In this document: positions 1 to 64,000 of the stretch, piece by piece
Layout: every line of letters starts with the position of its first letter
Position numbering within the stretch: the first letter of the stretch is position 1
Source: Candidatus Dormiibacterota bacterium
GTDB lineage: Bacteria > Chloroflexota > Limnocylindria > Limnocylindrales > CSP1-4
Assembly: GCA_035631615.1 (NCBI GenBank)
Contig: DASQIK010000016.1
Location: 64,577 to 128,576 of the forward strand
Reading direction: 5' to 3'
Length of the DNA stretch: 64,000 nt
The notes under the pieces: model-generated
What the model was told of the DNA's origin: nothing
Databases searched by the model: none
Seen by the model: only the letters and a program-made list of their open reading frames with translations
Program-made: the position numbers and the translations under genes

Positions 1-66
1 GGACAGGCGCGCCCGGCGGTTCGGTCGTCGAGTCGTGCAGCGGGCCCGCCGCCTCCGAACGCCAGC

Positions 67-1470
67 GTGAACATCCTCCAGGTCAGTGCGTCCGACGGCG
101 GCGGTGGCGCCCACAAGATCGCGCTGGCGCTCCAGATGGGGCTCCGAGAGCGGGGTCATGGCTCCTGGATGGCCGTCGGGCGCCGGACGGTGGAGAACCC
201 GAACCTGTACCAGATCCCATCAGGCATTGCGCCTGGCCCGACGCGAGCTGTCTACGAAGCGGCGGCGCTGGCGCTCACGCCGCTTGTCGGGCGCGTGCGC
301 GGCGCCAGGCGCGCCCGGCTGGCGCTGCGTTCGGCCCATCCGCTCGAATACGCCCGCGCCCGCTGGTCGGGACGCGAGTACTTCGACTACCCGGGGAGCC
401 GCCGGATTCTCGAGATCCCACCGGCGAGGCCGGACGTGGTGCATCTCCACAACCTGCACACCGAGTACTTCGACCTCCGATCGCTCGCCGACCTGAGCAG
501 CACGGTGCCCGTCGCGCTGACCCTCCACGATGAGTGGACGTATACGGGTCACTGCGCCTACGGCATCGAGTGCGAGCGCTGGCGCGTCGGCTGCGGTGCC
601 TGCCCGGACCTGACCATCTACCCGTCCGTGCGCCGTGACGCGACCCACGAGAACTGGCTGGCCAAGCGCGCGATCTACGAGCAGAGCCGCCTGTATGTCA
701 GCGCGCCTTCGAGCTGGCTCCTCGACCGTGCCCGCGAATCCGTGCTGGCAACAGCCGCCGCAGACTGGCGCCTCATCCCCAATGGCGTGGACCTGCGCGT
801 CTTCCGGCCCGCCGAGAAGGCGCACGCCCGGGAGCTCCTTGGGCTGCCGCAGCAGCCACTCATCCTGCTGTTCGCCGCCAATCGGGCTCGCGCGAACCGG
901 TTCAAGGATTACGCGACGATCGCAGCGGCCACCGATCTGGTGGCGGCAGGACTGCGCAATCGCAACCTGCTGCTCATCGCCCTCGGCGGGGAAGGCCCGC
1001 CGCAGTTCCTTGCGAACGGCGAGCTCCGGGCGATGCCCTGGGAGCACGAGCCGGCACGCGTTGCGGCGTTCTACCAGGCGGCAGACGTCTATCTCCACGC
1101 TGCGAATGCAGACACGTTTCCGACGACCGTCCTGGAGGCGCTGGCCACCGGCACACCGGTCGTCGCCACGGCGGTGGGCGGCATCGATGAACAGGTCAGG
1201 AGCCTGGCCGGGGCCCCGGGTGCGTGGTCGGGTGCCGCGTTCGATGCCGATGTGGCGACGGGCGTCCTCGTGCCCCCGCACGATGCCGCAGGCATGGCTG
1301 CTGCGACGATCGCGTTGCTGGCCAACGACGCGCTGCGCGCGCAGCTCGGCGCGAATGCGGTGCGGGACGCGGCGACTCGGTTCGGGCTCGCCGGTCAGCT
1401 TGACGCGACGCTCGCCTGGTATGCCGACATCACGCGCGACTGGCGCGCGTGGCGCGCGACCTCCTCCTAG
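67..1470 (+). CDS. Glycosyltransferase, GT-B fold (GT4-like)
   Basis: 467-aa ORF with GTG start at 67. C-terminal 'FPTTVLEALATGTPVVATAVGGIDEQV' is the GT4/GT1 nucleotide-sugar binding region. Third codon positions are strongly G/C. Confidence 0.8.
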   Translation: MNILQVSASDGGGGAHKIALALQMGLRERGHGSWMAVGRRTVENPNLYQIPSGIAPGPTRAVYEAAALALTPLVGRVRGARRARLALRSAHPLEYARARWSGREYFDYPGSRRILEIPPARPDVVHLHNLHTEYFDLRSLADLSSTVPVALTLHDEWTYTGHCAYGIECERWRVGCGACPDLTIYPSVRRDATHENWLAKRAIYEQSRLYVSAPSSWLLDRARESVLATAAADWRLIPNGVDLRVFRPAEKAHARELLGLPQQPLILLFAANRARANRFKDYATIAAATDLVAAGLRNRNLLLIALGGEGPPQFLANGELRAMPWEHEPARVAAFYQAADVYLHAANADTFPTTVLEALATGTPVVATAVGGIDEQVRSLAGAPGAWSGAAFDADVATGVLVPPHDAAGMAAATIALLANDALRAQLGANAVRDAATRFGLAGQLDATLAWYADITRDWRAWRATSS

Positions 1471-3557
1471 CGAGGCAGCGCAGCGTCCAGCCGTGAGGTG
1501 AGCGCGGCCACGAACGGCCGGGTCAGGTGGTTCGTGTCCGCGTACACGACGTATCTGCCGATGATCGCGGGGCACGGGTCAGATGGGCAGGCCCACGCGG
1601 CGGCGTCGACGAACGTCGCTCCCGCCCCGGTGGCCGCCGCTCGTTCAGCGACGAGCCAGGCAGGATCAAGGGCAACGTCGCGCTGCAACGCACATCGGAT
1701 CACGTGATCCGCGTACCTGCTCAGGCAGTCAGCCGGGTCCCACGGCACCTGCGGCGTGTCGGCGATGACCACGACGCTGGCGCCGGTAGCCCGGAGGTCC
1801 GCCAGCGTCCGGGCTGCAGCCCCCTGCATCGCCGTGGTCGCTGCGCCGCCGGCGAGCACGACCCCGCCGACGATTGGCGGGGCGCGGTGATTGGCGGAGA
1901 CGATGACCATCGCCGGTCGGTCCGCGGCGATGCGGGCCAATGCCGTGCTCCGCCACGCGTCGCACACGGTCTTGGGACCGGAGACGCTCACGGTCGTGAC
2001 GTCGGCGTAGGTACAGCTGGTCTTGACGAGGACGACCACTTTCCAGTCGCGCTCGCGCGCGATCGACTCCACCGCGGGCCACCACTGGAGGACGTGCGAA
2101 TCGCCGAAGAGCACGACCTCGGTCTTCGAGGCCCGGTCGCCGAACGTGCACGGTCCATTGACCGTGCCCGAGGTCTGCAGCGAGCACGCCTCGGTGAACG
2201 GATTCTCGATGATCGTGCCCGCGTGCAGGTTCAGGAGCGAGGGCGTGGCATCGACCGGCAGCGGGCCATCCTGGGTGGGCCCGGTCGCCGGGATCAGGCC
2301 GGCGAGCGGGTCGCCACTGGGCGGCACCGCGGCCGCCGCCGCCGACGGTTCGAACCGGCGCACGGCGAACAGGCCGCCGCCCAGCGAGACGGCAACGAGG
2401 AGCACGGAGGCGATCAGGGCCGTCGCCAGATTCCTTGACGGTCGTCGCCCGATCAGCCGGCCGCGTCGCAGCGGATCCTCCACCCACCGGTACGTGATCG
2501 CCGCGAGCGGCACCGTCAGCCCGATGGCCACCGCGCCCTGGAGGCCGTCCGGGATCACGCCCTGGAGCGCGATCGCCCCGAAGACCAGCACCGGCCAATG
2601 CCACAGGTACAGCGAATATGAGATGCGGCCCACGTAGCGAAGCGGCGGCAGTGCGAGAACCCGGGCGGACCAGGAGCCGCCCGCACCCGCGCGGCCGGCA
2701 CCTTGGCCACCCGCGCCCGTGCCGCCCGCGATGACGAGCACGCTGCCCACGACCGGGACGAGCGCGGCGACACCCGGGAACGACGTCGACGACCCGAACG
2801 CCACCGCCGAGATCGCGATCATGGCCAGCCCAGCCGCGCCCGCAAGGTGGGCGGCGGCCAGGGGCATCGCCCGCAGTCGCGGCGCGCCCATCGCGAGCAG
2901 CGCCCCGGCCCCGAGCTCCCAGGCCCTCGTCGGCAGGAGGTAGAACGCGGCGTTCGCATGGCCGGGCGTGAAGACCACGGACAGCGCGACGGAAACGGCG
3001 ACAGCCAGGGCGACCAGCAGGGACATGCGCGGGCCGTGCCGTGCGGCGAGTCGATGCGCGACCAGCAGGAACGCCGGCCAGACGACGTAGAACTGCTCCT
3101 CGACACCGAGCGACCAGTAGTGGATGACGGGCGAGACGCGCGCAGGGTGGAAGTAGTCGGCGGTATCGCGTGCGAACACGATGTTCGGAACGTACGCGGC
3201 AGACGCGGCGATGTCGCGAACCGCGTGCCACAGGCCGATCGGCGAGAAGAACACGACGCACGCCACGAGCGTCACGACGAGCACCAGGAACGAAGCCGGA
3301 AGGATCCGGCGAGCCCGCCGCGCGTAGAACGCTCGAAGGTCAATCGTGCCGGACTGGCCGAGCTCCCTTGCGAGCAGTCCCGTGATCAGAAACCCGGAGA
3401 TCACGAAGAACACGTCGACGCCGACGTAGCCGCCTGGGACCGCGGACCAGCCCGCGTGGTAGAGCAGGATCAGGACCACCGCGACAGCCCGCAGGCCATC
3501 GATGTCGGGCCGATAGTCGAGAGCGCTCGCGCCCTCGGCAGGCGCTCCGGCGGTCAT
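1467..3557 (-). CDS. Acyltransferase family 3 membrane protein with C-terminal SGNH-like domain (OafA/YrhL-like glycan O-acyltransferase)
   Basis: ORF 1467..3644 trimmed to ATG 3557, which forms an ATGA overlap with the stop of the upstream gene. Carries the 'YRPDIDGLRAVAVVLILLYHAG' acyltransferase-3 signature and about 10 hydrophobic segments. Soluble C-terminal domain contains 'VVLFGDSHVLQWW'. Confidence 0.8.
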   Translation of the reverse strand: MTAGAPAEGASALDYRPDIDGLRAVAVVLILLYHAGWSAVPGGYVGVDVFFVISGFLITGLLARELGQSGTIDLRAFYARRARRILPASFLVLVVTLVACVVFFSPIGLWHAVRDIAASAAYVPNIVFARDTADYFHPARVSPVIHYWSLGVEEQFYVVWPAFLLVAHRLAARHGPRMSLLVALAVAVSVALSVVFTPGHANAAFYLLPTRAWELGAGALLAMGAPRLRAMPLAAAHLAGAAGLAMIAISAVAFGSSTSFPGVAALVPVVGSVLVIAGGTGAGGQGAGRAGAGGSWSARVLALPPLRYVGRISYSLYLWHWPVLVFGAIALQGVIPDGLQGAVAIGLTVPLAAITYRWVEDPLRRGRLIGRRPSRNLATALIASVLLVAVSLGGGLFAVRRFEPSAAAAAVPPSGDPLAGLIPATGPTQDGPLPVDATPSLLNLHAGTIIENPFTEACSLQTSGTVNGPCTFGDRASKTEVVLFGDSHVLQWWPAVESIARERDWKVVVLVKTSCTYADVTTVSVSGPKTVCDAWRSTALARIAADRPAMVIVSANHRAPPIVGGVVLAGGAATTAMQGAAARTLADLRATGASVVVIADTPQVPWDPADCLSRYADHVIRCALQRDVALDPAWLVAERAAATGAGATFVDAAAWACPSDPCPAIIGRYVVYADTNHLTRPFVAALTSRLDAALPR

Positions 3558-4540
3558 TCGGCCGATCGAAGGCCGCGGTGTCGCTCGAGGTCTGCGTCGA
3601 CCATCATCCCGATGAGCTGCTCGAATGACACATCCTGCCGCCACCCGAGCTCGGTCCTCGCGCGCGTCGAGTCACCAACGAGCCGGAATGTCTCTGCCGG
3701 CCGGACGAAGTTTGGATCGATCACGACGTACCGCTCGTAATCCAGCCCGACATGCGCAAAGGCGGTCCGGACGAGGTCCAGGACGGTGTGCGCAACGCCG
3801 GACGAGATGATGTAGTCGCGCGGTGTCTCCTGCTGCAGCATCAGACACATCGCCCGCACGTAATCACCGGCGAACCCCCAATCGCGAACCGCGTCGAGGC
3901 TTCCCATCTGCAGCGAATCCGCGAGGCCGAGCGAGATCCGGGCGACGCCGTCGCTGACCTTCCGGCTCACGAACTCGAGCCCGCGCCGGGGCGACTCGTG
4001 GTTGTACAGGATGCCGCACACCGCGAACAGGCCCATGCCCTCCCGGGCGTTGACGGTGCTGAAGTGTCCGAATGCCTTCGCCGCCCCGTAGGGATTCCGA
4101 GGATTGAGCGGCGTCGTCTCGGTCTGCGGCGTCTCCCGCGCGTTGCCGAAGATTTCGCTCGAAGAGGCCTGGTAGAAGCGGATCGTCGGGTCCGTGGTCC
4201 GGATTGCCTCGAGCAGTCTCGGCGCCGCCAGCCCGGTGACCTCGCCCAGGAGATCCGGCCGGTCCCACGATGTCGGGACGAAGCTGTGGCCGGCCAGGTT
4301 GTAGACCTCACCGGGCCGCACTGCGCCGAGAACAGCGGCGATGTCGGCCTCGTCGAGGAGGTCCACGTCCACGAGCTCGATCCGATCGAGCAGGTGCCGG
4401 ATCCGCTCCGGGACCGCGGTGCCTCGGCGCACGCCGACGACCCGGTAGCCCTGGCCGAGCAGGTGTTCGGCCAGGTACGAGCCGTCCTGACCACCGATCC
4501 CGGTGATGAGGGCGGTTCGACGCTCCTCGTTGTGCGGCAT
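3554..4540 (-). CDS. GDP-mannose 4,6-dehydratase family protein (short paralogue)
   Basis: 328 aa. '[19 protein letters not shown]', 'YQASSSEIFG', 'NPYGAAK', '[10 protein letters not shown]' and 'RDWGFAGDYV' are Gmd hallmarks. Clearly paralogous to the longer gmd at 7914..8945. Confidence 0.8.
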   Translation of the reverse strand: MPHNEERRTALITGIGGQDGSYLAEHLLGQGYRVVGVRRGTAVPERIRHLLDRIELVDVDLLDEADIAAVLGAVRPGEVYNLAGHSFVPTSWDRPDLLGEVTGLAAPRLLEAIRTTDPTIRFYQASSSEIFGNARETPQTETTPLNPRNPYGAAKAFGHFSTVNAREGMGLFAVCGILYNHESPRRGLEFVSRKVSDGVARISLGLADSLQMGSLDAVRDWGFAGDYVRAMCLMLQQETPRDYIISSGVAHTVLDLVRTAFAHVGLDYERYVVIDPNFVRPAETFRLVGDSTRARTELGWRQDVSFEQLIGMMVDADLERHRGLRSAE

Positions 4541-4543
4541 CGA

Positions 4544-5851
4544 TCAGACCAGCGGCTCTGCGGCGAGCAGCTTGATCTCGCTCCCGTCCAGCCGGCGACC
4601 GCCGAGGCGCCGATAGTGCGCGCGCAGCGTCAGCGCCGTCGTCCGCCAGTCGAACTGGCGGAACCGGGCCCGGCCACGTTCGGCGAGCTCGGTCCGGAGA
4701 TTGGCGTCCGTCCACAGCCGTTCGATCGCCGACGCGATGGCGGCCGGGTCCAGCGGGTCGAACACCAGCGCGGCGTCTCCCACGAGAGCGGGCAGGGACG
4801 TCACGTTGGAGCACGCAACCGGGAGACCGGACCAGAAGGCCTCCACGATCGGCAGCCCCCAGCCCTCATAGAGCGTGGGGAAGATGAGGCAGGTGGCGCG
4901 TCGGTAGACGAGTTGGATCTCCGCGGGGCTGAGGAACCCGAGGAACCGGACCTGACCGTCGATGCCGAGCTCGTGAGCGAGCTCTACGAGCCGCGCGTAG
5001 CGCTGATTCCGGTGGCCCGAGCAGATGAGCGGCACGTCGATCCCGCGGCGTCGCAGCTGGCCGAGTGCATCGAGCAGGCGCTCGTGGTTCTTGTGGCCCC
5101 ACGTCTGCGCGGGGTAGAACGCGTAGCGATCCGGAAGGTCGAGACGGGCGGCGATCGCACGCTCCTCGTCTGCCGTCGGGACGGGATACGCCTCCGTGAC
5201 GGGCGGCGGATTCACCACGGCGATGCGCTCCGGTGCGAGGCCGTAGCTCGCGACGAGATCGTCCTTCACCCAGCGCGTCGCAACCACGATCAGTGAGGCC
5301 TGCGCGCAGAACCGGCGATACGTCGCGTCCCGATCCCGAAGGACCTCCGGATCGAAGAACTCGGGCAGGTGGACGTGCTGGAGGTCCCACGGCTGGTAGA
5401 TGTTCGGCAGCGCGGTCGATGAGGCGGAGGGTCTCGTGAAGTGCACGATGTCCGCGCGGACGGTCCGCATCGTCCGATCGAACGGGGACGGCAGCCGCCA
5501 GCCCGCGCTGCGGGCCATGCTGCGCCAGACGCTCCGCGCGAAGCGGCGGGCGCGTGCGGACGTCGTTTCGATCCCGCGTCGCATCGGAGCGCTGGATGCC
5601 CCCGCCGTCGACGAGGTCGCCCCGGGCATGGCGGGCTGGACCACCAGGCTCGACCGTCCCTTGAGATACGGGCGCAACCATTCGCCCTGTCCCTCGTTGA
5701 CCAGGAAGAGGTACTCCTCGGTCTCGTCGTCCAGGCCGGACAGCGCCGCCGCAAGGCCGATGACCCATTGTTGGACGCCACCGCTCCCGACGCCCATCCG
5801 CGCATCGATCACCACCCGGAGCGGCCGGCGTCTCCGATGGATGTCGAGCAA
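4544..5851 (-). CDS. Glycosyltransferase, GT-B fold (GT4-like)
   Basis: 'EGWGLPIVEAFWSGLPVACSNVTSLPALVGDAALVFDP' matches the GT4 C-terminal domain. The ORF runs to 6019 but that would overlap fcl. Start placed at TTG 5851, 2 nt after the fcl stop; ATG 5797 is the alternative. Confidence 0.7.
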   Translation of the reverse strand: MLDIHRRRRPLRVVIDARMGVGSGGVQQWVIGLAAALSGLDDETEEYLFLVNEGQGEWLRPYLKGRSSLVVQPAMPGATSSTAGASSAPMRRGIETTSARARRFARSVWRSMARSAGWRLPSPFDRTMRTVRADIVHFTRPSASSTALPNIYQPWDLQHVHLPEFFDPEVLRDRDATYRRFCAQASLIVVATRWVKDDLVASYGLAPERIAVVNPPPVTEAYPVPTADEERAIAARLDLPDRYAFYPAQTWGHKNHERLLDALGQLRRRGIDVPLICSGHRNQRYARLVELAHELGIDGQVRFLGFLSPAEIQLVYRRATCLIFPTLYEGWGLPIVEAFWSGLPVACSNVTSLPALVGDAALVFDPLDPAAIASAIERLWTDANLRTELAERGRARFRQFDWRTTALTLRAHYRRLGGRRLDGSEIKLLAAEPLV

Positions 5852-5852
5852 G

Positions 5853-7913
<2,061 letters not shown>

Positions 7914-7917
<4 letters not shown>

Positions 7918-8945
7918 GGTTTGCTGGTGGCCACCGCCGGCGCGCGCATGACCGTCGCCGGGTCGATCCCGGCCTCGCGCAGGTCTGCCTCGAGCATCAG
8001 CCAGACGAGGCCGTGGAACGTCGTCCGGGGCTCCCAGCCGAGCACGCGCTCGGCCTTGGAGGCGTCGCCGCGCAGGGCGTCGACCTCGGTCGCGCGGAAG
8101 TAGCGCTGGTCGATGCGGACGTGGTCCTGCCAGTCGAGCCCGACCAGGCTGAAGGCGACCTCGACGAGCTCCTGGACCGAGTGCGTCTCGCCGGTCGCGA
8201 TCACGTAGTCGTCCGGCGAGTCCTGCTGGACGATCCGCCACATCGCCTCGACGTACTCCTTGGCGTAGCCCCAGTCACGGCGCGCCTCGAGGTTGCCCAT
8301 GTACAGGTGTTGCTCCTGGCCGCCGATGATCGAGGCGATGCCGCGGGTGACCTTGCGCGTCACGAAGGTGCCGCCGCGGCGCGGCGATTCGTGGTTGAAC
8401 AGGATCCCGTTCGAGGCGTGCATGCTGTACGCGTCGCGGTACTGGATGGTCATCCAGTGGGCGAAGACCTTCGCGATCGCGTATGGGCTGCGCGGGTGGA
8501 AGGGCGTCGTCTCGGACTGCGGCGGCGGCGTGCTGCCGAACATCTCGCTCGACCCGGCCTGGTAGAACCGGATCGGCGAGTCGACGGAGCGGATCGCCTC
8601 GAGCAGTCGCAGCGTGCCCATGCCCGCACTGTCCGCGGTGAACTCGGGGACCTCGAAGCTGACCTTGACGTGGCTCTGGGCGCCCAGGTTGTAGACCTCG
8701 TCGGGCTTGATCCGGTGGAGGTGCGAGAACAGCGACGACGGATCGGTCAGGTCTGCGTAGTGCAGGAAGAGCCGCGTCTCGTGTTCGTGAGGGTCCTTGT
8801 AGAGGTGGTCGATACGGCCCGTCGTGAACGAGCTCGAGCGGCGGATCAGGCCGTGGACCTCGTAGCCCTTCTCGAGCAGGAGCTCGGCGAGATACGAGCC
8901 GTCCTGGCCGGTGATCCCGGTGATCAGTGCCTTTCGGGTGGTCAT
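7914..8945 (-). CDS. gmd: GDP-mannose 4,6-dehydratase
   Basis: '[44 protein letters not shown]', '[10 protein letters not shown]', 'SPYAIAK' and '[10 protein letters not shown]' are canonical Gmd motifs. Confidence 0.9.
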
Positions 8946-8960
8946 GTCGGCCGATTGTAG

Positions 8961-9218
8961 GTGCCGGACGCCTCAGCCAAGGTGCTACCGTCCGGCCGCG
9001 TGGCCACGAGCACCTTCGGACTCCGCACGTTGGAGCGGCCGGCGTTCCGCCGGATCCTGATCGTCGCGCTGGTCGCGATCGTTGGGACGTTCAGGGTGCG
9101 GCAGACGCTCGGGTACCTGATCCTGCTGGTTGCGCTCATCCGCGTGTCGATTGGCGCTCGGCGACGGCAGGGCGGTGGCATCGCCGAAGACAAGCTCCCG
9201 ATGGCGGCCGCGGGATGA
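8961..9218 (+). CDS. Small two-helix membrane protein (hypothetical)
   Basis: 85-aa ORF not overlapped by any other call. Two hydrophobic helices ('[13 protein letters not shown]', '[16 protein letters not shown]'). Only 11 of 85 codons end in A/T by hand count, which is coding-like. Its TGA overlaps the ATG of the next gene (ATGA at 9215..9218). The true start may be internal, e.g. TTG 9030. Confidence 0.45.
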
Positions 9219-10435
9219 GCTCGGTCTACGGGCTCCGGCTCCTGGCCAAACCGCGGGTCCGGCTCACGATCGTCGTGCTGATCGCGGCGATCGTCGTGGC
9301 CTATCGCGCGTTCCAGCTCGCCTACCTGACGACGCAGCCGCAATGGGGCTACGACCTGTCGTTCTACTGGACGGCGGCGCAGCACCTGATCCACGGCGAG
9401 CCGATCTACTCGCTCGCCCAGCTCAGCGGCCCGTACGCGCCCCAGGGCCAGGACGGGTTCCTCTACCCGCCGCCGTTCGCGGCCGTGATGATCCCGCTCG
9501 CGGCGCTCACGCCCGACGCCCGCGCGGCCGAGTGGATCTGGAGCGCGCTCGGCGTCGCGGTCCTGGTGACCTCGGTGCTGGCGCTCGCCCGCTCGGAGCG
9601 GATTGGCGAGCGGCTTGCGATGCTCCGGGGCCGTGGCCGGTGGCTGCTGGTGGCGGCCGCGCTCGCCTTCCCGCCCGTGATCGGTGAGCTGTCGATCGGC
9701 AACGTGCACCTGCTGCTGCTGAGCCTGTTCACGCTGGCGTGGCTCGGGATCCGGCGCCGAGATGTGGCCGGCGACGCGATGGCGGGGTTCGGCCTGGGCG
9801 CGGCGGCGCTGATCAAGGTGTTTCCAGGGGTGCTGTTGCTGTGGCTGGTCGCGACGCGCCGCTATCGGGCGGCCGTGGCCATGGTCGGCGCCGGCGTGGC
9901 GCTCGTGCTCGTGACGCTGCCGTTCACCGGGATCGAGCCGTGGCTCCAGTACCCGCGCGTCCTCGGCAACCTCTCGGCGGTGTACGACACGACCGACACG
10001 ATCTCACCCGCGATCTGGCTCGCGCCGTACCTCGGCTTCACGACGGCGCGATGGCTCGTGCTCGGGATCGGCGTGGTCATCGTCGTGTGGTCGGCGCTTC
10101 GCGGCGGGCGGGAGCCCGTGCCGGCGATCAGCTTCGCCACGGCCGTGGTCGTCTCCGTGCTGATTGCCCCGAACATCTTCCACCACTACCTGGCGATCTT
10201 CGTGCTGCCGATGATCCTCGGCCTGGCCGCCGGGGTCCCGCTGCCCTGGCTCGCGTTTGCCTACCTGCTCATGTCCGGAGGACAGCAGCCCGCGCTCGGC
10301 GAGCTCGCGTGGATCGTCAATCGGGTGCTGCCCACGACGGGGACGCTGGTGCTGCTGGGCTCGCTGTTGCTCGCTCGGGTGCGTGCGAGACCGGAGGAGC
10401 CCCAGAGCCGGACCGCGGCCCCAACTTCCCCCTGA
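9215..10435 (+). CDS. GT87/DUF2029-family polytopic membrane glycosyltransferase (PimE-like, polyprenyl-phosphate-sugar dependent)
   Basis: ORF 8927..10435 trimmed to ATG 9215. 'WGYDLSFYWTAAQHLIHGEPIYS...GFLYPPPFAAVMIPLA' is the DUF2029/GT87 N-terminal signature. About 11 TM helices. Confidence 0.7.
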   Translation: MSSVYGLRLLAKPRVRLTIVVLIAAIVVAYRAFQLAYLTTQPQWGYDLSFYWTAAQHLIHGEPIYSLAQLSGPYAPQGQDGFLYPPPFAAVMIPLAALTPDARAAEWIWSALGVAVLVTSVLALARSERIGERLAMLRGRGRWLLVAAALAFPPVIGELSIGNVHLLLLSLFTLAWLGIRRRDVAGDAMAGFGLGAAALIKVFPGVLLLWLVATRRYRAAVAMVGAGVALVLVTLPFTGIEPWLQYPRVLGNLSAVYDTTDTISPAIWLAPYLGFTTARWLVLGIGVVIVVWSALRGGREPVPAISFATAVVVSVLIAPNIFHHYLAIFVLPMILGLAAGVPLPWLAFAYLLMSGGQQPALGELAWIVNRVLPTTGTLVLLGSLLLARVRARPEEPQSRTAAPTSP

Positions 10436-10488
10436 GCCTCGAGACCGCGCCGAGCGCGGCGCGCGGGACTCGAGACATGCGATCCACC

Positions 10489-11442
10489 TTACTCAGCGGG
10501 CTCGTGCGCGACGCTGTTCGACGCGCTGTCCTGCGGCCCGGCAAGCCGATCCACGACCACCTGGCCCACGAGGCCGGCTACGACCAGCACCGGCGTTGCC
10601 GCGCTGAGCGCGATAGCCATGACCGGCATCTCGGCGAGGACGGGCATCGCGATCGACGCGTAGTGCAGCTGAGCGTCCGGCCACAGGGCGGGCACGAGCA
10701 ACCATCCAGCCCGTCGCCGGCCGATCAGGACGAGCAGCACCCCGGCGAACGGGACGAGCAAGGGGACTGCCGTCGCCGAAAGGCCGCCGTTGGACTGGAT
10801 GGCCAGGAGTAGGGCGACATGGTCGCGGTCGGACACGAAGTTCGGCCAGGCGACCAGAGGTGCCGAAATGGCGATCACGAGCGCGCCAACGAGCAGCCCG
10901 CGCCACCGCCCGGCGCTGACCAGCGGCAGGATCGCGTAGGCGCGGGTCGCGACGGCGAGTGCGTCTGCCGCCGCCCCGCCACGCACCAGGAGCGCCAACA
11001 TCGGAAGGGCCGAGCTCCCGGCGGCGATGCCGAGCACGGTTGGTGGAAAGAGGAGCCACCACACCGGCAGTCGCAGGTGATGGATTGCGTACACCGCCGA
11101 GATGAAGGCAATCCCGACGCCAAGCCAGCCGACGACCACGTCGGGCAGCCAGGCAAGTGCCAGGTAGGGGATCAGACTTGGCGGTGGGGCCGCGAAGCCC
11201 GTCTGGAAGGCTTGCACGTGCCAGGGATCGGCGCCAGCGACGAGGGCTCGTGCGGCCGTGGTGTAGATGATCGCGTCCATGCCGATCGGGTCCTTGAGGC
11301 CATCGAGAATCGGCCGGACGATCATCGCCCCCGACAGGAACATGAACCAGAAGATCAGGATCGCATCGACAATCCTGATCCGACCGTTGCGGATGATCGG
11401 GCGGACAAGAAACCGGGCAATCCCATCCAATGGCGGCTTCAT
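10489..11442 (-). CDS. Short polytopic membrane protein, GT-C/GT87-like (paralogue of 19643..20563)
   Basis: ORF trimmed to ATG 11442. 'IIYTTAARALVAGADPWHV', 'PPPSLIPYLALAWLP', 'LPVWWLLFPP' and 'LVPALWPDAQLHY' align with the same blocks in the 19643 gene. About 9 TM helices. Confidence 0.55.
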   Translation of the reverse strand: MKPPLDGIARFLVRPIIRNGRIRIVDAILIFWFMFLSGAMIVRPILDGLKDPIGMDAIIYTTAARALVAGADPWHVQAFQTGFAAPPPSLIPYLALAWLPDVVVGWLGVGIAFISAVYAIHHLRLPVWWLLFPPTVLGIAAGSSALPMLALLVRGGAAADALAVATRAYAILPLVSAGRWRGLLVGALVIAISAPLVAWPNFVSDRDHVALLLAIQSNGGLSATAVPLLVPFAGVLLVLIGRRRAGWLLVPALWPDAQLHYASIAMPVLAEMPVMAIALSAATPVLVVAGLVGQVVVDRLAGPQDSASNSVAHEPAE

Positions 11443-11503
11443 GACGCGGCATCGTGGGGGGATGCCTCCGGATAGGCAAGCCTCGGCCGGTACACTCCCG
11501 GCG

Positions 11504-12265
11504 ATGCCGTCGCCCACCGGTAGCGCCCCGACCAGCCTCACGCTCGTCCTGCCGGCCTACAACGAGGCGAAGCGGATCGGCCCAGCGCTCGACGACCTGA
11601 TGGCGTACCTGCGCACGCGGCCTGCCGATCTCCCGATGACCGACGTCCTCGTCGTCGACGACGGCAGCTCGGACGAGACGGCCGCTTTGGTTGCGTCCCG
11701 ACCCGAGGTCGTCGACGGCCTGCTGCGCGTGATGAGCGTGCCGCACGCCGGCAAGGGCGCCGCCGTTCGCGCCGGGGTGCTGGCCGCGACCGGTGATCTC
11801 ATCGTCTTCGCCGACGCCGACATGGCGACCCCGCCGCCGGAGCTGGTGAAGCTCGTTGCCGCGCTCTCGACCGCCGACGTCGCGCTCGGCAGCCGGATCC
11901 AGCCGGACGGCACCGACATGCGCGCCTCGCAGCCGCGGTACAGGCGGTTCCTCGGCGGGGTGTTCCACACGCTGGCCTCGGTGTGGGTCGTGGGCAACGT
12001 CAAGGACACCCAGGCGGGGTTCAAGGGCTTCACCAACGAGGCGGCGCACGACCTGTTCGCCCGGCAGAAGGTGACCTCGATCGTGTTCGACGTCGAGCTC
12101 ATCCACCTCGCACGCCGGCGGGGGTACCGCATCGCGATCGTGCCGATCCGCTGGGAGGACGTGCGCGGCTCACGCATGCGGCCCGGCCCGCGGCTTGCCC
12201 TGCGCGTCGCCTGGGACCTCTTCCGAATCCCGCTCCTGCACCGCGACGTCCGCCGGCGGCCGTGA
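11504..12265 (+). CDS. GT2 glycosyltransferase, polyprenyl/dolichyl-phosphate sugar synthase-like
   Basis: 'LTLVLPAYNEAKRIGPALDDL', 'VLVVDDGSSDET', 'IVFADADMATPP' and 'DTQAGFKGF' are typical DPM1/Ppm1-like GT2 motifs. Start placed at ATG 11504 inside ORF 11267..12265. Confidence 0.8.
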   Translation: MPSPTGSAPTSLTLVLPAYNEAKRIGPALDDLMAYLRTRPADLPMTDVLVVDDGSSDETAALVASRPEVVDGLLRVMSVPHAGKGAAVRAGVLAATGDLIVFADADMATPPPELVKLVAALSTADVALGSRIQPDGTDMRASQPRYRRFLGGVFHTLASVWVVGNVKDTQAGFKGFTNEAAHDLFARQKVTSIVFDVELIHLARRRGYRIAIVPIRWEDVRGSRMRPGPRLALRVAWDLFRIPLLHRDVRRRP

Positions 12266-13368
12266 GCCGTCGGGCGGCGTACGTCCGCATCGGGTACGTC
12301 GTCGCCCTGGCTGCCGCGCTGCTGATCGCGGCGCTGTTCCTCTTCGCGGCCTGGTCCAGCGGGGCGCTCGGCTTCGACTACAAGGCGTACGACCTCGCGG
12401 TCGACCACCTGTTTGCGGGCCAGACCATGTACTACCCGAACGTCCAGGAGACCGGCTCGTTCGGCCTGTTCTTCTACCCGCCGCCGTTCGCGCTGTTCGT
12501 GATCCCGTTCGCGGTCCTGCCGGTGGACGTGGGCGTGGTCGCGTGGACCGGGTTCCTCGTCTTCGTTTCCGTGCTGGCCGTGGCGGCGATGCCCGTCGCG
12601 GCGCGGGTTCGCTGGGCCGTGCTCCTGCTCGCGGCGCTGTCCTGGCCGCTGGTCTACGCGATCAAGCTCGGGCAGGTCGGCCCGATCATCCTGCTGACCT
12701 TCGCGCTCGGCTGGCGGTGGCTCGATCGGCCGTGGCGGCTCGGGCTGTCCGTGGCGGTCGGGACGGTGGTGAAGATCCAGCCGGCGCTGCTGATCGGCTG
12801 GGCGATGGTCACCGGGCGGCGGCGTGCCGCGATCGTGGCCGTGATCGCCGTCGCGGTCATCGCGGCGGTGGCGACGGTCGTCGCGGGGCCGGCGTCGTGG
12901 TTCCAGGAGGCCGACCTGCTCGGCCGCGTCTCCAAGCCGATCCTCACGCCGCATGCCTTCGGGATCGGGCGGCTGCTGTACGAGGCGGGCGTCCCCGAGG
13001 GCGTGGCGCTCGCCGTGCACGTAGCGAATCTCGCCCTCGTGGCGCTCGTGGCGGCATTCGCAGTCTGGCGCGCCTCGGCGGCGGGGTCGTACCTCGCGGT
13101 CGTGGTCGCCTCGCAGTTCCTCTCGCCCGTGCTTTGGGACCACTACGCCCTGATCCTGCTGCTGCCCGTCGCGTGGCTCCTCGCGCGCGGCCGCTGGTGG
13201 GCGGCCGTCATCCCCCTCGCCACCGCGACGCCACTCCTCCTCCTGCCCATCCCCGGCACGGGCTGGATCTACCCGGTCGTCTTCTGGGCGGCGCTGCTCG
13301 CGGTCACATGGGAAGGCGTTCGTGACTCCGCCGGATCCGGATCCACCCGGCCCAACGGATTTCGATGA
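12262..13368 (+). CDS. GT87/DUF2029-family polytopic membrane glycosyltransferase
   Basis: GTG 12262 forms a GTGA overlap with the GT2 stop. 'FDYKAYDLAVDHLFAGQTMYYPN...GLFFYPPPFALFVIPFA' is the GT87 signature. The 3' end runs into a 24-bp repeat array. Confidence 0.7.
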   Translation: MSRRAAYVRIGYVVALAAALLIAALFLFAAWSSGALGFDYKAYDLAVDHLFAGQTMYYPNVQETGSFGLFFYPPPFALFVIPFAVLPVDVGVVAWTGFLVFVSVLAVAAMPVAARVRWAVLLLAALSWPLVYAIKLGQVGPIILLTFALGWRWLDRPWRLGLSVAVGTVVKIQPALLIGWAMVTGRRRAAIVAVIAVAVIAAVATVVAGPASWFQEADLLGRVSKPILTPHAFGIGRLLYEAGVPEGVALAVHVANLALVALVAAFAVWRASAAGSYLAVVVASQFLSPVLWDHYALILLLPVAWLLARGRWWAAVIPLATATPLLLLPIPGTGWIYPVVFWAALLAVTWEGVRDSAGSGSTRPNGFR

Positions 13369-13523
13369 ACCGGGCCCACCGGGGACGCCGGATCCCGATC
13401 AACCCGGCCCGCCCGATCCTGATGAACCGGGCCCGCCGGCGCCGATCCACCGGGGCCGCCGGCGCCGATCGCCGCCCGCCGGATCCCGATCCACCCGGCC
13501 CGCCGGCGCGGATCGTGGCCCCA
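13331..13523. repeat. Degenerate 24-bp tandem array (about 8 units, consensus near CCGGATCCCGATCCACCCGGCCCG)
   Basis: Read directly: units at 13331, 13355, 13388, 13412, 13436, 13479 and others. The units at 13331 and 13479 are nearly identical. The array overlaps the last 38 nt of the GT87 CDS. Confidence 0.8.
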
Positions 13524-13524
13524 T

Positions 13525-13705
13525 GGTCACCAGCTGACCTTTTCCGGCGATTCCCGGGGCGTTTCCCGTCCAGGGATGCCCGCCGAAGCCGACCTCACGC
13601 ACGAATCGCCGGGATCGGCTCGGTCCCAAGCTGGTCAATCCTCTGTCGATGGGCCGAATCGCCCGAAATCGGCGCTGAATCCCCCAGAAAGGTCACCCGG
13701 TGACC
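13525..13705. repeat. Composite inverted-repeat element, copy 1 (about 40-bp arms, each with a GGTCAC-N3-GTGACC palindrome, an A/T run and CCGGxGATTCCCGG)
   Basis: Left arm GGTCACCAGCTGACCTTTTCCGGCGATTCCCGGGGC (13525..). Right arm GAATCCCCCAGAAAGGTCACCCGGTGACC (..13705). A homologous element is at 23033..23234. Confidence 0.8.
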
Positions 13706-13761
13706 ATCGCCGGGCTGTTTCGACCATCGCCGGGCTGTTTCGACCATGCCGGGCAGCTTCG
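13702..13761. repeat. 20-bp tandem repeat, three units (GACCATCGCCGGGCTGTTTC x2 plus a degenerate third)
   Basis: Perfect units at 13702..13721 and 13722..13741. A 19-nt variant lies at 13742..13760. The array starts inside the right arm of the inverted-repeat element. Confidence 0.85.
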
Positions 13762-13989
13762 ACCGCCGGCCCCCCTCTGCCCATCGGTGGTCACGACAGA
13801 CGTCGGTCGAATGTTCCGTGGGCGATCGTTTCCAGGCGTTTCCAGGGCATCAGCGGTCCGCGACGGTCGCGTTGAAGCGGTTCCATGCTCAAGACGCCCG
13901 GATTCGTGGCCGCCGGCGGTGCCGAAATGCATCGATATTGAGATATTGCACAGGCAAGCAATCCCGGGATCTGGTGGTATCGTGATCGG

Positions 13990-15405
13990 GTGACCCCCTC
14001 GATCACCGCAGACCCCGAATGTGCGCGTCCGGCTCGCGCTGACGCGCGCGCCGGCGAATCCGAACCCCAGCGCAACTCCTCACCGGGCGCACCGGGCGCA
14101 CCGGGCGCACCGGGCGCAACGGGCGCAACGGGCGCATCGGGCGCAACGGGCGCAACGGGCGCAGCTGGGGCAGCGGGCGCAGCGAGCGCCGCGAGCCGCC
14201 GAGCCGCTGCCACTCCCGTTCGCGCCGAGCGGCGCGCCTTCTCCGACATCGACCCCGCGACCTGGAACCAGCTTGCGTTCCTGAACCCGTATGCCACCCC
14301 GTTCTCGGCGTGGGCATTCCATCGAGCGTGGTGGGACGCATACGGCGAGAACGCGCACGACCAGACCGTGGTGATCGTCGATCCATCGGCGGCGGACCCG
14401 ACGAGACCCGTTGCGATCGTGCCGCTCATGGATCGCCATGTCCTCGAGCCGAACGACGCCGCGACCCACACGATGCTTCGCCACGCCGAAACGCTCCCCC
14501 TCACGCCGGTCGCCCCCACCGCGTGCGCGGTCTACTTCGGTGCCAGCTACCACGCGGACTACGCCACGCTCCTCGCCCATCCCGCCGACATGCCCCGCGC
14601 CGCCGCGGCGCTCGTCGATGCGCTGGCCCGCGACGCCGTCGCGCCGACGCCCAATCCCGACGACACGGCCCACCTCGACCCCTGGGGCGCGGTCGACCTT
14701 CGTCGCCTCCGCCAGGCCGACCCCGCGACCGACGCCCTCGCCACGGCGTTCGGCACGCGCGAGATCGGCGAGGGCTGGACGCTCAACGTCGAGCGCGAGG
14801 ACGTCTGCCCGGTCATCCGCATCCCCGAGGGCGCCGACTTCGACGGCCTGCTCGCGACCCTCGGCAAGAAGGAGCGCCACGAGATCCGGCGCAAGGTCCG
14901 GCGCGCCGAGGCGGCGGGCGCCGTCGAGCTCGTCGAATCGACCGACCCGGTTGCCGACCTCGACGGCTTCATCGACCTCCACCAGGCGCGCTGGGGGGAT
15001 CGCGGCCTGTTTCCGCCGACGCCCGGCGGCGACCAGAGCCGGCATTTCATGCGGCGCCTGTTCGAGCTGTTCGGCGAGGCCACGACCTCGAGCGCCGCTC
15101 CGGACGCGAGCCACCCGACGGTCCACCTGAGCTTCCTGATCGTCGCAGGCAAACGGATCGCGGCGGAGATCCATTTCGAGACCGTCGGCTCGGTCATGTA
15201 CTACAACGCCGGCGTCGACCCGGAAGCGCGCGAGCTGTCGCCGGGCGTCGTCCTGCTGGAGCGCCTCGTGCGACGCGCGATCGACCGCGGCAAGTGCCGC
15301 GTCGATCTGCTCCGGGGCGACGAGCCGTACAAGTACGAGTGGGGCGGCGTCGACGAGCCGGTGCAGCGGATCCTCGTTCGCCGCGGCGCGAGGGCGGCCG
15401 CGTGA
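13990..15405 (+). CDS. GNAT-fold acetyltransferase, CelD/BcsL-like (FemAB-related), with N-terminal Gly-Ala-X repeat extension
   Basis: 'FSDIDPATWNQLAFLNPYATPFSAWAFHRAWWDAYG' and the C-terminal 'MYYNAGVDPEARELSPGVVLLERLVRRAIDRGKCRVDLLRGDEPYKYEWG' resemble the CelD-like acetyltransferase family. The only in-frame ATG/GTG/TTG upstream of the conserved N-terminus is GTG 13990. The 9-bp repeat array is therefore translated. Confidence 0.65.
   Translation: MTPSITADPECARPARADARAGESEPQRNSSPGAPGAPGAPGATGATGASGATGATGAAGAAGAASAASRRAAATPVRAERRAFSDIDPATWNQLAFLNPYATPFSAWAFHRAWWDAYGENAHDQTVVIVDPSAADPTRPVAIVPLMDRHVLEPNDAATHTMLRHAETLPLTPVAPTACAVYFGASYHADYATLLAHPADMPRAAAALVDALARDAVAPTPNPDDTAHLDPWGAVDLRRLRQADPATDALATAFGTREIGEGWTLNVEREDVCPVIRIPEGADFDGLLATLGKKERHEIRRKVRRAEAAGAVELVESTDPVADLDGFIDLHQARWGDRGLFPPTPGGDQSRHFMRRLFELFGEATTSSAAPDASHPTVHLSFLIVAGKRIAAEIHFETVGSVMYYNAGVDPEARELSPGVVLLERLVRRAIDRGKCRVDLLRGDEPYKYEWGGVDEPVQRILVRRGARAAA
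14081..14188 (+). repeat. 9-bp tandem repeat, 12 units (CACCGGGCG / CAACGGGCG variants), in frame in the GNAT gene
   Basis: Read directly: 4x CACCGGGCG, then CAACGGGCG, CAACGGGCG, CATCGGGCG, CAACGGGCG, CAACGGGCG, then 3 degenerate units. Encodes 'GAPGAPGAPGATGATGASGATGATGAAGAAGAAS'. Confidence 0.9.
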
Positions 15406-16622
15406 CCACCACCTTCCGCATGCCCCCGATGACGCTGTCCGCCGACCCGTGCTTCGAGCCGGTCGTGCGGCTGCCGCTACCGGCGTCCCGAGACCGGATC
15501 CGCGTGGTCGAGCTGCTGGCAACCGGCACGAATGGCGGCGCCCAGGAGCACGTCTTCAACATCGTGTCGCGCCTCGATCGAAGCCGGTACGACGTTTCCG
15601 TCCTGTCACTCGGCAACGGCGCGGCGATCCGCCGCCTCGAGCGCGCCCACATCGACGTCTGCGTCCTCGACGAGATGGACGATGCCGAGGCGATCCAGGC
15701 CGTCGCGGCGCACCTCGGTGCGGTCAAGGCCGACGTCGTCCACAACCACATGTATCGCGCCGAGGTCGTCGGCACGCAGGCCGCGTGGGTGCTCGCGGCC
15801 GCCGGCAAGCGCCGGCCGTACATCGTCGGTACCGTCCACTCGAGCCGGATCCGCTCGGACGAGGACCGCGAGCTGCTCCGCCAGCTGACGCCGAAGATGG
15901 ACCACCTGATCGCCGTGTCGCGCGCCATCGCGCGCAAGCTCGAGGACGAGGGCCGCGTCGGCGCTCCGATCAGCCTGATCTACAACGGCGTCGACCTCAC
16001 CCGCTACTCAGAGCCGGACATCTGCGGCACGCTCCACAGCGAATACCCGATCCCGCCGGATTCGCCGATCGTCGGCGTGGTCGCCCGGCTCGAGACGGAG
16101 AAAGGCCACCCGACCCTGCTCGACGCCTGGCCGGCCGTCGTGGCCGCGGTCCCGAAGGCGCACCTCCTGATCGTGGGCGAGGGCTCGCAGCGCGAGGCCC
16201 TGGAGGCGCAGGTCAGCGCGCTCGGGATCGGGGGATCCGTGACCTTCACCGGCCGCCGCGACGACGTCCCGGCGGTCACCGCGGCCCTCGACGTGGCGGT
16301 CCTGCCCAGCTACCGCGAGGCACAGGGCCTGTCGATCCTTGAGGCGATGGCACTCTCGCGCCCGGTCGTCGCGTCGGCGGTCGGCGGGATCCCGGAGATG
16401 ATCGAGCACGGCCGAACCGGCCTCCTCGTGCCCCCGCGCGAGCCGGCCGCGCTCGCCGCGGCGACCGTGCGCCTGCTGACGGATCACCCGTACGCCGACA
16501 CGCTCGCGAAGGCCGCCCAGAACCTCGTCCACGACCGCTTCTGCGTCGAGCTCATGGTCCGCGCCATCGAGACCATCTACGACGAGTCCGTCTCCGAAGA
16601 ACGGCGTCTCGCCGCGGGCTGA
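15402..16622 (+). CDS. Glycosyltransferase, GT-B fold (GT4)
   Basis: GTG 15402 forms a GTGA overlap with the GNAT stop. 'IVGVVARLETEKGHPTLLDAW' and 'PSYREAQGLSILEAMALSRPVVASAVGGIPEMIEHGRTGLLVPP' are the classic GT4 E-x7-E region. The long N-terminal part of track ORF 14310..16622 is an off-frame artefact. Confidence 0.85.
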   Translation: MTTTFRMPPMTLSADPCFEPVVRLPLPASRDRIRVVELLATGTNGGAQEHVFNIVSRLDRSRYDVSVLSLGNGAAIRRLERAHIDVCVLDEMDDAEAIQAVAAHLGAVKADVVHNHMYRAEVVGTQAAWVLAAAGKRRPYIVGTVHSSRIRSDEDRELLRQLTPKMDHLIAVSRAIARKLEDEGRVGAPISLIYNGVDLTRYSEPDICGTLHSEYPIPPDSPIVGVVARLETEKGHPTLLDAWPAVVAAVPKAHLLIVGEGSQREALEAQVSALGIGGSVTFTGRRDDVPAVTAALDVAVLPSYREAQGLSILEAMALSRPVVASAVGGIPEMIEHGRTGLLVPPREPAALAAATVRLLTDHPYADTLAKAAQNLVHDRFCVELMVRAIETIYDESVSEERRLAAG

Positions 16623-16652
16623 TCGGCCCAGTCCGTCTGCGACAATCCGGCC

Positions 16653-17951
16653 GTGCGACGGCCCGGCCCCTGGCTCGCCCTGGCGATCGTGGTTGGCGTC
16701 GCGGTCCGGATCGCGCTGCTGCCGACGAACGGCTACGCGGACGACCTGACCCAGTTCGTCGAGTGGGTGCGCCACATCGCGCTCACCGGGCTGCCGAACG
16801 CATACGACGCGCCCCTGTCATTCGGACCGGTGATGGCGTTCGTGTGGGGCATCCTCGCGGCGGTCGATCCGGTGTTCCGGACGGCGATCGATGCGTCCGA
16901 CCTCGGCGTTCGAATCCTGTTGAAGCTGCCGGGCACGCTCGCGGACTTCGGGCTCGCGGCGGGGGTCTGGTACGCGCTCCGGGCACGGCCCGGGTGGGCG
17001 GCAGCCGGCGCAGCGCTGATCCTCCTGCATCCGGCGATCTGGTTCGTGAGCGCCTGGTGGGGCCAGTACGAGTCGATCTTCGCGCTCCTCGTCCTGGTCG
17101 CGTACCTGTTCGCGAGCGCGGGCCGCGATGCGCTGGCGGTCGTGGCGCTCACGGCGGCGTTGCTGACCAAGCCGCAGGTGGCGCCGCTGGTCGTGCCGTT
17201 CGCGGCGTGGTTCCTCGCGAGAATCGGCTGGCGAAGCCCTGCGAGCATCGGCCGGCTGGCGGTGCTCGGCGTCGTCGCGCTCGCGACGACCGCGGTCCTC
17301 TGGCTCCCGTTCCTCGCCGCCGCCGGCCCGGCGAAGTACCTCGCGAATCTCGCCACCTACCAGAACGACGTCTACTCGGTGCTATCGCTGAACGCGTGGA
17401 ACCTGTGGTGGCTCGTCCAGGAGCTGTTCGCGGGTGGGTCACTGGTCGGTGACAACCAGGCGTTCATCGGGCCGCTGCCGTTCCGGATCGTCGGGTTCGC
17501 GCTGACCGGGCTGCTGCTCGTCGCCGTGGGCTACGGGGTGTACCGGCGCCCGACGGCGCGGATGCTCGCCCTTGGTCTCGCGGCGGCGGCGCTCGTCGCG
17601 TTCGCGTTCCTGACGACGATGCACGAGCGCTACGCCTACGCGGCGGTGATCTTCCTCGCGCTCCTGATCGACGATCGACGCGCCCGCTGGATCGCGCTCG
17701 CCCTGGGCATCGTGTTCACCCTGAACCTTGCGGCCGCAGCATCGAAGGATTACCTCGGCGGGGTCCTCGACGTGACCGGGCCGGTCGGGATCGCGGGCGC
17801 GGTCGCAATGGTCGTCATCGCCCTCGCGCTGGTGTTCGAGGTGCTCCGCGCTTCGGGAGCGAGCGCTTCGGGAGCGAGCGCCGCCACTACCGGCGAAGGA
17901 ATGCCACGCGATACCAGTGCAGGTAGTGCGGGAGCCACTTCCGGAGCTTGA
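16653..17951 (+). CDS. GT-C fold polytopic membrane glycosyltransferase (PMT_2 / Gpi18-like mannosyltransferase-like)
   Basis: 432 aa with about 11 TM helices. N-terminal loop 'NGYADDLTQFVEWVRHIALTGLPNAYDAPLSFGPVMAFVW' resembles the acidic first-loop motif of GT-C enzymes. Low-complexity C-terminal tail. Confidence 0.6.
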   Translation: MRRPGPWLALAIVVGVAVRIALLPTNGYADDLTQFVEWVRHIALTGLPNAYDAPLSFGPVMAFVWGILAAVDPVFRTAIDASDLGVRILLKLPGTLADFGLAAGVWYALRARPGWAAAGAALILLHPAIWFVSAWWGQYESIFALLVLVAYLFASAGRDALAVVALTAALLTKPQVAPLVVPFAAWFLARIGWRSPASIGRLAVLGVVALATTAVLWLPFLAAAGPAKYLANLATYQNDVYSVLSLNAWNLWWLVQELFAGGSLVGDNQAFIGPLPFRIVGFALTGLLLVAVGYGVYRRPTARMLALGLAAAALVAFAFLTTMHERYAYAAVIFLALLIDDRRARWIALALGIVFTLNLAAAASKDYLGGVLDVTGPVGIAGAVAMVVIALALVFEVLRASGASASGASAATTGEGMPRDTSAGSAGATSGA

Positions 17952-18621
17952 AGTTGCTCTGGCCGGCGGTCCGGTCGCGCCACGTCGTCGGGAGCTCGGC
18001 GACCCTCCGATGCGCGAGCGTCGCCTTGACCGTGAGCTCGAGCGCCAGCTCGAAGCCGGCCGTGCTTTCGATCGAGACCGACTCGAGGAAGCGGCGGCTG
18101 TAGAGCTTGAAGTTGTTCGTCGGGTCGTGGGTGGGGACACGCGCGAACCAGTGGAGCGAGAGCCCCGCCGCGCGGCTCATGAGTCGCTTCAGGGGTGGAC
18201 CGCCGATCTGGCGGCCGCCCTTCATGTAGCGCGACGCCGAGACGACGTCGACGCCGCCCTTCGCAAGCGCGACCATCCGATCGACCGCACGCGGGTCGTC
18301 CGACCCGTCCGCCATCGAGATCAGCACGTACGGCGCGGTCGTTCCGGCGATGCCCGCCTTCATCGCGTTGAGGACGCCGCGACCGAGGTCGTTGCGCAGT
18401 CCGCGGAGGCCCGGGATCTCCGGCGCAAGCCGAGCGACGACCGGGACCGTCGTGTCGCCGTCGAAGTCGTAGACGACGACCAGCTCGTGCGGCGTGGTGA
18501 CCGCACCCGAGAGCGCCCGCAGGACCGGCTCGACCGCCTCGCCCTCGTTGTAGACCGGCAGGATGATTGCGAGCTCGGGCGCGCCCGGCACCGCGGGGGC
18601 GCCGGCCACCTGGTCGCTCAC
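17887..18621 (-). CDS. GT2 glycosyltransferase, polyprenyl-phosphate sugar synthase-like
   Basis: GTG 18621 forms a GTGA overlap with the epimerase stop. 'LAIILPVYNEGEAVEPVL', 'VVVYDFDGDTT' and 'ISMADGSDDP' are GT2 motifs. The 3' end overlaps the convergent gene by 65 nt. Confidence 0.8.
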   Translation of the reverse strand: MSDQVAGAPAVPGAPELAIILPVYNEGEAVEPVLRALSGAVTTPHELVVVYDFDGDTTVPVVARLAPEIPGLRGLRNDLGRGVLNAMKAGIAGTTAPYVLISMADGSDDPRAVDRMVALAKGGVDVVSASRYMKGGRQIGGPPLKRLMSRAAGLSLHWFARVPTHDPTNNFKLYSRRFLESVSIESTAGFELALELTVKATLAHRRVAELPTTWRDRTAGQSNFKLRKWLPHYLHWYRVAFLRR

Positions 18622-19643
18622 AGGCCCCCCGCGGCGAGCTCCGCGCGGATCCAGGGGATGACCTCGTCGAGCATCGTGTCGAGAGTCGTCGTCGCCTCGA
18701 AGCCGAGGACCTCGCGCGCCTTGCGGACGTCCGGGACGCGGCGCTGCACGTCGTGCTCGAACGGCGGATCGGTGACGTAGCGGAACGGCGGCCCGTCGGG
18801 CCCGTGGACCTTGCGCCAGATCAGCTCGGCGAGCTCGAGCACCGTTGTCGATGCGGCGGTCGACAGGTTGAAGTCGTCGTCGATCGCGTTCGGCGACTCC
18901 ATCGCGAGCCGGATCCCGTGCGCCAGGTCGCCGCCGTAGGTGTAGTGGCGGACCTGGTTGCCCTCGCCGAGGATGTGCAGCGGGTCCTGGCCCTGGAGCG
19001 CCTTGAGCGCGAGGTCCGGCACGACGTGGGACAGGGCGAGCTTGACATTGCCGCTCATGACGTCGGTGTCGCGCAGCGCCCGGCGCTCGCCGATGCCCAC
19101 GCAGTTGAAAGGCCGGACGATCGTGTACGGCAGGTGGAATTGTTCCGCGGCGCCCTTTGCGAAGTACTCGGCGGCGAGCTTCTGGAAGCCGTACGTCGAG
19201 ACGGGCGGCGGCGAGGTCAGCTGGGCGCCCTCCGGGGTCGGGAAGACGGTCGCCGACTCGTACACCATGGACGAGCTCATCACGACGATGCGCTCGAGCG
19301 TGCCACGACGGTGGGCCGCGATCGCAGCGTCGAATGTCGCGGCGAGGATGCGCTCGTTCTCGGCCAGCAGGTCGTAGGCGAACTCGTGGAAGTAGCTGAT
19401 CCCGCCGATCATCGCCGCGCTGGCCACGACCTGGTCGCACTCTCGTGCCAGCTCGGTGAGCAGCGCGACGTCCTTGGCGTCGCCCTCGACGAAGCGATAC
19501 CGCGGGTGCGCGTCGTACGACTTGGCGACGCGCCCGTACTTGCTGAAGTTGTCGATGCCGACGACCTCGTGCCCCGCCTCGAGCAGCTCCGGCACGAGGT
19601 AGCCGCAGATGAACCCGGCGGCGCCGGTGACCAGGATTCGCAT
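18618..19643 (-). CDS. NAD-dependent nucleotide-sugar epimerase/dehydratase (SDR)
   Basis: 'MRILVTGAAGFICGYLVPELLEAGHEVVGIDNFSKYG' Rossmann motif and 'YGFQKLAAE' YxxxK. Start at ATG 19643 inside ORF 18618..19916. Confidence 0.85.
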   Translation of the reverse strand: MRILVTGAAGFICGYLVPELLEAGHEVVGIDNFSKYGRVAKSYDAHPRYRFVEGDAKDVALLTELARECDQVVASAAMIGGISYFHEFAYDLLAENERILAATFDAAIAAHRRGTLERIVVMSSSMVYESATVFPTPEGAQLTSPPPVSTYGFQKLAAEYFAKGAAEQFHLPYTIVRPFNCVGIGERRALRDTDVMSGNVKLALSHVVPDLALKALQGQDPLHILGEGNQVRHYTYGGDLAHGIRLAMESPNAIDDDFNLSTAASTTVLELAELIWRKVHGPDGPPFRYVTDPPFEHDVQRRVPDVRKAREVLGFEATTTLDTMLDEVIPWIRAELAAGGL

Positions 19644-20563
19644 CAGGCGAGGCTCGTTTTCATCGCGGTGGCGGCGATGCCGGTCGCGCCGGGGGCCGGT
19701 GTACCGCCCGACCGCTCGAACGCCTTCGAGGCCGGGCGAATCCCTCGCTCCAGCCATGGTGGGAGGGCACGCCGGCGCTCGATCAATGTGAGGACCGCGA
19801 GCCCCACGACACTGGCGAGCGTCAGGCCGGGGACCGGCAGCGCCCAGAGCACGGCGAGCACCGCTGGCATGACCGGGATCGACATGACCTTGTAGATCGG
19901 CTGCGCGTACGGCCACAGCACCGGCACGGCGAGCCAGAGGGCGCGGCGCGGGCCGAGCGCGGCGAGCGCGATCACCGCGATGGCCATGAGGAGCGGCGCG
20001 CCGTAGGTCGAGTCACCGACGTTCTGGCGCGCCAGGTTGGCGCCGATCCCGGGCAGCTCGTCAAGGAACCGCGCCCAGGGCAGGAAGAGGATGGTCGCCG
20101 CGGTCGCGGCCGCAGCCACGACCAGCGCGGTCATGCGCCGTTCGGCGAGGAGTGGCAGGGCCGCGTACGGCTTCACGAGCACGGCGAGGCCCGCCATGGG
20201 AGCGGCGAATCGCGCCTTCGCATCCCGCCCGACGACGAGCAGGCCGAGCACGAGCACCTCCGGATGCCCGAGCACGATCGCCTCGAACAATGGCGGAAAC
20301 GCCAGCCAGTACGCGGGCAGGCCGAGACGTCTGATCGCCCAGATCGAGATCGCGAGGTCGATGCCGACCCACCCGAACCGCGTGAATTCGTGAGGGAGGA
20401 AGGCGAACGGCGCGAATGGCAGGAGCATCGTCGGTGGCCCGGCGAAGATCGCCAGTGGTGGCCCGACCTGCCACGGATCGGCGCCGGTCAGCCAGGCACG
20501 CGCCGCGTCCGAGTAGATGACGGCATGCGAGCCGAGGATCCCAGGCGCCAGGACGATCACCAC
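19643..20563 (-). CDS. Short polytopic membrane protein, GT-C/GT87-like (paralogue of 10489..11442)
   Basis: 'VIYSDAARAWLTGADPWQV', 'GPPTMLLPFAPFAFLP', 'LPAYWLAFPP' and 'VPVLWPYAQPIY'. The frame stays open upstream of GTG 20563 and encodes a further helix ('WDLALAITFAIGSAWSV'). The real start may therefore be as far as CTG 20647, a CTGA overlap with the upstream stop. Confidence 0.55.
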   Translation of the reverse strand: MVIVLAPGILGSHAVIYSDAARAWLTGADPWQVGPPLAIFAGPPTMLLPFAPFAFLPHEFTRFGWVGIDLAISIWAIRRLGLPAYWLAFPPLFEAIVLGHPEVLVLGLLVVGRDAKARFAAPMAGLAVLVKPYAALPLLAERRMTALVVAAAATAATILFLPWARFLDELPGIGANLARQNVGDSTYGAPLLMAIAVIALAALGPRRALWLAVPVLWPYAQPIYKVMSIPVMPAVLAVLWALPVPGLTLASVVGLAVLTLIERRRALPPWLERGIRPASKAFERSGGTPAPGATGIAATAMKTSLA

Positions 20564-20643
20564 GACCGACCAGGCGCTGCCGATCGCGAAGGTGATCGCC
20601 AGTGCGAGGTCCCATGACAGCCGAGGACGGAGTGCGGTGCCGA

Positions 20644-21843
20644 TCAGAGCCGGATCCCTCCGCCGAGCGCGCCCCAGACGTCGACGACGTCCTTGCCGCC
20701 AAGTTCGAGGCCCTTGTACGGCTTATGGGGCGCGCCGAGGATCAGGATGTCGCTCTCGCTGACGACCTGCTCCAGCGGGATCAGGCGATCGTCGATCACG
20801 TACGGGTCGGTGCACAGCACCCGCGCGCCGGCCCAGGTGAGCAGCTTGCGCACCTTGTACGACAACGACGCGCGCGTGTCGTCCGACTCGGCCTTGAACG
20901 CCATGCCGAGGATCCCGATCGTCTTGCCCTGGAGCGATTCGTAGCGACGCTGGAGCGCCGACACGATGTACGCGGGGAGGCCCTCGTTGACCTGCATCGC
21001 GGCCTGGCCCATCGGGAAGTGGTCGGTCGTGAAGGCGGAGAGCTGCATCGTGTCCTTGAACAGGCACGGTCCCGCGGCGAAGCCCGGGCTGGGCAGGTCG
21101 CGGGCCCGCGGGTAATCCTCGCGGATCGCCTGGAGCACGTTGGTGTAGTCCACGCCGGCTTGGTCCGCGATCATGAGGAACTGGTTCGCGACCGCGAATT
21201 TCAGGTAGCGCCACGTGTTCGTGAACAGCTTCGCGAGCTCGGCCTCCTTCGACGACGTTCGGATCGTCTTGGAGCCGAGGCGCGTGAACAGCTCCGCGGC
21301 GCGCAGCGCGGCGCGATCATCGTCGGCGCCGACGATCTGGGGCAGCGTGTGCAGCTCCTCGAGCGCGTAGCCCTCGGCGATCCGCTCCGGGCAGAACGCC
21401 ACGTCGACCGTGCAGCCACGTTCGGCAAGCTGCTGCCCCACGTAGACCGTCGTGCCCGGATAGACGGTGCTCCGCAGAACCACGAGTGCTCCCTCGCGGA
21501 GATGCGGCGCGATCTCGGACACGGTGCGCTCGAAGATCGTCATCGATGGCCCGTGGAATTCGTCCACCGGCGTTCCGACGACGACCACGACGCGGTCCGT
21601 CCGCTGCAGCATCCGCGGGTCGCTGTCGAACGTGAGCCGGCCGGTGGCGAGGACCTCGGGGAGCAGCTTGTCGGCGCCCGACTCACGGAACGGCATCGAG
21701 CCGCCGGCGATGCGCTCGATGGTCGACTTGTTGATGTCGTAGATGCCGACTCGCCACCCCGTCTCGGCAAACGCGAGGCTCAGGGGCAGGCCGACATGGC
21801 CGCCGCCGCCGAGCACGACGAGATCGAGATCCGACTCCAGCAT
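20644..21843 (-). CDS. Nucleotide-sugar 6-dehydrogenase (UDP-glucose/GDP-mannose dehydrogenase family)
   Basis: 'DLVVLGGGGHVGLPLSLAFAETGWRVGIYDIN' N-terminal Rossmann fold and the catalytic-Cys region 'GFAAGPCLFKDT'. The track ORF extends to 22728 but that part is a low-complexity off-target extension. Start set at ATG 21843. Confidence 0.85.
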   Translation of the reverse strand: MLESDLDLVVLGGGGHVGLPLSLAFAETGWRVGIYDINKSTIERIAGGSMPFRESGADKLLPEVLATGRLTFDSDPRMLQRTDRVVVVVGTPVDEFHGPSMTIFERTVSEIAPHLREGALVVLRSTVYPGTTVYVGQQLAERGCTVDVAFCPERIAEGYALEELHTLPQIVGADDDRAALRAAELFTRLGSKTIRTSSKEAELAKLFTNTWRYLKFAVANQFLMIADQAGVDYTNVLQAIREDYPRARDLPSPGFAAGPCLFKDTMQLSAFTTDHFPMGQAAMQVNEGLPAYIVSALQRRYESLQGKTIGILGMAFKAESDDTRASLSYKVRKLLTWAGARVLCTDPYVIDDRLIPLEQVVSESDILILGAPHKPYKGLELGGKDVVDVWGALGGGIRL

Positions 21844-21948
21844 CGGGTTGGACTCTAGCAGTTGGGACACGTCGTCGACGATGGCACATAGGTGAGGGCA
21901 GGTGCTGAAAACGCGGGTCTGGACGTGTCCCCCTACTCTGTACGACCC

Positions 21949-22917
21949 GTGACTCGACTGCGAACCTTCACCCGACCCACCGCGTTCCGGACGCTCGATC
22001 GCCTGCTCGCTCGCTTGCCCGAGCCCGTCGAGGCGCGCGTTCGGGATCGGCTCGGCCTCGACCTGTTCGTGGTCGTGGCGGTCGTGGTGGTCGCGCTGCG
22101 GCTGTTCAACCGTACCCCGTGGACGCCGGTCGTGCTCGACATGCACACGTACTGGGCCACGGGAGCGGGAATCAGCTACGTCAATTCGAATCCATACGCG
22201 ATCGGCGCCTACCTCTACGCGCCGGCGTTCGCCCAGCTGCTGTACCCGCTGACCACCCTGCCGTGGCCGTGGTTCGCCGCGCTCTGGACCGCGGCGATCG
22301 CGGCGGTCTACATCTGGCTCGTCGGGCGCTGGGCGTTCCCGATCCTGCTGCTCACGGGGGCGGTCGCGCTCGAGCTGTACCTGGGCCAGATCGACGTGTT
22401 CATCGCGGCGGCGATCGTCATCGGCTTCCGGTACCCGGTCGCGTGGGCCTTCCCGCTGCTGACGAAGGTCGCGCCGGGCATCGGCCTGCTCTGGTTCCTG
22501 TTCCGGCGGGAGTGGCGGAATCTCGCCATCGCGGTGACCGCGACGGTCGCACTGGCGGGTGTCTCGGCGTGGCTCGCGCCGAACCTGTGGCACGAGTGGT
22601 ACGACCTCCTCCGCCGCAGCATCATGGACAGGCAGGTCGTCGAGGGCGCGTACCTGGGCATTCCGGTGTGGCTGCGTCTCCCGTTCGCCGTCGCGATCAT
22701 CTTCTGGGGCGCCCGCACGTCCCGGCACTGGACCGTCCCGGTCGCGGTCCTCCTCGCCATGCCGATCCTCTGGATCAACGTCTTCACCCTGCTCCTCGCG
22801 GCCGTGCCGCTGCGCGAGGAGTTCGGCCTCACGCCCGCACGCGCCTGGCTCCTGCGCGAGCGCCTCCTCCCCGACGCCCTCAAGCCCAAGCCCACGGTGG
22901 CCCCACAGGCCGGCTGA
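21949..22917 (+). CDS. GT87/DUF2029-like polytopic membrane protein
   Basis: 'DMHTYWATGAGISYVNSNPYAIGAYLYAPAFAQLLYPLTTLP' resembles the GT87 first-loop motif. About 9 TM helices. Start uncertain: GTG 21949 chosen, GTG 21892 possible. Confidence 0.6.
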   Translation: MTRLRTFTRPTAFRTLDRLLARLPEPVEARVRDRLGLDLFVVVAVVVVALRLFNRTPWTPVVLDMHTYWATGAGISYVNSNPYAIGAYLYAPAFAQLLYPLTTLPWPWFAALWTAAIAAVYIWLVGRWAFPILLLTGAVALELYLGQIDVFIAAAIVIGFRYPVAWAFPLLTKVAPGIGLLWFLFRREWRNLAIAVTATVALAGVSAWLAPNLWHEWYDLLRRSIMDRQVVEGAYLGIPVWLRLPFAVAIIFWGARTSRHWTVPVAVLLAMPILWINVFTLLLAAVPLREEFGLTPARAWLLRERLLPDALKPKPTVAPQAG

Positions 22918-23032
22918 CCTCCGGGAGCGGCCCCTCGCTCCCGCCCGCTTGCCCGGGGCGCCGTCCGCGGTGAACGTCCGCGGCCATTCGGTCGCGCCAA
23001 GCCCGTGTTCGATCCACAGATCGCCGGCGAAT

Positions 23033-23234
23033 GGTCACGCGGTGACCTTTTTCCGCGTTTCTCCGGGGATTTGGCCGACCGATGGCCGTCCCATCAGCCC
23101 ATGACTCGCGCGCCTCGCCGCATCCCGCGTTCGCCAAGCTCGAAGCGACGTCGCGGATCTGCCGTTGGCGGGCAGCAGCCGACGCCGCCCGGCGAAGTCG
23201 GCCGGGAATCCCCGGAAAAGGTCACGTGGTGACC
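23033..23234. repeat. Composite inverted-repeat element, copy 2
   Basis: Left arm GGTCACGCGGTGACCTTTTTCCGCGTTTCTCCGGGGATTT (23033..). Right arm CCGGGAATCCCCGGAAAAGGTCACGTGGTGACC (..23234). Arms and the sub-terminal 45 bp align with copy 1 at 13525..13705. Confidence 0.8.
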
Positions 23235-23300
23235 ACCCGGCGGCTTTCCGTCTCCACAACGCCGTGGATCGTCGAACCCGTGGCCTGTACCGTTCGCTCG

Positions 23301-24890
23301 ATGGCAGCCGCGAAGCAGCCCCGAAGCGCGCGCGCTGCCGGCCTGTCGCTCGCCGAGCTGTGGATGTTCCTCGGCGTAGCCCTGCCGACGCTCGCCGCAC
23401 TCCTCGTCCCGATGCCGTCCGTCGACCTGGCGTACCAGCTGCGTGCCGGCGCGGGGATCCTCGCCGGCCACGGCATCCCGGCCACGGACACGTGGACGTT
23501 CACGATCGCCGGCGCGCCGTGGCTCGACCAGCAGTGGGGTGCGCAGGTGCTCCTCGCCGCGGTGTACCAGGCCGCGGGCTGGACCGGCCTTGCCCTGCTT
23601 CGCGCGGCACTCGTCGGCGCCACGTTCTGGCTGGTCATGGCGACGCTTCGATCGATGGGCTGTGCCGCCCGACCGGCCGCGCTCCTGGCGCTCGGCGGCT
23701 TTGTCGTCGCGGCGCCCGCGCTCGCGCTCCGGCCGCAGCTCTTCACGATCGTCCTGTTCGCTGCGGCGCTCGCGATCCTCGCGGACCGTGCCCGGCACCC
23801 GAGACGTCTCCTCCTCCTGCCGCTGATGGCGGTCGCCTGGGCGAACCTCCACGGCAGCTTCCCGCTCATCGTCGTGGTGCTCGGGCTCGGCTGGGCGGAC
23901 GAGATCGGCCGCGTGCTCGTGGCGCGCGCCGCGATCCGACCCGGCCACGGCCCCGGCCGCGCGTCGGCGGCGATCCGCGGCTCGACCGGCCTCGCCCTCC
24001 TCGCGGCCATCTCGGCGCTGGCGACGCTCGCGACCCCGTTCGGCATCGACGCGTGGCGGTACGTCGAGCACCTCGCGGCAGATCCCTCGGTGACGTCCGC
24101 GGTGAGCGAGTGGCGCCCGCCGTCACCAACCGACCCGACCGGCGCGATCTTCTACATCTCGCTGCTGATCGCGGTGGTAATCGTCGTGCTCCGCGTCCGA
24201 GCCGATCGCAACCGCGTCGTGCCGGCGACGTTCGCCCCGATCGCAACGCTCCTGGTATTCGGCGTCCTCGGCGTGGTGACCGCCCGCGGCCTCGCGTGGT
24301 GGGCGCTGGTCCTGCCGATCTCCGCGTCGGCCCTCACCCACGATGGCAGCCTCGCGCGGTTCCTGCCGCGGCGCCTCGGCGTCCTGCGCACGCTGTTCAC
24401 CGGCCCCAGCGTCCAGTCGCTCGCGCGCCAGAACCGACCCTCCCAGCTGAACACGATCGTGGCACTGCTGCTGATCCTCGTCGGCATTGGCCTGCTGCCC
24501 GCCTGGCGCCCGATCGGCCCGGCCGGCGTCCCGACCGGAGTCCTGAGCTATGCGCCCCAGGGCATCGCGGCCAAGCTCGACGCCTACGCCCGCGCGCGCA
24601 TGCCGATCGGCCTGGTCCGTATTTGGGTGCCGCAGTCATGGGGATCGTGGATCGAGTTTGCGGCGCCCGACGCGCTCGTCTCGGTCGACTCGCGCATCGA
24701 GCTGTACCCGCCCGACATCTGGATTTCCATCGGAACGGTCGCCGCGGGAGGACTGCGTTCGACGACGACGCTCAGCAGCTATCACGCGAACGTCGTGGTG
24801 GTACCCGCGGGTCAGGATTTCTCGGGCTCGAGCGCCTGGGCCATGATCTACCAGGACGCCGACGGCTCGATCTGGGCGACTGGGCCTTGA
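23301..24890 (+). CDS. Large polytopic membrane protein (GT-C-like candidate, family not recognised)
   Basis: About 13 hydrophobic helices. Periplasmic-loop-like motif 'VDLAYQLRAGAGILAGHGIPATDTWTFTIAGAPWLDQQWG'. ATG 23301 chosen. In-frame GTGs at 23226 and 23229 inside the repeat element, preceded by GGAAAAGG, are alternative starts. Confidence 0.6.
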   Translation: MAAAKQPRSARAAGLSLAELWMFLGVALPTLAALLVPMPSVDLAYQLRAGAGILAGHGIPATDTWTFTIAGAPWLDQQWGAQVLLAAVYQAAGWTGLALLRAALVGATFWLVMATLRSMGCAARPAALLALGGFVVAAPALALRPQLFTIVLFAAALAILADRARHPRRLLLLPLMAVAWANLHGSFPLIVVVLGLGWADEIGRVLVARAAIRPGHGPGRASAAIRGSTGLALLAAISALATLATPFGIDAWRYVEHLAADPSVTSAVSEWRPPSPTDPTGAIFYISLLIAVVIVVLRVRADRNRVVPATFAPIATLLVFGVLGVVTARGLAWWALVLPISASALTHDGSLARFLPRRLGVLRTLFTGPSVQSLARQNRPSQLNTIVALLLILVGIGLLPAWRPIGPAGVPTGVLSYAPQGIAAKLDAYARARMPIGLVRIWVPQSWGSWIEFAAPDALVSVDSRIELYPPDIWISIGTVAAGGLRSTTTLSSYHANVVVVPAGQDFSGSSAWAMIYQDADGSIWATGP

Positions 24891-24927
24891 ACCTCGCCAC
24901 CACGGCTGCCGCCCCGGATGGTTGACG

Positions 24928-26001
24928 CTACGGGCGGTAGCTGTGCCAGTAGCGCTCGGCGGCGCCGTTGACCTTGCCGACCGTGCCGATGGCGTTGGCG
25001 AACTGCCGGACGCCCTGGGCCATCGGCTGCTCACCGCCGAAGAGCCGGTCGAGCTGGCTGTCGTACATGGCGATGCCGCGGACCTTGCGCTCGAGCTGAT
25101 CGGAGATGTCCGCGTAGCGCGGGGTGAGGTAGGTGCCCTCGGGGATGCCCTCGAGTGCGGACCTGGGCAGCTCCTCGATCGACTGGAACCCGGTCCACCA
25201 CGCGTACGGAAAGTCCTCGTAGAACACGACCTTGCCCGCCCACTCCGGGCCGGGCATGACCCAGGAGCGAGATTCGGCAAGGAGCGAGACGCCCGCTTCG
25301 CGACACAGCTGGTGATCCACGTGGTTGCCGACCGCGAGCGGGAAGTACACCGACTGCGGCTCGAGCCGGGCGATCTCTCGCCGGAGGATCCCCACCGGCG
25401 CCCTGTCGTCCTCCCGAACCGCACCGAGCAGCTGCTCGTCGCCCTCGTAGCCGCGGAAGACCGCGTCGGCCAGGTCGAGGAACACCACGGACGCCTCGGC
25501 AAAGTACGCGTAGCGCTCGTCCTCGACGCGGCGCCTGGCGACGATCTCGCCGGCCGACGCGGCCTCGAGCAGGTCGTCGGTGTAGAGGGCGCCCTGCGTC
25601 GAGACGTCATCCATGACCGCCTGGCCCGCGAGCGACTTGTTGCGGATGCTCGCCCGGCGGTACCACGAGGCGCGCTGCCAGAACCGCTTGGCGGACGCGT
25701 CGGCGTCGGACTGGGTCGCCTCGAGCCGATCGTCGTCGGCCGACCAGGGCGCGTCGTCGCCGGGCTCGTCGGCGCGGATGCTCGACCGGTTGAACGCCTC
25801 GGTCGCGGGCCACAGCGTCTTCGTCCCGAACCCGAGCGCCTCGCGCTGGTAGGTCGTCAGGCCGCCCGACCCGTTCGTCGCGCTGCCAGAGAAGACGGTC
25901 AGGATCGTGACGTTCTGGCCGAGCTCGCGCAGGCTCGCGATCAGGCCGCCGCACGAGAGTGCGACGTCGTCGGGATGGGGGGCGACGAACACGTGGGCCA
26001 T
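24928..26001 (-). CDS. PIG-L/LmbE family N-acetylglucosaminyl deacetylase with long C-terminal extension
   Basis: 'MAHVFVAPHPDDVALSCGG' (PHPDD zinc motif) and a downstream 'GNHVDH'. Start at ATG 26001 inside ORF 24928..26166. Confidence 0.75.
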   Translation of the reverse strand: MAHVFVAPHPDDVALSCGGLIASLRELGQNVTILTVFSGSATNGSGGLTTYQREALGFGTKTLWPATEAFNRSSIRADEPGDDAPWSADDDRLEATQSDADASAKRFWQRASWYRRASIRNKSLAGQAVMDDVSTQGALYTDDLLEAASAGEIVARRRVEDERYAYFAEASVVFLDLADAVFRGYEGDEQLLGAVREDDRAPVGILRREIARLEPQSVYFPLAVGNHVDHQLCREAGVSLLAESRSWVMPGPEWAGKVVFYEDFPYAWWTGFQSIEELPRSALEGIPEGTYLTPRYADISDQLERKVRGIAMYDSQLDRLFGGEQPMAQGVRQFANAIGTVGKVNGAAERYWHSYRP

Positions 26002-26041
26002 CGGCGACCGAGTATACCGACGGTCGATGCGCCGGCCGACC

Positions 26042-26725
26042 CTACCCGGGCCAGCCCGCCTCGCCAACGAGCGGCACGAACACGACGGGGCCGTCGGACC
26101 ATTCGGTCCAGTCCGCCGCCGATCGACGCTCGACGACCACCAGCTCCTGCCGCTCGCGCGACCCAACCGGGATCACCAGCCGCGCCCCGACCGCGAGCTG
26201 CTCGCGCAGCGGATCCGGGATGGACGGCCCCGCCGCGGTCACCACGATGCCGTCCCACGGCGCTCCATCCAGCTCGCCCAGCGACCCATCGCCGACCCGC
26301 AGGTCAACGCCCCTGACCCCGAGGCCCGCGAGCCGCTCGCGCGCCTCGTCGCTCAACGCCTGATGGCGCTCGATCGACGTCACCGCCGCCCCGAGCCATG
26401 CCAGCACCGCCGCCTGGTACCCGGAGCCGGTGCCGACCTCGAGGATCCGGTCCGCAGCCTCGACCTCGAGCAGCTCGGTCATGCGCGCGACCATGTACGG
26501 CTGGCTGATCGTCTGGCCGGCATCGATCGGCAGCGCACGGTCGTCGTACGCCAACGAGGTGGGCACGCCCGGCACGAATGCCTCGCGCGGGATCGCCGCC
26601 ATCGCCTCGAGGACGCGCTGGTCGCGGATGCCGCGTCGCTCGAGCTGCCCCGCGACCATGTCCGCCCTGGCGCGCCGGGATCCCGAATCGGGCTCGCGCG
26701 ATCGACGACCGAACGGCAGTCGCAC
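26042..26725 (-). CDS. pcm: Protein-L-isoaspartate O-methyltransferase
   Basis: 'GQTISQPYMVARMTELL' and 'ILEVGTGSGYQAAVLAWLG' are Pcm/SAM-binding motifs. Start is GTG 26725 or ATG 26659. Confidence 0.85.
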   Translation of the reverse strand: MRLPFGRRSREPDSGSRRARADMVAGQLERRGIRDQRVLEAMAAIPREAFVPGVPTSLAYDDRALPIDAGQTISQPYMVARMTELLEVEAADRILEVGTGSGYQAAVLAWLGAAVTSIERHQALSDEARERLAGLGVRGVDLRVGDGSLGELDGAPWDGIVVTAAGPSIPDPLREQLAVGARLVIPVGSRERQELVVVERRSAADWTEWSDGPVVFVPLVGEAGWPG

Positions 26726-26766
26726 CAGCCGAGGATACGCCCGGCCCCCACGGGCCGGACCCGACG

Positions 26767-27453
26767 CTAGTTCGGGCCGGTGCTCACGGTCGGGACGGTC
26801 GGGATGGCCGTCGTGCCGGCTCGGCTCGGGGCCGCTGAGGCGGCCGGCGACGCCGCGGACGATGCGCTCGGCGACGCCGCGGACGACGAGCCGGGGGAGC
26901 CGGACGGCGCGGCGCTGCCACTCGGCCCGGGGCTCACGCTCGGTCCGGGCGACGGCGAGACGACGGGCGACGGCGTCGGAATCGGGTTGAAAGCGCCGCC
27001 GCGCCCGAAGGCCATGGCGTTGAGGAAGATCAGCACGAATACGACGATCGACACGATCACGAAGGCCGCGGACGCGGGGTCCTTGATGCGCAGCGCCGGG
27101 TCGATCGGGAACGCGGTCCGCTGGGCCTTGGGCGCGCGCGGTCCGCGGGTCGCAGCAGCGGCGCGCTGGCGAGCCGCCTCGGCGGCGCGCTCTCTCGCAC
27201 CGGGCCGATTCGGCTGGGCTCGATCCGCGGCGGCCTCCTCGGCGACCGCGGCCTGCGCGAGCGCATCGTCGGCCTCCTCGTCGCCGGTGACGATCTCGTC
27301 GGCCCCGGCCCCCGACTCGACCTCCGCCTCGGCCCCCGCGTTCGCCGCCGCGAGCTGGGCGTCGGTCAGGCCGGCGTCGGGATCGCTGGGGTCGATGGGC
27401 GCGGTGTCGGGCGCGTCGGGCGCGCTCGAGCCGGGGTCGCGCTCATCGGTCAT
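26767..27453 (-). CDS. Hypothetical single-pass membrane protein, Ala/Asp-rich N-terminus and Ser/Pro-rich C-terminus
   Basis: 228-aa ORF with a single helix 'AAFVIVSIVVFVLIFLNAMAF'. Flanking regions look low-complexity and disordered. No recognisable domain. Confidence 0.5.
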   Translation of the reverse strand: MTDERDPGSSAPDAPDTAPIDPSDPDAGLTDAQLAAANAGAEAEVESGAGADEIVTGDEEADDALAQAAVAEEAAADRAQPNRPGARERAAEAARQRAAAATRGPRAPKAQRTAFPIDPALRIKDPASAAFVIVSIVVFVLIFLNAMAFGRGGAFNPIPTPSPVVSPSPGPSVSPGPSGSAAPSGSPGSSSAASPSASSAASPAASAAPSRAGTTAIPTVPTVSTGPN

Positions 27454-27478
27454 GGGCGCGCAGTGTACGCGAAGGCCC

Positions 27479-29611
27479 TCACGCGTCGCGGACGGCAGGC
27501 ACGAGCACGCCCGCCAGGCCCACTGCCACCGTGATGAGCCCGAACACGCCGAGGACCGGGCCCGCCCCGAACCACTCGCCGAGCACGCCGCCGATGCCCA
27601 TAGCCAGGGTCATCGCGCCGAACACCACCGAGAAGCGGAGGCCGAGCACGCGACCCATGAGCTCCGGCGGGGTGCGCTTCTGGAGCAAGGTCTGGCTCGG
27701 GATCACGAATGCCAGGTTGCCGATCCCCGCGCCGAACGCGATTCCCAGTGCGAGCGGCAGGCTCCCGGCCAGCGGCAGGAGCGCCACGATCGCGCCGGTC
27801 GCAACATAGCCGACGATCACCATCCGCCCCAGGGCAAGCCGCGACCCGATCAGGCCGATCAGGAACCCGCCGACGAGATTGCCCGCCCCGATCGAGCCCT
27901 CCATGAACGCGAACGCCTCGGTGTCGGTGAACCCGGTGCGGTCGATCGAGTGGGCTGCGTACACCGGCGTGAGCACCAGGAAGATGCCGAGCATGAACTG
28001 GCCGGCCGTCGCCTGGAGCGTGTTCGCGAGCAGGACCTGGTCGCCGCGCAAAAAGCGCCAGCCCTCGCGCAGCTCGGTGCCGAAGCCCGACAGCCCGGCG
28101 CGGAGGCCGCGGCGCGCCTCGGTCGCCGCGTCGCCCACCGCGTCGGCGATCTGGCGGGTCACCGGCGCCACGACCACCGACGCGATCAGCAGGGCCGATG
28201 CGAAGTAGGTCACCGAGTCGGCCCAGAACGCGAGCGGCAGCTGGCTGCCGAGCAGGGCCACGAACAGGCCCGCCAGCACGTACCCGCCGATGTCCGCGAA
28301 CGTCTCGCCGACCCAGAGCGCGGAGTTGGCCGGCACGAGGTCGTCGTGCGCGACCATCCGCGGCAGGATCGCCCCCTTCGCCGGCCGGAAGAAGATCGAG
28401 ACCGTGGTCACGAGGAACACGAGCGGGTAGGCGAGGGCTAGGTTCGTGACGGCTGCGATCGGGATCAGGAGGACCAGGCCGGCGCGCAGCAGGTCGCTGA
28501 CGATCATCACCTCGCGCTGGTCCCAGCGGTCGACGAGCCCGCCGGCAATCGGCCCGAAGATCAGGTTCGGCAGCGTGGCGGTCAGGAAGACCGCACCGAC
28601 CGCGATCGGCGAGTTCGTCGCGTGGAGCACCAGGTAGGCGAGCGCGACCTGGTGGATCCGGTCGCCGAGTGCGCTGATCAGCTGCCCGGTCCACAGGGCG
28701 CTGAACGAGCTGTCGAGCGCGAGCCGCACGTATGGGTGGTGCCGGACCCGCTCGAGGATCGGCGGGACCTGCGGAAGCGCGCGCCTCCGCGTCTGCCGGA
28801 GGGTGCCCTCCGACCCGACCGAGGGGCCGCCGAGGGACAGGGGTCGCTCGAGGGCCACGGCGCTGACGAGGCTGCCGTCGTAGGCATCGAACGCGAGGGC
28901 GGTGTCGATCGCGCCCGTGTCGAGCGCGGGGAACAGCGCTCCGGTCTCGAGCATCGCGGCCGCCTCTGCCGCGGCGGCCTCCTCCGGGGAGAGCCGGAGC
29001 TGGGCGACGCGCCGCCCGAGGGCGGTCGGATCCGCGCCGCGGAGCAGGTCCGTCGGTTCGCGAACGACGATCGCGAACAGGAAGAACGCGAGTCCGGACG
29101 CGAGGAACAGGTCGCCGATGCTCGCGACGTTGCGAATGAAGGGGATCGGGATCGGGATGATGTCGCCCAACGGGCCGGCCTGGGCGAGGAAGTCGCCGGT
29201 GATCCCGCCGCTCGTCGCCGTGCCGACGATCAGGTGGAACGCCGACCCGATCTCGGTCGGCGGCAGGCCGGCGGCGACGATGCTCGGCTGCCAGACCGGC
29301 ATGTAGCCCCCGTTCGTCACGATCGCGATCGCGTTGAGCAGGATTCCGACGAAGGCGAGCGCGATGCCCGGGTGCTCGCGGTTCGACCACAACCCGATCA
29401 AAAGCAGCAGGAAGCCGCTGGCGAAGAGGGGCAGCCGCACGGCATCGGCGATGTCGTTGCCGTTCTCGATGGCGAACTCCGTGGCGTAGCGCAGCACCAG
29501 CCCGAGGAAGAGGAGCTGGACCAGGCGGAGCCGGACGTAGGCGAGATTCTCGATCCGCCCGCCGGCGAGCAGCCCGAGCGCGAGGCCCAGGATCAGGCTG
29601 ACGATCAGCAT
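27479..29611 (-). CDS. DUF5317-like membrane domain fused to an MFS transporter (EntS/MFS_3-like)
   Basis: Single uninterrupted 710-aa ORF. The N-terminal ~200 aa ('MLIVSLILGLALGLLAGGRIENLAYVRLR...NGGYMPVW') resemble DUF5317. An Ala-rich linker follows. A 12-TM MFS then starts at 'FSALWTGQLISALGDRIHQVALAYLV...GGLVDRWDQR'. Confidence 0.7.
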   Translation of the reverse strand: MLIVSLILGLALGLLAGGRIENLAYVRLRLVQLLFLGLVLRYATEFAIENGNDIADAVRLPLFASGFLLLLIGLWSNREHPGIALAFVGILLNAIAIVTNGGYMPVWQPSIVAAGLPPTEIGSAFHLIVGTATSGGITGDFLAQAGPLGDIIPIPIPFIRNVASIGDLFLASGLAFFLFAIVVREPTDLLRGADPTALGRRVAQLRLSPEEAAAAEAAAMLETGALFPALDTGAIDTALAFDAYDGSLVSAVALERPLSLGGPSVGSEGTLRQTRRRALPQVPPILERVRHHPYVRLALDSSFSALWTGQLISALGDRIHQVALAYLVLHATNSPIAVGAVFLTATLPNLIFGPIAGGLVDRWDQREVMIVSDLLRAGLVLLIPIAAVTNLALAYPLVFLVTTVSIFFRPAKGAILPRMVAHDDLVPANSALWVGETFADIGGYVLAGLFVALLGSQLPLAFWADSVTYFASALLIASVVVAPVTRQIADAVGDAATEARRGLRAGLSGFGTELREGWRFLRGDQVLLANTLQATAGQFMLGIFLVLTPVYAAHSIDRTGFTDTEAFAFMEGSIGAGNLVGGFLIGLIGSRLALGRMVIVGYVATGAIVALLPLAGSLPLALGIAFGAGIGNLAFVIPSQTLLQKRTPPELMGRVLGLRFSVVFGAMTLAMGIGGVLGEWFGAGPVLGVFGLITVAVGLAGVLVPAVRDA

Positions 29612-29868
29612 CGGGTCGTGGCTACTCGCACGTCGTTCGTCCGCGGCATGCGCGCATTGTCACGGGCGATCCGGCGCTTCGTGGGCTCGCGCCGCGTTCG
29701 GCCCCGGCGCTCTCGCTGCGACTGTCGGCGCGCCGACGTCCCCTCTGCGCCGACCCAGCGATGCCAACTGCTGCATACGCGCCGAGCGAGCGGCGGCCGA
29801 ATGCGCGACCGCGGGCGGGCCGTGTCGTTGCGCGGCGGCGGTTGCGCCGCGCATCCCGGTGGCGCGGC

Positions 29869-31266
29869 TCAGGCCAGGTCGGCTGCGGGGGACCCCGGCG
29901 CTGGGGCGTCGTGGGCACGCGCGGCGCGGGCGCCGTGCTGGCCGAGCAGCGGGATCGGTCGAAGGTCGGGCTCGCCGGTGTCCCGAACGTCGTCGGCCCA
30001 CGAGGTCTTCACGAACGCGTCGACGATCTCGGGGTCGAACTGGACGCCGGCGAACTTGCGGAGCTCGGCGAGCGCCTGCCCGGTCGACAGCGCCTTGCGG
30101 TACGGCCGGTCGGCCGTCATCGCCTCGAACGCGTCGGCGACATGGAGGATCCGCGCGAGCCTGGGGATCTCGTCGCCCATCAGTCGATCCGGGTAGCCCG
30201 AGCCGTTGTACCACTCGTGATGGTGGCGGATGACCGGCAGCTCCGGCGCGAGCCGATCCACAGGCCCGATGATCTGCGCGCCCAGCACCGGGTGGGCGTT
30301 CATCGTGATCCGCTCCTCGCGGGTCAGCTTGCCCTGCTTCAGCAGCACGTTGTCCGGCACGCCGATCTTGCCCACGTCGTGAAGCAGCCCGCCCCACTCC
30401 AGGGCCTCGAGCTCGCCCGCCGACACCCGCAGCTCACGCCCGATGTCGACCGAGATCGAGCGCACCCGCTGGCTGTGCTTGCTCGTGAACGGATCGCGCT
30501 TGTCCACCGCCTCCGCCAGCGCCCCGATCGTCTGCGTGAACATCTCCCGCATCTCGACGAATCGCTGATAAGCGACTCGGGTCGTGAAGAGAGGCAATCC
30601 GAACAAGAGCGTTGTCCACCAGCCGCCGTCCCGGAGTTCGTACATCCTCGCCATCAACCAGCCGAGCGGCGCCAACGTAAGTAGGTTGGCCCAGATGTTC
30701 GAGGTCTCGGCTCGTGTCAGGAACTCGCGTGCCGATAGACCTGTCCGGAACACAACGACCAGCGACACGAACACGAGGTTGGTTACGAAGTACGTCAAGG
30801 TCCCCAGAAGGGTCGCGACAAGCTCCTGGAATGCGTTGCCGTCCCCCCTGAAGAGCTCAATGACGACCGAACCGAAGATGACCGGAAGCACGATTGCTGC
30901 GTGGTTTGCCAAAGTCCCATACCAGGCGACCCGGCCGCGCAGTTCCCGCGCGTCGGTCGTCCCGATCAGCGCCACCCATGCCGCAGCCGCAGGTCCGCCG
31001 AGCACGGCGGCAGCCATAAGCGGAGCGGTGGAAACGGCGACTTGCACCCCGTGACTCACGCGGACCGGGAGAGCCGATGCAATCAGGGTGATCACAGTCC
31101 AGAACGCGACCCCGAGGAGGACCTCGACCACGCTCGAGGTGTTCGGATCGCCGTCGAAGGAGATCGCGATTGCAGGCTGCACAGGAATCACAAGGCTCGT
31201 GATGAGCAGCGCCGCTGTGGCCGCTCCCACGAGCCCGGTGACGTATATCGCGAGGGACCTAGGCAA
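29869..31266 (-). CDS. Membrane-anchored HD-GYP domain cyclic-di-GMP phosphodiesterase
   Basis: 'HSQRVRSISV', 'GLLHDVGKIGVPDNVLLKQGKLT' and 'HHEWYNGSGYPDRL' form an intact HD and GYP motif set. N-terminal ~230 aa contain about 7 TM helices. TTG start at 31266. Confidence 0.85.
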   Translation of the reverse strand: MPRSLAIYVTGLVGAATAALLITSLVIPVQPAIAISFDGDPNTSSVVEVLLGVAFWTVITLIASALPVRVSHGVQVAVSTAPLMAAAVLGGPAAAAWVALIGTTDARELRGRVAWYGTLANHAAIVLPVIFGSVVIELFRGDGNAFQELVATLLGTLTYFVTNLVFVSLVVVFRTGLSAREFLTRAETSNIWANLLTLAPLGWLMARMYELRDGGWWTTLLFGLPLFTTRVAYQRFVEMREMFTQTIGALAEAVDKRDPFTSKHSQRVRSISVDIGRELRVSAGELEALEWGGLLHDVGKIGVPDNVLLKQGKLTREERITMNAHPVLGAQIIGPVDRLAPELPVIRHHHEWYNGSGYPDRLMGDEIPRLARILHVADAFEAMTADRPYRKALSTGQALAELRKFAGVQFDPEIVDAFVKTSWADDVRDTGEPDLRPIPLLGQHGARAARAHDAPAPGSPAADLA

Positions 31267-31341
31267 GTCGCTTCACCGCACTCGGATCCATGGTTCCCGA
31301 ACTCTAGACCCTAACGTCCGGGATCCAATGGTCCGCCAGTA

Positions 31342-31431
31342 CTAGAAGCCCTTGAGAGTCGCCCCTCCGGCGAGTGCGATCGCGGCGACGGTGCTCAAAG
31401 TGACCGCCAGCCGCATGAGCCGGTGCTTCAT
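31342..31431 (-). CDS. Candidate 29-aa hydrophobic micro-protein (MKHRLMRLAVTLSTVAAIALAGGATLKGF)
   Basis: ATG..TAG ORF translated by hand. Only 4 of 29 codons end in A/T, which is coding-like for this genome. One predicted TM or signal-like helix. The SD-like AAGGA abuts the ATG, which is poor spacing, so translation is unproven. Confidence 0.35.
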   Translation of the reverse strand: MKHRLMRLAVTLSTVAAIALAGGATLKGF

Positions 31432-31512
31432 CCTTAGAAGCCCTTCAGAGTGTTCTCGGGAGCCACGCTCGTCCTCCTCGCGGTCCCCGTGCTCCCCTTC
31501 AGAAACACGAAA

Positions 31513-31534
31513 ACCGACCTGACTCTGGGTCGGT
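31513..31534 (-). terminator. Putative intrinsic terminator downstream of the STAND regulator gene
   Basis: The minus strand reads ACCGACC-CAGAGTCA-GGTCGGT followed by TTTCGTGTTTCT. That is a 7-bp stem, an 8-nt loop and a T-rich tail. Confidence 0.45.
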
Positions 31535-31706
31535 CGGTTGCACTACTCGCTCAGCTCCACCCTAAGTGCCCATTTCAGGTGGAGCCTCGGCGCGTCCGAG
31601 CGTTCTTAGATTGGTTCGGTAGTACGCAAGTACCACTCGAGGGCCGGACTATAGGTAGACCCAACTGAACCGGTCAATACGCATGTCTACCTATCTACAC
31701 CTAGCC

Positions 31707-34700
31707 TCAGAGGTCGCCCATGGGAGGTACATCGAGCCCGAGGTCCTTCAGGGCGCGCGAGTACTTGGCGTAAGACTCCGCGGCAGCAGCGTGGGCGCCG
31801 GCAAGCCGATAGACGCGAATCAATGCGAGCTGGATCTCTTCAGAGTCGGTCTCAACCTCGGCGGCTCTTTCCGCCAAGAGGACGCCGCGAACGAGTCGTC
31901 CTGCATCGATGTCGGCACGGATGGCTTGCTCCATGACTCGTAGGTACGACGCGTGGAGAGCATCGCGAAACGGGCCGGACCACTCCTCGTATGCGAAATC
32001 GATCGAGAACTTGCCCAGGTACGCATGGGCCAGAGCGACCACGGATAGATCGTCTGGCTCGGCAGTCGCACTTCGAATCAACTCCAAACACCGACGACTT
32101 CGTGCATGCACCAGAGCAGGGTCGATCCAGATGGTCTCTCCATCCTGTTGAACGTACCCTGGTGACAGATCCTCGCGATACTCAGGCTCAAAGACGCGGC
32201 GCAGGAAGTAGACCGTCTGATTCAGCGAATTGAGAGCCGACTGCGGATCCAGATCCGGCCAAAGGCTGTCGGCGACCTCCTCCCGAGTGGCAGTCCAATT
32301 CGATTTGGTCAGGAGCAGAGACAGCAAGGCAAGGACCTTGCGACGGACGTCCGAGCTCTCAACAACTCGGGACCCGATGGCGATCCGGACGCGTCCGAGG
32401 TCCTCAACAACCACCTTCGGCGCGAGACGTCGCGCGAGGCCTCGGCCGAGCGGGAAGCCACGACCTTCCCGCGCGGTTCGTGCGAGACCACGAAGCAGTG
32501 GAACATCAGCCAGTTCCCCGATCTCGTCGAGGAGCCTCGCTGCCGGCCACGATGCGGCGCCTGGTGTAGTGACCGCTCGTCGAATGGGCTCGCGCCATCG
32601 CCACGGCCGGCGACGGACTTCGTCACCGATGTCCGAAGTCGCCTGATCTGTTAGATCGCCGAGGCGTAGGACCACAGCCTCCGCTGCCATGCTTAGAGCG
32701 ACAGGCGCCTTCGTCGCCACTTCTGCGAGCGTCGCGGAAGGGTCTCTCGCGATGTCTGCGACCGCGGCCAGGGCCTCCGCGTACGCCTCCCAGTGGGTGG
32801 CTCCCTGACGGATCGCAAGGGCCCGCGGAACGCGGTGAATCTCTTGATCATCCGCACCCCCTAGGAGCACTTGGATCAAGCTTCCTACGAGGAGGCGCCT
32901 GAGTTCGAAAGCCGGGGTTAGGTGATGCCTGCGTGCGTCAATCCTTGCGAACGTGCGTTGCGCAGTGTCCAGGTCCCCTAGTTCCGCGGCATATAGGGCT
33001 CGAGCCAGGACAGCCCGATCGCCGATTTCCAAGTTGTCCGAGATCCGTGTCTCAAAGGACGGCAAGTGCCGGGCCGCCAAACTGGGTTGTCCGTAAAGGA
33101 GCTCGATGTCGGCGGCCTCTATGGACACTTCGAGCCGCTGGCCGGGAAGCGACAGTTTCGAGGCCAAGTCGATCTCAGATCGAGCGCCACCGATGTCTCC
33201 TAGGTGAGCGACCGCGGCTGCTCTGGCGAGCCGTGCCGATACCAATTCGATCCCGGCAGACGAGCCCGCGAGGATGGAGATTGCCTCGTCGGCGCAGGTC
33301 AAAGCGCCCTCGCCATCACCGGCGGCCAGGCGCAGCTGCGACTCGTTGCAGAGGCTGACTCCAAGAAAGTGCGCCTCGCCTTTGAGGCGATGATCGAGTT
33401 TTAGGCGGTGCAGTCCTGCAATGGCCGTTCGAAGGGAGCCATCTACGGAAGAGTCGACCGCCTCGCGGTATACCTTTGCGAGAGTGGCGATATGAGGGGA
33501 GGACGATGCCTCAAGAAGGCGACCCGCCGCGAGCGCCGCATCCACGTCGCCAGCGAGGCTCCTAGCAGAGAGCAGGTTGAGAAGCGCTAGATCCGAATCC
33601 GGATCAGTCGACCAAGCTTGCTCGGCAAGCTCCCTGCCCTCCGCGACCTCTGCACGCTGTTGGGCGAGCCGCGAACGGAGGATCAAACCCGGCGCACCGC
33701 CCAGCATCCCGCTTGGAAGATCTGATACCAGTTCTTGAGCGATGGCGTAGGCGCCGGTGGCGAGGATGTTCTCGATCGCGGCGGAGAGGACGCGACGCGC
33801 GTCGTCGGCGTGGCCGCTGGCGAGGTAGTGGCGGCCGGAGATCCGCCAGTCGACGGTTTCGGCGGCGCGCGCGATCCGCAGGTGGATCGCCCGAACGCCG
33901 TCCTCGCCGACGGATCGGGCGAGGCGGGCCTGGAGGAAGTCGCGCACGAGCGGATGCGCCCGGACGACGTGGCGCGTGTTCGGGCCCCGCTTGCCGAACA
34001 AACCCTGGCGCTCGCCGTCCTCGATCAGCGACCTCGCAGCGTCCTCATCGACCTCGGCAGCGACCGTGCCCAGGACGAGATCGACCGTCTCCAGCAGCGA
34101 CGTGCGCATCAGGAATTGCTGGAGGTCGTCTGGGAGCTCGCCCACGACCTCCTCGGCGAGGTACTCGTACAGGTGCCCCTCGGCGCCGCTCAGCGACGAG
34201 ATGAAGGCCCGAACCTGCCCCGGGTCGCGATCGTGCAGCGCGGCTCGGACGAGCTGCAACGACGCGGCCCAGCCCTCGGTGCGGCGCCGGAGCTCCGCGA
34301 GGATCGCCGGCTCGAGCCGCATCTCGTAGGTCTCGCGGAACAGCCGCTCGGTCTCGAGCACGTTGAATCGGAGGTCGTCGGTCCCGAGCTCGGCGACCTC
34401 GCCGAGCGCGCGCAGCCGCGCCAGCCGGACCGGCGGCTCGCGCCGGCTGGCGAACATGAACGACATCCGCTCCGGCCCGCGCGCCATGAGCTCGCGCAGG
34501 ATGTGGCGGACGTCCGGCGAATCGTCGACCAGGTGAACGTCATCGAACACGAGCGCGGTCGGGTCGTTGGGCAGACCTCCGAGCTCGCGAAGGAACGTGT
34601 CGAGGACCGTGTCGAGCGAGGGTGACGTCGTCGCGGTCTCACGAAGCAGCGCGGCCGTCGACGGGCCGAAGTCCGGGACGTGGACGCGCACAGCCGCGAC

Positions 34701-34949
34701 GAGGTACGCGATGAACCCGACCCAGTCGCGATCGCCGCGGTCGAGGCGAAACCACAGGACGCGGATGCGCGTTCGACGAGAGAAGTCGGCGAGCAGCGTC
34801 GTCTTGCCGTAGCCGGCCTCGGCCACCAGCAGGACGGCGCGGCGATGGATCTTGACCGACAGCCACTCGAGGAGCCGGTCGCGCGCCAGCGTCTCCTCGC
34901 GGAGCGGCGGCGCCTGGACCTTGCTGACCTGAATCGGGTACTCGGACAT
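31707..34949 (-). CDS. Large STAND/MalT-like ATPase regulator with C-terminal OmpR-type winged helix + BTAD (SARP) module
   Basis: N-terminus 'VQAPPLREETLARDRLLEWL...AVLLVAEAGYGKTTLLADF' (Walker A) and 'LVFDDVHLV' (Walker B), as in MalT/LAL regulators. Central TPR-like helical repeats. C-terminus 'REEVADSLWPDLDPQSALNSLNQTVYFLRRVF' (wHTH) followed by BTAD-like 'ALIRVYRLAGAHAAAAESYAKYSRALKDLGLDVPP'. Start moved to ATG 34949. Confidence 0.8.
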   Translation of the reverse strand: MSEYPIQVSKVQAPPLREETLARDRLLEWLSVKIHRRAVLLVAEAGYGKTTLLADFSRRTRIRVLWFRLDRGDRDWVGFIAYLVAAVRVHVPDFGPSTAALLRETATTSPSLDTVLDTFLRELGGLPNDPTALVFDDVHLVDDSPDVRHILRELMARGPERMSFMFASRREPPVRLARLRALGEVAELGTDDLRFNVLETERLFRETYEMRLEPAILAELRRRTEGWAASLQLVRAALHDRDPGQVRAFISSLSGAEGHLYEYLAEEVVGELPDDLQQFLMRTSLLETVDLVLGTVAAEVDEDAARSLIEDGERQGLFGKRGPNTRHVVRAHPLVRDFLQARLARSVGEDGVRAIHLRIARAAETVDWRISGRHYLASGHADDARRVLSAAIENILATGAYAIAQELVSDLPSGMLGGAPGLILRSRLAQQRAEVAEGRELAEQAWSTDPDSDLALLNLLSARSLAGDVDAALAAGRLLEASSSPHIATLAKVYREAVDSSVDGSLRTAIAGLHRLKLDHRLKGEAHFLGVSLCNESQLRLAAGDGEGALTCADEAISILAGSSAGIELVSARLARAAAVAHLGDIGGARSEIDLASKLSLPGQRLEVSIEAADIELLYGQPSLAARHLPSFETRISDNLEIGDRAVLARALYAAELGDLDTAQRTFARIDARRHHLTPAFELRRLLVGSLIQVLLGGADDQEIHRVPRALAIRQGATHWEAYAEALAAVADIARDPSATLAEVATKAPVALSMAAEAVVLRLGDLTDQATSDIGDEVRRRPWRWREPIRRAVTTPGAASWPAARLLDEIGELADVPLLRGLARTAREGRGFPLGRGLARRLAPKVVVEDLGRVRIAIGSRVVESSDVRRKVLALLSLLLTKSNWTATREEVADSLWPDLDPQSALNSLNQTVYFLRRVFEPEYREDLSPGYVQQDGETIWIDPALVHARSRRCLELIRSATAEPDDLSVVALAHAYLGKFSIDFAYEEWSGPFRDALHASYLRVMEQAIRADIDAGRLVRGVLLAERAAEVETDSEEIQLALIRVYRLAGAHAAAAESYAKYSRALKDLGLDVPPMGDL

Positions 34950-35255
34950 CGTCTCGAGGTCCCCTCCCGTGGACGCGAGACTGGCGACGGCGCCTGGCCG
35001 TGCGCCCTCGACGACGAGCCGAGGTCGACGGCGCGGCGGACGCACGGTTGCGGCCCGGTCGGGCGTGTGCGTATCTGGGCGAATTGGGCTGGGCTGGGCA
35101 CGCTCGCCGGGCCGGTCGAGCGGCGCGAACGATAGGGAGGCGTCGCGGCGCGTGTCAACGCTGGCCAGTGGGCGGCTGGGCATGCGTCGCATCTTGGCGA
35201 CGCTGGCTCACCGGCCGATTACCGACCGGTGGACGGAGTGTGGATAGGTTGGGCG

Positions 35256-35459
35256 TCAGCCCTCGTACTCGAACCCGATCTTGAGGTCGACCCGGTACTC
35301 GACGATCTCGCCGTCCTCGACGATGGCGCTCGACTTCACGACCTCGACCGTCTTGATGTTGCGGACGGTTCTCGACGCGGTCGCGACCGCCTGCCGGGCC
35401 GCGTCGCTCCACGACTTCGGGCTCGTCCCGACCATCTCCCGAACGATGATCACGCCCAT
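35256..35459 (-). CDS. Dodecin family flavin-binding protein
   Basis: 67 aa. 'VIIVREMVGTSPKSWSDAARQAVATASRTVRNIKTVEVV...VEDGEIVEYRVDLKIGF' matches the dodecin fold pattern and size. Confidence 0.7.
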   Translation of the reverse strand: MGVIIVREMVGTSPKSWSDAARQAVATASRTVRNIKTVEVVKSSAIVEDGEIVEYRVDLKIGFEYEG

Positions 35460-35706
35460 CTCACGCTCCTTCGACTGGCGTTGCCTTCCACGCCGTCAGT
35501 CTAGTCGCGAGGGCTGGCTGGTCTCCTCGGGCAGGAGCGGTCGCAACGCGAACGCTCCTGCCGATCGCGGTGCCGGGACGCACCGCCGAGCCCGGCGGGC
35601 CGCGCGAGTTGGGTCGGACCGCTTGACGCGGTGCGTATTCTCGCGGCCTGAGTTCCGAGCGGGAGCGGAACCGGATCGTACGGAGCCTCATCGGAGGACG
35701 GACACG

Positions 35707-36015
35707 GTGTACGAGGACCGGACGCTTACCTGTCGCGACTGCGGCGACAGCTTCATCTTCTCCGGCGGCGAACAGCGATTCTTCGCCGAGAAGGGGCTCG
35801 TCAATGTGCCGCAACGGTGCCCGACGTGCCGCGCCAACGCGAAGCGGGTGCGCATGGGCGGCCCGCGCGACTACCACGCTGCCGTCTGCAACGCGTGCGG
35901 CAATCAGGCGATGGTGCCCTTCGCACCTCGATCCGATCGGCCCGTCTACTGCAGCAGCTGCTACGACAAGGTCCGAGCCGGGCTCATCGAACCGGCGACC
36001 CCCGTCGCCTCGTAG
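35707..36015 (+). CDS. Zinc-ribbon protein with two CxxC-x17-CxxC motifs
   Basis: GTG 35707 is preceded by GGAGGA. Motifs 'CRDCGDSFIFSGGEQRFFAEKGLVNVPQRCPTCR' and 'CNACGNQAMVPFAPRSDRPVYCSSCY'. The upstream part of track ORF 35281..36015 is antisense to dodecin. Confidence 0.7.
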   Translation: MYEDRTLTCRDCGDSFIFSGGEQRFFAEKGLVNVPQRCPTCRANAKRVRMGGPRDYHAAVCNACGNQAMVPFAPRSDRPVYCSSCYDKVRAGLIEPATPVAS

Positions 36016-36030
36016 TCGCCGCCCGAGGCC

Positions 36031-37410
36031 TTACGCCGTCTCGGCGTACCGCTGGCCTGCATAGGACTGGAACCGGGTCTGGCTCTTCCGGAACCACAGC
36101 TGGATGTCGCCGGTCGGGCCGTTGCGGTGCTTGGCGAGCTTGACGTTGATGACCTCGCCATCGAGGTCCGCGTCCTCGCCGACCTTCTCCTTCTCGCGGT
36201 AGAGGAACACGACGAGGTCCGCATCCTGCTCGATTGCTCCTGACTCACGGAGGTCCGACAGGCGCGGCTCCTTGGACTCGCGCATCTCCGGCTGGCGCGA
36301 CAGCTGCGAGAGGGCGATGACCGGCACGGACAGCTCACGGGCCAGCGCCTTGAGGCCGCGGCTGATCTCGCTGACCTCCTGGACGCGGTTGGCGTCGCGG
36401 TTGGTCGTGGTCGCCTGCATCAGCTGAAGATAGTCGACGATCACGAGGTCCAGGCCCGACTCGGCCTGAAGGCGACGAGCCTTCGTGCGCAGCTCCATCG
36501 AGGTGATGTTTGGTGTGTCGTCCATGTAGAGCGACGCCTCCGAGAGGTCGTTCATTGCCGGCGCGAGTCGCGCGAAGTCGAGCTCCTCGAGGAAGCCGGA
36601 GCGCAAGCGCTTCGAGTCGATGTTGGCGACGCTCGAGAGCAGGCGGAGCACGAGCTGCTCCTTGCTCATCTCGAGGCTGAACACGCCGACGGTCTTCTTC
36701 TCGCGGACGGCCGCGTGCTCGGCAACGTTGAGCGCGAAGCTCGACTTGCCGACCGAAGGTCGGGCAGCGACCACGATCAGGTCGCTCTTCTGGAAGCCGG
36801 TCGTGAGCTGGTCGAGATCCGGGAAACCAGACGCGATGCCGCTCAGCTCGCCGCGGTGGGCGTGCAGGTAGTCGAGGCGGTCATAGGCGGAGTGGAGGAG
36901 CTCCTTGAGCTGGCTGAAGCCGGCGGTGATGCGCCGGTTCGAGACCTGGAACAGCTCCGATTCGGCGCGGTCGATCGCCTCCTGGATCTCGGCCGGATCC
37001 TCGTAGCCGATGCCGGCGATCTTGCCGGCAGCGCCGATCAGGTTCCGGAGCACCGCCTTGCGCTCGACGATCCGGGCGTACTGGACCGCGTGGACCGCGG
37101 TCGGCGTGGCATTCGACAGCTGCGACAGGTAGGAGCGGCCACCGGCCTGCTCGAGGTCCTCGGCACGCTCGAGCGACTCGGCGACGGTCACCAGGTCGAC
37201 GGGCTCGCGGCGCTCGAACAGCTCGAGCATGGCCTTGTAGATGTTCCCGTGGGCCTGGCGGTAGAAGTCCTCGGGGCGAAGGAATTCCGCGATCTCGATG
37301 ATCGTCTCCCGATCGATCAGGATCGCTCCGAGGACCGATTGCTCGGCCTCGAGACTGTGCGGCGGCAGGCGGTCGATCACCAGGAATAGCCTCGGTCGCG
37401 GTTGTGACAC
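36031..37410 (-). CDS. dnaB: Replicative DNA helicase DnaB
   Basis: 'PPHSLEAEQSVLGAILIDRE' N-terminal motif, Walker A 'AARPSVGKSSFALN', and 'DYLQLM'. No intein (459 aa). Confidence 0.9.
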   Translation of the reverse strand: MSQPRPRLFLVIDRLPPHSLEAEQSVLGAILIDRETIIEIAEFLRPEDFYRQAHGNIYKAMLELFERREPVDLVTVAESLERAEDLEQAGGRSYLSQLSNATPTAVHAVQYARIVERKAVLRNLIGAAGKIAGIGYEDPAEIQEAIDRAESELFQVSNRRITAGFSQLKELLHSAYDRLDYLHAHRGELSGIASGFPDLDQLTTGFQKSDLIVVAARPSVGKSSFALNVAEHAAVREKKTVGVFSLEMSKEQLVLRLLSSVANIDSKRLRSGFLEELDFARLAPAMNDLSEASLYMDDTPNITSMELRTKARRLQAESGLDLVIVDYLQLMQATTTNRDANRVQEVSEISRGLKALARELSVPVIALSQLSRQPEMRESKEPRLSDLRESGAIEQDADLVVFLYREKEKVGEDADLDGEVINVKLAKHRNGPTGDIQLWFRKSQTRFQSYAGQRYAETA

Positions 37411-37543
37411 CTCTAGTGTCAGAGCGCGTGCCCTGGCTCCGATACCCGCTTATCCCCGACTTATCCAGCGATCACCAGATCGACGTGGATCGCCCGGCGA
37501 CCCGATGTGGACGCCCTGTGGACGGTGTGTGCCGAATGGAATC

Positions 37544-37578
37544 GACCGGTCGTCTCGGCCGGTCCGGGACGACCGGTC
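37544..37578 (-). terminator. Perfect 11-bp hairpin at the lexA stop codon (possible terminator)
   Basis: GACCGGTCGTC (37544..37554) pairs with GACGACCGGTC (37568..37578) across a 13-nt loop. It overlaps the lexA TGA. There is no strong T-tract, so function is uncertain. Confidence 0.4.
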
Positions 37579-38227
37579 AGTCCAGCTTGCGGATGACGCC
37601 GATGAGCTTCCCCTGGATCCTGACATCGTCGTAGAACTGGGGCTGATAGGCGGGGTTCGCTGGTTGCAGGCGGACGCGGTCCTTCTCGCGGAAGAAGCGC
37701 TTCAGCGTGACCGCGTTCTCCTCGACCTGGGCGACCACGATGTCGCCGTTGCGGGCGGTGGTCTGCGGCCGGATGAGGACGAAGTCGCCGTCGGCGATGT
37801 GCTCCTCGATCATCGAGTCGCCGCGGACGCGGAGGACGTACGCGTCGCCGCTCGGGGCGAGCAGGTCCGGGACCGACATCGTCTCCGACGCGTCCTGATA
37901 GGCCTCGATCGGGCCGCCGGCCGCGATCTCGCCGATGACCGGCAGGACGTGCGCCTCCGCGGTGATCGACTGCGGCACGAGCTCGTGCGTCAATCCGAGC
38001 TGGATCGCCGCCGTCGGGGTCAGACGGATCGCGCGGGACTGCGCGGCGCCGCGCTCGAGATAGCCCTCGCGCTCGAGCATCTGGAGATGGTGGTGAACGG
38101 CCGACGTCGAACTGAGGCCCACCGCCACGGCGATCTCGCGCACCGACGGCGGGAACCCGCGCGCCCGGAGCGTGCCGGCGATGTAGTGGAGGATCTTCAG
38201 CTTGCGATCCGCGTCGTGTCTCGTCAC
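37577..38227 (-). CDS. lexA: LexA repressor
   Basis: 'GFPPSVREIA' wHTH, cleavage site region 'VIGEIAAGGPIEA', and S24 peptidase 'VRGDSMIEEHIADGDFVLIR' ... 'VTLKRF'. Start at GTG 38227 with GGGAG 6 nt upstream. Confidence 0.9.
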   Translation of the reverse strand: MTRHDADRKLKILHYIAGTLRARGFPPSVREIAVAVGLSSTSAVHHHLQMLEREGYLERGAAQSRAIRLTPTAAIQLGLTHELVPQSITAEAHVLPVIGEIAAGGPIEAYQDASETMSVPDLLAPSGDAYVLRVRGDSMIEEHIADGDFVLIRPQTTARNGDIVVAQVEENAVTLKRFFREKDRVRLQPANPAYQPQFYDDVRIQGKLIGVIRKLD

Positions 38228-38258
38228 TCGTGACTCCCATGGGACGGTGGCCACGAGG

Positions 38259-38286
38259 ATCATACCGAACGGGTGTTCGATGTCAA
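38259..38286 (-). promoter_or_regulatory. lexA promoter with embedded Cheo-type SOS box
   Basis: The minus strand reads TTGACA-TCGAACACCCGTTCGG-TATGAT. The LexA box CGAAC-N4-GTTCG (38266..38279) fills the -35/-10 spacer. Confidence 0.8.
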
Positions 38287-38348
38287 GCACGACGATCCGT
38301 GTCCGACGCTTCGACTGCTAGACTCTGCCGTCCGCTCCACGATGAGGT

Positions 38349-38900
38349 TTGCGAACGGCGATGGCGTCGAAATCGAACGACTCAACCGAGAAGGACACGC
38401 GTGACCGACGGAGCAAGCGCGGACGCAGCCCTGGCCTTCGCCGGGTGATCGCGGCCGCTGCGTTCATGCCGATCGCGACGCGCGCGCCGCTGTACGCCCG
38501 CCTGCTGTGGTCGCTGGTCAAGGACGATCGCACGCCGGCGTCACGCAAGGTCCTCCTCGGCGGCGCGCTCGGCTACGTGGTGCTCGGCCGCGACATCGTG
38601 CCGGACTGGATCCCCGTGCTCGGCCAGCTCGACGACCTCGTCGTCGTGGCGATCGCGACCGAGCTCTTCCTCGATGGTCTCGACGACGTGCTGCTCGCCG
38701 AGAAGCTGCAGGAGGCCGGTATCCCGCGGGCCGCCTACGACGAGGACATCGCGCGCGTTCGAAGGCTCATGCCCGGTCCGATTCGCCGCGTCGCCCGTCG
38801 CATCCCGGACGCAATCCGCCTCGCCACCGACGCGGCTGCCCGATCCGGGCTCCAGCCCGGCCTGCGCCGGTGGATCACCCGCGAAGGCGCCGCGGCCTGA
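38349..38900 (+). CDS. DUF1232 (YkvA-like) membrane protein
   Basis: 'LLGGALGYVVLGRDIVPDWIPVLGQLDDLVVVAIA' is the DUF1232 signature. Divergent from lexA. Start is TTG 38349 or ATG 38361. Confidence 0.65.
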   Translation: MRTAMASKSNDSTEKDTRDRRSKRGRSPGLRRVIAAAAFMPIATRAPLYARLLWSLVKDDRTPASRKVLLGGALGYVVLGRDIVPDWIPVLGQLDDLVVVAIATELFLDGLDDVLLAEKLQEAGIPRAAYDEDIARVRRLMPGPIRRVARRIPDAIRLATDAAARSGLQPGLRRWITREGAAA

Positions 38901-38955
38901 TCGTCGTCGCCGAAACACCGGCAGCCCTGCCGGCCCACAGGAGGTACTCGAGCGC

Positions 38956-39402
38956 GTGAAGGTCATCCTGACGAAGGACGTGGACAAGCTCGGCAAGTCC
39001 GGCGAGATGAAGACCGTTGCCGATGGCTTTGCCACCAACTTCCTGATCCCGCGAAGCCTGGCGGTGCCCGCGGCCGGCGGCGCCTACCGCGCCTGGCAGC
39101 ACGACATCGCGTCGCGCGAGGACAAGCGCCAGCGCGAGCGGGCCGAAGCGGAGATCGCGGCCACGCGGATCGGCTCGACCACGCTCACCATGGGCGTCAA
39201 GGTCGGGGATGGCGGCAAGCTGTACGGCTCGATCGGGACGAAGGAGATCGCAGAGGCGCTCGGCCGCCGCGGCATCGTCGTGGACAGGCACAAGATCGAG
39301 CTCGACGAGCCGCTCAAGTCGCTCGGCACGTACAAGGTCGCGGTGAAGGTCTACAGCGGCCTCACGCCCGAAGTCACGGTGGTCGTCGAGCCCAAGGGGT
39401 AG
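38956..39402 (+). CDS. rplI: 50S ribosomal protein L9
   Basis: 'VKVILTKDVDKLGKSGEMKTVADGFATNFLIPRSLA' is the canonical bL9 N-terminus. GTG 38956 is preceded by AGGAGG. Confidence 0.9.
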   Translation: MKVILTKDVDKLGKSGEMKTVADGFATNFLIPRSLAVPAAGGAYRAWQHDIASREDKRQRERAEAEIAATRIGSTTLTMGVKVGDGGKLYGSIGTKEIAEALGRRGIVVDRHKIELDEPLKSLGTYKVAVKVYSGLTPEVTVVVEPKG

Positions 39403-39440
39403 GTCGGGTACGGCGGTGCGCCTCGGGCCGCCGGGGCGAT

Positions 39441-39611
39441 CCTGCCAGATTCCACGGTGAGGAGCGTTCGGCTCGCCGGAGAGCGTGGAATGCCTGGACT
39501 AGCGGCGACCTGACGATCGTTTGCCGATGGGGCACGTTCAGACCCAAACACGGAAGCGGCCGCCCTGCTGACAAGCCGCGCCCTGCGCCACCCAGGATGG
39601 AATCTGGCAGG
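39441..39611. repeat. 14-bp perfect inverted repeat pair enclosing 143 nt (candidate structured RNA or small element)
   Basis: CCTGCCAGATTCCA (39441..39454) pairs with TGGAATCTGGCAGG (39598..39611). A third related copy, GTGGAATGCCTGG, lies near 39485. The region is intergenic between rplI and dinB. Confidence 0.7.
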
Positions 39612-39644
39612 TTGCGCATCCCCCTGCGGTATTCGCCAGTCGAG

Positions 39645-39666
39645 TTGTCACGGTTCGGCGTGACAA
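39645..39666 (+). promoter_or_regulatory. Palindrome TTGTCAC-N8-GTGACAA immediately upstream of the dinB start
   Basis: Read directly. It ends 8 nt before GTG 39674. It could be an operator or an RNA hairpin over the ribosome-binding region. Confidence 0.5.
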
Positions 39667-39673
39667 TGGCGGC

Positions 39674-41035
39674 GTGAGCGGGAATCCGCGACGAACGATC
39701 CTCCACGTCGACCTCGACGCGTTCTTTGCCGCGATCGAGCAGCGCGACCATCCGGAGCTGCGCGGCAGGCCGGTCGCCGTCGGGATGGGCGGGACGAACG
39801 ATCGCGGGGTCGTGAGCGCGGCGTCGTATGAGGCCCGGAGGTTCGGCGTCCACTCGGCGATGCCGATCCGGACGGCGCGCCGGCTCTGCCCGGACTGCGT
39901 CTTCGTGCCGGTCGACGGTGCCAAGTACCAGCGCGTCAGTCGCGACGTGATGGCCATCCTCCGGCGATTCACGCCGCTCGTCCAGCCGATCTCGATCGAC
40001 GAGGCGTTCCTCGACGTCACCGGGTCGCGCGCACTGTTCGGCGATGGCGAGGCGATCGCGCGCCGGATCAAGGCCGCGATCCGCGCGGAGCTCGAGCTCA
40101 CGGCCTCGGTCGGCGTCGCGGCGACGAAGCTCGTCGCGAAGATCGGGAGCGACCTGCGCAAGCCCGATGGGCTCGTCGTCGTTCCGCCAGGCGAGGAGGC
40201 GACGTTCCTCGCGCCGTTGCCGATCTCGCGGCTGTGGGGCGTCGGGCCGTCGACGGCCACCGCGCTGCGCGACTTCGGCGTCGCCACGATCGGGGACCTG
40301 GCGAACCTCGATCGATCGGCGCTGGTGCGGCGGTTCGGGAAGCATGGGGCGTCGCTGGTCGATCGAGCCCACGGCCTCGATGGCGACCTGGTCGACGATC
40401 CCGACGCCGCGAAGTCCGTCGGGCACGAGCACACGTTCGACGAGGACACCGCGGACCCCGAGGTGCTCGAGCGCACGTTGCTGGCCATGTCCGAGGGCGT
40501 CTCTGGCCGGCTCCGCCATGCGAGGCTCAAGGCCGCAACGGTGACGGTCAAGATCCGGGACAGCGGCTTCAACACGGTCACCCGCCAGCGCGGGCTGCTC
40601 GAACCGACCGACCTCACCGACCCGATCTGGCGGACGGCGCTCGATCTAGCCCGCCCGGAGACGCGCGGCAAGCGCATCCGCCTGCTCGGCGTCACGGCGT
40701 CGGGGTTCGGCGTGCGCGAGCAGCTCGGCCTGTTCGAGGCCGGGGATGACCGGCAGCGACGCGTCGTCGAGGCCGCCGACGAGCTTCGGGAGCGGTTCGG
40801 GACGCGGGCGATCACCCGGGCACGATTGCTGCGAACCGGGATCCCGGCGCCATTCGAGCGCGACCTCGGGACCGCCGTCGAGCGGCGGGGGGAGCACGCG
40901 GTCGTCGAGGACGAGGCGGCGCGGCGGCGCAAGCGTCGTCCGCCGGGACCCAGGGCGACAGCCGCGCGTGCGACCGCCGAGGACGACATCGGCTCGGACG
41001 ACGTGCTGTCGTCCGACGACGCCGAGGACGAATAG
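39674..41035 (+). CDS. dinB: DNA polymerase IV (Y-family)
   Basis: 'ILHVDLDAFFAAIEQRDHPELRGRPVAVG', 'SIDEAFLDVTG' and 'TASVGVAATKLVAKIGSD' are DinB motifs. About 90-aa charged C-terminal extension. Confidence 0.9.
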   Translation: MSGNPRRTILHVDLDAFFAAIEQRDHPELRGRPVAVGMGGTNDRGVVSAASYEARRFGVHSAMPIRTARRLCPDCVFVPVDGAKYQRVSRDVMAILRRFTPLVQPISIDEAFLDVTGSRALFGDGEAIARRIKAAIRAELELTASVGVAATKLVAKIGSDLRKPDGLVVVPPGEEATFLAPLPISRLWGVGPSTATALRDFGVATIGDLANLDRSALVRRFGKHGASLVDRAHGLDGDLVDDPDAAKSVGHEHTFDEDTADPEVLERTLLAMSEGVSGRLRHARLKAATVTVKIRDSGFNTVTRQRGLLEPTDLTDPIWRTALDLARPETRGKRIRLLGVTASGFGVREQLGLFEAGDDRQRRVVEAADELRERFGTRAITRARLLRTGIPAPFERDLGTAVERRGEHAVVEDEAARRRKRRPPGPRATAARATAEDDIGSDDVLSSDDAEDE

Positions 41036-41044
41036 GCGACGACG

Positions 41045-41662
41045 ATGTCGATTGAGCTCGTCTACGAGACGCACGCCATCACCACCGACAACGAACGCGG
41101 GATCGCGACCGGCTGGCGGCCCGGAAAGCTCTCGCCGGCCGGTCGACGGGGCGCAGAGGAGCTCGGCGCGCGTCGGCAAACGGATGGAACCGAGATCGTT
41201 TACGTCTCTGATCTGCAGCGCGCGTTCGAAACCGCCGTCATTGCCTTCGCGGGCTCGTCGACCCCGATCGTCCGCGATTGGCGCCTGCGCGAATGCAACT
41301 ACGGTCGACTCAATGGGATGCGGCGAGCGAGGCTCGAAGCCCAGCGCACGCAACACCTGGTCGAGCCGTGGCCAGATGGCGAGAGCTACACCGATGTGGT
41401 CTTCCGTACCGCGCAGTTCCTCGAGGAGCTGGCAATGGAGGATTCCGGCCGCGTGCTGGTTATCGCGCATTCGGCGAACCACTGGGCGATCGAGCACCTG
41501 CTGCTCGGCAAGGATCTTGGGGCGCTCGTCGAGGCCGGGATGACGTGGCAACCAGGCTGGGAGTACAACCTGCCGGAGCGCTGGGAGCAGTCTCCTGTAA
41601 CCCGGGTGGCGAGTGACAGCCAAGGTGGCACGGGCCTCTCCGAGGATGCCTTCGAAGCGTGA
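41045..41662 (+). CDS. Histidine phosphatase family protein (phosphoglycerate mutase-like)
   Basis: The N-terminal motif is degenerate: 'ELVYETHAITTDNERGIATGW' has ETH where the family RHG motif normally sits. The downstream 'VLVIAHSANHWAIEHLL' histidine is conserved. Confidence 0.75.
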   Translation: MSIELVYETHAITTDNERGIATGWRPGKLSPAGRRGAEELGARRQTDGTEIVYVSDLQRAFETAVIAFAGSSTPIVRDWRLRECNYGRLNGMRRARLEAQRTQHLVEPWPDGESYTDVVFRTAQFLEELAMEDSGRVLVIAHSANHWAIEHLLLGKDLGALVEAGMTWQPGWEYNLPERWEQSPVTRVASDSQGGTGLSEDAFEA

Positions 41663-41669
41663 GCAGGGC

Positions 41670-41699
41670 TTGACATCGAACACCCGTTCGATCTAGCCT
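41670..41699 (+). promoter_or_regulatory. SOS-box promoter, near-identical copy of the lexA promoter
   Basis: TTGACA (41670..41675), TCGAACACCCGTTCGA (41676..41691), then TAGCCT (41694..41699). The 22-mer CTTGACATCGAACACCCGTTCG is identical to the lexA promoter on the opposite strand. Confidence 0.75.
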
Positions 41700-41780
41700 C
41701 TGGCCGAAACCGAACAGGCGTTCACGGCACCAGTGCCCGGTGACCGGAGCTCGCAATGGCCCCCCGAAAGGAGCCGCGAA

Positions 41781-42056
41781 ATGGCGATGATCCGAGTCGA
41801 GCCGGTCGAGGTCCGGGTTCGTGCCGATTGGTTCGACGGCCGCCCCCGCGAGGTGACCCTCAACGGCCGGCGGCTTCGCGTCCTGGACGTCCTCGGCGTC
41901 CGCGACGAGAGCTCCGCGTTCCCGGTCGTGACCGGACCGCGCACGCTCTTCGAGATCGAGACGGCGGACGCCCGCCTCCAGCTGGCGTTCCGCCATCGAT
42001 CCCGCCGCTGGACGATCGAAGGTGTGGAGACGCACGAGGCGTACAAGGCGGCATAG
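41781..42056 (+). CDS. Small hypothetical protein (91 aa), predicted LexA-regulated
   Basis: ATG 41781 is preceded by GAAAGGAG at a 7-nt spacing. It lies about 80 nt downstream of the SOS-box promoter. Sequence 'MAMIRVEPVEVRVRADWFDGRPREVTLNGRRLRVLDVLG...WTIEGVETHEAYKAA'. No family recognised by eye. Confidence 0.55.
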   Translation: MAMIRVEPVEVRVRADWFDGRPREVTLNGRRLRVLDVLGVRDESSAFPVVTGPRTLFEIETADARLQLAFRHRSRRWTIEGVETHEAYKAA

Positions 42057-42151
42057 CACCCGCCGAATGCCAAACCGCCGACTTCGTGCCCGAGATCGGT
42101 GGCTGACCCGGGCGACTCCACGCCCAGGGTCTTCAAGCGACTCGGGACTGC

Positions 42152-42900
42152 GTGCCGGTACCACGCGGTTCCCGGGTCGCCATAATCGGGAGCGTGCATG
42201 CCCCGTCGTTTCGTGACCTGACGCTCACGGCGTTCGCCGACCGCCTCGCGTCCTCGGATCCGGTTCCGGGCGGGGGGAGCGCATCGGCGGTTGCGGCGGC
42301 ACTCGGGGCATCGCTCGTGGCGATGGTTGCCGGGCTCACGCAGGGCCGACCCAGGTACGCCGAGCACGCCGAGCTCGCAGCGGCCGTCGGGCCGCGGGCA
42401 CGGGCACTTGGGGGCGAGCTCTTCGACCTCGCAGACGCGGACGCGCAGGCATATGCCGCGTGCGCGTTTGCCATGAAGCTGCCGCGGGAGTCGTTCGAGG
42501 ACAAGGAAGCGCGCGACCGCCAGCTCAGGGAGACGGCCGTGGTGGCAGCCGAGGTGCCGCTGCGCTCCGTCGAGCGTTGCCTCGACGCCCTGCGCCTCGC
42601 CGAGCTGCTCGCTGGGCGCTCGAACCGGAATGCTTCCTCGGACCTGCGGGTCGCGTCATTGCTCCTCGAGGCTGCCGCGGACGGCGCTGCCGCCAACGTG
42701 ATCGTCAACCTGCCGCTCGTCGGCCCCGGGGAGTGGACGGACGCCACCGAGGCGCGCACCGGCGAATTGATGCGCGAGGTCGCGCTCGTCGCGAAGCGGG
42801 TGCGAACGGTCGTGGCGTCGGGCGAGGCACGGGCGCCGCTCGCCGACGTGCCAGACGACCTGCCCGACCTGCCGGCCGTCGCGGCGGCCCGGCCGGGAGC

Positions 42901-42904
<4 letters not shown>
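42152..42904 (+). CDS. Formiminotetrahydrofolate cyclodeaminase / methenyl-THF cyclohydrolase family protein (FTCD C-domain-like)
   Basis: 'LTAFADRLASSDPVPGGGSASAVAAALGASLVAMVAGLT' is the cyclodeaminase signature. The start may be GTG 42194 rather than GTG 42152. Confidence 0.75.
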
Positions 42905-43805
<901 letters not shown>

Positions 43806-43809
<4 letters not shown>

Positions 43810-45554
43810 CCACCGGGCCTGTCGCCACCACCGCCGGGACGATGCCATCGGGCACCCCGACCGATCTCGCGATCGCGCGCTCGGTCAAGCCGCGCCCGAT
43901 CATCGACGTCGCCCGCGACCTCGGCCTCCGCGACGACGAGATCGAGCCCTATGGGTCCTCGAAGGCCAAGATCACCCTCGCGGGCATCGAGCGCCTCGAG
44001 CGAGAGCGGCCGCGCGGCAAGTACGTCCTGGTCACGGCGATCAGCCCGACGCCCCTCGGGGAGGGCAAGAGCACGACGACAGTCGGGCTGGCGCAGGGCC
44101 TGAACCGCATCGGGCACAAGGCCGCGGTGTGCATCCGCCAACCGAGCCTTGGCCCCGTCTTCGGGATCAAGGGCGGCGCCGCCGGCGGCGGCTACAGCCA
44201 GGTCATTCCCATGGAGGACTTCAACCTCCACCTGACCGGCGACGTCCACGCGATCGGCGCTGCCCACAACCTCGCGGCGGCGTTCATCGACAACCACATT
44301 CACCACGGCAATGCGCTCGGCATCGACCCGCTGAACGTGCTCTGGCCGCGCGTGCTGGACATCAGCGACCGCGCGCTTCGGAAGGTCGTCATCGGCCTCG
44401 GCGGCAAGGAGAACGGGTACCCGCGCGAGACCGAGTTCGTGATCACGGTCGCATCCGAGGTGATGGCCGTCCTCGCGCTCGCCTCGGACCTCAAGGACCT
44501 GCGGGCGCGTCTCGGGCGGATGGTCCTTGCGACCACCCGGGACGGCAATGCGATCACCGCCGAGGACCTCCACGTCGCCGGCGCGATGGCCGTGCTCCTC
44601 ACCGACGCGATCAAGCCCAATCTGCTGCAGACCCTCGAGGGCGGCCCGGCGTTCGTCCATGCCGGGCCATTCGCGAACATCGCGCACGGGAACAACTCGG
44701 TGCTTGCGGATCGGGTGGCCCTCGCGACCAACGAGATCGTGTGCACGGAGGCGGGATTCGGCGCGGACATGGGCGCCGAGAAGTTCTTCGACATCAAGTG
44801 CCGGGCCTCCGGCCTGCACCCGGACGCGGCCGTCGTCGTCGCGACGATTCGCGCGCTGAAGATGCACGGCGGCGTCGGCAGGATCGTCGCCGGCAAGCCG
44901 CTCGATCCGGCCCTGCTCGCCGAGAACGTCGGCGCGGTCACGAGCGGCGGGGCCAACCTCGCGAAGCAGATCGAGAACGTGCGGCTGTTCAACGTGCCGG
45001 TGGTCGTGGCGATCAACTCGTTCCCGACGGACACGCCCGCCGAGGTCGAGGCCGTGCGCGCCGTCGCGCTCGCGGCCGGCGCCCGCGAGGCGGTGGTCGC
45101 GAACCACTGGGCGAAGGGCGGGGAGGGCGCCGAGGCGCTCGCGACGGCCGTCTGGGCCGCCGCCGAGGTCGGCGCGCCCGACTTCAAGCTCCTCTACCCG
45201 GACGACGCGTCGCTGACCTCGAAGATCGAGACGATCGCGACGCAGGTCTACGGGGCCGACGGCGTCGACCTGAGCCCGGTCGCCGCGAAGCAGCTCGCCC
45301 AGTACGAGGCACTCGGCTACGGGAAGCTGCCGATCTGCATGGCGAAGAGCCAGTACTCGCTCAGCCACGACGCGGCGCTCAAGGGGCGCCCGACCGGCTG
45401 GCGACTCCCGATCCGCGAGGTCCGACTGTCAGCCGGGGCAGGGTTCGTCACGCCGCTCGCCGGCGAGATGCGAACGATGCCGGGGCTGCCGTCGCGGCCC
45501 GGAGGCGAGAACATCGACCTCGACGCCGAGGGCGAGATCGTCGGGCTGTTCTAG
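43806..45554 (+). CDS. fhs: Formate--tetrahydrofolate ligase
   Basis: ATGA overlap with folD. 'VTAISPTPLGEGKSTTTVGLAQGL', 'GPFANIAHGNNS' and 'LPICMAKSQYSLSHD' are FTHFS motifs. Confidence 0.9.
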
Positions 45555-45575
45555 GGGACGCGCCGCCCGATCGAC

Positions 45576-46292
45576 CTATGCGGAGGCGTGCGCCGTCGCC
45601 ACCTCGCCGATGATCCGGGCGATGTCGTGCGGCCGCGACCACATCGGCCAGTGGCTGGTCGGCAGGTCGATCCAGGTCGCGTTGCGGAGCTCCGGGATCC
45701 CCGCGAGCCACGCTGGCGTGGGGTGCTCCTCGCGAGCGTAGGTCTGGTACTGCTCCGCGCTGAACCCGGTGCAGATGAACGTGCTCGGGATATCGCGGCG
45801 AGCCTCGCTCCCGAGGTCGGCGGCCTCGCGCAGCACACCGCCGGGGACCGGCACTGCCCGTGCACGGAACGTCGCCTTCTGGGCCTCCGACAGGCCGGCG
45901 AGGTTCTCCTCCTCGGAGACGGCGGCCCAGTCCATGGGCTTCTCGATACCCTCGAACGCCGGGTCGAGGGCGCCGACGCCGGGCGCCGTGTCGACGTAGA
46001 CCATCGCGGCGATCCTGTCCGGGACGTGGCCACTGGCGGCATAGCCGGAGAAGCCCGTCGCGCTGTGCACGGCGAGGACCACCCGCCCCGGAGCGGCGCT
46101 GACCGCATCGACGATCGCGTTGACGTGGTCCGCCATCGTGATCGTCGACCGATCGGCGTCCCTGGACTCGAGGCCGGGCAGCGTCAGGGCGACGACGTCG
46201 TGGCCGGCAGCCCGCAGGTCCGCCGCGACCACGTCCCAGGCCCAGCCACCCAGCCAAAAGCCGGGCACGAGGATGATCCGTGGTGTGCGCAT
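45576..46292 (-). CDS. Alpha/beta hydrolase
   Basis: 'IILVPGFWLGGWAW' and a nucleophile-elbow-like 'LAVHSATG'. 237 aa. Confidence 0.7.
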   Translation of the reverse strand: MRTPRIILVPGFWLGGWAWDVVAADLRAAGHDVVALTLPGLESRDADRSTITMADHVNAIVDAVSAAPGRVVLAVHSATGFSGYAASGHVPDRIAAMVYVDTAPGVGALDPAFEGIEKPMDWAAVSEEENLAGLSEAQKATFRARAVPVPGGVLREAADLGSEARRDIPSTFICTGFSAEQYQTYAREEHPTPAWLAGIPELRNATWIDLPTSHWPMWSRPHDIARIIGEVATAHASA

Positions 46293-46353
46293 CGCCTGAT
46301 GCTACCGGCCGAGCCGAGCCCTCGCGCGGCCCGTCCAGGAGCGCGGGTTACAG

Positions 46354-46563
46354 CTACGTCGCGGCCTGGATGAAGGCGAACATGACCACCAGGCCAAGGG
46401 CGATCCCGCCGATCGCCGCCGCCCATGCCATGACGTTGACCGGTCCGAGCGCCTCGCCGCCGTGCGCGTGGTCGTCGTGGCCGTGCGTGTCGCCATGATC
46501 GTCCGGCGCGCCGTGGGGCCCGACGCTTGCCTCACCGGCGTGGTGATCCTGTCGTTCGGCCAT
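46354..46563 (-). CDS. Small His/Asp-rich protein with C-terminal transmembrane helix (hypothetical)
   Basis: 69 aa: 'MAERQDHHAGEASVGPHGAPDDHGDTHGHDDHAHGG' followed by 'VMAWAAAIGGIALGLVVMFAFI'. Third positions are mostly G/C. No family recognised. Confidence 0.45.
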   Translation of the reverse strand: MAERQDHHAGEASVGPHGAPDDHGDTHGHDDHAHGGEALGPVNVMAWAAAIGGIALGLVVMFAFIQAAT

Positions 46564-46586
46564 CGGCCAAATCCTACACTCGGCCG

Positions 46587-47798
46587 GTGGCCCGGGATGC
46601 GCGGCTGCTGTTCCTCGCCCGAGCCGTCCGGATGTTCGGCTACGGCGCGCTCGGGGTCATCCTCGTGCTGTACCTGGCCGCGGCCGGCCTCGGTGCGGGC
46701 GAGATCGGGATCCTCCTGAGCCTCACCCTGGTCGGCGACACCGTCATCAGCCTGTACCTGACGACCCACGCGGACCGCATCGGGCGCCGCCGTACGCTCG
46801 TGATCGGGTCGCTGCTGATGGCGGCCGCGGGCGTGGTCTTCGCCGGCAGCACGGCCTTCGTCGTCCTCCTCGTCGCCGCCACGCTCGGTGTCCTGAGTCC
46901 GTCGGGCAACGAGGTCGGGCCGTTCCTGCCGATCGAGCAGTCCTCGCTGACCGAGGTCACGCCGAGCAACCGGCGAACGAACATCTACGCCTGGTACAAC
47001 GTGGTCGGCTCGGTGGCGACCGCGCTCGGGGCGCTGGTCAGCGGGTTCGCGGTCGGCGCGCTCCAGGCCGCGGGCTGGACCGACCTCGATGCGTATCGCG
47101 CCCTGCTCGTCGGCTACGCGATCGTCGGGCTCGCGATCGTGCCGATCGTCCGGCTCGTGTCCCCGTCGGTCGAGGTCCCTCCCGTCGACATCTCGATCGC
47201 CCGCCGACTCGGGCTGCACCGATCCCGAGGCATCGTCGCCCGCCTCGCGGTGCTCTTCGGGCTCGATGCGTTCGCCGGCGGCTTCGTCATCACGAGCCTG
47301 CTCTCGTTCTGGTTCCACCAGCGCTTCGGCGTGCCCATCGAAGCCCTGGGCGCCATCTTCTTCGGGGCCCAGCTGCTCGCTGCCGTTTCTGCCCTCGCTG
47401 CGGCGAGCATCGCGGCGCGGATCGGCCTCATCAACACGATGGTGTTCACGCATCTGCCGTCGAACGTGCTGCTGATCCTGGTGCCGCTCATGCCCACGGT
47501 CGAGCTGGCCGTGATCGTCCTCCTGCTGCGATACAGCATCAGCCAGATGGACGTCCCCACCCGCCAGAGCTACACGATGGCGGTGGTCGATCCCGACGAG
47601 CGGTCGGCGGCCGCCGGGATCACCGGCATCGCGCGGACGACCGGTGCCTCGCTGTCGCCTCTCATCGCCGCGCCGCTGTTCGGGGTCGCGGCGCTCGCGT
47701 CGGTGCCGTTCTTCATCGCGGGCGGCCTGAAGATCCTCTATGACATCGCGCTGTGGCGGGCGTTCCGTGCCCATCCCGCCCCCGAGGAGCGCGACTGA
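46587..47798 (+). CDS. MFS transporter
   Basis: 12 hydrophobic helices. 'LTLVGDTVISLYLTTHADRIGRRR' is an MFS loop 2-3 motif. Start set at GTG 46587 so the gene does not overlap the divergent small ORF. Confidence 0.75.
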   Translation: MARDARLLFLARAVRMFGYGALGVILVLYLAAAGLGAGEIGILLSLTLVGDTVISLYLTTHADRIGRRRTLVIGSLLMAAAGVVFAGSTAFVVLLVAATLGVLSPSGNEVGPFLPIEQSSLTEVTPSNRRTNIYAWYNVVGSVATALGALVSGFAVGALQAAGWTDLDAYRALLVGYAIVGLAIVPIVRLVSPSVEVPPVDISIARRLGLHRSRGIVARLAVLFGLDAFAGGFVITSLLSFWFHQRFGVPIEALGAIFFGAQLLAAVSALAAASIAARIGLINTMVFTHLPSNVLLILVPLMPTVELAVIVLLLRYSISQMDVPTRQSYTMAVVDPDERSAAAGITGIARTTGASLSPLIAAPLFGVAALASVPFFIAGGLKILYDIALWRAFRAHPAPEERD

Positions 47799-47836
47799 AC
47801 GGCGCAAACACACACGCGTCGACCAAGGTGGGGCGT

Positions 47837-48502
47837 CTACGCCGGATTCGGGCCCCGGCGCCAGCCCGGCCTGCCGAGGCGCAACCAGATGAACAGGGCG
47901 ACCAGGAGCACGGCGGCGACCGCGATCGCGAGGTCGAACGGCTGGAGGGCGTGCCGGATCGCGACCCAGTTGCCGCCGAGCTGGATGCCGGCCCAGACGA
48001 GGGCGATCGACCAGGGGATCGCACCGAGCGTCGAATACAGGACGAACTTGCCGAGGGGCATCCGAGCCACGCCGGCGGGAAACGAGATGAACGTCCGCAC
48101 GATCGGCAGCAGGCGGCTGAAGAAGGCGGTCGCCGGTCCGTATTTCTGGAAGAAGCGGTCCGCGAGCACGAGCTCGTGGTGGCGGATCAGCAGGTACTTG
48201 CCCCAACGCTCAAGGAACGGCCGCCCGCCCCATGCGCCGATGCCGTAGCCGATGAGCGATCCGACCGTGTTGCCGAGCGTCGCCACGATCACGACGATCC
48301 AGAAATCCCAGCGGACGCGGGTGATCGGCTCGAGCTGGGTCGGGTCGGAGATGAGGAAGCCGGCATACGGGAGGACGAGCTCCGAGGGCAGGGGGATCAT
48401 CGCCGATTCGATGCCCATGGCGACGCCGACGCCGACGTAGCCGACCGCGCCGTAGAGATGGTTCAGGAACGGGATGACGATCTGGTCGATGAAGGCAAGC
48501 AT
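47837..48502 (-). CDS. DedA family membrane protein
   Basis: 'GVAMGIESAMIPLPSELVLPYAGFL' and 'RLLPIVRTFISFPAGVARM' are DedA/SNARE-associated motifs. ATG 48502 chosen; GTG 48544 is possible. Confidence 0.8.
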   Translation of the reverse strand: MLAFIDQIVIPFLNHLYGAVGYVGVGVAMGIESAMIPLPSELVLPYAGFLISDPTQLEPITRVRWDFWIVVIVATLGNTVGSLIGYGIGAWGGRPFLERWGKYLLIRHHELVLADRFFQKYGPATAFFSRLLPIVRTFISFPAGVARMPLGKFVLYSTLGAIPWSIALVWAGIQLGGNWVAIRHALQPFDLAIAVAAVLLVALFIWLRLGRPGWRRGPNPA

Positions 48503-48532
48503 CGGGGGAAGATAGCCGACTATCCTCCGCCC

Positions 48533-50116
48533 GTGACCGACCACGTCGCGTTGACCGGCGCCGACCTCACCGTCGCCGACGTGGAGGCGGTGGCCCGCCG
48601 CGGCGCCGCGGTCGTCCTTGACCCGGCCGCGAAGGCCCGCATGGAGGCGTCACGGGCCGTCGTCGAACGGCTCGTCGACGAGGGCGCCGTCGTCTACGGC
48701 GTGACGACCGGGGTCGGCTTCCTGGCCAACCGGTCGATCGACCGCGCCGACGCGGCACGACTCCAGGAGAACCTCCTCGTCAGCCATGCGGCGGGCGTCG
48801 GCGAGCCGCTCCCGCGCGAGGTCGTGCGGGCGATGCTCCTGCTCCGCGCCAACACGCTCGCGCTCGGGTTCTCCGGGGCGCGCCCGATCATCGCCGAGCG
48901 CCTGATCGACTTCCTCCGCCTCGGGATCCACCCGGTCGTGCCGGCACAGGGCTCCGTGGGCGCCTCGGGGGATCTCGCGCCGCTGGCCCACCTGGCGCTG
49001 CCGCTGATCGGCCGCGGGCAGGTGGAGTTCCGCGGGCACGTGGTCCCGGCGCTCATTGCGCTGCGCGAGACGGGCCTCGAGCCGCTGGTGCTCGGGGCCA
49101 AGGAGGGGCTCGCGATCCTGAACGGGACGCAGCTGATGTCCGCGCTCGGCGCGCTCGTCGCCGCGGACGCGGCGCGGCTGATGGTCACCGCGAGCGTGGC
49201 GGCGGCGATGTCGGTGGAGGCGCTGCTCGCGACGGACATCGCGTTCGCCGCCGCACTCCAGGCAGCGCGCCCGCATCCGGGCCAGGTCGGGGTGGCCGCC
49301 GAGCTCCGCTGGCTCCTGCGTGAGAGCACGCTGCAGCAGTCGCATCACGCGTCCGCCCACAAGGTCCAGGACCCGTACTCGCTGCGCTGCGTCCCCCAGG
49401 TCCACGGCGCGGTCCGCGACGCGCTCGACCACCTCGGGCGCGTCCTCGCCATCGAGATGAACGCGGCCACGGACAACCCGCTGATCTTCCCGGACGGTGC
49501 AGTCGCGGACGCGAGAGCGCAGGCGACCGGCGGCGGACGCGTGATCTCTGGCGGCAACTTCCATGGCGAGCCGATCGCGCTCGCGCTCGACTTCGCCAAG
49601 CTCGCCCTGGCCGAGCTCGGCTCGATCAGCGAGCGGCGGATCGCGCAGCTCGTCGACCCGAACCAGAGCTGCGGGCTGCCCGCCTTCCTCGCCTCGGACT
49701 CCGGGCTCGACAGCGGCTACATGCTGCTCCAGTACACCGCCGCGGCTCTGGCCTCGGAGAACAAGGGCCTTGCGCATCCCGCGTCCGCGGACTCGATCCC
49801 GACGAGCGCGAACCAGGAGGATCACGTCTCGATGGGCCCGATCGCGGGCCGTCAGGCACGGGTCGTCGTCGAGCACGTGGAGCGGATCATCGCGATCGAG
49901 CTGCTGTGCGCCGCACGCGCGCTCGATCTCCGGCTGGCCCTCGTTCCCGGCGCCGTTCCCGGCGCCGGCGTCGTCGCCGCGCACGCCGCGATCCGGCGGG
50001 TGGTCCGGCCGTGGGACGGCGATCGCGAGCCGGGGCCCGACGTCGAGGCGGTCACGCGACTCGTCCACGACGGTGCCCTTGCGGGGCTTGCCGACCCGGC
50101 GGGCGAGGTGGCATGA
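48533..50116 (+). CDS. hutH: Histidine ammonia-lyase
   Basis: 'VYGVTTGVGFLA' and MIO-forming 'GSVGASGDLAPLAHLAL'. GTG 48533 inside track ORF 47753..50116. Confidence 0.9.
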   Translation: MTDHVALTGADLTVADVEAVARRGAAVVLDPAAKARMEASRAVVERLVDEGAVVYGVTTGVGFLANRSIDRADAARLQENLLVSHAAGVGEPLPREVVRAMLLLRANTLALGFSGARPIIAERLIDFLRLGIHPVVPAQGSVGASGDLAPLAHLALPLIGRGQVEFRGHVVPALIALRETGLEPLVLGAKEGLAILNGTQLMSALGALVAADAARLMVTASVAAAMSVEALLATDIAFAAALQAARPHPGQVGVAAELRWLLRESTLQQSHHASAHKVQDPYSLRCVPQVHGAVRDALDHLGRVLAIEMNAATDNPLIFPDGAVADARAQATGGGRVISGGNFHGEPIALALDFAKLALAELGSISERRIAQLVDPNQSCGLPAFLASDSGLDSGYMLLQYTAAALASENKGLAHPASADSIPTSANQEDHVSMGPIAGRQARVVVEHVERIIAIELLCAARALDLRLALVPGAVPGAGVVAAHAAIRRVVRPWDGDREPGPDVEAVTRLVHDGALAGLADPAGEVA

Positions 50117-50889
50117 CGGCGGTTCGGATCGTGGACGTGACCGACGCGGCCGGGTTCGGACGAATCCCGCCATGCGTCGACCCGGGGTTCGACCATCGGA
50201 CGTGCGACTACTGGGAGGACGACCGGCGCGGCTCGAAGGCCGCCCGGCTGTCGTGGCTCGAGCCGGCGCCGCCACCGGCCGCCCGTCCGAGCCTCGCCGA
50301 CAATCCGTTCGCGCCACCCGACCGCGGGCCCGCGTTCAACCCGTTCGACCCGAAGGCCGCCAACCGGCCGGCCGCGGGGAGCTTCCTCGACCCGTTCGCG
50401 GATGCGGACAACGAGGCGATCGACAACCCGTTCGCGCCGAGGCGGGATCGTGGGCCCGCCGTTGCGCCGGACGCCCCGCGCAAGGTCCAGCTGCTGGGGC
50501 GCGGGCTGGCCGTGTTCGGGAGCTATGCGAAGGTCCTCGAGGCGGACGGCGAGCCCGCGGTGTACTGCCAGTTCGGACCGCTCTCGGCGTATCCGCGCGC
50601 CCAGCGCGTGCGCGACCTGTATCCGAAGCTCCCGAGCGCGCCGCTGCCGGCGGTGATCACGTGCATCGCGACGACATCGGCGGCGCGGGGCAGGGGCCTC
50701 GCGAAGGCGCTCGTCGAGGCGGTGGTCGAAGACCTGACGGCGCGCGGATTCTCCGCCGTCGAGGCGTATCCGGAGCCCGAGGCACGCGCCGACGCCACGA
50801 GCGCGGCAAACCCGGCATTCTGGCGGGCATGCGGGTTCGAGCTGGCGGTCGACGACGACCGGTTCCCGGTCGTGCGGCGGGAGCTGTGA
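50113..50889 (+). CDS. GNAT-like N-acetyltransferase with internal (D/N)PF-repeat insert
   Basis: ATGA overlap with hutH. C-terminal '[30 protein letters not shown]...[11 protein letters not shown]' is a GNAT core. The middle contains 'NPFAPP', 'FNPFDP', 'LDPFAD' and 'DNPFAP'. Confidence 0.6.
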
Positions 50890-51541
50890 ATCTCGCTCCC
50901 GTGGCGGCCCACCGCCGGGCGCCCGCGACGCTTTCCCTCGCGATCTGCCTGGCGCTGGCCGCGTGCTCCACGGCCGCGCCCACATCCGTCCCCTTGTTCT
51001 CGGGGAGCGGCCCGGGCGCAACCGCCGCGACCCTCCCGCCCGCGAGCTTCGGGCCGCCGCCGAGCCAGACGCCACCCGACGACGCCGCGCCGCTCAGTCT
51101 CGACAGCTCGCTCCTGGCGCTGCTGCCCGCGACCGTCGCCGGCATCAACGTCACCGAGGATCCCGACGCCGCGGCGGCGTCGCTCGGCAACGCTTCGCTG
51201 CCGGCGCTTGCGACCGCGCTCGACGCTGCCGTCGCGGTCGATGCCGGGAACGGCAACCTGGTGTACGCGCTGGTCGTGCGGATCCGGCCGACCGCGTTCG
51301 GGGACGAGGCCTTCCGGCAGTGGCGCGACTCGTACGACCAGGGCGCGTGCGCGGCGGGCGGCGGCGTCATCGGCAATGCAGGGGCGACGCTCGGTGGCCG
51401 TCAGACGTTCATCACGAGCTGTGTCGGCGGCATGCACACCTACCACGTGTTCCTGAAGAGCCAGGGCATCGTGATCTCGGCGTCGGCGATCGGGCCGGGA
51501 CGGTTCGGCGAGCTGCTCGTCACGAACCTGCGCGTGCCCTC

Positions 51542-51545
<4 letters not shown>
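50886..51545 (+). CDS. Lipoprotein (hypothetical)
   Basis: GTG 50886 forms a GTGA overlap with the upstream stop. Lipobox 'LALAACS'. Pro/Ala-rich linker followed by a globular C-terminal domain. Confidence 0.6.
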
Positions 51546-53211
<1,666 letters not shown>

Positions 53212-53215
<4 letters not shown>

Positions 53216-54492
53216 GCGGGCTCGCCGACCGGCGGCGCGACCATCCCGCGGTCCGGGTCCCGCACGCCCGGCAGGAGCAGGAGCATGCCCATCAACGCGG
53301 CCCCGAGCAGGCCGCCGCCGATGATCGTGGCCTCGGGCCCGAAGACGGCGGCCACCGGGCCCGTCAACAGGAACGAGACCGGCACGAGCCCGGTCGAGAC
53401 GAGCCAGTCGAGGCTCGAGACGCGGCCGAGGAGGTTCCTCGGGACGAGCTGCTGGAGCATCGTCTCCCAGATGATCGTCCCCACCTGGAACATCGCCTGC
53501 AATGCGAAGCAGATCAGCAGCGCCTGCCACAGCGCGGTCATCACCCCGAACGCCGCGATGAGGGCCACCCCGAGCGTCCAGGCGGCGTACATCACCGTCA
53601 CCCGGCGGGCGGGCATGCCCAGGACCCCGGTCGCGACCGATGCAACGATCGAGCCGATGCCGCCCGCCGCGAAGATCAGGCCGAGGGAATCGGGTCCGAG
53701 CAGGAGGCGGTTCTTGATGAGGTAGGGGACGAGCACCTCCATCGGCCCCATGAAGACCAGCAGCGAGAACATGGCCGCGAGCAGCGTCGCCCAGATCCAG
53801 GGCACGGATCGGACGTAACGGAGGCCGTCGCGGACCTCCGTGAGGGTCTGCCGAATGCCATGGCCCGCGACGGGTCGCCGCATCGGTCGGGCCCGGATCG
53901 CGAAGACCGCCGCGGCCGAGACCAGGAACGAGGCCGCATCGATGGCGAACGCGAGCGGCGGCCCGGCGACGGCGACGACGATGCCCGCCACCGCCGGTCC
54001 GACCATGCGCGCGATGAACGGGCGGTACATGCCGGCAAAGGCATTGGCGGCCGGCAGCTGCTCGTTCGGGACGAGCTCGGGGACGATCGACGACGAGGCG
54101 GGGTTGAAGAACGCGTTGCCGAGGCCGACGAAGGCGTACAGGACCGCGATGTGCCAGAGCTGGATCAGCCCGGTCGCCGAGAGGACCGCCATGGCCCCGA
54201 TCGCCGCCGCTCGGACCAGGTCGGCCGAGATCAGGAGCTTGCGGCGGTCGTACCGATCCGAAAGCGCGCCTGCGATCAGGAGGAACAGCACCATCGGCAC
54301 CGTGCCGGCGACGCCGACGAAGGCGAGCGCCGTCGGGACGTTGCTGATCGCGTAGACCTGCCACGTCAGTGCCAGGAAGAAGAACCCGTCGCCGAAGAGG
54401 GAGACGACGCTGCCACCGACGAGAAGGGCGTAGTCGCGGTGCCGAAGCGGCTGCAGGAGCCGCGCGCTGGCGAGGCGGCGCGGCAGGCTCAT
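53212..54492 (-). CDS. MFS transporter (EntS/MFS_3-like)
   Basis: '[26 protein letters not shown]' and '[14 protein letters not shown]'. 12 TM helices. Paralogue of the adjacent gene. Confidence 0.8.
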
Positions 54493-55829
54493 GCCGGCGC
54501 AGCGTCCTCGGTTGCCGAGGTTGCCGACCCTGCGGGGGCGGCCGCCGGCGCCTGCTGGAACCGCTGCTCGAGGCCGAGGTTCCGGACCGACGGCGACAGG
54601 AGCGAGCCGAGTGCAAGGAGGGCCATCCCGCAGCCGGCGACGATCATCGTCCCGTCCACGCTGAGCTGGACCGCGGCGCCCGCGACGAACATCGAGAGCG
54701 GAATCAGCCCGACGGAGCCCGTGATCATCAGGCTCATCACGCGACCCATGAGCTCCGGCGGGATGCGGCCCTGGATCCAGGTGATCCCGAGCAGGTTGCC
54801 AACGCCGAGCGCCGTCCCGGAGATCCCGATGACGAGGGCCGCCAGGAGCGTCGTGTGCACGAACGCGATCGCCGCGACGCCGAGGCCGGCGACCGCGAGC
54901 GTCCCGATCACGATCGGGCCGAGCCAGGCGCCTCTCGGCGCGGGCAGGATCGAGGCGATGATCAGGCCCAGGAGGGACCCGCCGCCGAACGCGGCCATGA
55001 CGATCCCGAAGCCAGCCGCGCCCTCCGGGAGCCGCGAGTAGGCGATGAACGGCATGCCGACCTCGAACGGCCCGACGATGAACAGGTTGCCGGCAAGGCT
55101 CACCACGATCACGGCGCGCAGGCCGGGCGAGCTCCAGACAAAGCGGACGCCCTCCCGGATCGACTCGAGGATGGACCCGTGCTCCTGGGCGTTGTGCGCC
55201 CGCGGGCGGATCAGCCAGAGCGTGACGAGCGAGGCGAGGAAGGTCGCCGCGTCGAACAGGAGCGCGATCCCGATGCCGCCATCCGTCGCGCCGGCGCTGC
55301 CCGACCCCAGCGCCGCGATCACGACCCCGGCGATCGCCGGCCCGACGAGGACGGTCGCCTGCGCGGTGCCCTGGACGATGCCGTTGGCCCGCTGGAGCTG
55401 GTCACCCTCGACCAGCTCGGGCACGATCGAGGTCTGGGCCGGGAAGAAGAACGCATCGGCCACCCCGAACACCAGGGCGAAGGCGTAGAGCATCCAGAGC
55501 TGGGCGGCGCCGGCCAGGACGACCAGTCCGAGGGCCGTGACGGCGACCAGGCGGACGGCATTCGAGCCGAGCATCACCCGGCGCGGCGAGAACCGGTCCA
55601 CGGACACACCGCCGACGATCATCAGGAGCGCACGTGGCACGGCCATCAGCGCCAGCACGCCGCCGAGCGCCAGGGCGCTGCCGGTCAGGACGAGGGCGAG
55701 CCATGGCAGGGCGATCAGCGCGAACTGGTCGCCGAGCGACGAGATCGCCTCGCCGGTCCAGAGGAGCCGGAAGTCGCGGACGCCAAAGGGCGAGCGAGAG
55801 GTGGTCGCGGGTGCGGTGGTCGTGGTCAT
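54489..55829 (-). CDS. MFS transporter (EntS/MFS_3-like)
   Basis: 'FRLLWTGEAISSLGDQFALIALPWLAL' and 'GGVSVDRFSPRRVM'. ATGA overlap with the downstream paralogue. Confidence 0.8.
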   Translation of the reverse strand: MTTTTAPATTSRSPFGVRDFRLLWTGEAISSLGDQFALIALPWLALVLTGSALALGGVLALMAVPRALLMIVGGVSVDRFSPRRVMLGSNAVRLVAVTALGLVVLAGAAQLWMLYAFALVFGVADAFFFPAQTSIVPELVEGDQLQRANGIVQGTAQATVLVGPAIAGVVIAALGSGSAGATDGGIGIALLFDAATFLASLVTLWLIRPRAHNAQEHGSILESIREGVRFVWSSPGLRAVIVVSLAGNLFIVGPFEVGMPFIAYSRLPEGAAGFGIVMAAFGGGSLLGLIIASILPAPRGAWLGPIVIGTLAVAGLGVAAIAFVHTTLLAALVIGISGTALGVGNLLGITWIQGRIPPELMGRVMSLMITGSVGLIPLSMFVAGAAVQLSVDGTMIVAGCGMALLALGSLLSPSVRNLGLEQRFQQAPAAAPAGSATSATEDAAPA

Positions 55830-55873
55830 GCGAGGTCTCCTGCTGCCGTGGTCATGGTGACCTGCGGCGCGGA

Positions 55874-56056
55874 TCAGCGGGCGGCAGCGCTCAGGCGGCG
55901 AGGCGCGGGCGCCCAGCCGAGCAGCGAGCTGAGCGTCGTCGCGATCGAGCGCGTGGGCCGGCCGGCATCGCGGGCGGCCTGGGCGTCGCGGAGCTCGGTG
56001 CCGATCTGGCGGAGCTCGGCGAGGCGATGGTCAAGGTTGACTTGCGAGGCGAGCAT
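55874..56056 (-). CDS. Small hypothetical protein (60 aa) heading the MFS operon
   Basis: ATG 56056 is preceded by GGGGGA at a 7-nt spacing. Third positions are nearly all G/C. No domain recognised. Confidence 0.35.
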   Translation of the reverse strand: MLASQVNLDHRLAELRQIGTELRDAQAARDAGRPTRSIATTLSSLLGWAPAPRRLSAAAR

Positions 56057-56110
56057 GTTCCGGTCCCCCTTCGTGGTGTGCGGTTGATTGGCGGACTATG
56101 GCATAGGTAC

Positions 56111-56139
56111 TTTCGAAATGTCAATACCAAGTTTCGAAA
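56111..56139. promoter_or_regulatory. Two TTTCGAAA palindromes 21 bp apart in a divergent promoter region (candidate operator pair)
   Basis: TTTCGAAA occurs at 56111..56118 and 56132..56139 in the only AT-rich stretch between the MFS operon and the formimidoyltransferase gene. A minus-strand TTGACA (56124..56119) with CATAGT 18 nt downstream brackets the first palindrome. Confidence 0.55.
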
Positions 56140-56206
56140 AGTGATAGCACATGGTTCTTTCGCGCCGGTCCTGCGGTCCGACCGCCGGCTGTGTCACGAT
56201 CTCGGC

Positions 56207-57175
56207 ATGCTCGTGGAGTCGGTCCCGAACTACTCGGAGGGGCGACGCCTCACCGTTGTCGATCGGCTCGCGGCGGCCGCTCGCGGGACTCCCGGGGCGT
56301 ACCTGCTCGACCGGACGAGCGACGCCTCCCACAACCGCTCGGTGCTGACCCTCGCCGGCGACGCGCCGGCGGTGGAGCGGGCGCTCGAGGCCACGATCGC
56401 AACGGCGATCGAGTCCATCGACATGGAGCGACACACGGGCGCGCACCCGCGGATCGGGGCGGTCGACGTCATCCCGTTCGTGCCGCTCGGCTCGACGACG
56501 ATCGAGGATTGCGTGGCGCTGGCCCGGTCATTCGGGGCACGGGTCGCGGACCGGTTCGGGCTGCCGGTCTACCTGTATGCGCGCGCGGCGACCCGCCCGG
56601 ACCGCGTGCGGCTCGCCGACGTTCGCCGTGGCGGCTACGAGGCGGTCCGCGACGAGATCGGCGATCCGGCGATGGACCGGCGCCCGGACTTCGGGCCGGC
56701 GGCGACGCATCCCCGGGCCGGTGCCGTCGCGGTCGGCGCCCGGCCGTTCCTGATCGCCTGGAACATCAACCTCGACTCGAACGACGTCGAGGTGGCCAAG
56801 CGCATCGCCAGGCAGGTGCGGGAGTCGGGGGGCGGCCTGCCCGCGGTCCAGGGCAACGGCTTCATGATCGAGGAGCTCGACGCCGCCCAGGTGTCGATGA
56901 ACCTGCTCGACTTCGCCACGACCCCGATGTGGCGCGTCTACGACGAGGTCGCCCGGCTGGCGGACACGGAGGGCGTCGGAATCCGCGAATCGGAGCTGAT
57001 CGGGCTTGCGCCGCAGGCGGCGCTGGATGGCGTCGCCGTGCACGCCGGCGCCGATCCGGCGGCCGGCCCGGAGGCGAGATTCGCCGCTGCCGCCGGCTAC
57101 CTGCGGCTGCGCGACGCCAGCCCGCTGATGGTGCTCGAGGAGCGGCTCGCGGCGGCGCGCGCGTCGGCCGGCTGA
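56207..57175 (+). CDS. Glutamate formimidoyltransferase (FTCD N-domain type)
   Basis: 'MLVESVPNYSEGRR', 'DASHNRSVLTL' and 'HTGAHPRIGAVDVIPFVPL' are formiminotransferase motifs. ATG 56207 inside track ORF 55634..57175. Confidence 0.85.
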   Translation: MLVESVPNYSEGRRLTVVDRLAAAARGTPGAYLLDRTSDASHNRSVLTLAGDAPAVERALEATIATAIESIDMERHTGAHPRIGAVDVIPFVPLGSTTIEDCVALARSFGARVADRFGLPVYLYARAATRPDRVRLADVRRGGYEAVRDEIGDPAMDRRPDFGPAATHPRAGAVAVGARPFLIAWNINLDSNDVEVAKRIARQVRESGGGLPAVQGNGFMIEELDAAQVSMNLLDFATTPMWRVYDEVARLADTEGVGIRESELIGLAPQAALDGVAVHAGADPAAGPEARFAAAAGYLRLRDASPLMVLEERLAAARASAG

Positions 57176-57186
57176 TCGAGCCGCCG

Positions 57187-58554
57187 ATGGGCCTGCGCCT
57201 GATCCAGGGCGGGCGCTCCACGGATGGCGCGCCGGGCCTGCTCATCGAGCATGCCGCGGAGGTCGCGACGATGGCCGGCGGGATCCGCCTCGGCGTGCGG
57301 ATGGACGACCCGGCACTGCTCGTCGCGCCGGGTGGCGATCCCCGACACGAGGCGGCGCCCGCGGTCGCGTGCTGGGAGGGCCGGATCCTCGCGGCTGGAC
57401 CCCGCAACGACCTGCTCAGGGCGATCGAGGGGAGCAACTACCCGATCCCACGCTTCGCCAGGCTCGACGCGGGCGGCGGCACGGTGACGCCGGGCCTGAT
57501 CGACCCGCACACCCATCTCCTGTTCGGCGGCTCGCGCGAGGGCGAGCTGGTCCTTCGCCAGCGCGGCGCCGACTACCTCGAGATCCTGCAGGCCGGCGGC
57601 GGGATCCTGTCGACCGTGGCCGCGACCCGCGCGGCCACCGACCAGCAGCTCGCCGACCACGGCCGCCGCTGGCTGGGCGAGATGCTCGCCCACGGCACGA
57701 CCACGATCGAGGCCAAGTCCGGGTACGGCCTCGACCTGCCGACCGAGCTCCGCCTGCTCGACATCGCGTACGAGCTCGGCAAGGAGGGCCCGGTCGACGT
57801 GCTGCCGACGTGGCTCGGCGCCCATGCCGTCGCGCCCGAGTTCCGCGGCCGCCCCGACGGCGCCGAGGCGTACGTCCGGTACCTGCTCGAGGAGCAGCTC
57901 CCCGGCGTCGTGGCCCAGGGCCGAGCCAGGTTCGCGGACGTGTTCTGCGAGCGCGGCGTCTTCAACCCGGCGCAGTCCCGCCGCATCCTCGAGGAGGCCG
58001 CCCGGCTCGGGCTCGCCTCGCGGCTGCACGCCGACGAGCTGGCGCCCAGTGGCGGAGCGGAGCTCGCGGCCGAGATCGGTGCGCTTTCGGCCGACCACCT
58101 CGCGGTCCCCTCCGACGCGGGTGTCGATGCGCTCGCCGCCGCGGCCGCCGCGGGACATCCCGTCATTGCGGTCGTCCTCCCGGCGACGACCTGGTTCCTC
58201 ATGCACGACGAGGTCGCGCCGGCGCGCCGATTCATCGAACGCGGGATTCCGGTCGCGCTGGCGACCGACTTCAACCCCGGAACGTCACCAACCGCGAGCC
58301 TGCCGCTGGTGATGACGGTCGCCTGCCTCGAGCTGAAGCTCACGCCCTCGGAGGCGCTCGCGGCGGTGACGATCAATGCCGCCGCGGCGCTCGGGCTCGC
58401 CGACGAGCTCGGCTCGATCGAGACCGGCCGCCACGCCGACCTCGCGATCTGGAACGTTCCCACGCACCGCCAGATTCCGTACTGGCCCGCCGCGGACCTC
58501 GTCCGCGCCGTCATCAAGCGGGGTCGCGTGGTCCTGGAGCGCGCCCCGGCCTAG
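57187..58554 (+). CDS. hutI: Imidazolonepropionase
   Basis: 'VTPGLIDPHTHLLFGGSR', 'TTIEAKSGYGL', 'RLHADELA' and 'ALATDFNPGTSP'. ATG 57187 inside track ORF 56191..58554. Confidence 0.9.
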   Translation: MGLRLIQGGRSTDGAPGLLIEHAAEVATMAGGIRLGVRMDDPALLVAPGGDPRHEAAPAVACWEGRILAAGPRNDLLRAIEGSNYPIPRFARLDAGGGTVTPGLIDPHTHLLFGGSREGELVLRQRGADYLEILQAGGGILSTVAATRAATDQQLADHGRRWLGEMLAHGTTTIEAKSGYGLDLPTELRLLDIAYELGKEGPVDVLPTWLGAHAVAPEFRGRPDGAEAYVRYLLEEQLPGVVAQGRARFADVFCERGVFNPAQSRRILEEAARLGLASRLHADELAPSGGAELAAEIGALSADHLAVPSDAGVDALAAAAAAGHPVIAVVLPATTWFLMHDEVAPARRFIERGIPVALATDFNPGTSPTASLPLVMTVACLELKLTPSEALAAVTINAAAALGLADELGSIETGRHADLAIWNVPTHRQIPYWPAADLVRAVIKRGRVVLERAPA

Positions 58555-59222
58555 ACCTTGCCGCGGGACTCCAGGAGGACGGTGGTCGTCTCCTGCGGGA
58601 GGGTCGAGATCGTGACCGAGAGCTTGGGCTGGGCGGTGGGGTCGCCGCCCATCTCGTGGAAGAACTTGCCGACCGCCTCGACACAATCCGCGTCGTCGGC
58701 GCAGACGGGCATCGCGATGACGAGCTTGGGGTCCAGCTGGGCGATGAGCGCCGCCGTCTTCGTCGCCGTCAGCGAGCCGCCGACCGGCACGCACGCGATG
58801 TCGACCGGCCCGATGTCGCCGAGCTCCTGCTGCCCGAGCAGGTGGCCGACGTCGCCCAGGTGGATGGTGTGGAGCCCGTCGAGCTCGACGACGAAGGCCG
58901 TTCCGTCGCCGCGCTGCTCGCCCCTTGCTTCGTCGCGGTAGGTCCGGACCCCGGTCAGGAGGACGTCGCGGACCTCGTACTCGCCCGGTCCATCCACGCT
59001 GAAGGAGCTCTCGAGGCTGGTCGGCAGGACCGTCCTGCCGTCTCGCGTTCGCTTGCCCTTCGCCTTCGCGAGCGGCGCGTCGTCGGCGTGGCTGTACGTG
59101 GCGATGTCACCGGTGATCCCGCGCCCGGTCGGCCCAACGATGGACTGGTACGCGTCAGCGACCACGACGGCGTCGCGCCCCCGCAGCCGCACGCACGTCC
59201 CGCCATACCAGGTGATCTCCAT
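58551..59222 (-). CDS. MBL-fold (Lactamase_B_3/UPF0173-like) protein, metal motif degenerate
   Basis: 'MEITWYGGTCVRLRG...VVVADAY' and 'HLGDVGH' resemble the MBL-fold family. The HxHxDH position reads 'YSHADD'. Confidence 0.55.
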   Translation of the reverse strand: MEITWYGGTCVRLRGRDAVVVADAYQSIVGPTGRGITGDIATYSHADDAPLAKAKGKRTRDGRTVLPTSLESSFSVDGPGEYEVRDVLLTGVRTYRDEARGEQRGDGTAFVVELDGLHTIHLGDVGHLLGQQELGDIGPVDIACVPVGGSLTATKTAALIAQLDPKLVIAMPVCADDADCVEAVGKFFHEMGGDPTAQPKLSVTISTLPQETTTVLLESRGKV

Positions 59223-59562
59223 CGCCCGATTCTGTCACACGTGACGCACCGCCCGATTGCGTGAAACAACCGAACGACAACCAGCCGCCCACGAGAAACC
59301 CTCTCTGGCTGATGGCTTGCAGCGGGGGCACAGGGCCAAGGTCCGGCAGATCGCGGTCGTCGAAGGCAAAAAGAAGACCGGGAGCGCCTGCCCAATCGGC
59401 GCCCCCGGTCGGAGGGAGGGAGGATGGAACCTCGAGGGTTCGGTCCGAGGAGGACACTAGATGTCAGGTGTTCAGACGCAGCCCGCCAAGCGATTAAGAA
59501 ACGCCAACGCGTCCGAAGGTCCCGGCGACGGCGGCCTGCGGGGCCGGTACGATCGCGAGCCG

Positions 59563-60828
59563 ATGCCTCCGAACACCCTCCGTCGCGCGCTCGCGGTTGC
59601 GCTGGCCTTCGTGGTCGCCGCGTGCAGCGCGACGACTCCGACCGCCCCGGCGGCGACCCTGGGACCGACGCCACCGTCGGCGACCGCCGCCCCACCGACG
59701 CCGACCCCGATCCCCAAATCGGCGGCGGAGCAGTACGCGGCGATTCGCGCCCAGGTCGAGCAGATCCGCGGCCTCCAGCCGACCGGCGACGTTGCCCCGG
59801 TGACGATCGACGAGACCCAGCTCCGGGCCAACCTCGGCGCCGAGTTTGATGCGTCGAACACCGCGGCCGACATCAGGAATGCCGAGGACGAGCTGATCAC
59901 CCTCGGGCTGCTGCCCAGAGGCTCGTCCCTCAAGGCCCTGACGCTGGATCTCGAGGCCGGCCAGGTCGCCGGCTATTACTCGCCCGAGAAGAAGCAGCTG
60001 TTCGTGGTCAGCCGCTCGGGTGGCCTCGGCGGCGCGGAGCTCGTGACGTACGCCCACGAGTTCACCCATCAGCTCCAGGACCAGCGGCTCGACCTCCAGG
60101 GGCTCGCGCTCGACGTCCACGATCAGGCCGATCGCTCGCTCGCACGCCTCGCGCTGGTCGAGGGTGACGCCACCTCCGTCCAGAGCACGTGGATGACCGA
60201 GAACCTCAGCGCGCAGCAGCTCGGGCAGGTCATGAGCGCGGCCATGGACCCGGCGGCCCTCAAGGCCCTGTCGGATGCGCCGCGCTATCTCCGGGAGACG
60301 GCGCTCTTCCCGTACAACGACGGGTTCGCGTTCGTCACGGGGCTGATCGCGCAGGGCGGCTATGCGGCCGTGAACGCCGCGTTCAAGGACCCGCCCGCCT
60401 CGACCGAGCAGATCCTCCACCCGGCGAAGTACCAGCAGCACGAGGCGCCGATCGTCGTGCATCTGCCGGCGAAGCTTGCCTCGACCCTTGGGCCTGGCTG
60501 GTCGATTGCCGCCGAGGACACGCTCGGCGAGGAGGTCATCAAGATCTGGCTCGAGCAGGTGCTGTCGGCGCCCGACGCCGCGGCCGGCGCCGCCGGCTGG
60601 GGCGGCGATCGCCTCGCGCTGCTGCGCGGCCCCAACGGCGCCGTCTCAATCGGCCTGCGGACCGAATGGGACACCCCGGCCGACGCGGCGGAGTTCCTGG
60701 CCGCCGCGGTCAAGACCGAGGCCGGGCTCGGCCTGCACGCAAGCGCCCAGAGCGTGGCGGGCTCGACCGTGGTCACGATCGCGATCGGCGACGGCAGCGC
60801 GGTCCTCGCGGCTGCGCTGGCGAAGTAG
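59563..60828 (+). CDS. Lipoprotein with HExxH zinc-metallopeptidase motif
   Basis: ATG 59563. Lipobox 'FVVAACS', Pro/Thr-rich linker and 'VTYAHEFTHQLQD' (HExxH). Confidence 0.65.
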   Translation: MPPNTLRRALAVALAFVVAACSATTPTAPAATLGPTPPSATAAPPTPTPIPKSAAEQYAAIRAQVEQIRGLQPTGDVAPVTIDETQLRANLGAEFDASNTAADIRNAEDELITLGLLPRGSSLKALTLDLEAGQVAGYYSPEKKQLFVVSRSGGLGGAELVTYAHEFTHQLQDQRLDLQGLALDVHDQADRSLARLALVEGDATSVQSTWMTENLSAQQLGQVMSAAMDPAALKALSDAPRYLRETALFPYNDGFAFVTGLIAQGGYAAVNAAFKDPPASTEQILHPAKYQQHEAPIVVHLPAKLASTLGPGWSIAAEDTLGEEVIKIWLEQVLSAPDAAAGAAGWGGDRLALLRGPNGAVSIGLRTEWDTPADAAEFLAAAVKTEAGLGLHASAQSVAGSTVVTIAIGDGSAVLAAALAK

Positions 60829-60831
60829 CGG

Positions 60832-62529
60832 CTACATCGCCTCGGGCGCGGAGATCCCGAGGAGGCCGAGGGCGTTCGCGAGTGAGATTCGCGTCGCATC
60901 GACGAGGGCCAGCCGCGAAGCCGAGCGCGCCGGCTCGTCGAGATCCACGACGCGGGCGTCGCGGTAGAAGGCATGGAACGCCGTGGCGAGCTCGGTCGCG
61001 TAGGTCGTGACGCCCTGGGTCTCCTGTGCCGCGGCCGCGTCCTCGACGACCTCGGGCAGCCGCGCAACGATCAACGCAAGCGCGCGCTCCTCGGCGCCGG
61101 CGAGCGCGCCCGCCAGGGATGGTGCGGCGGCGAGCCCGGCCGCGGCCGCCTTGCGGAGGATCGCGGCAATCCGCGCGTGCGCGTACTGCACGTAGTAGAC
61201 CGGGTTCTCGCTCGACTGCCGCCTGGCGACCTCGATGTCGACGTCCATGTTCACGTTGGCGCCGCGGCTCGCGAAATACCAGCGCGCCGCGTCTGCGCCG
61301 AGCTCGGCGAGCAGGTCGTCCAGCGCGATGAACGTGCCTGCGCGCTTCGACATGGACAGCTCCTGGCCGTTCTCAACGAAGTGCACCCAGCCGGTCAGGA
61401 TCATCTCGACGGCCGACTTGTCGAAGCCCATCGCCTCGGCGGCGTTGCGCACTCGCGCGACGGTCCCGTGGTGATCCGCGCCCCAGATGTAGATCAGGTG
61501 GTCGAAGCCGCGGCTGAACTTCTCGGTCACGTAACCGATGTCGTACGCGAAGTAGGTCAGTGAGCCATTCGAGCGGATCACGACGCGGTCCTTGTCGTCA
61601 CCGAACGCCGTCGAGCGGAACCACGTCGCACCGTCGAGCTCGTACAGGTGCCCACCCTCGCGCAGGCGCGCGATCGCGCGCTCGACCCAGCCGTTCGCGG
61701 TCAGGCTGCCCTCGGAGGTCCAGACGTCGAACCTGACGCCCAGTGCGGCGAGCGAAGCCTCGATGCCCGTCCGGATCCGATCGGAGGCCCACTTGCCGGC
61801 CGCCCAGGTGCGGGCTTCCTCCGCCGGGACGTCGGCACCCGGCGTGGACAGTGCCTCGGGCAGCTCCGGCGCGAGCTCGACCACGTACTCGCCGTGATAG
61901 CCGTCCTCGGGGATCGGGCGGCCCTCGCGGATGGCCAGGATGGAGGCGCCCAGGTTGCGGACCTGCGCCCCGGAGTCATTGAAGTAGTACTCGCGCGTCA
62001 CCCGCTGGCCGCCCGCCTCGAGGACGCGCGCCAGCAGGTCCCCGACGAACGCGCCCCGGGCGTTCCCGACGGTCAGCGGGCCGGTTGGGTTGGCCGAGAC
62101 GAACTCGACGTTGACGTGGCGCGTCGGAGCGCCGGCCGCGTCGCTGTGCGCGCGGCCCCAGGCCATCGGTTCGGCGCGCGCCGCATCGACGACCGCCTCG
62201 ATCGCCGCATCGGAGAACCGGAGGTTCAGGAAGCCCGGCCCTGCGACCTCGACCGTCGCGATCGACCGGCCGGCACCGTAGGCCGCGACCTCACGGAGTG
62301 CGTCCGCGATAACAGCGGCGATCGCTGCCGGCGCCATGCGCAGCGGCCGAGACAGGCGAAGGGCGAGATTCGCCGCGACGTCGCCGTGCTCGGGCTTGGC
62401 CGGCCGGCTGACCTCGATCTCGGCGGCACGGGCCTCGGGGTCGTCCGGCAGCCGGCCGGAGGTGATGGCGCGCTCCAGGGCCGCCTCGACGGCGTCCCGA
62501 GCGAAGCCCCGGAGGGTGGTCGTGTGCAT
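60832..62529 (-). CDS. argS: Arginine--tRNA ligase
   Basis: 'FVSANPTGPLTVGNARGA' (HIGH-type), 'LSMSKRAGT' (KMSK-type) and the C-terminal anticodon-binding 'YVQYAHARI'. Start at ATG 62529. Confidence 0.9.
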   Translation of the reverse strand: MHTTTLRGFARDAVEAALERAITSGRLPDDPEARAAEIEVSRPAKPEHGDVAANLALRLSRPLRMAPAAIAAVIADALREVAAYGAGRSIATVEVAGPGFLNLRFSDAAIEAVVDAARAEPMAWGRAHSDAAGAPTRHVNVEFVSANPTGPLTVGNARGAFVGDLLARVLEAGGQRVTREYYFNDSGAQVRNLGASILAIREGRPIPEDGYHGEYVVELAPELPEALSTPGADVPAEEARTWAAGKWASDRIRTGIEASLAALGVRFDVWTSEGSLTANGWVERAIARLREGGHLYELDGATWFRSTAFGDDKDRVVIRSNGSLTYFAYDIGYVTEKFSRGFDHLIYIWGADHHGTVARVRNAAEAMGFDKSAVEMILTGWVHFVENGQELSMSKRAGTFIALDDLLAELGADAARWYFASRGANVNMDVDIEVARRQSSENPVYYVQYAHARIAAILRKAAAAGLAAAPSLAGALAGAEERALALIVARLPEVVEDAAAAQETQGVTTYATELATAFHAFYRDARVVDLDEPARSASRLALVDATRISLANALGLLGISAPEAM

Positions 62530-62895
62530 CCCGGCATGGTACCGACGGCGCGATCCGGCCCGGTCGGCGGAGACGCGCATGCGTGTCACCGACCAGACAG
62601 GCGGTGCGTCCGGTACCAATCGAAACGCACCGGCCCATGACCAATGGCGCTCCAAGTTCGACCAAACGCACCAGTTTCGTGGGGCGGACTGCGGCGGAGA
62701 CGTCCGACGCGGTGGGGTTTATGGGGGGGTAGAAGTACTAGACGACCCATGGACCTTCGAGCACACTTCGGCCCCGGTCGACCCGAACCAGGGTCGCGGG
62801 ACTTCGAAACAGGGGTTCCTCGGTACTCCCCAACGAAGCGAAATCATCCAAGGTCCGGTCCATTGTTTCGGGATAGCGGAGGGAACCACTCGAGG

Positions 62896-63720
62896 ATGAG
62901 CACCACGCAGAAGCTCGGTGCACTCTTCGGCGCAGTCGTGCTGCTGTTCGCGGTCATCGGGATCGCTGCCGCGGCGGCGCCCGGGGTTACCGAGCAGGGC
63001 GTTTCGCCGATCCTGCACGACGGTGCCAACATCACCGCCGCCGGCGACGGCAACAACGACAAGGCGAACTGCAATGCCGCCGATGCGGTGGAGATCGGGG
63101 ACACCTCCGGCGACAGCACGTCGACCAACGGTGTCACGGTTCACATGACCACCGGCAACGGCGAGTCGGGTGAGCAGGGCAACGAAGTCGACTTCACGGT
63201 CGACAACGGCGTCGTCACGATCGCCTACATCAAGGGCGGCAACGGCTACAACGAGTACGACTACGGCGTGAGTGGGGCGGCATGGGATGCCGACCTGTAC
63301 TCGCCGGTGAACGGCAGTGGCAACCCGGCCGGCCTCAGCCACGCCGTGTTCTGCACCGGCCCGGCGCAGCCGTCGGAGGCTCAGTCCGACGCGCCGTCGT
63401 TCGAGCAGAGCCAGGCGGATACGACGTCGGCTCCTTCGGAAGCCGCTCCTTCGGACCCCGTTTCTTCGGAAGCCGCTCCCTCGGAAGCCGCTCCCTCGGA
63501 AGCCGCTGCGTCGGAGCCCGTTTCTTCGGACCCCGTTTCGGGGGCTCCGTCCTTCGAGCAGCGCCTGGCCGACCTGACGCAGTGCCCGTGCGACACGACC
63601 GCCGGCCTCGCGAACACCTCCCACCCGGCTGGCGGGGCGTGGCTCCTCGTGGTTGCGCTCGGGGTGCTGCTCGCGAGTGTCGTCGTGCTCACCCCGGCGC
63701 GGGCCAAGAACCGGCGCTAG
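62896..63720 (+). CDS. Secreted repeat protein with C-terminal sortase-like sorting signal
   Basis: ATG 62896 is preceded by GGAGGGA. Signal peptide 'LGALFGAVVLLFAVIGIAAAAAP'. Seven 'SEAAP'-type repeats. C-terminus 'LANTSHPAGGAWLLVVALGVLLASVVVLTPARAKNRR' has a motif, a hydrophobic helix and a basic tail. Confidence 0.65.
   Translation: MSTTQKLGALFGAVVLLFAVIGIAAAAAPGVTEQGVSPILHDGANITAAGDGNNDKANCNAADAVEIGDTSGDSTSTNGVTVHMTTGNGESGEQGNEVDFTVDNGVVTIAYIKGGNGYNEYDYGVSGAAWDADLYSPVNGSGNPAGLSHAVFCTGPAQPSEAQSDAPSFEQSQADTTSAPSEAAPSDPVSSEAAPSEAAPSEAAASEPVSSDPVSGAPSFEQRLADLTQCPCDTTAGLANTSHPAGGAWLLVVALGVLLASVVVLTPARAKNRR
63430..63534 (+). repeat. 15-bp in-frame tandem repeat, 7 units (GCTCCxTCGGAAGCC variants)
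   Basis: Units at 63430, 63445, 63460, 63475, 63490, 63505 and 63520 were read directly. They encode the (A/V)(P/S)SE(A/P) repeats of the secreted protein. Confidence 0.85.
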
Positions 63721-63755
63721 GCGCAGTCCCGAACGGCGACCAGACCAAGGACAGG

Positions 63756-63784
63756 AGGGCCCGGGAAACCGGGCCCTCTTTCCT
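63756..63784 (+). terminator. Intrinsic terminator
   Basis: GAGGGCCCGG-GAAA-CCGGGCCCTC is a perfect 10-bp GC-rich stem with a GNRA-like tetraloop. It is followed by TTTCC and lies 36 nt after the stop at 63720. Confidence 0.75.
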
Positions 63785-63839
63785 CGTGCGTCGCGCCGCT
63801 CGCGGCCCCCTGGGAGACGGCTCCTCTCGGCGAAGGGAC

Positions 63840-64000
63840 CTAGTTGTTGCCCCCGCCGCCGTGGTTGGCGTCCGGGACGTGCGTCGGGTGGGGCTGCGGT
63901 GTGGGCTTGCCGCCACCCTGGCGCCCGCCCTGCTGGGCGCCCTGCTGCTGCAGCTTGTCGAGCGCCTTCTGGCTCGTGGCGAGCGCATGCTCGATGGCGG
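63840..64000 (-). CDS. Partial CDS (C-terminal end only), hypothetical Gln/Gly/Pro-rich tail
   Basis: Hand translation of the minus strand gives '...AIEHALATSQKALDKLQQQGAQQGGRQGGGKPTPQPHPTHVPDANHGGGGNN*' with TAG at 63842..63840. There is no in-frame stop up to the window edge, and third positions are G/C-rich. It is absent from the ORF track because its start lies outside the window. Confidence 0.35.
   Translation of the reverse strand, partial: AIEHALATSQKALDKLQQQGAQQGGRQGGGKPTPQPHPTHVPDANHGGGGNN

Follow-up and report, generated by a model that had tools for sequence, protein, structure and literature searches.

We propose, at roughly even chances, that a locus in DNA from an uncultured soil bacterium of Chloroflexota type encodes the stepwise assembly of a hitherto undescribed envelope glycoconjugate, whose likeliest form is a lipoglycan-like glycan anchored in the membrane. 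Judged by analogy, its assembly is best read as split between compartments and dependent on polyprenyl-phosphate sugars, which would make it akin to the LM/LAM, Gtr, Rgt and GPI pathways and a member of none of them. The locus combines a conserved, lineage-wide core with a variable arm and is not a one-off oddity.

Gene content of the locus

Genes in the 64-kb window (the whole stretch of DNA analysed) were called by GC3 frame bias because the DNA is about 70% GC, and the called genes were scanned with Pfam and NCBIfam profiles. All 21 genes between 67 and 26001 proved to be glycan-related (Table 1), in line with a first-pass annotation that had described almost every gene up to about 26 kb in this way and whose gene list was recovered in full, each item at or near the same position. 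Overlaps of 1 or 4 nt occurred throughout, indicating translational coupling. Eight of the 21 genes were of GT-C type, all within 6.8–24.9 kb, and the remaining ~38 kb of the window contained none.

Table 1. Genes of the locus, with window coordinates, strand and supporting matches.
Gene product	Coordinates	Strand	Evidence
GT4a, cytoplasmic GT-B glycosyltransferase, variable arm	67..1470	+	Pfam Glycos_transf_1 4e-16, Glyco_trans_1_4 1e-14
Acyltransferase-3 + SGNH fusion (AT3-SGNH), OafA/OafB-type glycan O-acyltransferase	1467..3557	-	Pfam Acyl_transf_3 4.6e-31, SGNH 1.9e-29
Second GDP-mannose 4,6-dehydratase-like protein	3554..4540	-	Pfam GDP_Man_Dehyd 1e-106
GT4b, cytoplasmic glycosyltransferase, variable arm	4544..5851	-	Pfam Glycos_transf_1 1.2e-27
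GDP-L-fucose synthase-like 3,5-epimerase/4-reductase (fcl-like)	5853..6821	-	NCBIfam GDPFucSynFcl 1.2e-85, Pfam Epimerase 1.4e-53
M1, orphan 363-aa polytopic protein, predicted GT-C fold	6826..7917	-	AlphaFold2 + Foldseek
gmd, GDP-mannose 4,6-dehydratase	7914..8945	-	NCBIfam TIGR01472
GT87-A, PimE-family GT-C	9215..10435	+	Pfam GT87 1.8e-30, 106.9 bits
M2, short 317-aa GT87-like GT-C	10489..11442	-	Paralogy to GT87-C
GT2-A, short TM-less GT2, candidate polyprenyl-phosphate-sugar synthase	11504..12265	+	Pfam Glycos_transf_2 1e-21
GT87-B, PimE-family GT-C	12262..13368	+	Pfam GT87 5.4e-21, 75.9 bits
Acetyltransf_6 (CelD/FemAB-like) GNAT	13990..15405	+	Pfam PF13480 5.4e-27
GT4c, core cytoplasmic glycosyltransferase	15402..16622	+	Pfam Glyco_trans_1_4 1.6e-42
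Alg6_Alg8 (GT57)-like GT-C	16653..17951	+	Pfam PF03155 2.4e-10, 40.4 bits
GT2-B, short TM-less GT2, candidate polyprenyl-phosphate-sugar synthase	17887..18621	-	Pfam Glycos_transf_2 2.9e-13
Extended SDR, nucleotide-sugar 4-epimerase-like	18618..19643	-	Pfam Epimerase 2.9e-38
GT87-C, short GT87-like GT-C	19643..20647	-	Pfam GT87 1e-10, 42.2 bits
NDP-sugar 6-dehydrogenase	20644..21843	-	NCBIfam TIGR03026
GT87-D, short PimE-family GT-C	21949..22917	+	Pfam GT87 1.4e-11, 45.1 bits
M3, orphan 529-aa predicted GT-C-fold protein	23301..24890	+	AlphaFold2 + Foldseek
PIG-L/LmbE-family de-N-acetylase	24928..26001	-	Pfam PIG-L 1.6e-16

The soluble enzymes listed earlier stood up well: each of the three GT4s carries a GT4-type Pfam domain, and the acyltransferase-3/SGNH fusion, CelD-like GNAT, PIG-L deacetylase, sugar 6-dehydrogenase and SDR epimerase were all present. 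For the GNAT only the start changed, from about 14200 to 13990, as no other canonical start precedes the conserved N-terminus. GT4c resembles stp2, BshA and MshA and scores below every NCBIfam cutoff, and the PIG-L protein has both its HPDD and HxDH motifs. Conservation extends to a gene beside the locus, at 26767–27453, whose product spans the membrane once and has an outer tail rich in Ser, Pro and Ala.

The GDP-fucose module was also recovered, with gmd at 525 bits (equivalog cutoff 415) and its two companions below their cutoffs: the second gmd-like gene at 338 bits against the same 415, and the fcl-like gene at 288 against 500. The gmd-like protein retains SSE and YxxxK motifs, and its best PDB match was Pseudomonas aeruginosa GMD (1rpn, 339 bits), with the Rmd reductase 2pk3 at only 110 bits. 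The start codon of the AT3-SGNH gene, ATG 3557, shares nucleotides with the stop codon of the gene before it, and the start of GT4b is uncertain, the frame plot and start candidates allowing TTG 5851, ATG 5926 or ATG 6019.

Eight GT-C-type membrane proteins

Seven of the polytopic proteins had been described as GT-C- or GT87-like and the one at 6826 left unassigned; a GT-C-like assignment was reached for all eight by family, paralogy or predicted fold. Profile searches matched GT87 in four, each above the gathering score, and Alg6_Alg8 in one. The narrower GT87-like label applied to five of the eight, or six when the GT87-adjacent protein at 16653 is counted. M2 has no Pfam match and is 37% identical to GT87-C (E=7e-33). 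Seven of the eight conserve an Asp in their first outer loop, and four match the D58/Y62 spacing of the PimE catalytic motif, D-x3-Y (PMC12041525); the motifs read YDLSFY in GT87-A, MDAIIY in M2, FDYKAY in GT87-B and LDMHTY in GT87-D. GT87-C, like its whole clade, has a His where the catalytic Asp would be. Its first canonical start is GTG 20563, the open frame upstream of which encodes the orthologous TM1; CTG 20647, overlapping the dehydrogenase stop, is the probable start.

The protein at 16653 exceeded the PF03155 cutoff of 25 bits, and its best PDB profile match was ALG6 (6snh, E=0.083). D31 after TM1 is invariant, and the 3′ end of the gene runs 65 nt into the convergent GT2-B gene, as it does in the relative loci L003 and L004.

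M1 and M3 had no match in Pfam or NCBIfam. Their AlphaFold2 models (pLDDT 79.6 and 80.5, respectively; pTM 0.84 for both) nevertheless retrieved GT-C enzymes as the top Foldseek-PDB matches, 17 of the top 17 for M1 (AftA and ArnT at E ~0.02; ArnT TM 0.51) and 15 of the top 15 for M3 (STT3 best at E=1e-6; AglB TM 0.54). We therefore class both as GT-C-like, on fold matches whose TM-scores are modest (0.45–0.54). M1, with 19 homologues found, has an invariant D51-G52 after TM1, and a GTGA overlap couples its translation to that of gmd. M3 has an invariant D42 after TM1 and a conserved C-terminal extracytoplasmic domain, and belongs to a family of 9,309 clusters (E<=1e-10) without a Pfam model.

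Candidate lipid-linked sugar donors

The stop of GT2-A overlaps the start of GT87-B. Its best PDB matches were ArnC (8e-12) and then Dol-P-Man synthase (2e-9), and its similarity extends to GT2s with soluble acceptors such as GpgS. GT2-B matched only the Pyrococcus furiosus Dol-P-Man synthase 5mlz (4.6e-18, over the full catalytic domain) and, second, ArnC. The dehydrogenase scored 280.6 bits (TIGR03026 cutoff 189.8); its substrate is ambiguous because its PDB neighbours include UDP-Glc dehydrogenase, UDP-ManNAcA dehydrogenase and Cap5O. The SDR has SSSMVY and YGFQK motifs and lacks the Glu typical of dehydratases and decarboxylases, and its neighbours (GalE, UXS1 and UDP-GlcA epimerases) likewise leave the substrate ambiguous.

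In one relative, L089, a minimal operon stands amid housekeeping genes and consists only of an M1-like GT-C gene adjoining the dehydrogenase (71% identity), SDR (85%) and GT2-B (77%). This arrangement would suit a module supplying a lipid-linked donor, probably of a uronic acid. The proposal that both GT2s are polyprenyl-phosphate-sugar synthases is thus supported by their nearest solved relatives, their pairing with GT-C genes and the L089-type operon.

Conservation among relatives

The core was syntenic in about 36 species-level MAGs as the blocks GT2A–GT87, GNAT–GT4–(GT87)–orphan GT-C, dehydrogenase–epimerase–GT2B–GT-C, and PIG-L. Across 49 long loci, on which all pairing counts are based, GT2A (24 loci) and GT87B (21 loci) adjoined each other, the dehydrogenase–SDR–GT2B run was contiguous in 27–29, the GT57-like gene converged on GT2B in 17, and GNAT–GT4c–(GT87D)–M3 occurred in about 35. 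The GNAT (35 of 49) was always accompanied by GT4c (36 of 49), and PIG-L was found in 33. Many independent MAGs share the arrangement, which is therefore not a product of chance.

All relatives came from uncultured MAGs and none from a characterised cluster, and literature searches returned no account of the locus. No characterised cluster matches it, which bears out the earlier remark that its gene content fits no named pathway. An 85%-identical relative carries a GtrA_DPMS_TM gene within its locus, LPG_synthase_TM flippase-like genes occur in five relatives, and some relatives have PIG-V/PMT_2 matches. A Sulfatase-superfamily membrane gene in some relatives could be EtN-P-transferase-like.

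A proposed assembly pathway

In agreement with the first-pass annotation, which had seen none of these in the locus, no called ORF in the 64-kb window gave a Pfam match for a PGT (WecA/WbaP), Wzx, Wzy or ABC transporter. The window also held no flippase (GtrA, SMR, MATE or LPG_synthase_TM), and no lipid-anchor genes (PI synthase, PatA-type acyltransferase) were seen. Since the window opens with the first GT4, more of the locus may lie to its left, and the genome could encode a PGT, LCP ligase or exporter there or at another site. The missing PGT, Wzx, Wzy and ABC families would also fit a pathway that does not need export of polyprenyl-PP-linked repeat units.

On the cytoplasmic face, the GT4s would use nucleotide sugars to build a primer on a lipid acceptor, GT4c being the GT4 of the core and GT4a and GT4b those of the variable arm. 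The two GMD genes and the fcl-like gene would supply GDP-fucose or another GDP-6-deoxyhexose, and the probable role of the PIG-L deacetylase and FemAB/CelD-like GNAT is to remodel the amine of a HexNAc. Judging from similarity and gene pairing, the two DPMS/ArnC-like GT2s would place sugars onto polyprenyl phosphate: GT2-A, coupled to GT87-B, is the probable source of a mannose-type polyprenyl-P-hexose, and GT2-B, fed by the neighbouring 6-dehydrogenase and 4-epimerase-like SDR, that of a polyprenyl-P-hexuronic acid of the GalA or HexNAcA type. These donors would be flipped across the membrane by a component encoded outside the window. On the outer face, the eight GT-Cs, assigned by family or fold, would pass sugars to the growing glycan, which the AT3-SGNH enzyme would O-acylate last.

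Comparison with known systems

In mycobacteria and corynebacteria, a cytoplasmic GT4 acts on a lipid primer, a GT2 makes polyprenyl-P-mannose, and external GT-Cs follow (PMC12041525, PMC3485146). The PIM-LM-LAM pathway (PimA/PimB′ GT4, PimE GT87, Ppm1 GT2, MptA/B/C, Emb/Aft GT-C) shares its split logic and GT87 proteins with the D-x3-Y motif with our locus, and neither needs Wzx/Wzy or a PGT. The locus differs in lacking Pfam matches to the Mpt, Emb and Aft families and any PI or inositol genes seen, and in having a GDP-fucose arm, a second donor fed by a dehydrogenase and epimerase, PIG-L, a GNAT and two GT-C families that Pfam does not cover. Mycobacterial PIM-LM-LAM genes are scattered in the genome, whereas those of the present locus are clustered. 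The comparison with Corynebacteriales drawn earlier is retained as an analogy of logic and not as homology of pathway, because the organism, a Limnocylindria-like MAG that NCBI files under Dormibacteraeota, is of Chloroflexota type, as are the related MAGs, and not an actinobacterium.

Three-component extracytoplasmic glycosylation systems (GtrB/GtrA/Gtr*; CsbB/GtcA/YfhO; PPRS/MATE/GT136; PMC11127046) share the pairing of a polyprenyl-P-sugar synthase with a GT-C, seen here as two conserved GT2/GT-C pairs, and the GtrA gene of the close relative adds to the likeness. In contrast, the window has no flippase gene, neither GT2 has the C-terminal TM helices that GtrB and ArnC carry, and eight GT-Cs and three GT4s replace the single decorator, with no adjoining backbone pathway. 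The dehydrogenase–SDR–GT2B–GT-C module recalls Rhizobium Rgt (Exo5/LpsL, RgtE, RgtA-D/F GT-C), in which RgtE is a bactoprenyl-P-GalA synthase for galacturonosylation (PMC7663294), and Arn (Ugd-ArnA-ArnC-ArnT), whose ArnC is among the nearest solved relatives of both GT2s. However, the GT-C partners here come from different families (Alg6_Alg8-like, short GT87, M1), the SDR is epimerase-like and not an ArnA-type decarboxylase, and Ara4N is not indicated because aminotransferase and formyltransferase genes are absent. The Rgt and Arn acceptors are lipid A and LPS core, which are not expected in a Chloroflexota monoderm.

Eukaryotic and archaeal GPI-anchor and ER-lumenal N-glycan synthesis (PIG-A GT4, PIG-L, DPM1 GT2, PIG-M/V/B and ALG6/8 GT-C) has four enzyme classes in common with the locus, including the Alg6_Alg8 match, and relatives add the PIG-V/PMT_2 and Sulfatase-superfamily genes. 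These similarities are at the family level, far below orthology; PIG-L-family enzymes take many other substrates, and the 64-kb window showed no sign of inositol lipids, a transamidase or ethanolamine phosphate.

Alternative explanations

The conserved GT-C partner of each GT2, the flippase-like genes of relatives (GtrA_DPMS_TM, LPG_synthase_TM), the AT3-SGNH enzyme as a typical post-polymerisation modifier and the lack of a PGT and exporter in the window would also suit a locus that only decorates, particularly as three-component systems are widespread (PMC11127046). A backbone such as a peptidoglycan-linked secondary wall polysaccharide would then be initiated, polymerised and exported by genes elsewhere, and the locus would only add side chains, through several Gtr-like three-component systems, and O-acyl groups. 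We consider this unlikely, though worth keeping in view: the three GT4s, the GDP-fucose supply, the GNAT and the deacetylase build in the cytoplasm and do not decorate, eight GT-Cs far exceed any described decoration system, and the core, kept as a unit with GT4c, GNAT and PIG-L in ~35 species, looks self-contained.

General protein O- or N-glycosylation, in which STT3/Pmt-like GT-Cs, chiefly M3, would modify S-layer or membrane proteins with single sugars or with a lipid-linked glycan, strikes us as improbable. M3 has oligosaccharyltransferase catalytic subunits (STT3, AglB, PglB) as its best structural matches and a conserved extracytoplasmic domain, and the protein with the Ser/Pro/Ala-rich tail lies beside the locus. 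However, Foldseek rank at TM ~0.45–0.54 cannot discriminate acceptor type, and M3 scored similarly for AftA, ArnT, DPY19 and ALG12; no motif of the WWDYG type was identified, the substrates of GT87 and ALG6-like enzymes are glycolipids or lipid-linked glycans, and no PGT was found to initiate a polyprenyl-PP-oligosaccharide. Chance or regulatory co-location, with GT4c, PIG-L and GNAT making a mycothiol- or bacillithiol-like thiol or another small glycoside beside unrelated glycosyltransferases, seems very improbable. It could draw on the likeness of GT4c to BshA (1e-38) and MshA, that of PIG-L to BshB1 (5e-9) and the presence of a GNAT, as in MshD, but the scores are far under the equivalog cutoffs (133 against 274 bits and 36 against 182 bits), a Cys ligase (MshC or BshC) is missing, and the GNAT is of the Acetyltransf_6/FemAB type and not an MshD. 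Moreover, GT4c and GNAT precede the GT-C gene M3 in ~35 loci, and not PIG-L, and the tight overlaps and whole-block synteny in ~35 species favour one pathway.

A swappable arm on a conserved core

The variable part of the locus is the GDP-fucose arm (67–11.4 kb), a swappable cassette: it is retained whole in the relative locus L090, including a GT4a orthologue of 64% identity, and is exchanged in L003 and L004 for GtrA plus GT2 or dTDP-rhamnose genes. Swapping this arm would vary the structure displayed at the surface, in the manner of O-antigen variation.

Gene map and membrane glycosyltransferases

The window has a G+C content of about 70%, so raw ORF lists were crowded with shadow frames. 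Gene calling relied on GC bias at third codon positions and on a GC plot of all six frames, and start sites were refined by orthologue lengths and inspection of start codons. This produced 21 genes in the region 67-26001, most of which overlap by 1 or 4 nt or are separated by short gaps. Translational coupling overlaps were found at 1467/1470, 3554/3557, 7914/7917, 12262/12265, 15402/15405, 18618/18621, and 19643, with a further one probable at 20644/20647. Eight of the 21 genes encode GT-C-type proteins, compared with none in the other ~38 kb of the window, which agrees with the first-pass annotation in describing this stretch as a GT-C-dense glycan locus. Its list of soluble enzymes was likewise borne out, enzyme by enzyme, by Pfam and NCBIfam.

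We assigned membrane proteins to GT87 when they matched Pfam PF09594 above the gathering score (cutoff 25). Four did so: GT87-A (9215; 106.9 bits), GT87-B (12262; 75.9), GT87-C (19643; 42.2), and GT87-D (21949; 45.1). A fifth protein, M2 (10489), had no Pfam match and is a clear paralogue of GT87-C (37% identity, E = 7e-33). In PimE, the catalytic Asp (D58) caps the first helix of the outer loop and is followed at +4 by Y62, and both residues are essential (PMC12041525). The equivalent D-x3-Y motif is present in GT87-A, GT87-B, GT87-D, and M2, whereas GT87-C and its seven orthologues carry H-x3-Y, with His at the site of the PimE catalytic Asp. A sequence-only PDB search with GT87-A failed to recover PimE. 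For GT87-C, the earliest canonical start codon (GTG at 20563) falls within TM1 of its orthologues; the frame is open upstream (20563-20647, minus strand) and encodes the TM1 helix, with no ATG, GTG, or TTG there. At 20647, a CTG shares bases with the TGA that ends the adjacent dehydrogenase gene, so translation probably starts at this CTG and is coupled to that gene.

Between GT87-B and the GNAT gene, about 620 bp (13369-13989) lack coding signal and contain many degenerate tandem repeats of 20-57 bp. A 9-bp repeat in 12 copies (14084-14189) lies within the GNAT ORF, in the part for its low-complexity N-terminus. At the position of the non-coding stretch, one relative (L003) has a gene for a 512-aa FAD-monooxygenase.

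Predicted folds of the orphan membrane proteins

Two polytopic proteins, M1 (6826) and M3 (23301), had no family match at all in Pfam or NCBIfam. Because sequence-only PDB searches failed, with the M3 profile returning nothing usable, their folds were taken from AF2 models built from alignments of homologues (pLDDT ~80, pTM 0.84). When the predicted models were compared with the PDB using Foldseek, the top 15 matches of M3 and the top 17 of M1 were all GT-C proteins (probability 0.84-1.00, TM 0.36-0.54). The leading matches of M3 were STT3, AftA, DPY19, AglB, PglB, ALG12, AftD, ArnT, PimE, and ALG3 (best E = 1e-6), and those of M1 were AftA, ArnT (TM 0.51), Pmt4, OST, EmbA, AftB, PglB, and ALG3 (E ~0.02). 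The predicted structures thus place both orphans in the GT-C fold superfamily, as had been proposed from the sequence for M3. An aspartate just after TM1 is invariant in both families: D42 of M3 across 32+32 sequences with identities as low as 26%, and D51 of M1 across 17 sequences. The Alg6_Alg8-like protein (16653) has D31 at the same place.

This latter protein is a GT-C relative and a candidate GT57 member, with a partial-length match to PF03155 (40.4 bits, cutoff 25; profile positions 121-370 of 482 only). Its best PDB profile match was ALG6 (6snh), at a weak E-value of 0.083, and some orthologues matched GT87 instead. In profile comparisons, M1 showed no relation to M3 (probability 0.7%) and a weak relation to the Alg6_Alg8-like family (44%, E = 2e-4).

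The M3 family is large, comprising 18,767 clusters at 50% identity with E-values of at most 1e-3, and 9,309 with E-values of at most 1e-10. It has no Pfam model, and 31 of 32 diverse members lacked any Pfam match. One member, the 909-aa protein P0372, has a Pfam GT87 match, presumably C-terminal, and an M3-like N-terminal half (40% identity); it could be a naturally fused protein that joins the two types of GT-C, or the result of faulty gene calling.

Soluble enzymes and lipid-linked donors

The soluble set recognised by Pfam and NCBIfam includes three GT4 enzymes (67, 4544, and 15402), an NDP-sugar 6-dehydrogenase (20644), an extended SDR (18618), an AT3-SGNH fusion (1467), and an Acetyltransf_6 GNAT (13990). 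A PIG-L-family deacetylase (24928) retains the metal-site motifs HPDD and HxDH. Against the NCBIfam equivalogs, gmd (7914) scored 525 bits (cutoff 415), the second GMD-like gene (3554) fell below its cutoff, and the fcl-like gene (5853) scored 288 (cutoff 500); the sugar could therefore be a GDP-6-deoxyhexose other than GDP-L-fucose. We rejected the second GMD-like gene as an Rmd reductase making GDP-D-rhamnose: true GMDs match it three times better than Rmd does, and the catalytic Glu is kept. A thiol-biosynthesis set made up of the GT4 at 15402, PIG-L, and the GNAT was also ruled out by scores and gene order. The mycothiol and bacillithiol equivalogs were missed by this GT4 (133 vs 274 for BshA, 89 vs 462 for MshA) and by PIG-L (36 vs 182), and no Cys ligase for either thiol is present.

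Two GT2 enzymes, GT2A (11504) and GT2B (17887), are each ~250 aa long and have no TM segments. The sole PDB matches of GT2B were the P. furiosus Dol-P-Man synthase (5mlz; 4.6e-18, residues 16-239, covering the whole catalytic domain) and ArnC. GT2A matched ArnC (8e-12) and Dol-P-Man synthase (2e-9) best, with GpgS near at 4e-9. Their NCBIfam neighbours were Dol-P-hexose transferase, AglJ, PpgS, and ArnC, all with equivalog scores far below cutoff. From these similarities, we infer that both are probably polyprenyl-phosphate-sugar synthases. A GT-C partner is conserved for each GT2 in relatives, and the coupling of GT2A to GT87-B is the only indirect support for polyprenyl-phosphate-mannose as a candidate GT87 donor.

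The dehydrogenase may act on UDP-Glc or UDP-HexNAc. The SDR carries the motifs SSSMVY and YGFQK, and the Glu on which 4,6-dehydratases and UDP-GlcA decarboxylases rely is missing from it. A UXS/ArnA-type decarboxylase supplying a pentose donor is disfavoured, as the motif reads SSSMVY, not TSE. In one relative (L089, 5941-10673), a minimal operon among housekeeping genes consists of an M1-like GT-C, an NDP-sugar dehydrogenase, an SDR, and a GT2, with identities to the window of 71% for the dehydrogenase, 85% for the SDR, and 77% for GT2B. This context suggests that dehydrogenase, SDR, and GT2B together form a portable donor module. Given the absence of the dehydratase/decarboxylase Glu from the SDR, the likeliest donor would be a polyprenyl-phosphate hexuronic acid formed via oxidation and 4-epimerisation, a route paralleled by RgtE/LpsL/Exo5 in Rhizobium (PMC7663294). 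Adjoining the minimal operon is a convergent gene for a 147-aa four-TM protein of unassigned family, a candidate flippase, of which neither the window nor the other loci contain a homologue.

Conserved core and variable arm

All 80 listed relatives are metagenome-assembled genomes (MAGs). MAGs carrying the labels Chloroflexi, Chloroflexota, or Candidatus Limnocylindrales supplied the homologues of the Alg6_Alg8-like protein and M3, and the exact M1 and M3 proteins (HYK94621.1 and HYK94636.1) lie on a 129-kb contig of a third-party MAG to which NCBI gives the label Candidatus Dormibacteraeota. Among GTDB species representatives, Chloroflexi bacterium UBA5189 is the closest, with 78-95% identity across the core. 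An actinobacterial origin, to which the 70% GC and the rplI-dnaB neighbourhood had pointed, was rejected since the homologues belong to Chloroflexota/Limnocylindrales MAGs. The source is an uncultured Chloroflexota-type lineage, Limnocylindria-like or Dormibacteria; a proposal exists to treat Dormibacteria as a class within Chloroflexota (PMC10608941). The same locus was also seen at 42-52% identity in three MAGs (L012, L021, and L038) named Patescibacteria, Deferrimicrobiaceae, and Sulfomarinibacteraceae. Because such implausible names occur in the same soil catalogue, the labels of this series look unreliable and we took the taxonomic label loosely.

For synteny, 25 window proteins were mapped on 49 loci of at least 15 kb, 36 of them Chloroflexota-type and 13 Actinomycetes-labelled. 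A core was common to the 36 Chloroflexota-type loci. The core modules were GT2A (24 loci) adjoining GT87-B (21 loci); GNAT, the GT4 at 15402, (GT87-D), and M3 (35-36 loci); dehydrogenase-SDR-GT2B (27-29 loci), usually with the Alg6_Alg8-like GT-C in convergent orientation (17 loci); and PIG-L (33 loci). Flanking the core in relatives are PCMT, DUF5317/MFS, and HD-domain genes. The 13 Actinomycetes-labelled loci had only an M3 homologue (33-38% identity).

Genes of the left arm (67 to ~11.4 kb) were scarce in the 49 loci: GT87-A was found in seven, M2 in four, and gmd, fcl, and M1 in two each, while the GT4 genes at 67 and 4544, AT3, and the second GMD were found in none. In place of the arm, L003 (85% identical) has GtrA and a membrane-anchored GT2, and L004 (64% identical) has dTDP-rhamnose genes. 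Another metagenome contig, L090, keeps the arm entire, in the order gmd (84%), M1 (56%), AT3 (59%), fcl (84%), the GT4 at 4544 (65%), GMD-like (82%), a second AT3, a sulfotransferase, and the GT4 at 67 (64%). Extra genes in relatives' loci encode PMT_2-like, PIG-V-like, and M1-like GT-Cs, LPG_synthase_TM flippase-like and Sulfatase-superfamily proteins, SAM methyltransferases, and MFS-spermine-synthase fusions. These findings indicate that the locus consists of a conserved core and a hypervariable cassette region.

Promoter-like elements, riboswitch, and right flank

Regulatory and flanking features are listed in the table. The -10-like boxes lie 6-9 nt 5′ of the start codons of their six genes and no Shine-Dalgarno sequence is visible, which suggests leaderless mRNAs for operon-first genes.

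Regulatory elements and flanking genes in the window
Feature	Position	Strand	Remark
-10-like box TACAAT	8946-8965		upstream of gmd
-10-like box TACACT	11484-11503		upstream of GT2A
-10-like box GACAAT	16633-16652		upstream of Alg6_Alg8-like gene
-10-like box TAGAGT	21844-21863		upstream of dehydrogenase
-10-like box TACTCT	21929-21948		upstream of GT87-D
-10-like box TATACT	26002-26021		upstream of PIG-L
Small protein	26767-27453	-	acidic N-terminus, one TM helix, Ser/Pro/Ala-rich outer tail
Terminator-like hairpin	31535-31512		end of riboswitch
c-di-GMP-II riboswitch RF01786	31523-31606	-	62.5 bits (gathering score 53.5)
Promoter-like TTGACC-18-TATAGT	31677-31648		upstream of riboswitch
AAA/STAND-type ATPase	31707-35192	-	1161 aa, Trans_reg_C and BTAD domains

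The riboswitch lies upstream of an HD_5/MASE9 (HD-GYP-type) gene (31266-29869), which is followed on the same strand by DUF5317/MFS, a Ser/Pro-rich single-pass protein, PCMT, and PIG-L, at gaps of 258, 26, 42, and 41 nt. The aptamer occurs at the same place in four of six relatives checked (L009, L014, L020, and L034), and through it c-di-GMP signalling may be connected to the glycan locus at its right edge. The gene for the small protein beside PCMT is conserved in relatives; that its product might be a glycosylation substrate is pure speculation.

A stretch of lower G+C (30000-34000; 64% against ~70%) carries the AAA/STAND-type ATPase. An SOS/replication-like group at 35281-41035 encodes a treble-clef zinc-finger protein, DnaB, a LexA-like repressor, DUF1232, RplI, and a DinB-type polymerase; folD-fhs and hutH/hutU genes follow downstream. 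For the folD, hutH, and hutU ORFs, the long N-terminal extensions probably reflect starts called too far upstream.

Export genes and the nature of the product

The window's left edge, at the first GT4, cuts the locus, and absence results cover the window to its right. Over the full 64 kb, none of the called ORFs matched phosphoglycosyltransferase (PGT), Wzx, Wzy, ABC-exporter, LCP, or GtrA families, in line with the first-pass remark that no Wzx/Wzy, ABC exporter, or initiating transferase was visible. In the relatives' loci inspected, no initiating phosphoglycosyltransferase, Wzx/Wzy, or ABC exporter was found either. Flippase-type genes do occur in some of these loci. In the window, no GtrA/SMR/MATE-type flippase was matched by Pfam, and tblastn with the GtrA of L003, the LPG_synthase_TM of L056, and the four-TM protein of L089 returned nothing. 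A search of the window for the relatives' membrane GT2, Sulfatase, MFS-spermine-synthase fusion, and SAM methyltransferase found none, apart from a match to M1.

Because the locus has many GT-Cs and lacks a PGT or exporter, we favour a lipid-anchored, LM- or GPI-like product, at roughly even chances. The GT4 enzymes, GDP-6-deoxyhexose supply, PIG-L, and GNAT would then act on the cytoplasmic side and AT3-SGNH would acylate outside, an assignment that is a weaker inference. Alternatively, the locus may only decorate a glycan, which we regard as a possible if rather unlikely account of the same gene set. Protein glycosylation is an improbable explanation, and it is very improbable that the genes represent unrelated pathways that merely lie together.

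In its logic, the locus matches several known systems. Mycobacterial PIM/LM/LAM assembly is alike (PMC3485146, PMC12041525), but its Mpt, Emb, and Aft families are absent from this locus. Gtr-type three-component systems (PMC11127046) include a flippase, whereas the window has none. Rgt and Arn are also similar in logic, but their lipid A context is absent here, and GPI and ER-lumenal glycosylation are alike in enzyme classes, although similarity to PIG/ALG proteins is at family level only. The kind of system, extracytoplasmic glycan assembly from polyprenyl-phosphate sugars by GT-C enzymes, is known; here it includes two GT-C families outside current profile libraries. Our literature search yielded no work on this locus, nor any on GT87/GT-C among Chloroflexota.

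The boldest reading, possible but rather unlikely, is of an entire class-level lineage of uncultured Chloroflexota making a GPI/lipomannan-like lipoglycan. A GlcN-containing anchor would be primed by GT4 and a PIG-L-type de-N-acetylase, and the glycan would be lengthened outside from two lipid-linked donors, one a polyprenyl-phosphate uronic acid. Two hitherto unrecognised GT-C families would be among the enzymes that lengthen it. One of them, the M3 family (over 9,000 clusters, without a Pfam model), would become the basis of a new CAZy family, and the flanking operon would be under a c-di-GMP-II riboswitch. The first-pass interpretation survived all tests available here, and the finding is real.

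Limnocylindria/Dormibacteria-type Chloroflexota are abundant in soils. We know of no cultured members and of nothing established about their envelope biochemistry. The locus offers a conserved gene set for what would be a major glycoconjugate on the surface of these bacteria, and it places the strategy of mycobacterial LM/LAM, lipid-phosphate sugars plus many GT-Cs, outside Actinomycetota and in clustered form. It flags two candidate new GT-C families, one very large and without a Pfam model, and the dehydrogenase-epimerase-GT2 trio is an in-vitro-testable candidate for a new lipid-linked uronic-acid donor pathway. The clustering of the genes makes heterologous reconstruction feasible even without culture.

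Follow-up and report, generated by a model that had tools for sequence, protein, structure and literature searches.

A short intergenic repeat family with inverted arms and a helical lattice of lengths in a Limnocylindria-type Chloroflexota lineage

Two inverted-arm elements after GT87 genes

Within the window, by which we mean the whole 64-kb stretch of DNA analyzed here (64,000 nucleotides), two copies of a short non-coding unit occupy gaps that each follow a gene for a GT87 glycosyltransferase (Table 1). The GT87 assignment, made for both upstream genes in the earlier note on this DNA, is borne out by the Pfam matches. Element 1 is followed by the gene of an Acetyltransf_6 protein and element 2 by that of a 529-aa protein. 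The latter matches, at 100% identity, a protein from a MAG that carries the label Candidatus Dormibacteraeota, and its relatives come from Limnocylindria/Limnocylindrales MAGs; for the GT87 protein as delimited here, no record was found. Upstream of the 529-aa gene, CCTGTACCGTTCGC.CGATG is conserved with or without an element, so that the proximal promoter-like sequence of this gene lies outside the element.

Table 1. Positions of the elements, their parts and the neighbouring genes in the window.
Feature	Position	Strand	Details
GT87 glycosyltransferase gene upstream of element 1	11983..13368	+	Pfam PF09594, E = 5.4e-21
Element 1, whole unit (two inverted arms and variable core)	13509..13721	.	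Both arms match the arm profile
Element 1, left arm	13509..13566	+	Dyad 13525-13539 (GGTCACCAGCTGACC); arm profile E = 2.8e-09
Element 1, central motif ACGCACGAATCG	13597..13608	+	Corresponds to the family motif GAGCACGAA(TCG)
Element 1, right arm	13664..13721	-	Dyad 13691-13705 (GGTCACCCGGTGACC); arm profile E = 8.4e-10
20/21-nt tandem array, 3.2 copies	13702..13764	+	
GT87 glycosyltransferase gene upstream of element 2	21892..22917	+	Pfam PF09594, E = 1.4e-11
Element 2, whole unit	23017..23250	.	Both arms match the arm profile
Element 2, left arm	23017..23074	+	Dyad 23033-23047 (GGTCACGCGGTGACC); E = 1.6e-09
Element 2, right arm	23193..23250	-	Dyad 23220-23234 (GGTCACGTGGTGACC); E = 4.7e-10
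Gene of the 529-aa protein downstream of element 2	23301..24890	+	No Pfam match

Each arm carries a 15-bp dyad, which in the window has the form GGTCAC-N3-GTGACC. When 44 arms of the family described below were aligned, information content was found to exceed background from 16 nt outside the dyad to ~41 nt inside it, and the element bounds were taken from these offsets (-16 to +41). Accordingly, the two inverted-arm elements of the earlier note are real and its four dyads lie exactly where it had placed them, with the extents drawn slightly too small. Matched to the arm profile of the family, the four window arms, ~58 nt each, have E-values from 5e-10 to 3e-9; by this profile the window contains these two copies only. 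The left arm of element 1 runs from its dyad, which departs from the palindrome by a single mismatch, through TTTT into phased T tracts. Common to all four aligned arms are ATGGTCAC-N3-STGACC-TTT and scattered inner positions; the cores of the two elements have little similarity to each other. Two independent Logan assemblies (L008 and L009) contain element 2 with no difference in sequence. A second near-palindrome, CCGG(G/C)GATTCCCGG, which had been described as a part of every arm, is present in the left arm of copy 1 and the right arm of copy 2 and is missing from the other two. It is no family trait: the family stretch is a conserved TTCYGG...TT with phased T tracts and is non-palindromic.

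The bare dyad is not rarer than expected by chance, with five matches at up to two mismatches in the 64-kb window against 4.75 expected. A 33-nt arm pattern allowing up to three mismatches matched twice, against 0.00 expected, and the left arm of copy 1 together with the right arm of copy 2 forms the top-listed inverted repeat of the window (49 nt, 80% complementary). The composite arm, unlike the bare dyad, is far from chance. In agreement with the earlier note, neither a transposase among the window genes nor a target-site duplication was found; the latter was sought at 2-5 bp and at any boundary offset from 0 to 29, and the sole target-site-like signal, an AT beside the dyad, belongs to the repeat itself.

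Copies in related genomes and at orthologous sites

A strict 30-nt pattern fitting the four window arms yielded no matches in the genome and metagenome collections, among which the source MAG is not included; this pattern was over-fitted to the window arms. We then used a degenerate arm pattern built from 18 arms on a collection with one genome per species. It matched 71 loci, 17 of them true and ~54 in unrelated taxa, where 35-57 are expected by chance and where the similarity was confined to the pattern core. The true matches comprise seven in UBA5189 (five contigs), seven in OTE_25_metabat_404 (Chloroflexota; seven contigs), two in SMAG_U8691 (Limnocylindrales) and one in a MAG labelled 'Actinomycetota' (L076). 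Except for the lone arm of L076, all clade matches stand in facing pairs 154-207 bp apart. Two extra elements lay close by in the fetched loci and at least three in metagenome contigs; a second metagenome scan gave seven loci, five of them real, and a viral scan gave chance matches only.

With the arm profile, the family comprises 28 elements from the window, three Limnocylindria-type species genomes and several metagenome contigs. Every one has two facing arms, one of which is decayed in two elements (L042 and L069). UBA5189 carries at least seven elements on those five contigs and OTE_25_metabat_404 at least nine. The degenerate pattern recovered three of nine elements known by other means, a sensitivity of about one third, from which we arrive at a rough figure of ~20 copies per genome. 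Most units measure ~200-255 bp and one remnant ~108 bp; none contains a conserved ORF. A search of Rfam gave no family match, with nothing at gathering score and only noise at E = 0.2-8 at either copy, and a literature search for repeats in Limnocylindria returned nothing relevant. The occurrence of copies on many contigs and at orthologous sites identifies the elements as a family and not as a local duplication, the outcome that the earlier note had foreseen if no further copies and no conservation in relatives were to be found. We conclude that they constitute a previously undescribed short non-coding repeat family, dispersed between genes in a Limnocylindria-type Chloroflexota lineage.

All 14 dispersed copies with mapped neighbours are intergenic, as are both window copies. 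Four elements, including those of the window, lie between tandem genes, about six between convergent and two between divergent ones, and the rest in other arrangements. The neighbours include genes for a histidine kinase, glutamine synthetase, a HAD hydrolase, a TPR protein, adenylate cyclase, an HD-GYP response regulator, recA, LOG, luciferase-like monooxygenases, gcvT and a GT1 glycosyltransferase. Since these genes are unrelated and share no common functional theme, the link of the window copies to glycan genes is incidental. The distribution of copies beside unrelated and convergent genes likewise excludes that a glycan-locus regulator uses them as paired operators, one of the roles proposed earlier. 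No transposase or recombinase was found among ~20 genes beside the other copies, no parent IS or RAYT gene in the window or in loci of up to ~8 kb around those copies, and no pair of arms was seen to enclose a gene. Short tandem arrays, detected at lenient TRF settings, adjoin 20 of the 28 copies at a background of 1.2 arrays per kb, which is suggestive and not rigorous. The array next to element 1 begins within its right dyad and re-copies the outer end of the right arm.

Orthologues of the two window sites were compared, site 1 being the gap between the GT87 and acetyltransferase genes and site 2 that between the GT87 gene and the gene of the 529-aa protein. At each of the two sites, UBA5189 (L005/L006) and L007 have elements that are built alike, with the dyads GATCGC...GCGATC and GTTCAC...GTGAAC; the variants at orthologous sites further include GGTCGC/GCGACC and GCTCAC/GTGAGC. 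In L001 both sites are empty (gaps of 130 nt and 42 nt), and site 2 is empty in L010 and L013 as well; the element-less gaps across these three loci span 42-130 nt. Site 2 of L011 is occupied by a tandem pair of elements, and that of L014 by a 75-bp remnant consisting of the two arms only. At a third site, the gap between recA and a response-regulator gene, UBA5189 has ~350 nt with an intact element, L099-L102 have ~247 nt with a decayed element, and L095, from the same genome as L001, has an empty gap of 7 nt. The conserved flanks of this site include a LexA box of the Cheo type. One close relative, the L001/L095 genome, is thus empty at all three sites, and the element is therefore dispensable. 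Comparison of filled with empty sites did not reveal a clean insertion of the unit, for 40-85 nt of extra non-conserved sequence lie alongside the element; mobility is therefore deduced, and no insertion event was seen. The dyad-to-dyad distances of orthologous copies are 166, 167 and 188 bp at site 1 and 156, 177, 186 and 187 bp at site 2. The arms and a central motif remain recognizable in these copies, and the rest of the gap is unalignable. Arm identity is 69% for copies of the same genome versus 49-67% for copies at orthologous sites, and the arms average 56% identity.

These comparisons also bear on the view that the elements are invertible promoter switches, with recombination at the arms that would flip the core and give phase-variable glycan expression. 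The ~190-bp segments with inverted repeats just upstream of surface-glycan operons recall the invertible polysaccharide promoters of Bacteroides and fimS of E. coli. The arms hold dyad sites, and helical phasing, which is described below for the family, is known for Hin invertasome assembly (ref. 56, as cited within PMC3464196). However, most copies lie away from glycan genes and several between convergent genes. The 3-nt dyad spacers usually differ between the left and right arms, leaving no shared crossover core, and arm subtypes and core orientation are constant in all orthologues as well as in near-identical assemblies (the window versus L008/L009, L005 versus L006, and L011 versus L012). 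The window contains no recombinase gene, and the downstream gene has its promoter-like sequence beyond the bounds of the element, where it is retained even in loci that lack one. Constant orientation, unequal spacers and genomic context together rule against inversion, which we regard as highly improbable.

Spacing and folding of the arms

The distances between the dyads of 27 elements are 154, 156, 166-169 (11 elements), 176-178 (eight), 186-188 (four), 198 and 207 bp, with none falling between these classes. Element 2, with a distance of 187 bp, exceeds the 166 bp of element 1 by two helical turns. A period of 10.4 bp fits best (R = 0.85), a value that was reached by none of 5000 simulations with uniform, normal or jittered lengths (jitter of each length by up to 5 bp) as nulls, and the finding persists when the main length class is left aside and only the other 16 elements are considered. 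A third site follows the same rule. Conservation of the core is poor, except that many copies have a central GAGCACGAA motif; the exact motif occurs in nine of 27 cores, in either orientation, and lies within the palindrome TTCGTGCACGAA in two. Its distances to the dyads are 69, 77-80, 87-90, 97-101 or 109-111 bp, with a period of 10.3 bp that again no simulation in 5000 matched; in element 1 the centre of the motif is 69 bp from that of the left dyad and 97 bp from that of the right. The A/T tracts of the arms, at offsets of about -13, -1.5, 16.5, 26.5, 37.5 and 47, give a periodogram peak at 10.5 bp.

The extra length of longer elements is placed differently in different elements, their cores aligning poorly, so that the lattice appears to reflect a constraint on the product rather than a repeated mutational unit. 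We infer that it is a rare readout, seen in sequence only, of a loop of duplex DNA that would be closed between two protein-bound ends. Of the paired operators proposed earlier, the part that puts a protein at each dyad gains support from this spacing. A 10-bp periodicity in the lengths of Paramecium IESs has been taken to reflect looping between protein-bound ends that face the same side of the helix (PMC3464196), and one passage of that article names transposon ends, repressor loops and Hin inversion as classical helical-twist experiments.

The arm consensus reads C.aa.tGcC.ccCGAT-GaTCACc.caTGAtC-ATTTccGGcgcTTcg.gGGcCaTTTcG, with CGAT on the outer side of a dyad of the general form G-N-TC-R-C-N3-R-Y-GA-N-C. 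Some genomes have a preferred dyad variant, GGTCAC in all four arms of the window and mostly GATC in OTE_25. The two halves of the dyad covary. Columns 20/32 include all four Watson-Crick types (AU 16, GC 6, UA 6, CG 4) besides UG in two arms and no pairing in 10, columns 23/29 are AU in 26 arms, GU in eight and GC in five, and the covariation of both exceeds every shuffle. Such half-site symmetry could be explained equally well by a dimeric protein binding duplex DNA, with a specificity that drifts between lineages, as by a hairpin. The LexA box was rejected as an identity for the dyad, the recA/lexA regions of the clade carrying the distinct CGAAC-N4-GTTCG, and so was parS, since no parS-like site with up to two mismatches occurs in the window. 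Some arms contain TGGCAC-N5-GGGC, which resembles the -24/-12 spacing of sigma-54 promoters and reads inward from both ends, in this subset only. Every arm also has an inward-reading ATG-N9-TGA mini-ORF, which we take to arise incidentally from CGATG in the flank and RTGA in the dyad.

Folding of the arms was assessed in view of two explanations that rely on hairpins. The stem is short, with 5-6 bp, its innermost pair is unpaired in 25 of the 44 arms, and the consensus fold has an energy of only -3.9 kcal/mol. The folding check suggested in the earlier note did not produce stable hairpins: measured against shuffled sequence, the folding of single arms shows no gain (z = -0.07 to -1.1), and in three of the four window arms read inward the minimum-energy structure does not contain the dyad hairpin. 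RNA of the whole element is mildly structured in comparison with shuffled sequence (z = -1.9 and -2.3).

In the first of these explanations, of the REPIN/BIME type, each arm would be a REP-like hairpin recognized as single-stranded DNA by a RAYT (an IS200-like HUH protein), and the inverted doublet would be the mobile unit. Compensatory changes keep the stem paired, and the conserved CGAT abuts it in a manner reminiscent of the GTAG that sits next to REP stems. A pair of inverted palindromes with a spacer, intergenic and lacking a target-site duplication, moreover agrees with the definition of a REPIN (PMC3337134, PMC3116915). Against this stand the weakness of the stem and shuffled-level folding, copies in tens and not in hundreds, and the lack of a RAYT gene in the window and the fetched loci. 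A lattice with the helical repeat of duplex DNA, furthermore, has no role in a single-strand hairpin mechanism. We therefore consider a REPIN-like identity unlikely.

The second explanation, raised as back-to-back terminator hairpins in the earlier note, takes the arms as paired inward-facing intrinsic terminators, or RNA-level insulators, that act against read-through from both sides. Each window arm read inward is indeed a hairpin followed by T3-5, the left arm of copy 2 passes a terminator scan, the six or so copies between convergent genes are suitably placed, and the slight structure of the whole-element RNA is in keeping with such a role. The scan, however, gave three matches against 2.7 expected, so that the one window arm flagged out of four represents the chance rate. 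In most family arms the T run is replaced by AGATTC, ATTTC or AAATC, and some copies are located in divergent promoter regions. Together with the weak folding of the arms and a DNA-helix-period lattice of which an RNA function gives no account, these findings make termination a very unlikely purpose of the elements.

Interpretation and relation to known systems

The reading that we favour, with a probability of roughly 0.55, is that of a non-autonomous transposable element of the MITE kind, the ends of which would be bound by protein at the dyads and looped together. A dimeric protein, probably the element's own hypothetical transposase or recombinase, would bind each dyad as duplex DNA, and the two protein-bound ends would meet by closure of a short loop of ~170-210 bp. 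This loop may be pre-bent by the phased A/T tracts, perhaps with the help of a factor at the central motif. An element would stay competent only at lengths for which its two ends face the same side of the helix, which would produce the length lattice. The 'MITE-like or REP-like' element among the suggestions of the earlier note holds in outline, given the additional copies on many contigs of three related species and at orthologous sites.

As in MITEs, the units are short and non-coding, have ~58-bp inverted arms and occur in multiple dispersed copies per genome; a flanking target-site duplication, which most DDE-type MITEs make, is missing. That neither the window nor the scanned neighbours of other copies yielded a transposase or recombinase is a further weakness of this reading, as is the extra sequence that accompanies the element at filled sites. 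A perfect dyad inside each terminal repeat also counts against this assignment, being unusual for transposase-binding ends and commoner in operators and recombination sites. The modest copy number, roughly ~20 per genome, was counted against it as well. Finally, the conservation of arms and motif in place, together with length differences of whole turns, suggests that constraint may act on the copies where they are, unlike on a purely selfish element.

These weaknesses leave room for the main competing explanation, namely that the elements may have transposed in the past and are now retained as DNA-looping modules of the host. A host protein would occupy the dyads and the central site, one dimer per dyad forming a tetramer across an intergenic microloop of 16-20 helical turns, which would serve as an insulator, a domain boundary or a block to transcription. 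Three sites phased on a 10.3-10.4-bp lattice, phased A/T tracts in the arms and orthologous copies that differ by whole helical turns all conform to this idea, as does the conservation of arms and central motif where orthologous cores and flanks have diverged. Moreover, 15-bp dyads of the 6-3-6 type are of the kind bound by small helix-turn-helix dimers. On the other hand, one close relative has no copy at any of the three sites and another has a decayed one, which indicates dispensability; the neighbouring genes share neither theme nor orientation; and no candidate protein was identified, with arms averaging just over half identity. Retention by the host is accordingly a possibility that we rate well below transposition. 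The more specific proposition that such modules are maintained, with selection of whole-turn insertions and deletions in a microloop held by protein at dyads and central motif, appears to us similarly tentative. If it were true, the elements would amount to a genome-wide 'natural helical-twist experiment' in bacteria and, for an uncultured Chloroflexota lineage, to architectural or insulator elements of a new, repeat-borne class.

If the elements are MITE-like, as we prefer, the two window copies simply ride along in gaps that follow GT87 genes, and any termination or insulation that they might bring to the glycan operons would be a side effect. For annotation of the window, the elements drop out as a regulatory device of the glycan locus. 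Beyond the window, the results define a repeat family in Limnocylindria-type bacteria, an uncultured soil lineage represented here by metagenome assemblies only. The 15-bp dyad provides a bait for the partner protein, and insertions of ~5 bp are predicted to abolish the activity of the element.

Small intergenic repeats with inverted repeats are an already known kind, to which the family adds the unusual feature of a helical lattice of three sites; it does not fall cleanly within the MITEs, REPINs, BIMEs or Correia elements alike. Correia elements of Neisseria are short units bounded by inverted repeats with an IHF site in the core (PMC2649163, PMC2229807). The family resembles them in the size (100-250 bp), non-coding nature and inverted-repeat ends of its units, in a conserved core feature, in intergenic dispersal, in variable presence between related genomes and in discrete length classes. 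It differs in that it lacks a TA or other target-site duplication, carries a 15-bp dyad of its own in each terminal repeat and is lower in copy number. Whereas the two length classes of Correia elements arise by one internal deletion, the family has about six, one helical turn apart.

With the RAYT-mobilized REP doublets known as REPINs and BIMEs (PMC3116915, PMC3337134), the elements share an intergenic location, the lack of a target-site duplication and lineage-specific variants. Their palindrome, in contrast, is far shorter and weaker than a REP stem, their spacer of 110-150 bp is phased with the DNA helix, and they number tens of copies where REPINs number hundreds.

At the lac, gal and ara operators and in the MatP-matS system, dyad sites bound by dimers pair across a loop in a manner that depends on the helical phase of the spacing. 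The family is likened to these systems by its dyads and phased spacing; protein binding is here a prediction. The matS site, GTGAC-RNY-GTCAC, consists of the same two 5-mers as the window dyad with the order of the half-sites reversed. In contrast to operator loops and matS, the sites of the family are embedded in a repeated, variably present unit of 200-255 bp.

The closest parallel to the lattice itself comes from the Paramecium IESs, whose lengths are also quantised at the helical repeat of duplex DNA and were there read as a 'helical-twist experiment' (PMC3464196). These sequences are eukaryotic, single-copy and TA-bounded, and they are excised by a domesticated PiggyBac transposase (PMC3464196). 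In Paramecium selection acts through the need to excise, whereas nothing in the family described here requires excision.

Tandem repeats at the borders of the elements

Short tandem arrays flank element 1, one of the two window copies of the non-coding inverted-repeat family, on both sides. The 24-nt repeats between the stop codon of the GT87 gene (13368) and the element have a proline-rich coding capacity of the type PDPDPPGP in a frame that differs from the GT87 frame and is closed by a TGA (13535-13537) within the left dyad of the element. These repeats may represent a Pro-rich C-terminal tail that was frameshifted or lost recently. On the other side, a 20/21-nt array (3.2 copies) begins within the right dyad and duplicates the outer end of the right arm, GACCATCGCCGGGCTGTTTC. 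Short tandem arrays are likewise seen at the flanks of element copies in L014, L011, L048, L086, L025 and L052 (L-numbers denote loci of relatives or metagenome contigs). Taken in a non-rigorous way, these occurrences are suggestive of an enrichment of such arrays beside element copies. Two further arrays were found in the window; the 9-nt array encodes a collagen-like G-x-y stretch, and the start codon of the Acetyltransf_6 gene is uncertain.

Site 2, the gap between the GT87 gene and the gene for the 529-aa protein, holds two complete elements in L011, arranged head to tail ∼80 nt apart and differing in the dyad variant (GATCAC versus GGTCRC). The pair fits repeated insertion into the same gap as well as a local duplication with later divergence.

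Features and their coordinates (window positions unless a locus is named).
Feature	Position	Strand	Remarks
Arm mini-ORF, examples	13522-13537; 23030-23045	+
Arm mini-ORF, example	13708-13693	-
24-nt tandem repeats	13329-13515
20/21-nt tandem array	13702-13764		3.2 copies
9-nt array, CGGGCGCAA	14084-14189		11.8 copies; 5' part of Acetyltransf_6 ORF (13990-15405)
15-nt tandem array, GCTCCTTCGGAAGCC-like	63415-63550		∼7 copies; close to window end
Tandem elements	L011 8499-9029
CCTGTACCGTTCGC.CGATG	23281-23303; L001 9980-10003; L005 9978-10003; L010 9225-9244
HD_5/MASE9 gene	29869-31266	-	HD-GYP-type protein
c-di-GMP-II riboswitch	31523-31606	-	RF01786, 62.5 bits, E = 1.5e-11
Cheo-type LexA boxes	38266-38279; 41677-41724
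Box upstream of recA	L095 ∼3745
Box upstream of recA	L048 ∼7530	reverse

Mini-ORFs and gene starts

Most arms, when read inward, contain an in-frame mini-ORF, ATG-N9-TGA, of four codons and a terminating stop (MVTS*, for instance); in one window arm (23237-23222, minus strand) the ATG is replaced by GTG. The mini-ORF probably arises incidentally, from the RTGA within the dyad and the flanking CGATG. The 529-aa gene is preceded, directly 5' of its start codon, by the motif CCTGTACCGTTCGC.CGATG, which is conserved in all relatives. Seven nucleotides upstream of this ATG is a TACCGT that resembles a -10 box such as leaderless transcripts have.

A c-di-GMP-II riboswitch

The HD_5/MASE9 gene carries a c-di-GMP-II riboswitch directly at its 5' side. 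A sensor of c-di-GMP would thus precede the gene for a likely c-di-GMP phosphodiesterase. The order of riboswitch and gene is syntenic in the relatives; their annotation has a 29-aa ORF in the riboswitch position.

SOS boxes and the element dyad

In the window, Cheo-type LexA boxes, CGAAC-N4-GTTCG, are found at the lexA 5' end and ahead of a small ORF (41733-42056); in relatives, the same box also precedes recA. They show the SOS box of the clade to be distinct from the dyad of the repeat element.

Follow-up and report, generated by a model that had tools for sequence, protein, structure and literature searches.

The lower-GC island at positions 30561 to 33740 of the window (the whole stretch of 64,000 nucleotides that was analyzed) is best explained, with a probability of roughly 0.7, as one allele of an ancient, multi-allelic and hypervariable cassette of approximately 3.2 kb, whose low GC is a lasting feature of the allele pool. 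The island, 3.18 kb long and assigned to no strand, was delimited as an exchangeable cassette from GC3 change points, the GC profile, its genome-wide rank and the breakpoints found in relatives. It contains the sensor solenoid and the DNA-binding end of a STAND regulator, a promoter, a c-di-GMP-II riboswitch and a terminator, all three serving the downstream operon, two micro-ORFs and the MASE9 sensor of an HD-GYP protein.

The GC of the island was 0.625 compared to 0.708 in the rest of the window. When GC was determined in 300-nt sliding windows, it was found to be 0.58 to 0.66 over positions 30500 to 33650 and 0.69 to 0.78 on both sides, and the lowest 1-kb bins of the 64-kb window were the four that span 30001 to 34000 (0.617 to 0.659). 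Relative to the genome (2.63 Mb, GC 0.708, standard deviation of 3-kb windows 0.021), a 3-kb window placed on the island had a GC of 0.626, approximately 3.9 standard deviations below the genome value and among the lowest 0.7% or so of 4781 genome windows, and the tetranucleotide distance of the island to the genome was in the top 0.64% of windows. The decrease in GC occurred mainly at third codon positions. Maximum-likelihood GC3 change points were located at position 33740 in the STAND gene (0.918 to 0.662, z 9.5; codon 403 of the 1080-codon form starting at M82) and at position 30561 in the HD-GYP gene (0.770 to 0.935, z 5.0; codon 235), both beyond the largest |z| of 4.2 obtained in 500 codon shuffles. 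The step in the STAND gene was the strongest among approximately 494 long ORFs of the genome once frame artefacts were set aside. With GC, GC3 and tetranucleotides all deviating, these findings bear out the sequence-only reading that a lower-GC island begins and ends inside two genes: its five hand counts of 60-nt lines (34, 34 and 35 G+C inside, 42 and 45 outside) were exact, its bounds of 30600 and 33650 lay within approximately 90 nt of the computed limits, and the contents that it listed were correct, the low-GC part amounting to 677 of the 1080 codons (63%) of the STAND gene. The other low-GC islands of this genome hold glycosyltransferases, type I R-M and Tad pilus genes; they too are loci of the classic strain-variable kind and fit the pattern.

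The STAND gene (31707 to 34949, minus strand) encodes a MalT-type regulator with a C-terminal wHTH and BTAD, as identified by Pfam (AAA_16 at aa 105–241, Trans_reg_C at 950–1004 and BTAD at 1057–1154) and by Foldseek, in which the top match was MalT (8bob_C). The open frame extends up to 35192, and the 1080-aa form starting at M82 is the probable protein, as many homologues are approximately 1080 aa long and cover 93% of the query, and residues 1–83 had an AF2 pLDDT below 35. The conserved, high-GC3 half (33741 to 34949, minus strand, aa 82–485, GC3 0.92) comprises, from AF2 secondary structure, the nucleotide-binding, helical and winged-helix domains, the arm helix and the first helices of the solenoid, and was 92–96% identical in amino acids to the nearest relatives. 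The variable, low-GC3 part (31707 to 33740, minus strand, GC3 0.66) holds most of the TPR-like alpha-solenoid sensor (aa ~449–906), the wHTH (~917–1030) and the BTAD (~1031–1150), with pLDDT mostly above 90; at aa 545–905 the median pairwise amino acid identity was 0.30, and 38 sequences formed 34 clusters at 60% identity. In the HD-GYP protein, the seven-helix MASE9 membrane sensor half (30562 to 31266, minus strand, aa 1–235, GC3 0.77) matched its Pfam family at aa 48–229 with 32.9 bits against a cut-off of 24.3. The conserved catalytic half (29869 to 30561, minus strand, aa 236–465, GC3 0.94) matched HD_5 at aa 250–414 (E 4e-42), showed the HD and GYP motifs in its translation, and fell into one cluster of 55 sequences at 60% amino acid identity and two at 70%, with a median pairwise identity of 0.81.

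The spacer between the two genes, with a GC of 0.57 to 0.61 in all loci, carries several elements on the minus strand. A promoter scan detected a sigma-70-type promoter, TTGACC-18-TATAGT (31648 to 31677, 10 of 12 matches), in a region conserved across 14 aligned spacers and surrounded by a conserved inverted repeat (ATAGGTAG at 31687–31694 and CTACCTAT at 31651–31658). It is followed by a conserved leader palindrome, (T/G)AGTAC-N4-GTACTA (31619 to 31634), which was seen in the spacer alignment and formed a hairpin in the RNA fold, and by a full-length c-di-GMP-II riboswitch aptamer (31523 to 31606; Rfam RF01786, 62.5 bits against a gathering score of 53.5, E 1e-13), approximately 93–99% conserved across cassettes that are otherwise divergent. 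An intrinsic terminator (31512 to 31535, from a terminator scan and folding) has a 5' arm that overlaps the 3' end of the aptamer and belongs to the expression platform of the riboswitch; the terminator had been recognized before, but the riboswitch to which it belongs had been missed. Micro-ORF 1 (31434 to 31466, 10 codons, GTG start, MAPENTLKGF), with a GAGGAGG box 6 nt upstream, was found in 85 of the 94 loci examined. Micro-ORF 2 (31342 to 31431, 29 codons, MKHRLMRLAVTLSTVAAIALAGGATLKGF), predicted as a gene in three metagenome contigs, has a product that appears signal- or anchor-like. The two share the tail TLKGF, and their tails co-vary at the peptide level.

A GC3 step was present at the same place in 37 of 38 STAND and 55 of 55 HD-GYP orthologues, drawn from Limnocylindrales MAGs and metagenomes, as well as in all ten congeneric loci, in which synteny is conserved; this argues against recent import. 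The GC3 of the island in the orthologues was 0.69 ± 0.04 (STAND) and 0.72 ± 0.04 (HD-GYP) and was nearly independent of that of the flanks (r = 0.38 and 0.18, respectively). Lower GC thus characterizes the alleles of all lineages examined, as a lasting feature. Identity at fourfold sites between the window and its closest relative (L013) was 0.32 in the island compared to 0.59–0.74 in the flanks, so that synonymous sites of the island are saturated even against this relative. The sequence-only reading had suggested a foreign segment recombined in frame into both genes. In-frame exchange does occur in the lineage, as the mosaics and the MASE9 tree described below indicate, but recent acquisition from a foreign, lower-GC donor with composition not yet ameliorated is very improbable. 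Such an import would account for an anomaly that spans GC, GC3 and tetranucleotides, for edges that lie within genes and for a MASE9 half that is not sister to that of the closest relative; it is largely refuted by the step shared among the orthologues and by the saturation of fourfold sites, which means that any import had time to ameliorate. Moreover, no homologue from a lower-GC lineage was closer, the best whole-protein match was 77% identical and every match had the same architecture, no bounding repeats were found at the island edges, and no mobile-element gene came to notice in the ORFs and called genes examined near the island.

Exchange of the cassette was observed in comparisons of relatives. 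In the pair L034/L035, nucleotide identity was at least 99% over 3.6 kb of left flank, 43–70% for approximately 3.0 kb and then 97–100%, with breakpoints at STAND aa ~525–540 and HD-GYP codon ~236; the left breakpoint was the same in L037/L036. The HD-GYP catalytic domain and MASE9 were, respectively, 98.5% and 61% identical in L081/L089, 96.6% and 62% in L049/L060, 95% and 57% in L072/L116, and 94% and 63% in L073/L110, and the reverse pattern was found in L064/L084 (cassette 94%, N-terminal flank 71–88%). All four combinations of flank and cassette were present at the protein level (P0005/P0017 and P0006/P0021), and contig ends clustered where conserved sequence meets variable sequence. The breakpoints coincided with the GC steps and with the edges of the hypervariable region. 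Every mosaic stems from metagenome assemblies, in which chimeric joins within conserved stretches are possible, and both flanks were seen only in L034/L035, with approximately 120 nt of right flank. That the GC step itself stems from a chimeric contig or bin joining populations of different GC is vanishingly improbable: the genome is itself a MAG in 89 contigs, but the step recurs across dozens of independent assemblies, near-complete MAGs of 6 and 10 contigs among them, and the reading frames are unbroken and the domains intact. Among the relatives compared, none combined near-identical flanks with a different cassette for the window's own genome, its nearest relatives being only 84–89% identical in nucleotides in the STAND N half; for this genome, the MASE9 tree conflict aside, we therefore only infer a swap.

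Separate phylogenies of the two halves of each protein, as had been proposed, gave a different result for each gene. The halves of the HD-GYP protein were incongruent: the MASE9 half of the window did not group as sister to its counterpart in the closest relative, and the flank tree was rejected by the MASE9 half in the AU tests overall (p <= 3e-4) and for the window's lineage (p = 3e-4). The STAND C-terminal half accepted the conserved-flank tree (p = 0.23) and rejected the tree of the N half only (p = 3e-5), both with 10 taxa. The conserved riboswitch divides the block into two sub-modules with different histories, and recombination inside the block is not fully blocked. As judged from the mosaics, the block is replaced in frame, either entire or as one of these sub-modules, with the conserved flanks as homology arms.

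Invariant columns had a GC3 of 0.71 inside the island and 0.87 outside, and variable columns outside had 0.82–0.95. The low GC3 is thus regional and does not depend on residue conservation, and different protein constraints, the alternative offered earlier, are rejected in their simple form as the cause. A purely vertical history, in which input domains evolve rapidly under relaxed or diversifying selection and weaker codon selection where residues are less constrained lowers GC3 with no exchange, is also quite improbable. It would agree with the island being the fast-evolving part (amino acid identity 0.33–0.6 compared to 0.75–0.95 in the flanks) and with the congruence of the STAND C half, but GC3 did not track conservation, each gene has both of its halves on a single mRNA, which leaves no room for expression-linked codon selection to differ between the halves, flanks at least 99% identical cannot enclose cassettes 43–70% identical by descent, and congruence of MASE9 was rejected.

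For the multi-allelic cassette, we infer that deep divergence of alleles would keep the usual homologous recombination and gene conversion from acting within the block and that recurrent selection on the block would cause linkage interference. The force that raises GC3 to approximately 0.9 elsewhere, be it GC-biased gene conversion, selection for G/C-ending codons or both, would for these reasons be weak in the block, and AT-biased mutation would hold its GC3 near 0.65–0.72. In most bacteria, GC3 is reportedly higher in recombining genes. It is unlikely, on balance, that low GC was instead favored for its own function in the DNA or RNA (such as a nucleoid-associated silencer that binds near the promoter and riboswitch, strands that open more easily, or sensor and membrane domains that are translated more slowly) with exchange being incidental. 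The effect is regional, centred on the low-GC regulatory spacer and constant over alleles and hosts, as such selection would predict, but 3.2 kb far exceeds the needs of a promoter region, the steps match the breakpoints and the limits of hypervariability and no regulatory feature, and the remaining low-GC islands of the genome are strain-variable loci of unrelated kinds.

In its layout, the cassette may be regarded as analogous to agr or comQXP. The hypervariable region of staphylococcal agr covers the 3' part of agrB, agrD and the 5' sensor half of agrC. Like the cassette, it is a contiguous multi-allelic block that ends within genes and includes a small peptide gene together with the membrane-sensor half of a signaling enzyme, the conserved catalytic half lying outside, and its alleles are shuffled among related lineages. 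In contrast to agr, the cassette has a STAND/SARP-type regulator and not AgrB, an HD-GYP protein and not a histidine kinase, a c-di-GMP-II riboswitch within the block, and two peptides with matching tails. With comQXP it shares hypervariability, a peptide gene midway along the block, a receptor's sensor end at one edge, and diverse alleles coexisting in soil at small scale, but it has no isoprenyl transferase and its receptor is not a kinase. The regulator resembles MalT/LAL-type STAND activators (8bob) in its N-terminal P-loop NTPase, helical and winged-helix domains, arm and superhelical TPR-like sensor; its output is a C-terminal OmpR-type wHTH with BTAD (a SARP module) in place of the LuxR-type HTH of MalT, and in canonical SARPs such as AfsR this module is N-terminal. 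A further comparison class is formed by polymorphic toxin CT/immunity modules (CdiA-CT/CdiI, Rhs), O-antigen/glycosylation clusters and type I R-M specificity genes. Like these toxin modules and replacement flexible islands, to which class the other low-GC islands of the genome also belong, the cassette has an in-frame edge inside a gene, a GC below that of the conserved part, exchange via conserved flanks and many alleles per population. Unlike them, it has no toxin/immunity pair or surface polysaccharide, and its variable parts are the signal-input domains of regulators.

Operons controlled by c-di-GMP-II riboswitches have reportedly been described before, and those of C. difficile are ON switches. 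The arrangement here is similar in that a full-length aptamer is followed by an intrinsic terminator overlapping its 3' end. It differs in its Chloroflexota host, in its cargo of two micro-ORFs followed by a c-di-GMP phosphodiesterase, with a feedback loop likely, and in that the riboswitch is a conserved core within a hypervariable block. The riboswitch probably activates the operon of the peptides and HD-GYP when c-di-GMP is high, which would result in negative feedback. The co-inherited parts resemble a specificity module whose input domains, peptides and operator would move as a unit. Replacement of the block by recombination in its flanks leaves near-identical soil Chloroflexota genomes carrying very different cassettes.

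GC in 300-nt sliding windows was found to be 0.58-0.66 over approximately 30500-33650 of the window, compared to 0.69-0.78 on either side, and the five 60-nt hand counts by which the sequence-only reading had recognized this lower-GC island were all exact. The four 1-kb bins from 30001 to 34000 had the lowest GC of the entire 64-kb window. Compared to the whole genome (2.63 Mb in 89 contigs, GC 0.708, standard deviation of 3-kb windows 0.021), a 3-kb window on the island had a GC of 0.626, within the lowest ~0.7%, and its tetranucleotide signature was among the 0.64% most deviant. The drop occurred mostly at third codon positions (GC3). In the STAND regulator gene, GC3 fell from 0.92 to 0.66 at the step while GC1 (approximately 0.75) and GC2 (approximately 0.5) were unchanged, and in the HD-GYP gene GC3 was 0.77 on the MASE9 side and 0.94 on the catalytic side. 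Maximum-likelihood change points were placed at 33740 (STAND, z 9.5) and 30561 (HD-GYP, z 5.0), compared to a largest value of 4.2 in 500 codon shuffles. When false wrong-frame 5' extensions of stop-to-stop ORFs (e.g., SufB) were set aside in a genome-wide change-point scan, the STAND step was the strongest among ~494 long ORFs that was not a frame artefact. Other marked low-GC islands of the genome, all outside the window, contain glycosyltransferases and an NAD-dependent epimerase (contig region C16:43000-52000), a type I restriction-modification methylase, HsdM (C3:46000-59000), and TadE-like pilus proteins (C18:37500-41500), and are typical strain-variable loci.

The STAND regulator gene is located at 31707-34949 on the reverse strand, with translation probably starting at M82 of a longer open frame; many homologues are approximately 1080 aa long, with a start at the position that corresponds to M82. 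Codons 1-81 of that frame (34950-35192, reverse strand) had an AF2 pLDDT below 35 (residues 1-83) and an atypically high GC2 of 0.65-0.68, and are probably untranslated. The gene as called in the source (994 aa) begins further in than M82 and would drop the Walker A motif. The protein contains the parts of a STAND NTPase of the MalT clade, that is, a P-loop NTPase, helical and winged-helix domains, an arm and a superhelical repeat sensor. AAA_16 scored 30.4 bits, just below the 32.6 cut-off, with the Walker A motif GYGKTT present, and the AF2 model showed the NBD, helical domains, an arm helix and a confidently modelled alpha-solenoid at aa ~449-906, followed by a wHTH and the BTAD helical bundle. 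The best Foldseek match of the model was MalT (8bob_C, E 2e-9). As in SARPs, an OmpR-type wHTH is followed by BTAD (27.4 bits vs. 22.1), with Trans_reg_C borderline at 25.3 bits vs. 26.2. AfsR-type SARPs carry the wHTH-BTAD module at the N-terminus, with NTPase and TPR, if present, downstream. In contrast, the NTPase comes first in this protein, followed by the solenoid, wHTH and BTAD, which places the SARP module at the opposite end, and the listed homologues apparently have the same order as judged from length, coverage and unordered Pfam family lists. Overall, the NTPase and sensor of the regulator resemble those of MalT, and its output domain is of the SARP type. In one near-complete MAG (locus L022, G005:C11) the match to the orthologue was split over two reading frames (query aa 4-886 and aa 884-1161), owing either to a frameshift in the variable half or to an error in its sequencing.

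The HD-GYP gene (29869-31266, reverse strand) encodes MASE9 at aa 48-229 (PF20972, 32.9 bits vs. a cut-off of 24.3), N-terminal to an HD-GYP phosphodiesterase domain at aa 250-414 (HD_5, E 4e-42), and its translation shows the HD motif (LLHDVGK) and the GYP motif (GSGYPDRL). It is followed by a DUF5317-MFS fusion gene (27479-29611, reverse strand; 11202-13319 in the orthologous metagenome locus L037), which was present in the relatives with contigs reaching that far and may be part of the operon that the riboswitch controls.

Between the two genes, the spacer alignment revealed a densely conserved leader of 440 nt. The micro-ORF region and terminator described in the sequence-only reading are both present, but the spacer also holds a promoter, a palindromic hairpin in the leader and a c-di-GMP-II riboswitch, and the terminator is actually the expression platform of that riboswitch. 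The promoter scan identified TTGACC-18-TATAGT, bracketed by an inverted repeat, ATAGGTAG...CTACCTAT (31651-31694, reverse strand), which is conserved and in 14 of 14 aligned spacers flanks the -35 box and extends into the -10 box; this repeat is a candidate operator and possibly the target of the STAND wHTH domain. The riboswitch (RF01786; 31523-31606, reverse strand) lies between the regulator and the micro-ORFs and scored 62.5 bits against a gathering score of 53.5 (model positions 1-84 of 84, E 1e-13); in the terminator scan and RNA fold, the 5' arm of the intrinsic terminator overlapped the 3' end of the aptamer. From this arrangement the riboswitch would be an ON switch, and its position upstream of an HD-GYP phosphodiesterase gene suggests negative feedback on c-di-GMP.

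Behind a GAGGAGG box, micro-ORF 1 (31434-31466, reverse strand) has 10 codons and is followed by micro-ORF 2 (31342-31431, reverse strand) with 29 codons; of the 94 loci that were examined, 85 contained both according to the parser. The two micro-ORFs of the window end in the same pentapeptide, and the last five residues were identical between the two peptides in 24 of 79 distinct loci, with 12 different tails (TLKGF, SLKGF, TVKGF, SLKGW, SLKGY, TLKPW, TLKPY, TLKPF, SVKGW, SAKGW, SIKGF and AVKPF). Within those 24 loci the two tail copies differed by 48 synonymous changes, including serine AGC vs. TCN, so the match is kept at the peptide level and is due neither to a repeat in the DNA nor to gene conversion of recent date. 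This co-variation, together with the synonymous differences, indicates that both micro-ORFs are translated and are under selection as peptides.

The sequence-only reading had proposed that the island is a horizontally acquired segment. The order STAND, ~450-nt spacer and HD-GYP was conserved in ten congeneric genomes, and all ten had the same GC3 step in the same place. When 80 further loci were taken from metagenomes by means of the riboswitch pattern and combined with the congeners, 37 of 38 STAND genes had the lower GC3 in their C half, and 55 of 55 HD-GYP genes had it in their MASE9 half. The GC3 of the island was nearly constant (0.69 ± 0.04 in STAND and 0.72 ± 0.04 in HD-GYP) and barely followed that of the host flanks (r = 0.38 and 0.18, respectively). 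Fourfold-site identity between the window's locus and its closest relative was 0.59-0.74 in the flanks compared to 0.32 in the STAND C half, approximately the saturation expectation for that composition. A segment so diverged has had ample time to ameliorate, so its composition is an equilibrium and not a leftover. These findings exclude a foreign origin of the low GC, since the step is common to all congeners and the synonymous sites are saturated. A classical genomic island or mobile element, which would have an integrase or transposase, a tRNA target and flanking repeats, does not describe the segment; within 29500-35500 no bounding repeats were found, just short repeats at chance level and the twin-tail repeat, and the genes around the cassette are dnaB, a dodecin gene and the DUF5317-MFS gene. 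The target of a diversity-generating retroelement was also rejected, as the region has no long direct repeat pair, the variable part covers 3 kb and differs at all base types, and no reverse transcriptase was seen among the neighboring genes.

Strongly different selective constraints had been offered as the alternative explanation, but GC3 followed the region and not residue conservation. At columns invariant in ten taxa, mean GC3 was 0.71 inside the island compared to 0.87 in the STAND N half, and the most variable columns of the STAND N half still had a GC3 of 0.82 (0.95 in the window's genome). The same conservation-independent pattern was found for HD-GYP and both neighboring genes. This per-column comparison rules out both accuracy of translation and constraint on single residues as the source of the low GC3. 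Moreover, the two halves of each gene share one mRNA, which leaves no room for a difference between them in codon selection tied to expression. The low GC3 is therefore a regional effect.

The block was found to be multi-allelic and hypervariable, with ends inside genes and conserved flanks, as in pherotype-type loci; the same flanks with different alleles and the same allele with different flanks both occurred, and AU tests agreed. Among homologous proteins, the N halves of P0005 and P0017 were 0.99 identical and those of P0006 and P0021 were 0.98 identical, yet their C halves were of different classes, P0005 and P0006 having one and P0017 and P0021 another, so all four flank/cassette combinations exist. 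Loci L034 and L035, from two different samples, were at least 99% identical from dnaB to the first ~440 STAND codons; identity then fell abruptly to 43-70% for approximately 3.0 kb and returned to 97-100% at HD-GYP codon ~236. L037 and L036 had the same left breakpoint as this pair. Nucleotide identity in the catalytic and MASE9 halves was 98.5% and 61% for L081/L089, 96.6% and 62% for L049/L060, 95% and 57% for L072/L116, and 94% and 63% for L073/L110, respectively, the first three pairs also having long near-identical downstream flanks. In the reverse case, L064/L084, the cassette was 94% identical and the N-terminal flank just 71-88%; every mosaic comes from metagenome assemblies. The solenoid (aa 545-905) had a median pairwise identity of 0.30; at 60% identity its 38 sequences fell into 34 clusters, compared to 3 for the STAND N half and a single one for the catalytic half. 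The two conserved micro-ORFs and two sensor domains all lie inside the block, and peptide tails differed on identical flanks (KGF on both ORFs in L034, KPW on both in L035), although variation of the tails with the allele is expected from physical linkage alone. Contig ends in MAGs and metagenomes (G002:C21, G003:C436, G023:C48, L026, L029 and metagenome loci L038-L117) clustered where conserved sequence meets variable sequence. The three places were the left step (STAND aa 433-486), the conserved central spacer, and a stretch 1.0-1.25 kb downstream of the riboswitch, immediately beyond the right step, with 12 contigs in one 250-nt bin; such a pile-up is suggestive of several alleles sharing flanks in one sample.

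Separate phylogenies of the segments were only partly in conflict. In the 10-taxon set, the STAND C half accepted the flank tree (AU p = 0.23), but the MASE9 half rejected every other tree and the other segments rejected the MASE9 tree (p ≤ 1e-4). Without the recombinants L015 and L020, the MASE9 data still rejected the flank tree (p = 3e-4), because in the MASE9 half the window's locus does not group as sister with its closest relative. These conflicts indicate that the block is made up of two or more units that meet at the conserved riboswitch, one being the regulator C half and the other the peptides and MASE9, and the window's lineage carries the trace of exchange in the latter. In-frame recombination into both genes, the other part of the import proposal, was seen in relatives, but for the window's own genome the cassette swap is one that we infer; no genome with flanks nearly identical to those of the window was found among the loci collected.

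With translational selection, per-site constraint and foreign origin excluded, a regional weakening of the push that holds GC3 at ~0.9 in the genome remains, and the population genetics of the block itself appears to be its most economical cause. Alleles that are 45-65% identical would be unable to form heteroduplex, so that GC-biased gene conversion would be largely off inside the block and go on in the flanks, and recurrent selection on the block would weaken the efficacy of weak selection at linked synonymous sites. GC3 is reportedly higher in recombining genes in most bacteria (Lassalle et al. 2015). Alternatively, the AT-richness of the island may have a function at the DNA level.

The cassette resembles the agr hypervariable region, a multi-allelic block with ends inside genes that combines a peptide gene with the sensor half of a receptor. 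The comQXP polymorphism, likewise a block of a peptide gene and a receptor sensor half, is similar (PMC6334282). The cassette is not a member of either system, as none of its proteins is related to theirs; the likeness is one of layout, known from sequence, and a literature search on the GC content of the agr region returned nothing relevant. A tentative reading, to which we give roughly one chance in five, is that the cassette is a pherotype- or kin-recognition-like module of allele-specific peptide recognition that gates c-di-GMP turnover in Chloroflexota. High c-di-GMP would, through the riboswitch, admit two peptides that share their C-terminal pentapeptide; the shorter one (10 residues) would be cytoplasmic and sensed by the STAND regulator through its hypervariable TPR-like solenoid, and the 29-residue peptide would be membrane-anchored or secreted and read by MASE9 of the HD-GYP enzyme. 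The MASE9 domain has been described and is thought to bind its ligand inside the membrane (bioRxiv 10.1101/2021.11.05.467447), and a small membrane peptide as its partner would fit this and provides a lead. As peptides, both sensors, DNA-binding domain and operator travel together, each allele would be a private channel, and negative frequency-dependent selection would keep many alleles.

An intragenic GC3 step need not mean foreign import or mis-assembly, and it can cheaply flag an exchangeable allele cassette from sequence alone. The step persists at compositional equilibrium, which the classical view of amelioration does not predict. It provides a clean natural case in which composition differs sharply between the halves of one mRNA independently of residue conservation, which is what excludes translational selection; the regional forces that remain, recombination-linked GC bias, interference and DNA-level selection, are directly testable with population data. 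The host is an uncultured member of the Limnocylindrales (Chloroflexota); the Limnocylindria are abundant in soil and uncultured, and we know of no cell-cell signalling system in them. The block marks the co-inherited parts of an unstudied circuit, in which a MalT-like regulator ending in a SARP module goes with a c-di-GMP-II riboswitch, the twin micropeptides and an enzyme that combines MASE9 with HD-GYP, and this co-inheritance points to where the specificity of the circuit sits.

Follow-up and report, generated by a model that had tools for sequence, protein, structure and literature searches.

An uncharacterized gene of the Limnocylindria, a class of Chloroflexota, very probably belongs to the LexA regulon. 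Specifically, an open reading frame (ORF) for a 91-residue protein, at 41781–42056 on the plus strand, lies behind a promoter that carries two putative LexA operators, and sequence comparison across the lineage shows these operators to be held in place while the bases around them change. We put it at somewhat better than an even chance that the gene encodes a tightly gated, transient, LexA-repressed SOS effector, a member of a new protein family specific to Limnocylindria. Coordinates refer to the window, that is, the entire 64,000-nucleotide stretch of contig DASQIK010000016.1 that was analyzed.

A lexA-like promoter with two operators

The promoter is built around the first operator. A −35 hexamer, TTGACA (41670–41675, plus strand, as are the other elements of this promoter and its leader), is followed by box 1, CGAACACCCGTTCG (41677–41690), an exact match to the Cheo-type consensus that occupies the spacer between the −35 and −10 elements. 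The −10 hexamer, TAGCCT (41694–41699), stands at a spacing of 18 nt; as a −10 element it is weak. Box 2, CGAACAGGCGTTCA (41711–41724), lies 34 bp 3′ of box 1, matches the consensus at 13 of 14 positions, and would occupy roughly +5 to +18 of the mRNA. Operator sequence therefore overlaps both the promoter (box 1) and the inferred 5′ end of the mRNA (box 2). A Shine–Dalgarno sequence, GAAAGGAG (41766–41773), precedes the ATG at 41781. An earlier sequence-only reading of this DNA had not recorded box 2. It had described a Cheo-type box filling the spacer after TTGACA at both the lexA and the ORF promoters, TAGCCT at its 18-nt distance, and a strong Shine–Dalgarno sequence ahead of the ATG, and these descriptions proved accurate; relatives keep the −10 as TAnnnT, and the AAGGAG of the Shine–Dalgarno sequence is invariant or almost so among them (alignment A3).

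The link to LexA comes from the same genome. The lexA gene (37577–38227, minus strand) is identified by the Pfam domains LexA_DNA_bind and Peptidase_S24 and by TIGR00498 (196 bits); we infer that it starts at a GTG near 38227, after GGGAG. Its promoter (38266–38288, minus strand) consists of TTGACA, an exact LexA box, and the near-consensus −10 hexamer TATGAT (38264–38259). An exact box thus lies between the TTGACA and TATGAT of the organism's own lexA promoter, which identifies the motif as this organism's LexA site. The two promoters share the 23-mer GCTTGACATCGAACACCCGTTCG, found at 41668–41690 on the plus strand and at 38266–38288 on the minus strand with 0 mismatches (inverted repeat I4, 100%); 0 such matches are expected in shuffled sequence. 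The shared stretch contains the −35 TTGACA and CGAAC-N4-GTTCG. The sequence-only reading had reported it as 22 nt, and the identity is confirmed on both strands with a true length of 23 nt.

Sites of this type are scarce in the window. The exact motif CGAAC-N4-GTTCG occurs at two places in 64 kb, 38266 and 41677, and the core GAAC-N4-GTTC at three (0.6 expected), one of them at lexA and two at the ORF promoter. When one mismatch is permitted, nine box-like sites are present in the 64 kb, compared with 4.3 expected.

The paired operator is conserved across the lineage

Each of the 82 orthologous loci examined has a pair of GAAC-N4-GTTC boxes in the 200 nt that precede the start codon, at a spacing of 33–36 bp (mode 34). 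In these 82 promoters, the box arms are invariant, while the N4 spacers and the flanking bases drift, so that the footprint of the operator stands above its background. The −35 TTGACA is near-invariant (74 distinct orthologous promoter contexts), as are the box arms and the TAnnnT of the −10. Furthermore, the layout of TTGAC, box 1, −10, and box 2 is common to three subfamilies whose proteins are only about 35% identical; in the second subfamily, the −10 reads TATGAT.

The motif is nearly confined to two promoters. Among 77 related loci totaling 773 kb, there are 204 GAAC-N4-GTTC sites: 154 make up the pairs at the ORF, 48 are at lexA, and 2 are elsewhere. Because 202 of the 204 sites fall at lexA or the ORF, across three subfamilies, membership of the ORF in the LexA regulon is strongly supported by this phylogenetic footprint. 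For direct control by LexA, this is as much support as comparative genomics can give. The sequence-only reading had proposed a new SOS-regulon member and had suggested looking for LexA boxes in related genomes; the paired boxes found there bear the proposal out. Its description of the region as a near-exact copy of the lexA promoter holds for the window genome and fails as a conserved trait. Specifically, only a minority of related genomes have one and the same N4 in the lexA box and in box 1; since the spacers differ in most relatives, the 23-nt identity is a coincidence of two near-consensus sites.

Could the boxes be chance or vestigial sequences, and the gene lie outside LexA control? Two points favor this view: the weak −10, and the nine sites that turn up in the window once a mismatch is permitted, which show that the looser motif is not rare. 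However, the exact cores in the window are restricted to lexA and the ORF promoter, and pairs at fixed positions persist in every orthologous promoter while neighboring bases and the N4 drift. Such paired, fixed, and conserved operators effectively exclude a chance origin, to which we assign a negligible probability.

Some departures from the common layout exist. In the lineage represented by loci L090 and L091, there is one box only, and the mRNA would be leaderless, its ATG lying 7 nt after TATTGT; the dual operator and the leader hairpin described below are thus not indispensable. On the L092 contig, box 1 has been lost through insertion of a transposase.

A candidate hairpin in the leader

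Between box 2 and the Shine–Dalgarno sequence, folding of the segment that encloses a conserved motif predicts a 5′UTR hairpin with a 7-nt loop, CGGCACC-AGUGCCC-GGUG(A)CCG (41725–41746, plus strand). The loop, (A/C)GUGCCC, is near-invariant, and it is presented on stems that are specific to lineages: CGGCACC/GGUG-A-CCG, UCGGUC/GGCCGA, UGUCG/CGACA, CAUCCG/CGGGUG, and AUCCGG/CCGGAU. In the second subfamily, the 5′ arm of the hairpin is the right half of box 2. Motif-enclosing folds have a mean energy of −8.6 kcal/mol, compared with −4.6 kcal/mol in flank shuffles, and 23 of 49 distinct leader sequences reach 0.05 or less against flank shuffles; because the leader sequences are related, this amounts to moderate support and not to proof. 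RNAalifold, run on a plain MAFFT alignment of the leaders, missed the hairpin and returned only the LexA palindrome. The whole leader folded as a single sequence is of ordinary stability (z = 0.06), Rfam has no match to the leader, and the loop motif CCAGTGCCCGG has no second copy in the window. Taken as sequence, the AGUGCCC loop points to a possible further step of post-transcriptional control.

At the other end of the gene, a GC-rich hairpin follows the stop codon (42105–42131, plus strand; region z = −2.47). It is possibly a terminator without a U-tract.

A constrained gene of narrow distribution

The ORF is real and under purifying selection. Compared with close relatives, dN/dS is 0.03–0.13, and most changes affect the third position of a codon. 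Among 5.8 billion proteins searched, 616 homolog clusters were found at E ≤ 1e-3; the best 120 homologs from these clusters are 77–95% identical to the window protein, and any name attached to them is that of a hypothetical protein. The second subfamily, of 87 residues and about 35–40% identity, contributes 697 more clusters at E ≤ 10, few of which have an organism name, and those few are Chloroflexota or Limnocylindria. In total, there are more than 1,000 homolog clusters. When each GTDB species was represented by one genome, 244 genomes proved to carry a relative. The sequence-only reading had named lack of conservation in relatives as a point that would refute its proposal, and the ORF is conserved.

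The distribution is also narrow. The 80 loci that were retained come from Limnocylindria/Chloroflexota metagenome-assembled genomes (MAGs); a few of them bear other phylum labels yet keep the gene order, and these are probably mis-binned MAGs. HMMER, run exhaustively over 1.84 billion cluster representatives, produced only 142 clusters, which argues that the family is confined to the Limnocylindria lineage. All family sequences derive from MAGs of uncultured organisms. No relatives were found in IMG/VR viral contigs or in plasmids, and neither these searches nor PHROG and PADLOC give the gene the marks of a phage, plasmid, or defense gene.

A small, all-beta protein without a known relative

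The protein has a mass of 10.5 kDa and a pI of 9.9, and it contains no hydrophobic segment. It belongs to no family in Pfam, NCBIfam, or PHROG. When the window protein and 34–44 divergent relatives were scanned against Pfam, NCBIfam, PHROG, and PADLOC, only sub-threshold matches appeared (HigB_toxin, DUF6504, Peptidase_S6, TGT_C2), together with a weak, chance-level match to PADLOC PD-Lambda-2_A (E 0.047). Pfam, NCBIfam, and PDB comparisons of sequence and fold revealed no homology to SulA, DinI, YebG, UmuD, ImuA, or YneA-type effectors, and a sequence-profile search of the PDB was empty. Several longer database matches (P0122, P0149, P0165, P0176, P0180, P0226, P0241, and P0255) were considered as fusions and rejected as frameshifted or chimeric gene models.

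AlphaFold was run on alignments of 27 and 65 sequences, and the two models reach pLDDT values of 84.9 and 86.4. Both predict six beta strands and no substantial helix; the second has just a turn of four residues in its C-terminal tail, where confidence is low. Foldseek comparison of the two models with the PDB returned no neighbor (best E 0.3, TM ≤ 0.41), and comparison with BFVD returned just uncharacterized phage proteins (TM 0.43–0.55). The sequence-only reading had remarked that the product matched nothing recognizable, and the Pfam scans and structure prediction that it recommended have left that remark standing: no family reaches threshold, and a confident all-beta model has no neighbor in the PDB.

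Residues V13, P22, R41, E43, A46, G52, P53, R54, and W77 are conserved in all subfamilies. Six of them, from R41 to R54, lie in or beside a single long loop predicted between strands 3 and 4, with the pattern VR(D/E)E-x-AA(Y/F)P-x3-GPR. In the models, this arrangement suggests a binding surface and not a catalytic site.

By sequence, the family may be remotely akin to DUF6504 (PF20114), a Pfam entry that is likewise uncharacterized. Three of 34 divergent members match its profile weakly, all below the 24.2-bit cut-off; the best match pairs residues 15–74 of P0188 with positions 20–85 of the 103-position profile (E 0.011, 16.4 bits). The window protein itself does not match DUF6504, a homolog search seeded with the DUF6504-like subfamily returned only further Limnocylindria proteins, and a literature search found no paper that mentions DUF6504.

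A conserved Ala-Ala terminus

The last two codons (42048–42053, plus strand) specify Ala-Ala. The C terminus is -AA in 119 of 120 close homologs and -VA in the remaining one; among divergent representatives, 38 of 71 end in -AA, and the remainder mostly end in -VA or are broken gene models. Given an Ala frequency of 0.12, a terminal -AA would arise by chance in about 1.4% of cases. The -AA or -VA is kept although the tails vary in length and in sequence. A conserved non-polar dipeptide at the free carboxyl end is the feature of C-motif 1, the ssrA-like class of degron; a free C-terminal Ala-Ala is reportedly, from work of Flynn and colleagues in 2001 and 2003, the key determinant by which ClpX recognizes the ssrA tag. 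On sequence grounds, we consider it fairly probable that the tail is a ClpXP-type degron. It counts against a degron that the tails of the window family end in K/R/Q-A-A, compared with the canonical L-A-A. No tmRNA, from which the native ssrA tag would be read, was found in the window or in 91 loci.

The genomic neighborhood

Gene order around the ORF is remarkably stable. In the main subfamily, it is constant as dnaB-lexA / DUF1232-rplI-dinB-ORF-FTCD_C-folD-fhs. In the second subfamily, a co-oriented lexA-(alkZ-like)-dinB cluster is followed by the ORF, FTCD_C, and folD, and the third group has the same order as the second. An inverted repeat in the rplI-dinB spacer has no Rfam match and is of no unusual stability.

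The ancestral upstream neighbor is dinB (39674–41035, plus strand), which encodes DNA polymerase IV and has no LexA box of its own in the window or elsewhere in the main subfamily. The sequence-only reading placed the ORF just downstream of dinB. This placement is right for relatives and wrong for the window, where a histidine-phosphatase gene (41045–41662, plus strand; Pfam His_Phos_1) lies between dinB and the SOS promoter. Only one close relative (L004) shares the insertion with the window. The last ~17 codons of the phosphatase gene (..SDSQGGTGLSEDAFEA) share ancestry with the C-terminal tail that DinB has in relatives (..RRDSQADTPPSEDAFDD..), which indicates that the insertion entered dinB at its 3′ end and that ~50 bp of conserved sequence stayed behind beside the promoter.

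Co-occurrence with dinB, another check that the sequence-only reading had called for, gave a divided answer: dinB is upstream throughout, and FTCD_C-folD are equally constant neighbors. Mirror-tree comparisons of the protein with DinB, FTCD_C, FolD, and Fhs across 52 loci likewise show no co-evolution specific to DinB; with Fhs as the control, partial r is 0.35 for DinB, 0.56 for FTCD_C, and 0.32 for FolD.

What the protein may do

We propose the following sequence of events. LexA would repress the ORF directly through two Cheo-type operators. When bound to box 1, in the spacer between the −35 and −10 elements, LexA would block access of RNA polymerase; box 2, about three helical turns away where the transcript begins, would probably make repression cooperative and very tight. 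Following DNA damage, RecA-stimulated self-cleavage of LexA would free the promoter. The resulting mRNA would open with the conserved hairpin, whose AGUGCCC loop could add a post-transcriptional layer of control. Finally, the Ala-Ala tail would most likely commit the protein to rapid ClpXP-type breakdown, so that it disappears as LexA re-accumulates.

The product itself would be a small, soluble, all-beta, non-enzymatic effector that binds its partner through the VR(D/E)E-x-AA(Y/F)P-x3-GPR loop. Multiple operators combined with a C-terminal degron, as in the dose-sensitive RecN and SulA of E. coli, lead us to infer an effector of the binding type. Moreover, products that do harm when mis-expressed are typically controlled by dual operators, a structured leader, and a degron, and for this reason we favor a checkpoint or tolerance binding protein. 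Our best guess is a modulator of a damage checkpoint or of damage tolerance, for example an inhibitor of division or replication. A checkpoint-type target is nonetheless a tentative assignment, one we would expect to be wrong more often than right. The same caution applies to the broader form of the idea, in which a Chloroflexota protein of new fold acts in the SOS response as a checkpoint or in damage tolerance, either blocking division or replication or gating polymerase IV; candidate targets are FtsZ, DnaB, the clamp, RecA, and DinB. Against a checkpoint role, the known SOS division inhibitors of Gram-positive-type bacteria are membrane proteins, and the window protein is soluble. Were the checkpoint or polymerase IV-gate reading true, the effector would sit beneath three stacked controls: the dual LexA operator, the leader hairpin, and the ClpXP tail.

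The main rival gives the protein an accessory or regulatory role in DNA polymerase IV, as a subunit that binds DinB, or DinB at the clamp, and tunes translesion synthesis in the course of the SOS response. The sequence-only reading had raised a possible link to translesion synthesis, and adjacency is what speaks for it: the ORF lies directly 3′ of dinB in ~90 loci of three subfamilies, even where the upstream context differs, and in the second subfamily it closes the lexA-(alkZ-like)-dinB damage cluster. However, the 10-kb block is syntenic as a whole, with FTCD_C-folD as constant a neighbor, and the mirror-tree correlations are not specific for DinB. The ORF, moreover, has its own promoter while the dinB of the main subfamily has no LexA box, and a phosphatase gene is tolerated between the two. 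Long proteins that looked like fusions to DinB are frameshifted models, no genuine fusion having turned up, and a motif of the clamp-binding type is not evident. We regard the subunit idea as unlikely. A lesser rival, and an improbable one, is that the protein modulates the RecA filament or LexA cleavage, as an analog of DinI, RecX, or PsiB that times the SOS response. It would suit a small, soluble, basic protein (pI 9.9) under putative SOS control, encoded near lexA and displaying a conserved loop predicted to be exposed. Yet the basis of this idea is analogy alone, and the protein resembles neither DinI, nor RecX, nor any PDB entry in sequence or fold.

Two further explanations look beyond the protein or to a different activity. 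The LexA-controlled promoter could serve the downstream FTCD_C/fchA-like, folD, and fhs genes of one-carbon metabolism, and thereby raise the supply of nucleotide precursors after damage, with the ORF as merely the first cistron. FTCD_C-folD follow the ORF on the same strand in every subfamily, at gaps down to 68–96 nt, and no terminator with a U-tract was found. Conversely, beyond the stop codon lies a stable GC-rich hairpin, the gaps range from ~70 to >500 nt, and inserts of 2–3 kb separate the genes in L033, L040, L071, L076, and L078; this hairpin and the variable or interrupted spacing argue that the gene is mainly monocistronic. Strong purifying selection on the ORF, along with a degron-like tail of its own, also implies that the ORF has a function of its own. 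We therefore hold out little prospect for one-carbon read-through, about as little as for modulation of RecA or LexA. Less probable by far is an SOS-induced toxin of the RelE/HigB kind, comparable to the yafNO module of the E. coli dinB operon. The hints are a weak match of residues 46–89 to Pfam HigB_toxin (PF09907; 17.2 bits, E 0.006) and the weak PD-Lambda-2_A match. The HigB_toxin score falls short of the 27-bit gathering threshold and comes from only one of 34 family members, the all-beta model lacks the helices of RelE (RelE/HigB chains give TM 0.24–0.30), and no antitoxin gene is adjacent, nor is there a small partner ORF in any locus. The sub-threshold score, the predicted fold, and the missing antitoxin effectively exclude a RelE-like toxin. 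We continue to favor the short-lived, LexA-repressed binding effector.

Comparison with known SOS systems

SOS regulons have been worked out in detail for just a few cultured phyla. In each of these, a small effector peculiar to the lineage has come to light, in most cases an inhibitor of division, and homology could not have revealed it. Both soil and freshwater hold abundant Limnocylindria, which are uncultured, and we know of no prior study of their SOS system. Our search of the literature on LexA in Chloroflexi or Limnocylindria found nothing relevant. Lineage-specific hypothetical proteins under LexA control are a familiar outcome of comparative SOS studies, and the regulatory system described here is ordinary LexA/Cheo-box biology. 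What is new is that the regulated gene has no family or fold neighbor and is confined to one class. Also new is that the ORF and lexA own nearly the only boxed promoters in the region, class-wide. With nearly all boxes in ~0.8 Mb at one or the other, the ORF is the clearest handle on the Limnocylindria SOS response. The whole is a compact package of a 90-aa protein, a 60-bp dual operator, and a 22-nt hairpin, and it possibly represents a new way of coupling damage to the cell cycle or to a polymerase.

Among polymerase-linked systems, the closest parallels are the E. coli dinB-yafN-yafO-yafP operon and UmuD/UmuC, in which small genes also adjoin a Y-family polymerase gene in an SOS context. 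The window gene differs in having its own promoter and operators, so that it is not co-transcribed by design, and its product has no homology to YafN, YafO, YafP, or UmuD. PMC10693628 concerns the DinB/YfiT superfamily, not polymerase IV.

The SOS-induced checkpoint proteins offer a second parallel. SulA, YneA, ChiZ/Rv2719c, DivS, SosA, and SidA/DidA are small, LexA-controlled, lineage-specific, and proteolytically unstable, and they are non-homologous between phyla. The window protein is likewise small, putatively LexA-controlled, and restricted to one lineage. It differs from SulA/YneA-type proteins in lacking any sequence or fold similarity to them, and from most non-proteobacterial checkpoint proteins in lacking a transmembrane segment.

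With respect to the operator, the box is CGAAC-N4-GTTCG in Bacillus subtilis and Staphylococcus aureus and TCGAAC-N4-GTTCGA in mycobacteria (PMC9578287). The window resembles these Cheo-box regulons in placing the same operator over a sigma-70-type promoter and in using the same box for autoregulation of lexA; it departs from them in that no LexA regulon described so far contains a counterpart of the regulated gene. With respect to the combination of controls, the parallel is E. coli recN, which has three SOS boxes and whose product is degraded by ClpXP via C-terminal signals, so that RecN is restricted to damaged cells (PMC10714372, PMC10165496). In both cases, multiple LexA operators would impose tight repression and a C-terminal tag, a candidate one in the window protein, would ensure fast removal. 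The proteins themselves are unrelated in sequence: RecN is a 553-aa SMC-like ATPase, and members of the window family are 88–91 aa long and predicted to be all-beta. If both fold and target prove to be new, the Limnocylindria protein will add one more family to the small set of SOS effectors.

Promoter and Leader Variation at the Small Candidate SOS Gene

The leader of the small LexA-controlled candidate gene (window 41781–42056, + strand) carries a conserved hairpin, which lies at 41725–41746 in the window and at the equivalent position in the related loci L001–L097. Its 7-nt loop, (A/C)GUGCCC, is near-invariant, while its stems are lineage specific. LexA box 2 overlaps the hairpin in the second subfamily, where its right half serves as the 5' arm. 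A search of Rfam returned no family for the element at 41725–41746. The hairpin might influence mRNA stability or, alternatively, provide a site for protein binding.

Relatives reveal two reduced forms of the promoter. Specifically, in one lineage of the 87-aa subfamily, box 1 is the sole LexA box (L090, 660–693; L091, 2670–2711), and the small-gene ATG lies 7 nt downstream of the −10 element, TATTGT. This spacing implies that the small-gene mRNA of the L090/L091 lineage would be leaderless, dispensing with box 2, the hairpin, and a Shine–Dalgarno sequence. In the related locus L092 (499–1824 and 1960–2030), a DDE transposase gene is inserted directly upstream of the small gene. The insertion replaces the promoter half containing the −35 element and box 1, and box 2 alone remains. 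On the 3' side of the SOS gene, every subfamily possesses a same-strand one-carbon cluster composed of an FTCD_C/cyclodeaminase-like gene, folD, and fhs (window 42152–45554), which might be reached by read-through transcription starting at the LexA-controlled promoter.

A Phosphatase Insertion and a Possible Inserted Element Flanking dinB

A histidine-phosphatase gene (window 41045–41662) is inserted into the 3' end of dinB, an arrangement restricted to the window and L004. The phosphatase gene closes with ~17 codons whose homologs, in relatives, encode the C-terminal tail of DinB (..SEDAFD..). The ~50 bp directly upstream of the SOS promoter are conserved at the DNA level regardless of which gene ends there (window 41613–41662; L001, 7802–7891), and they harbor an imperfect inverted repeat, CGTGACAGC-N3-GCTGNCACG.

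The rplI–dinB spacer (window 39403–39673) may be a small inserted element. It spans 270 nt in the window, compared to about 40–100 nt in several relatives. Within it lies an inverted repeat (39441–39475 / 39577–39611) that is perfect over 14 bp, CCTGCCAGATTCCA ... TGGAATCTGGCAGG, with arms about 100 nt apart. The spacer has no Rfam match, and its predicted stability is not unusual.

We note that an intein is present in dnaB of L088 (1–1893) and includes a homing-endonuclease domain of the LAGLIDADG type (Pfam Intein_splicing, LAGLIDADG_3), unlike the intein-free window dnaB (36031–37410). Six loci (L011, L018, L024, L038, L043, and L075) are labeled Patescibacteria, Deferrimicrobiaceae, Binatia, Sulfomarinibacteraceae, Eisenbacteria, or Methylomirabilota, but their gene order is of the Limnocylindria type and their proteins are 66–84% identical. 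They are probably mis-binned contigs from the SMAG MAG set.

Control of dinB in Sister Lineages

No LexA box exists at dinB in the main subfamily. There, dinB appears to be cotranscribed with DUF1232–rplI, divergently from the lexA promoter (window 38233–38349). In the second subfamily (L083, L086, L088, and L091), by contrast, the genes lexA–(alkZ-like glycosylase)–dinB are co-oriented downstream of the lexA box. Thus, sister lineages seem to differ in how they regulate Pol IV.
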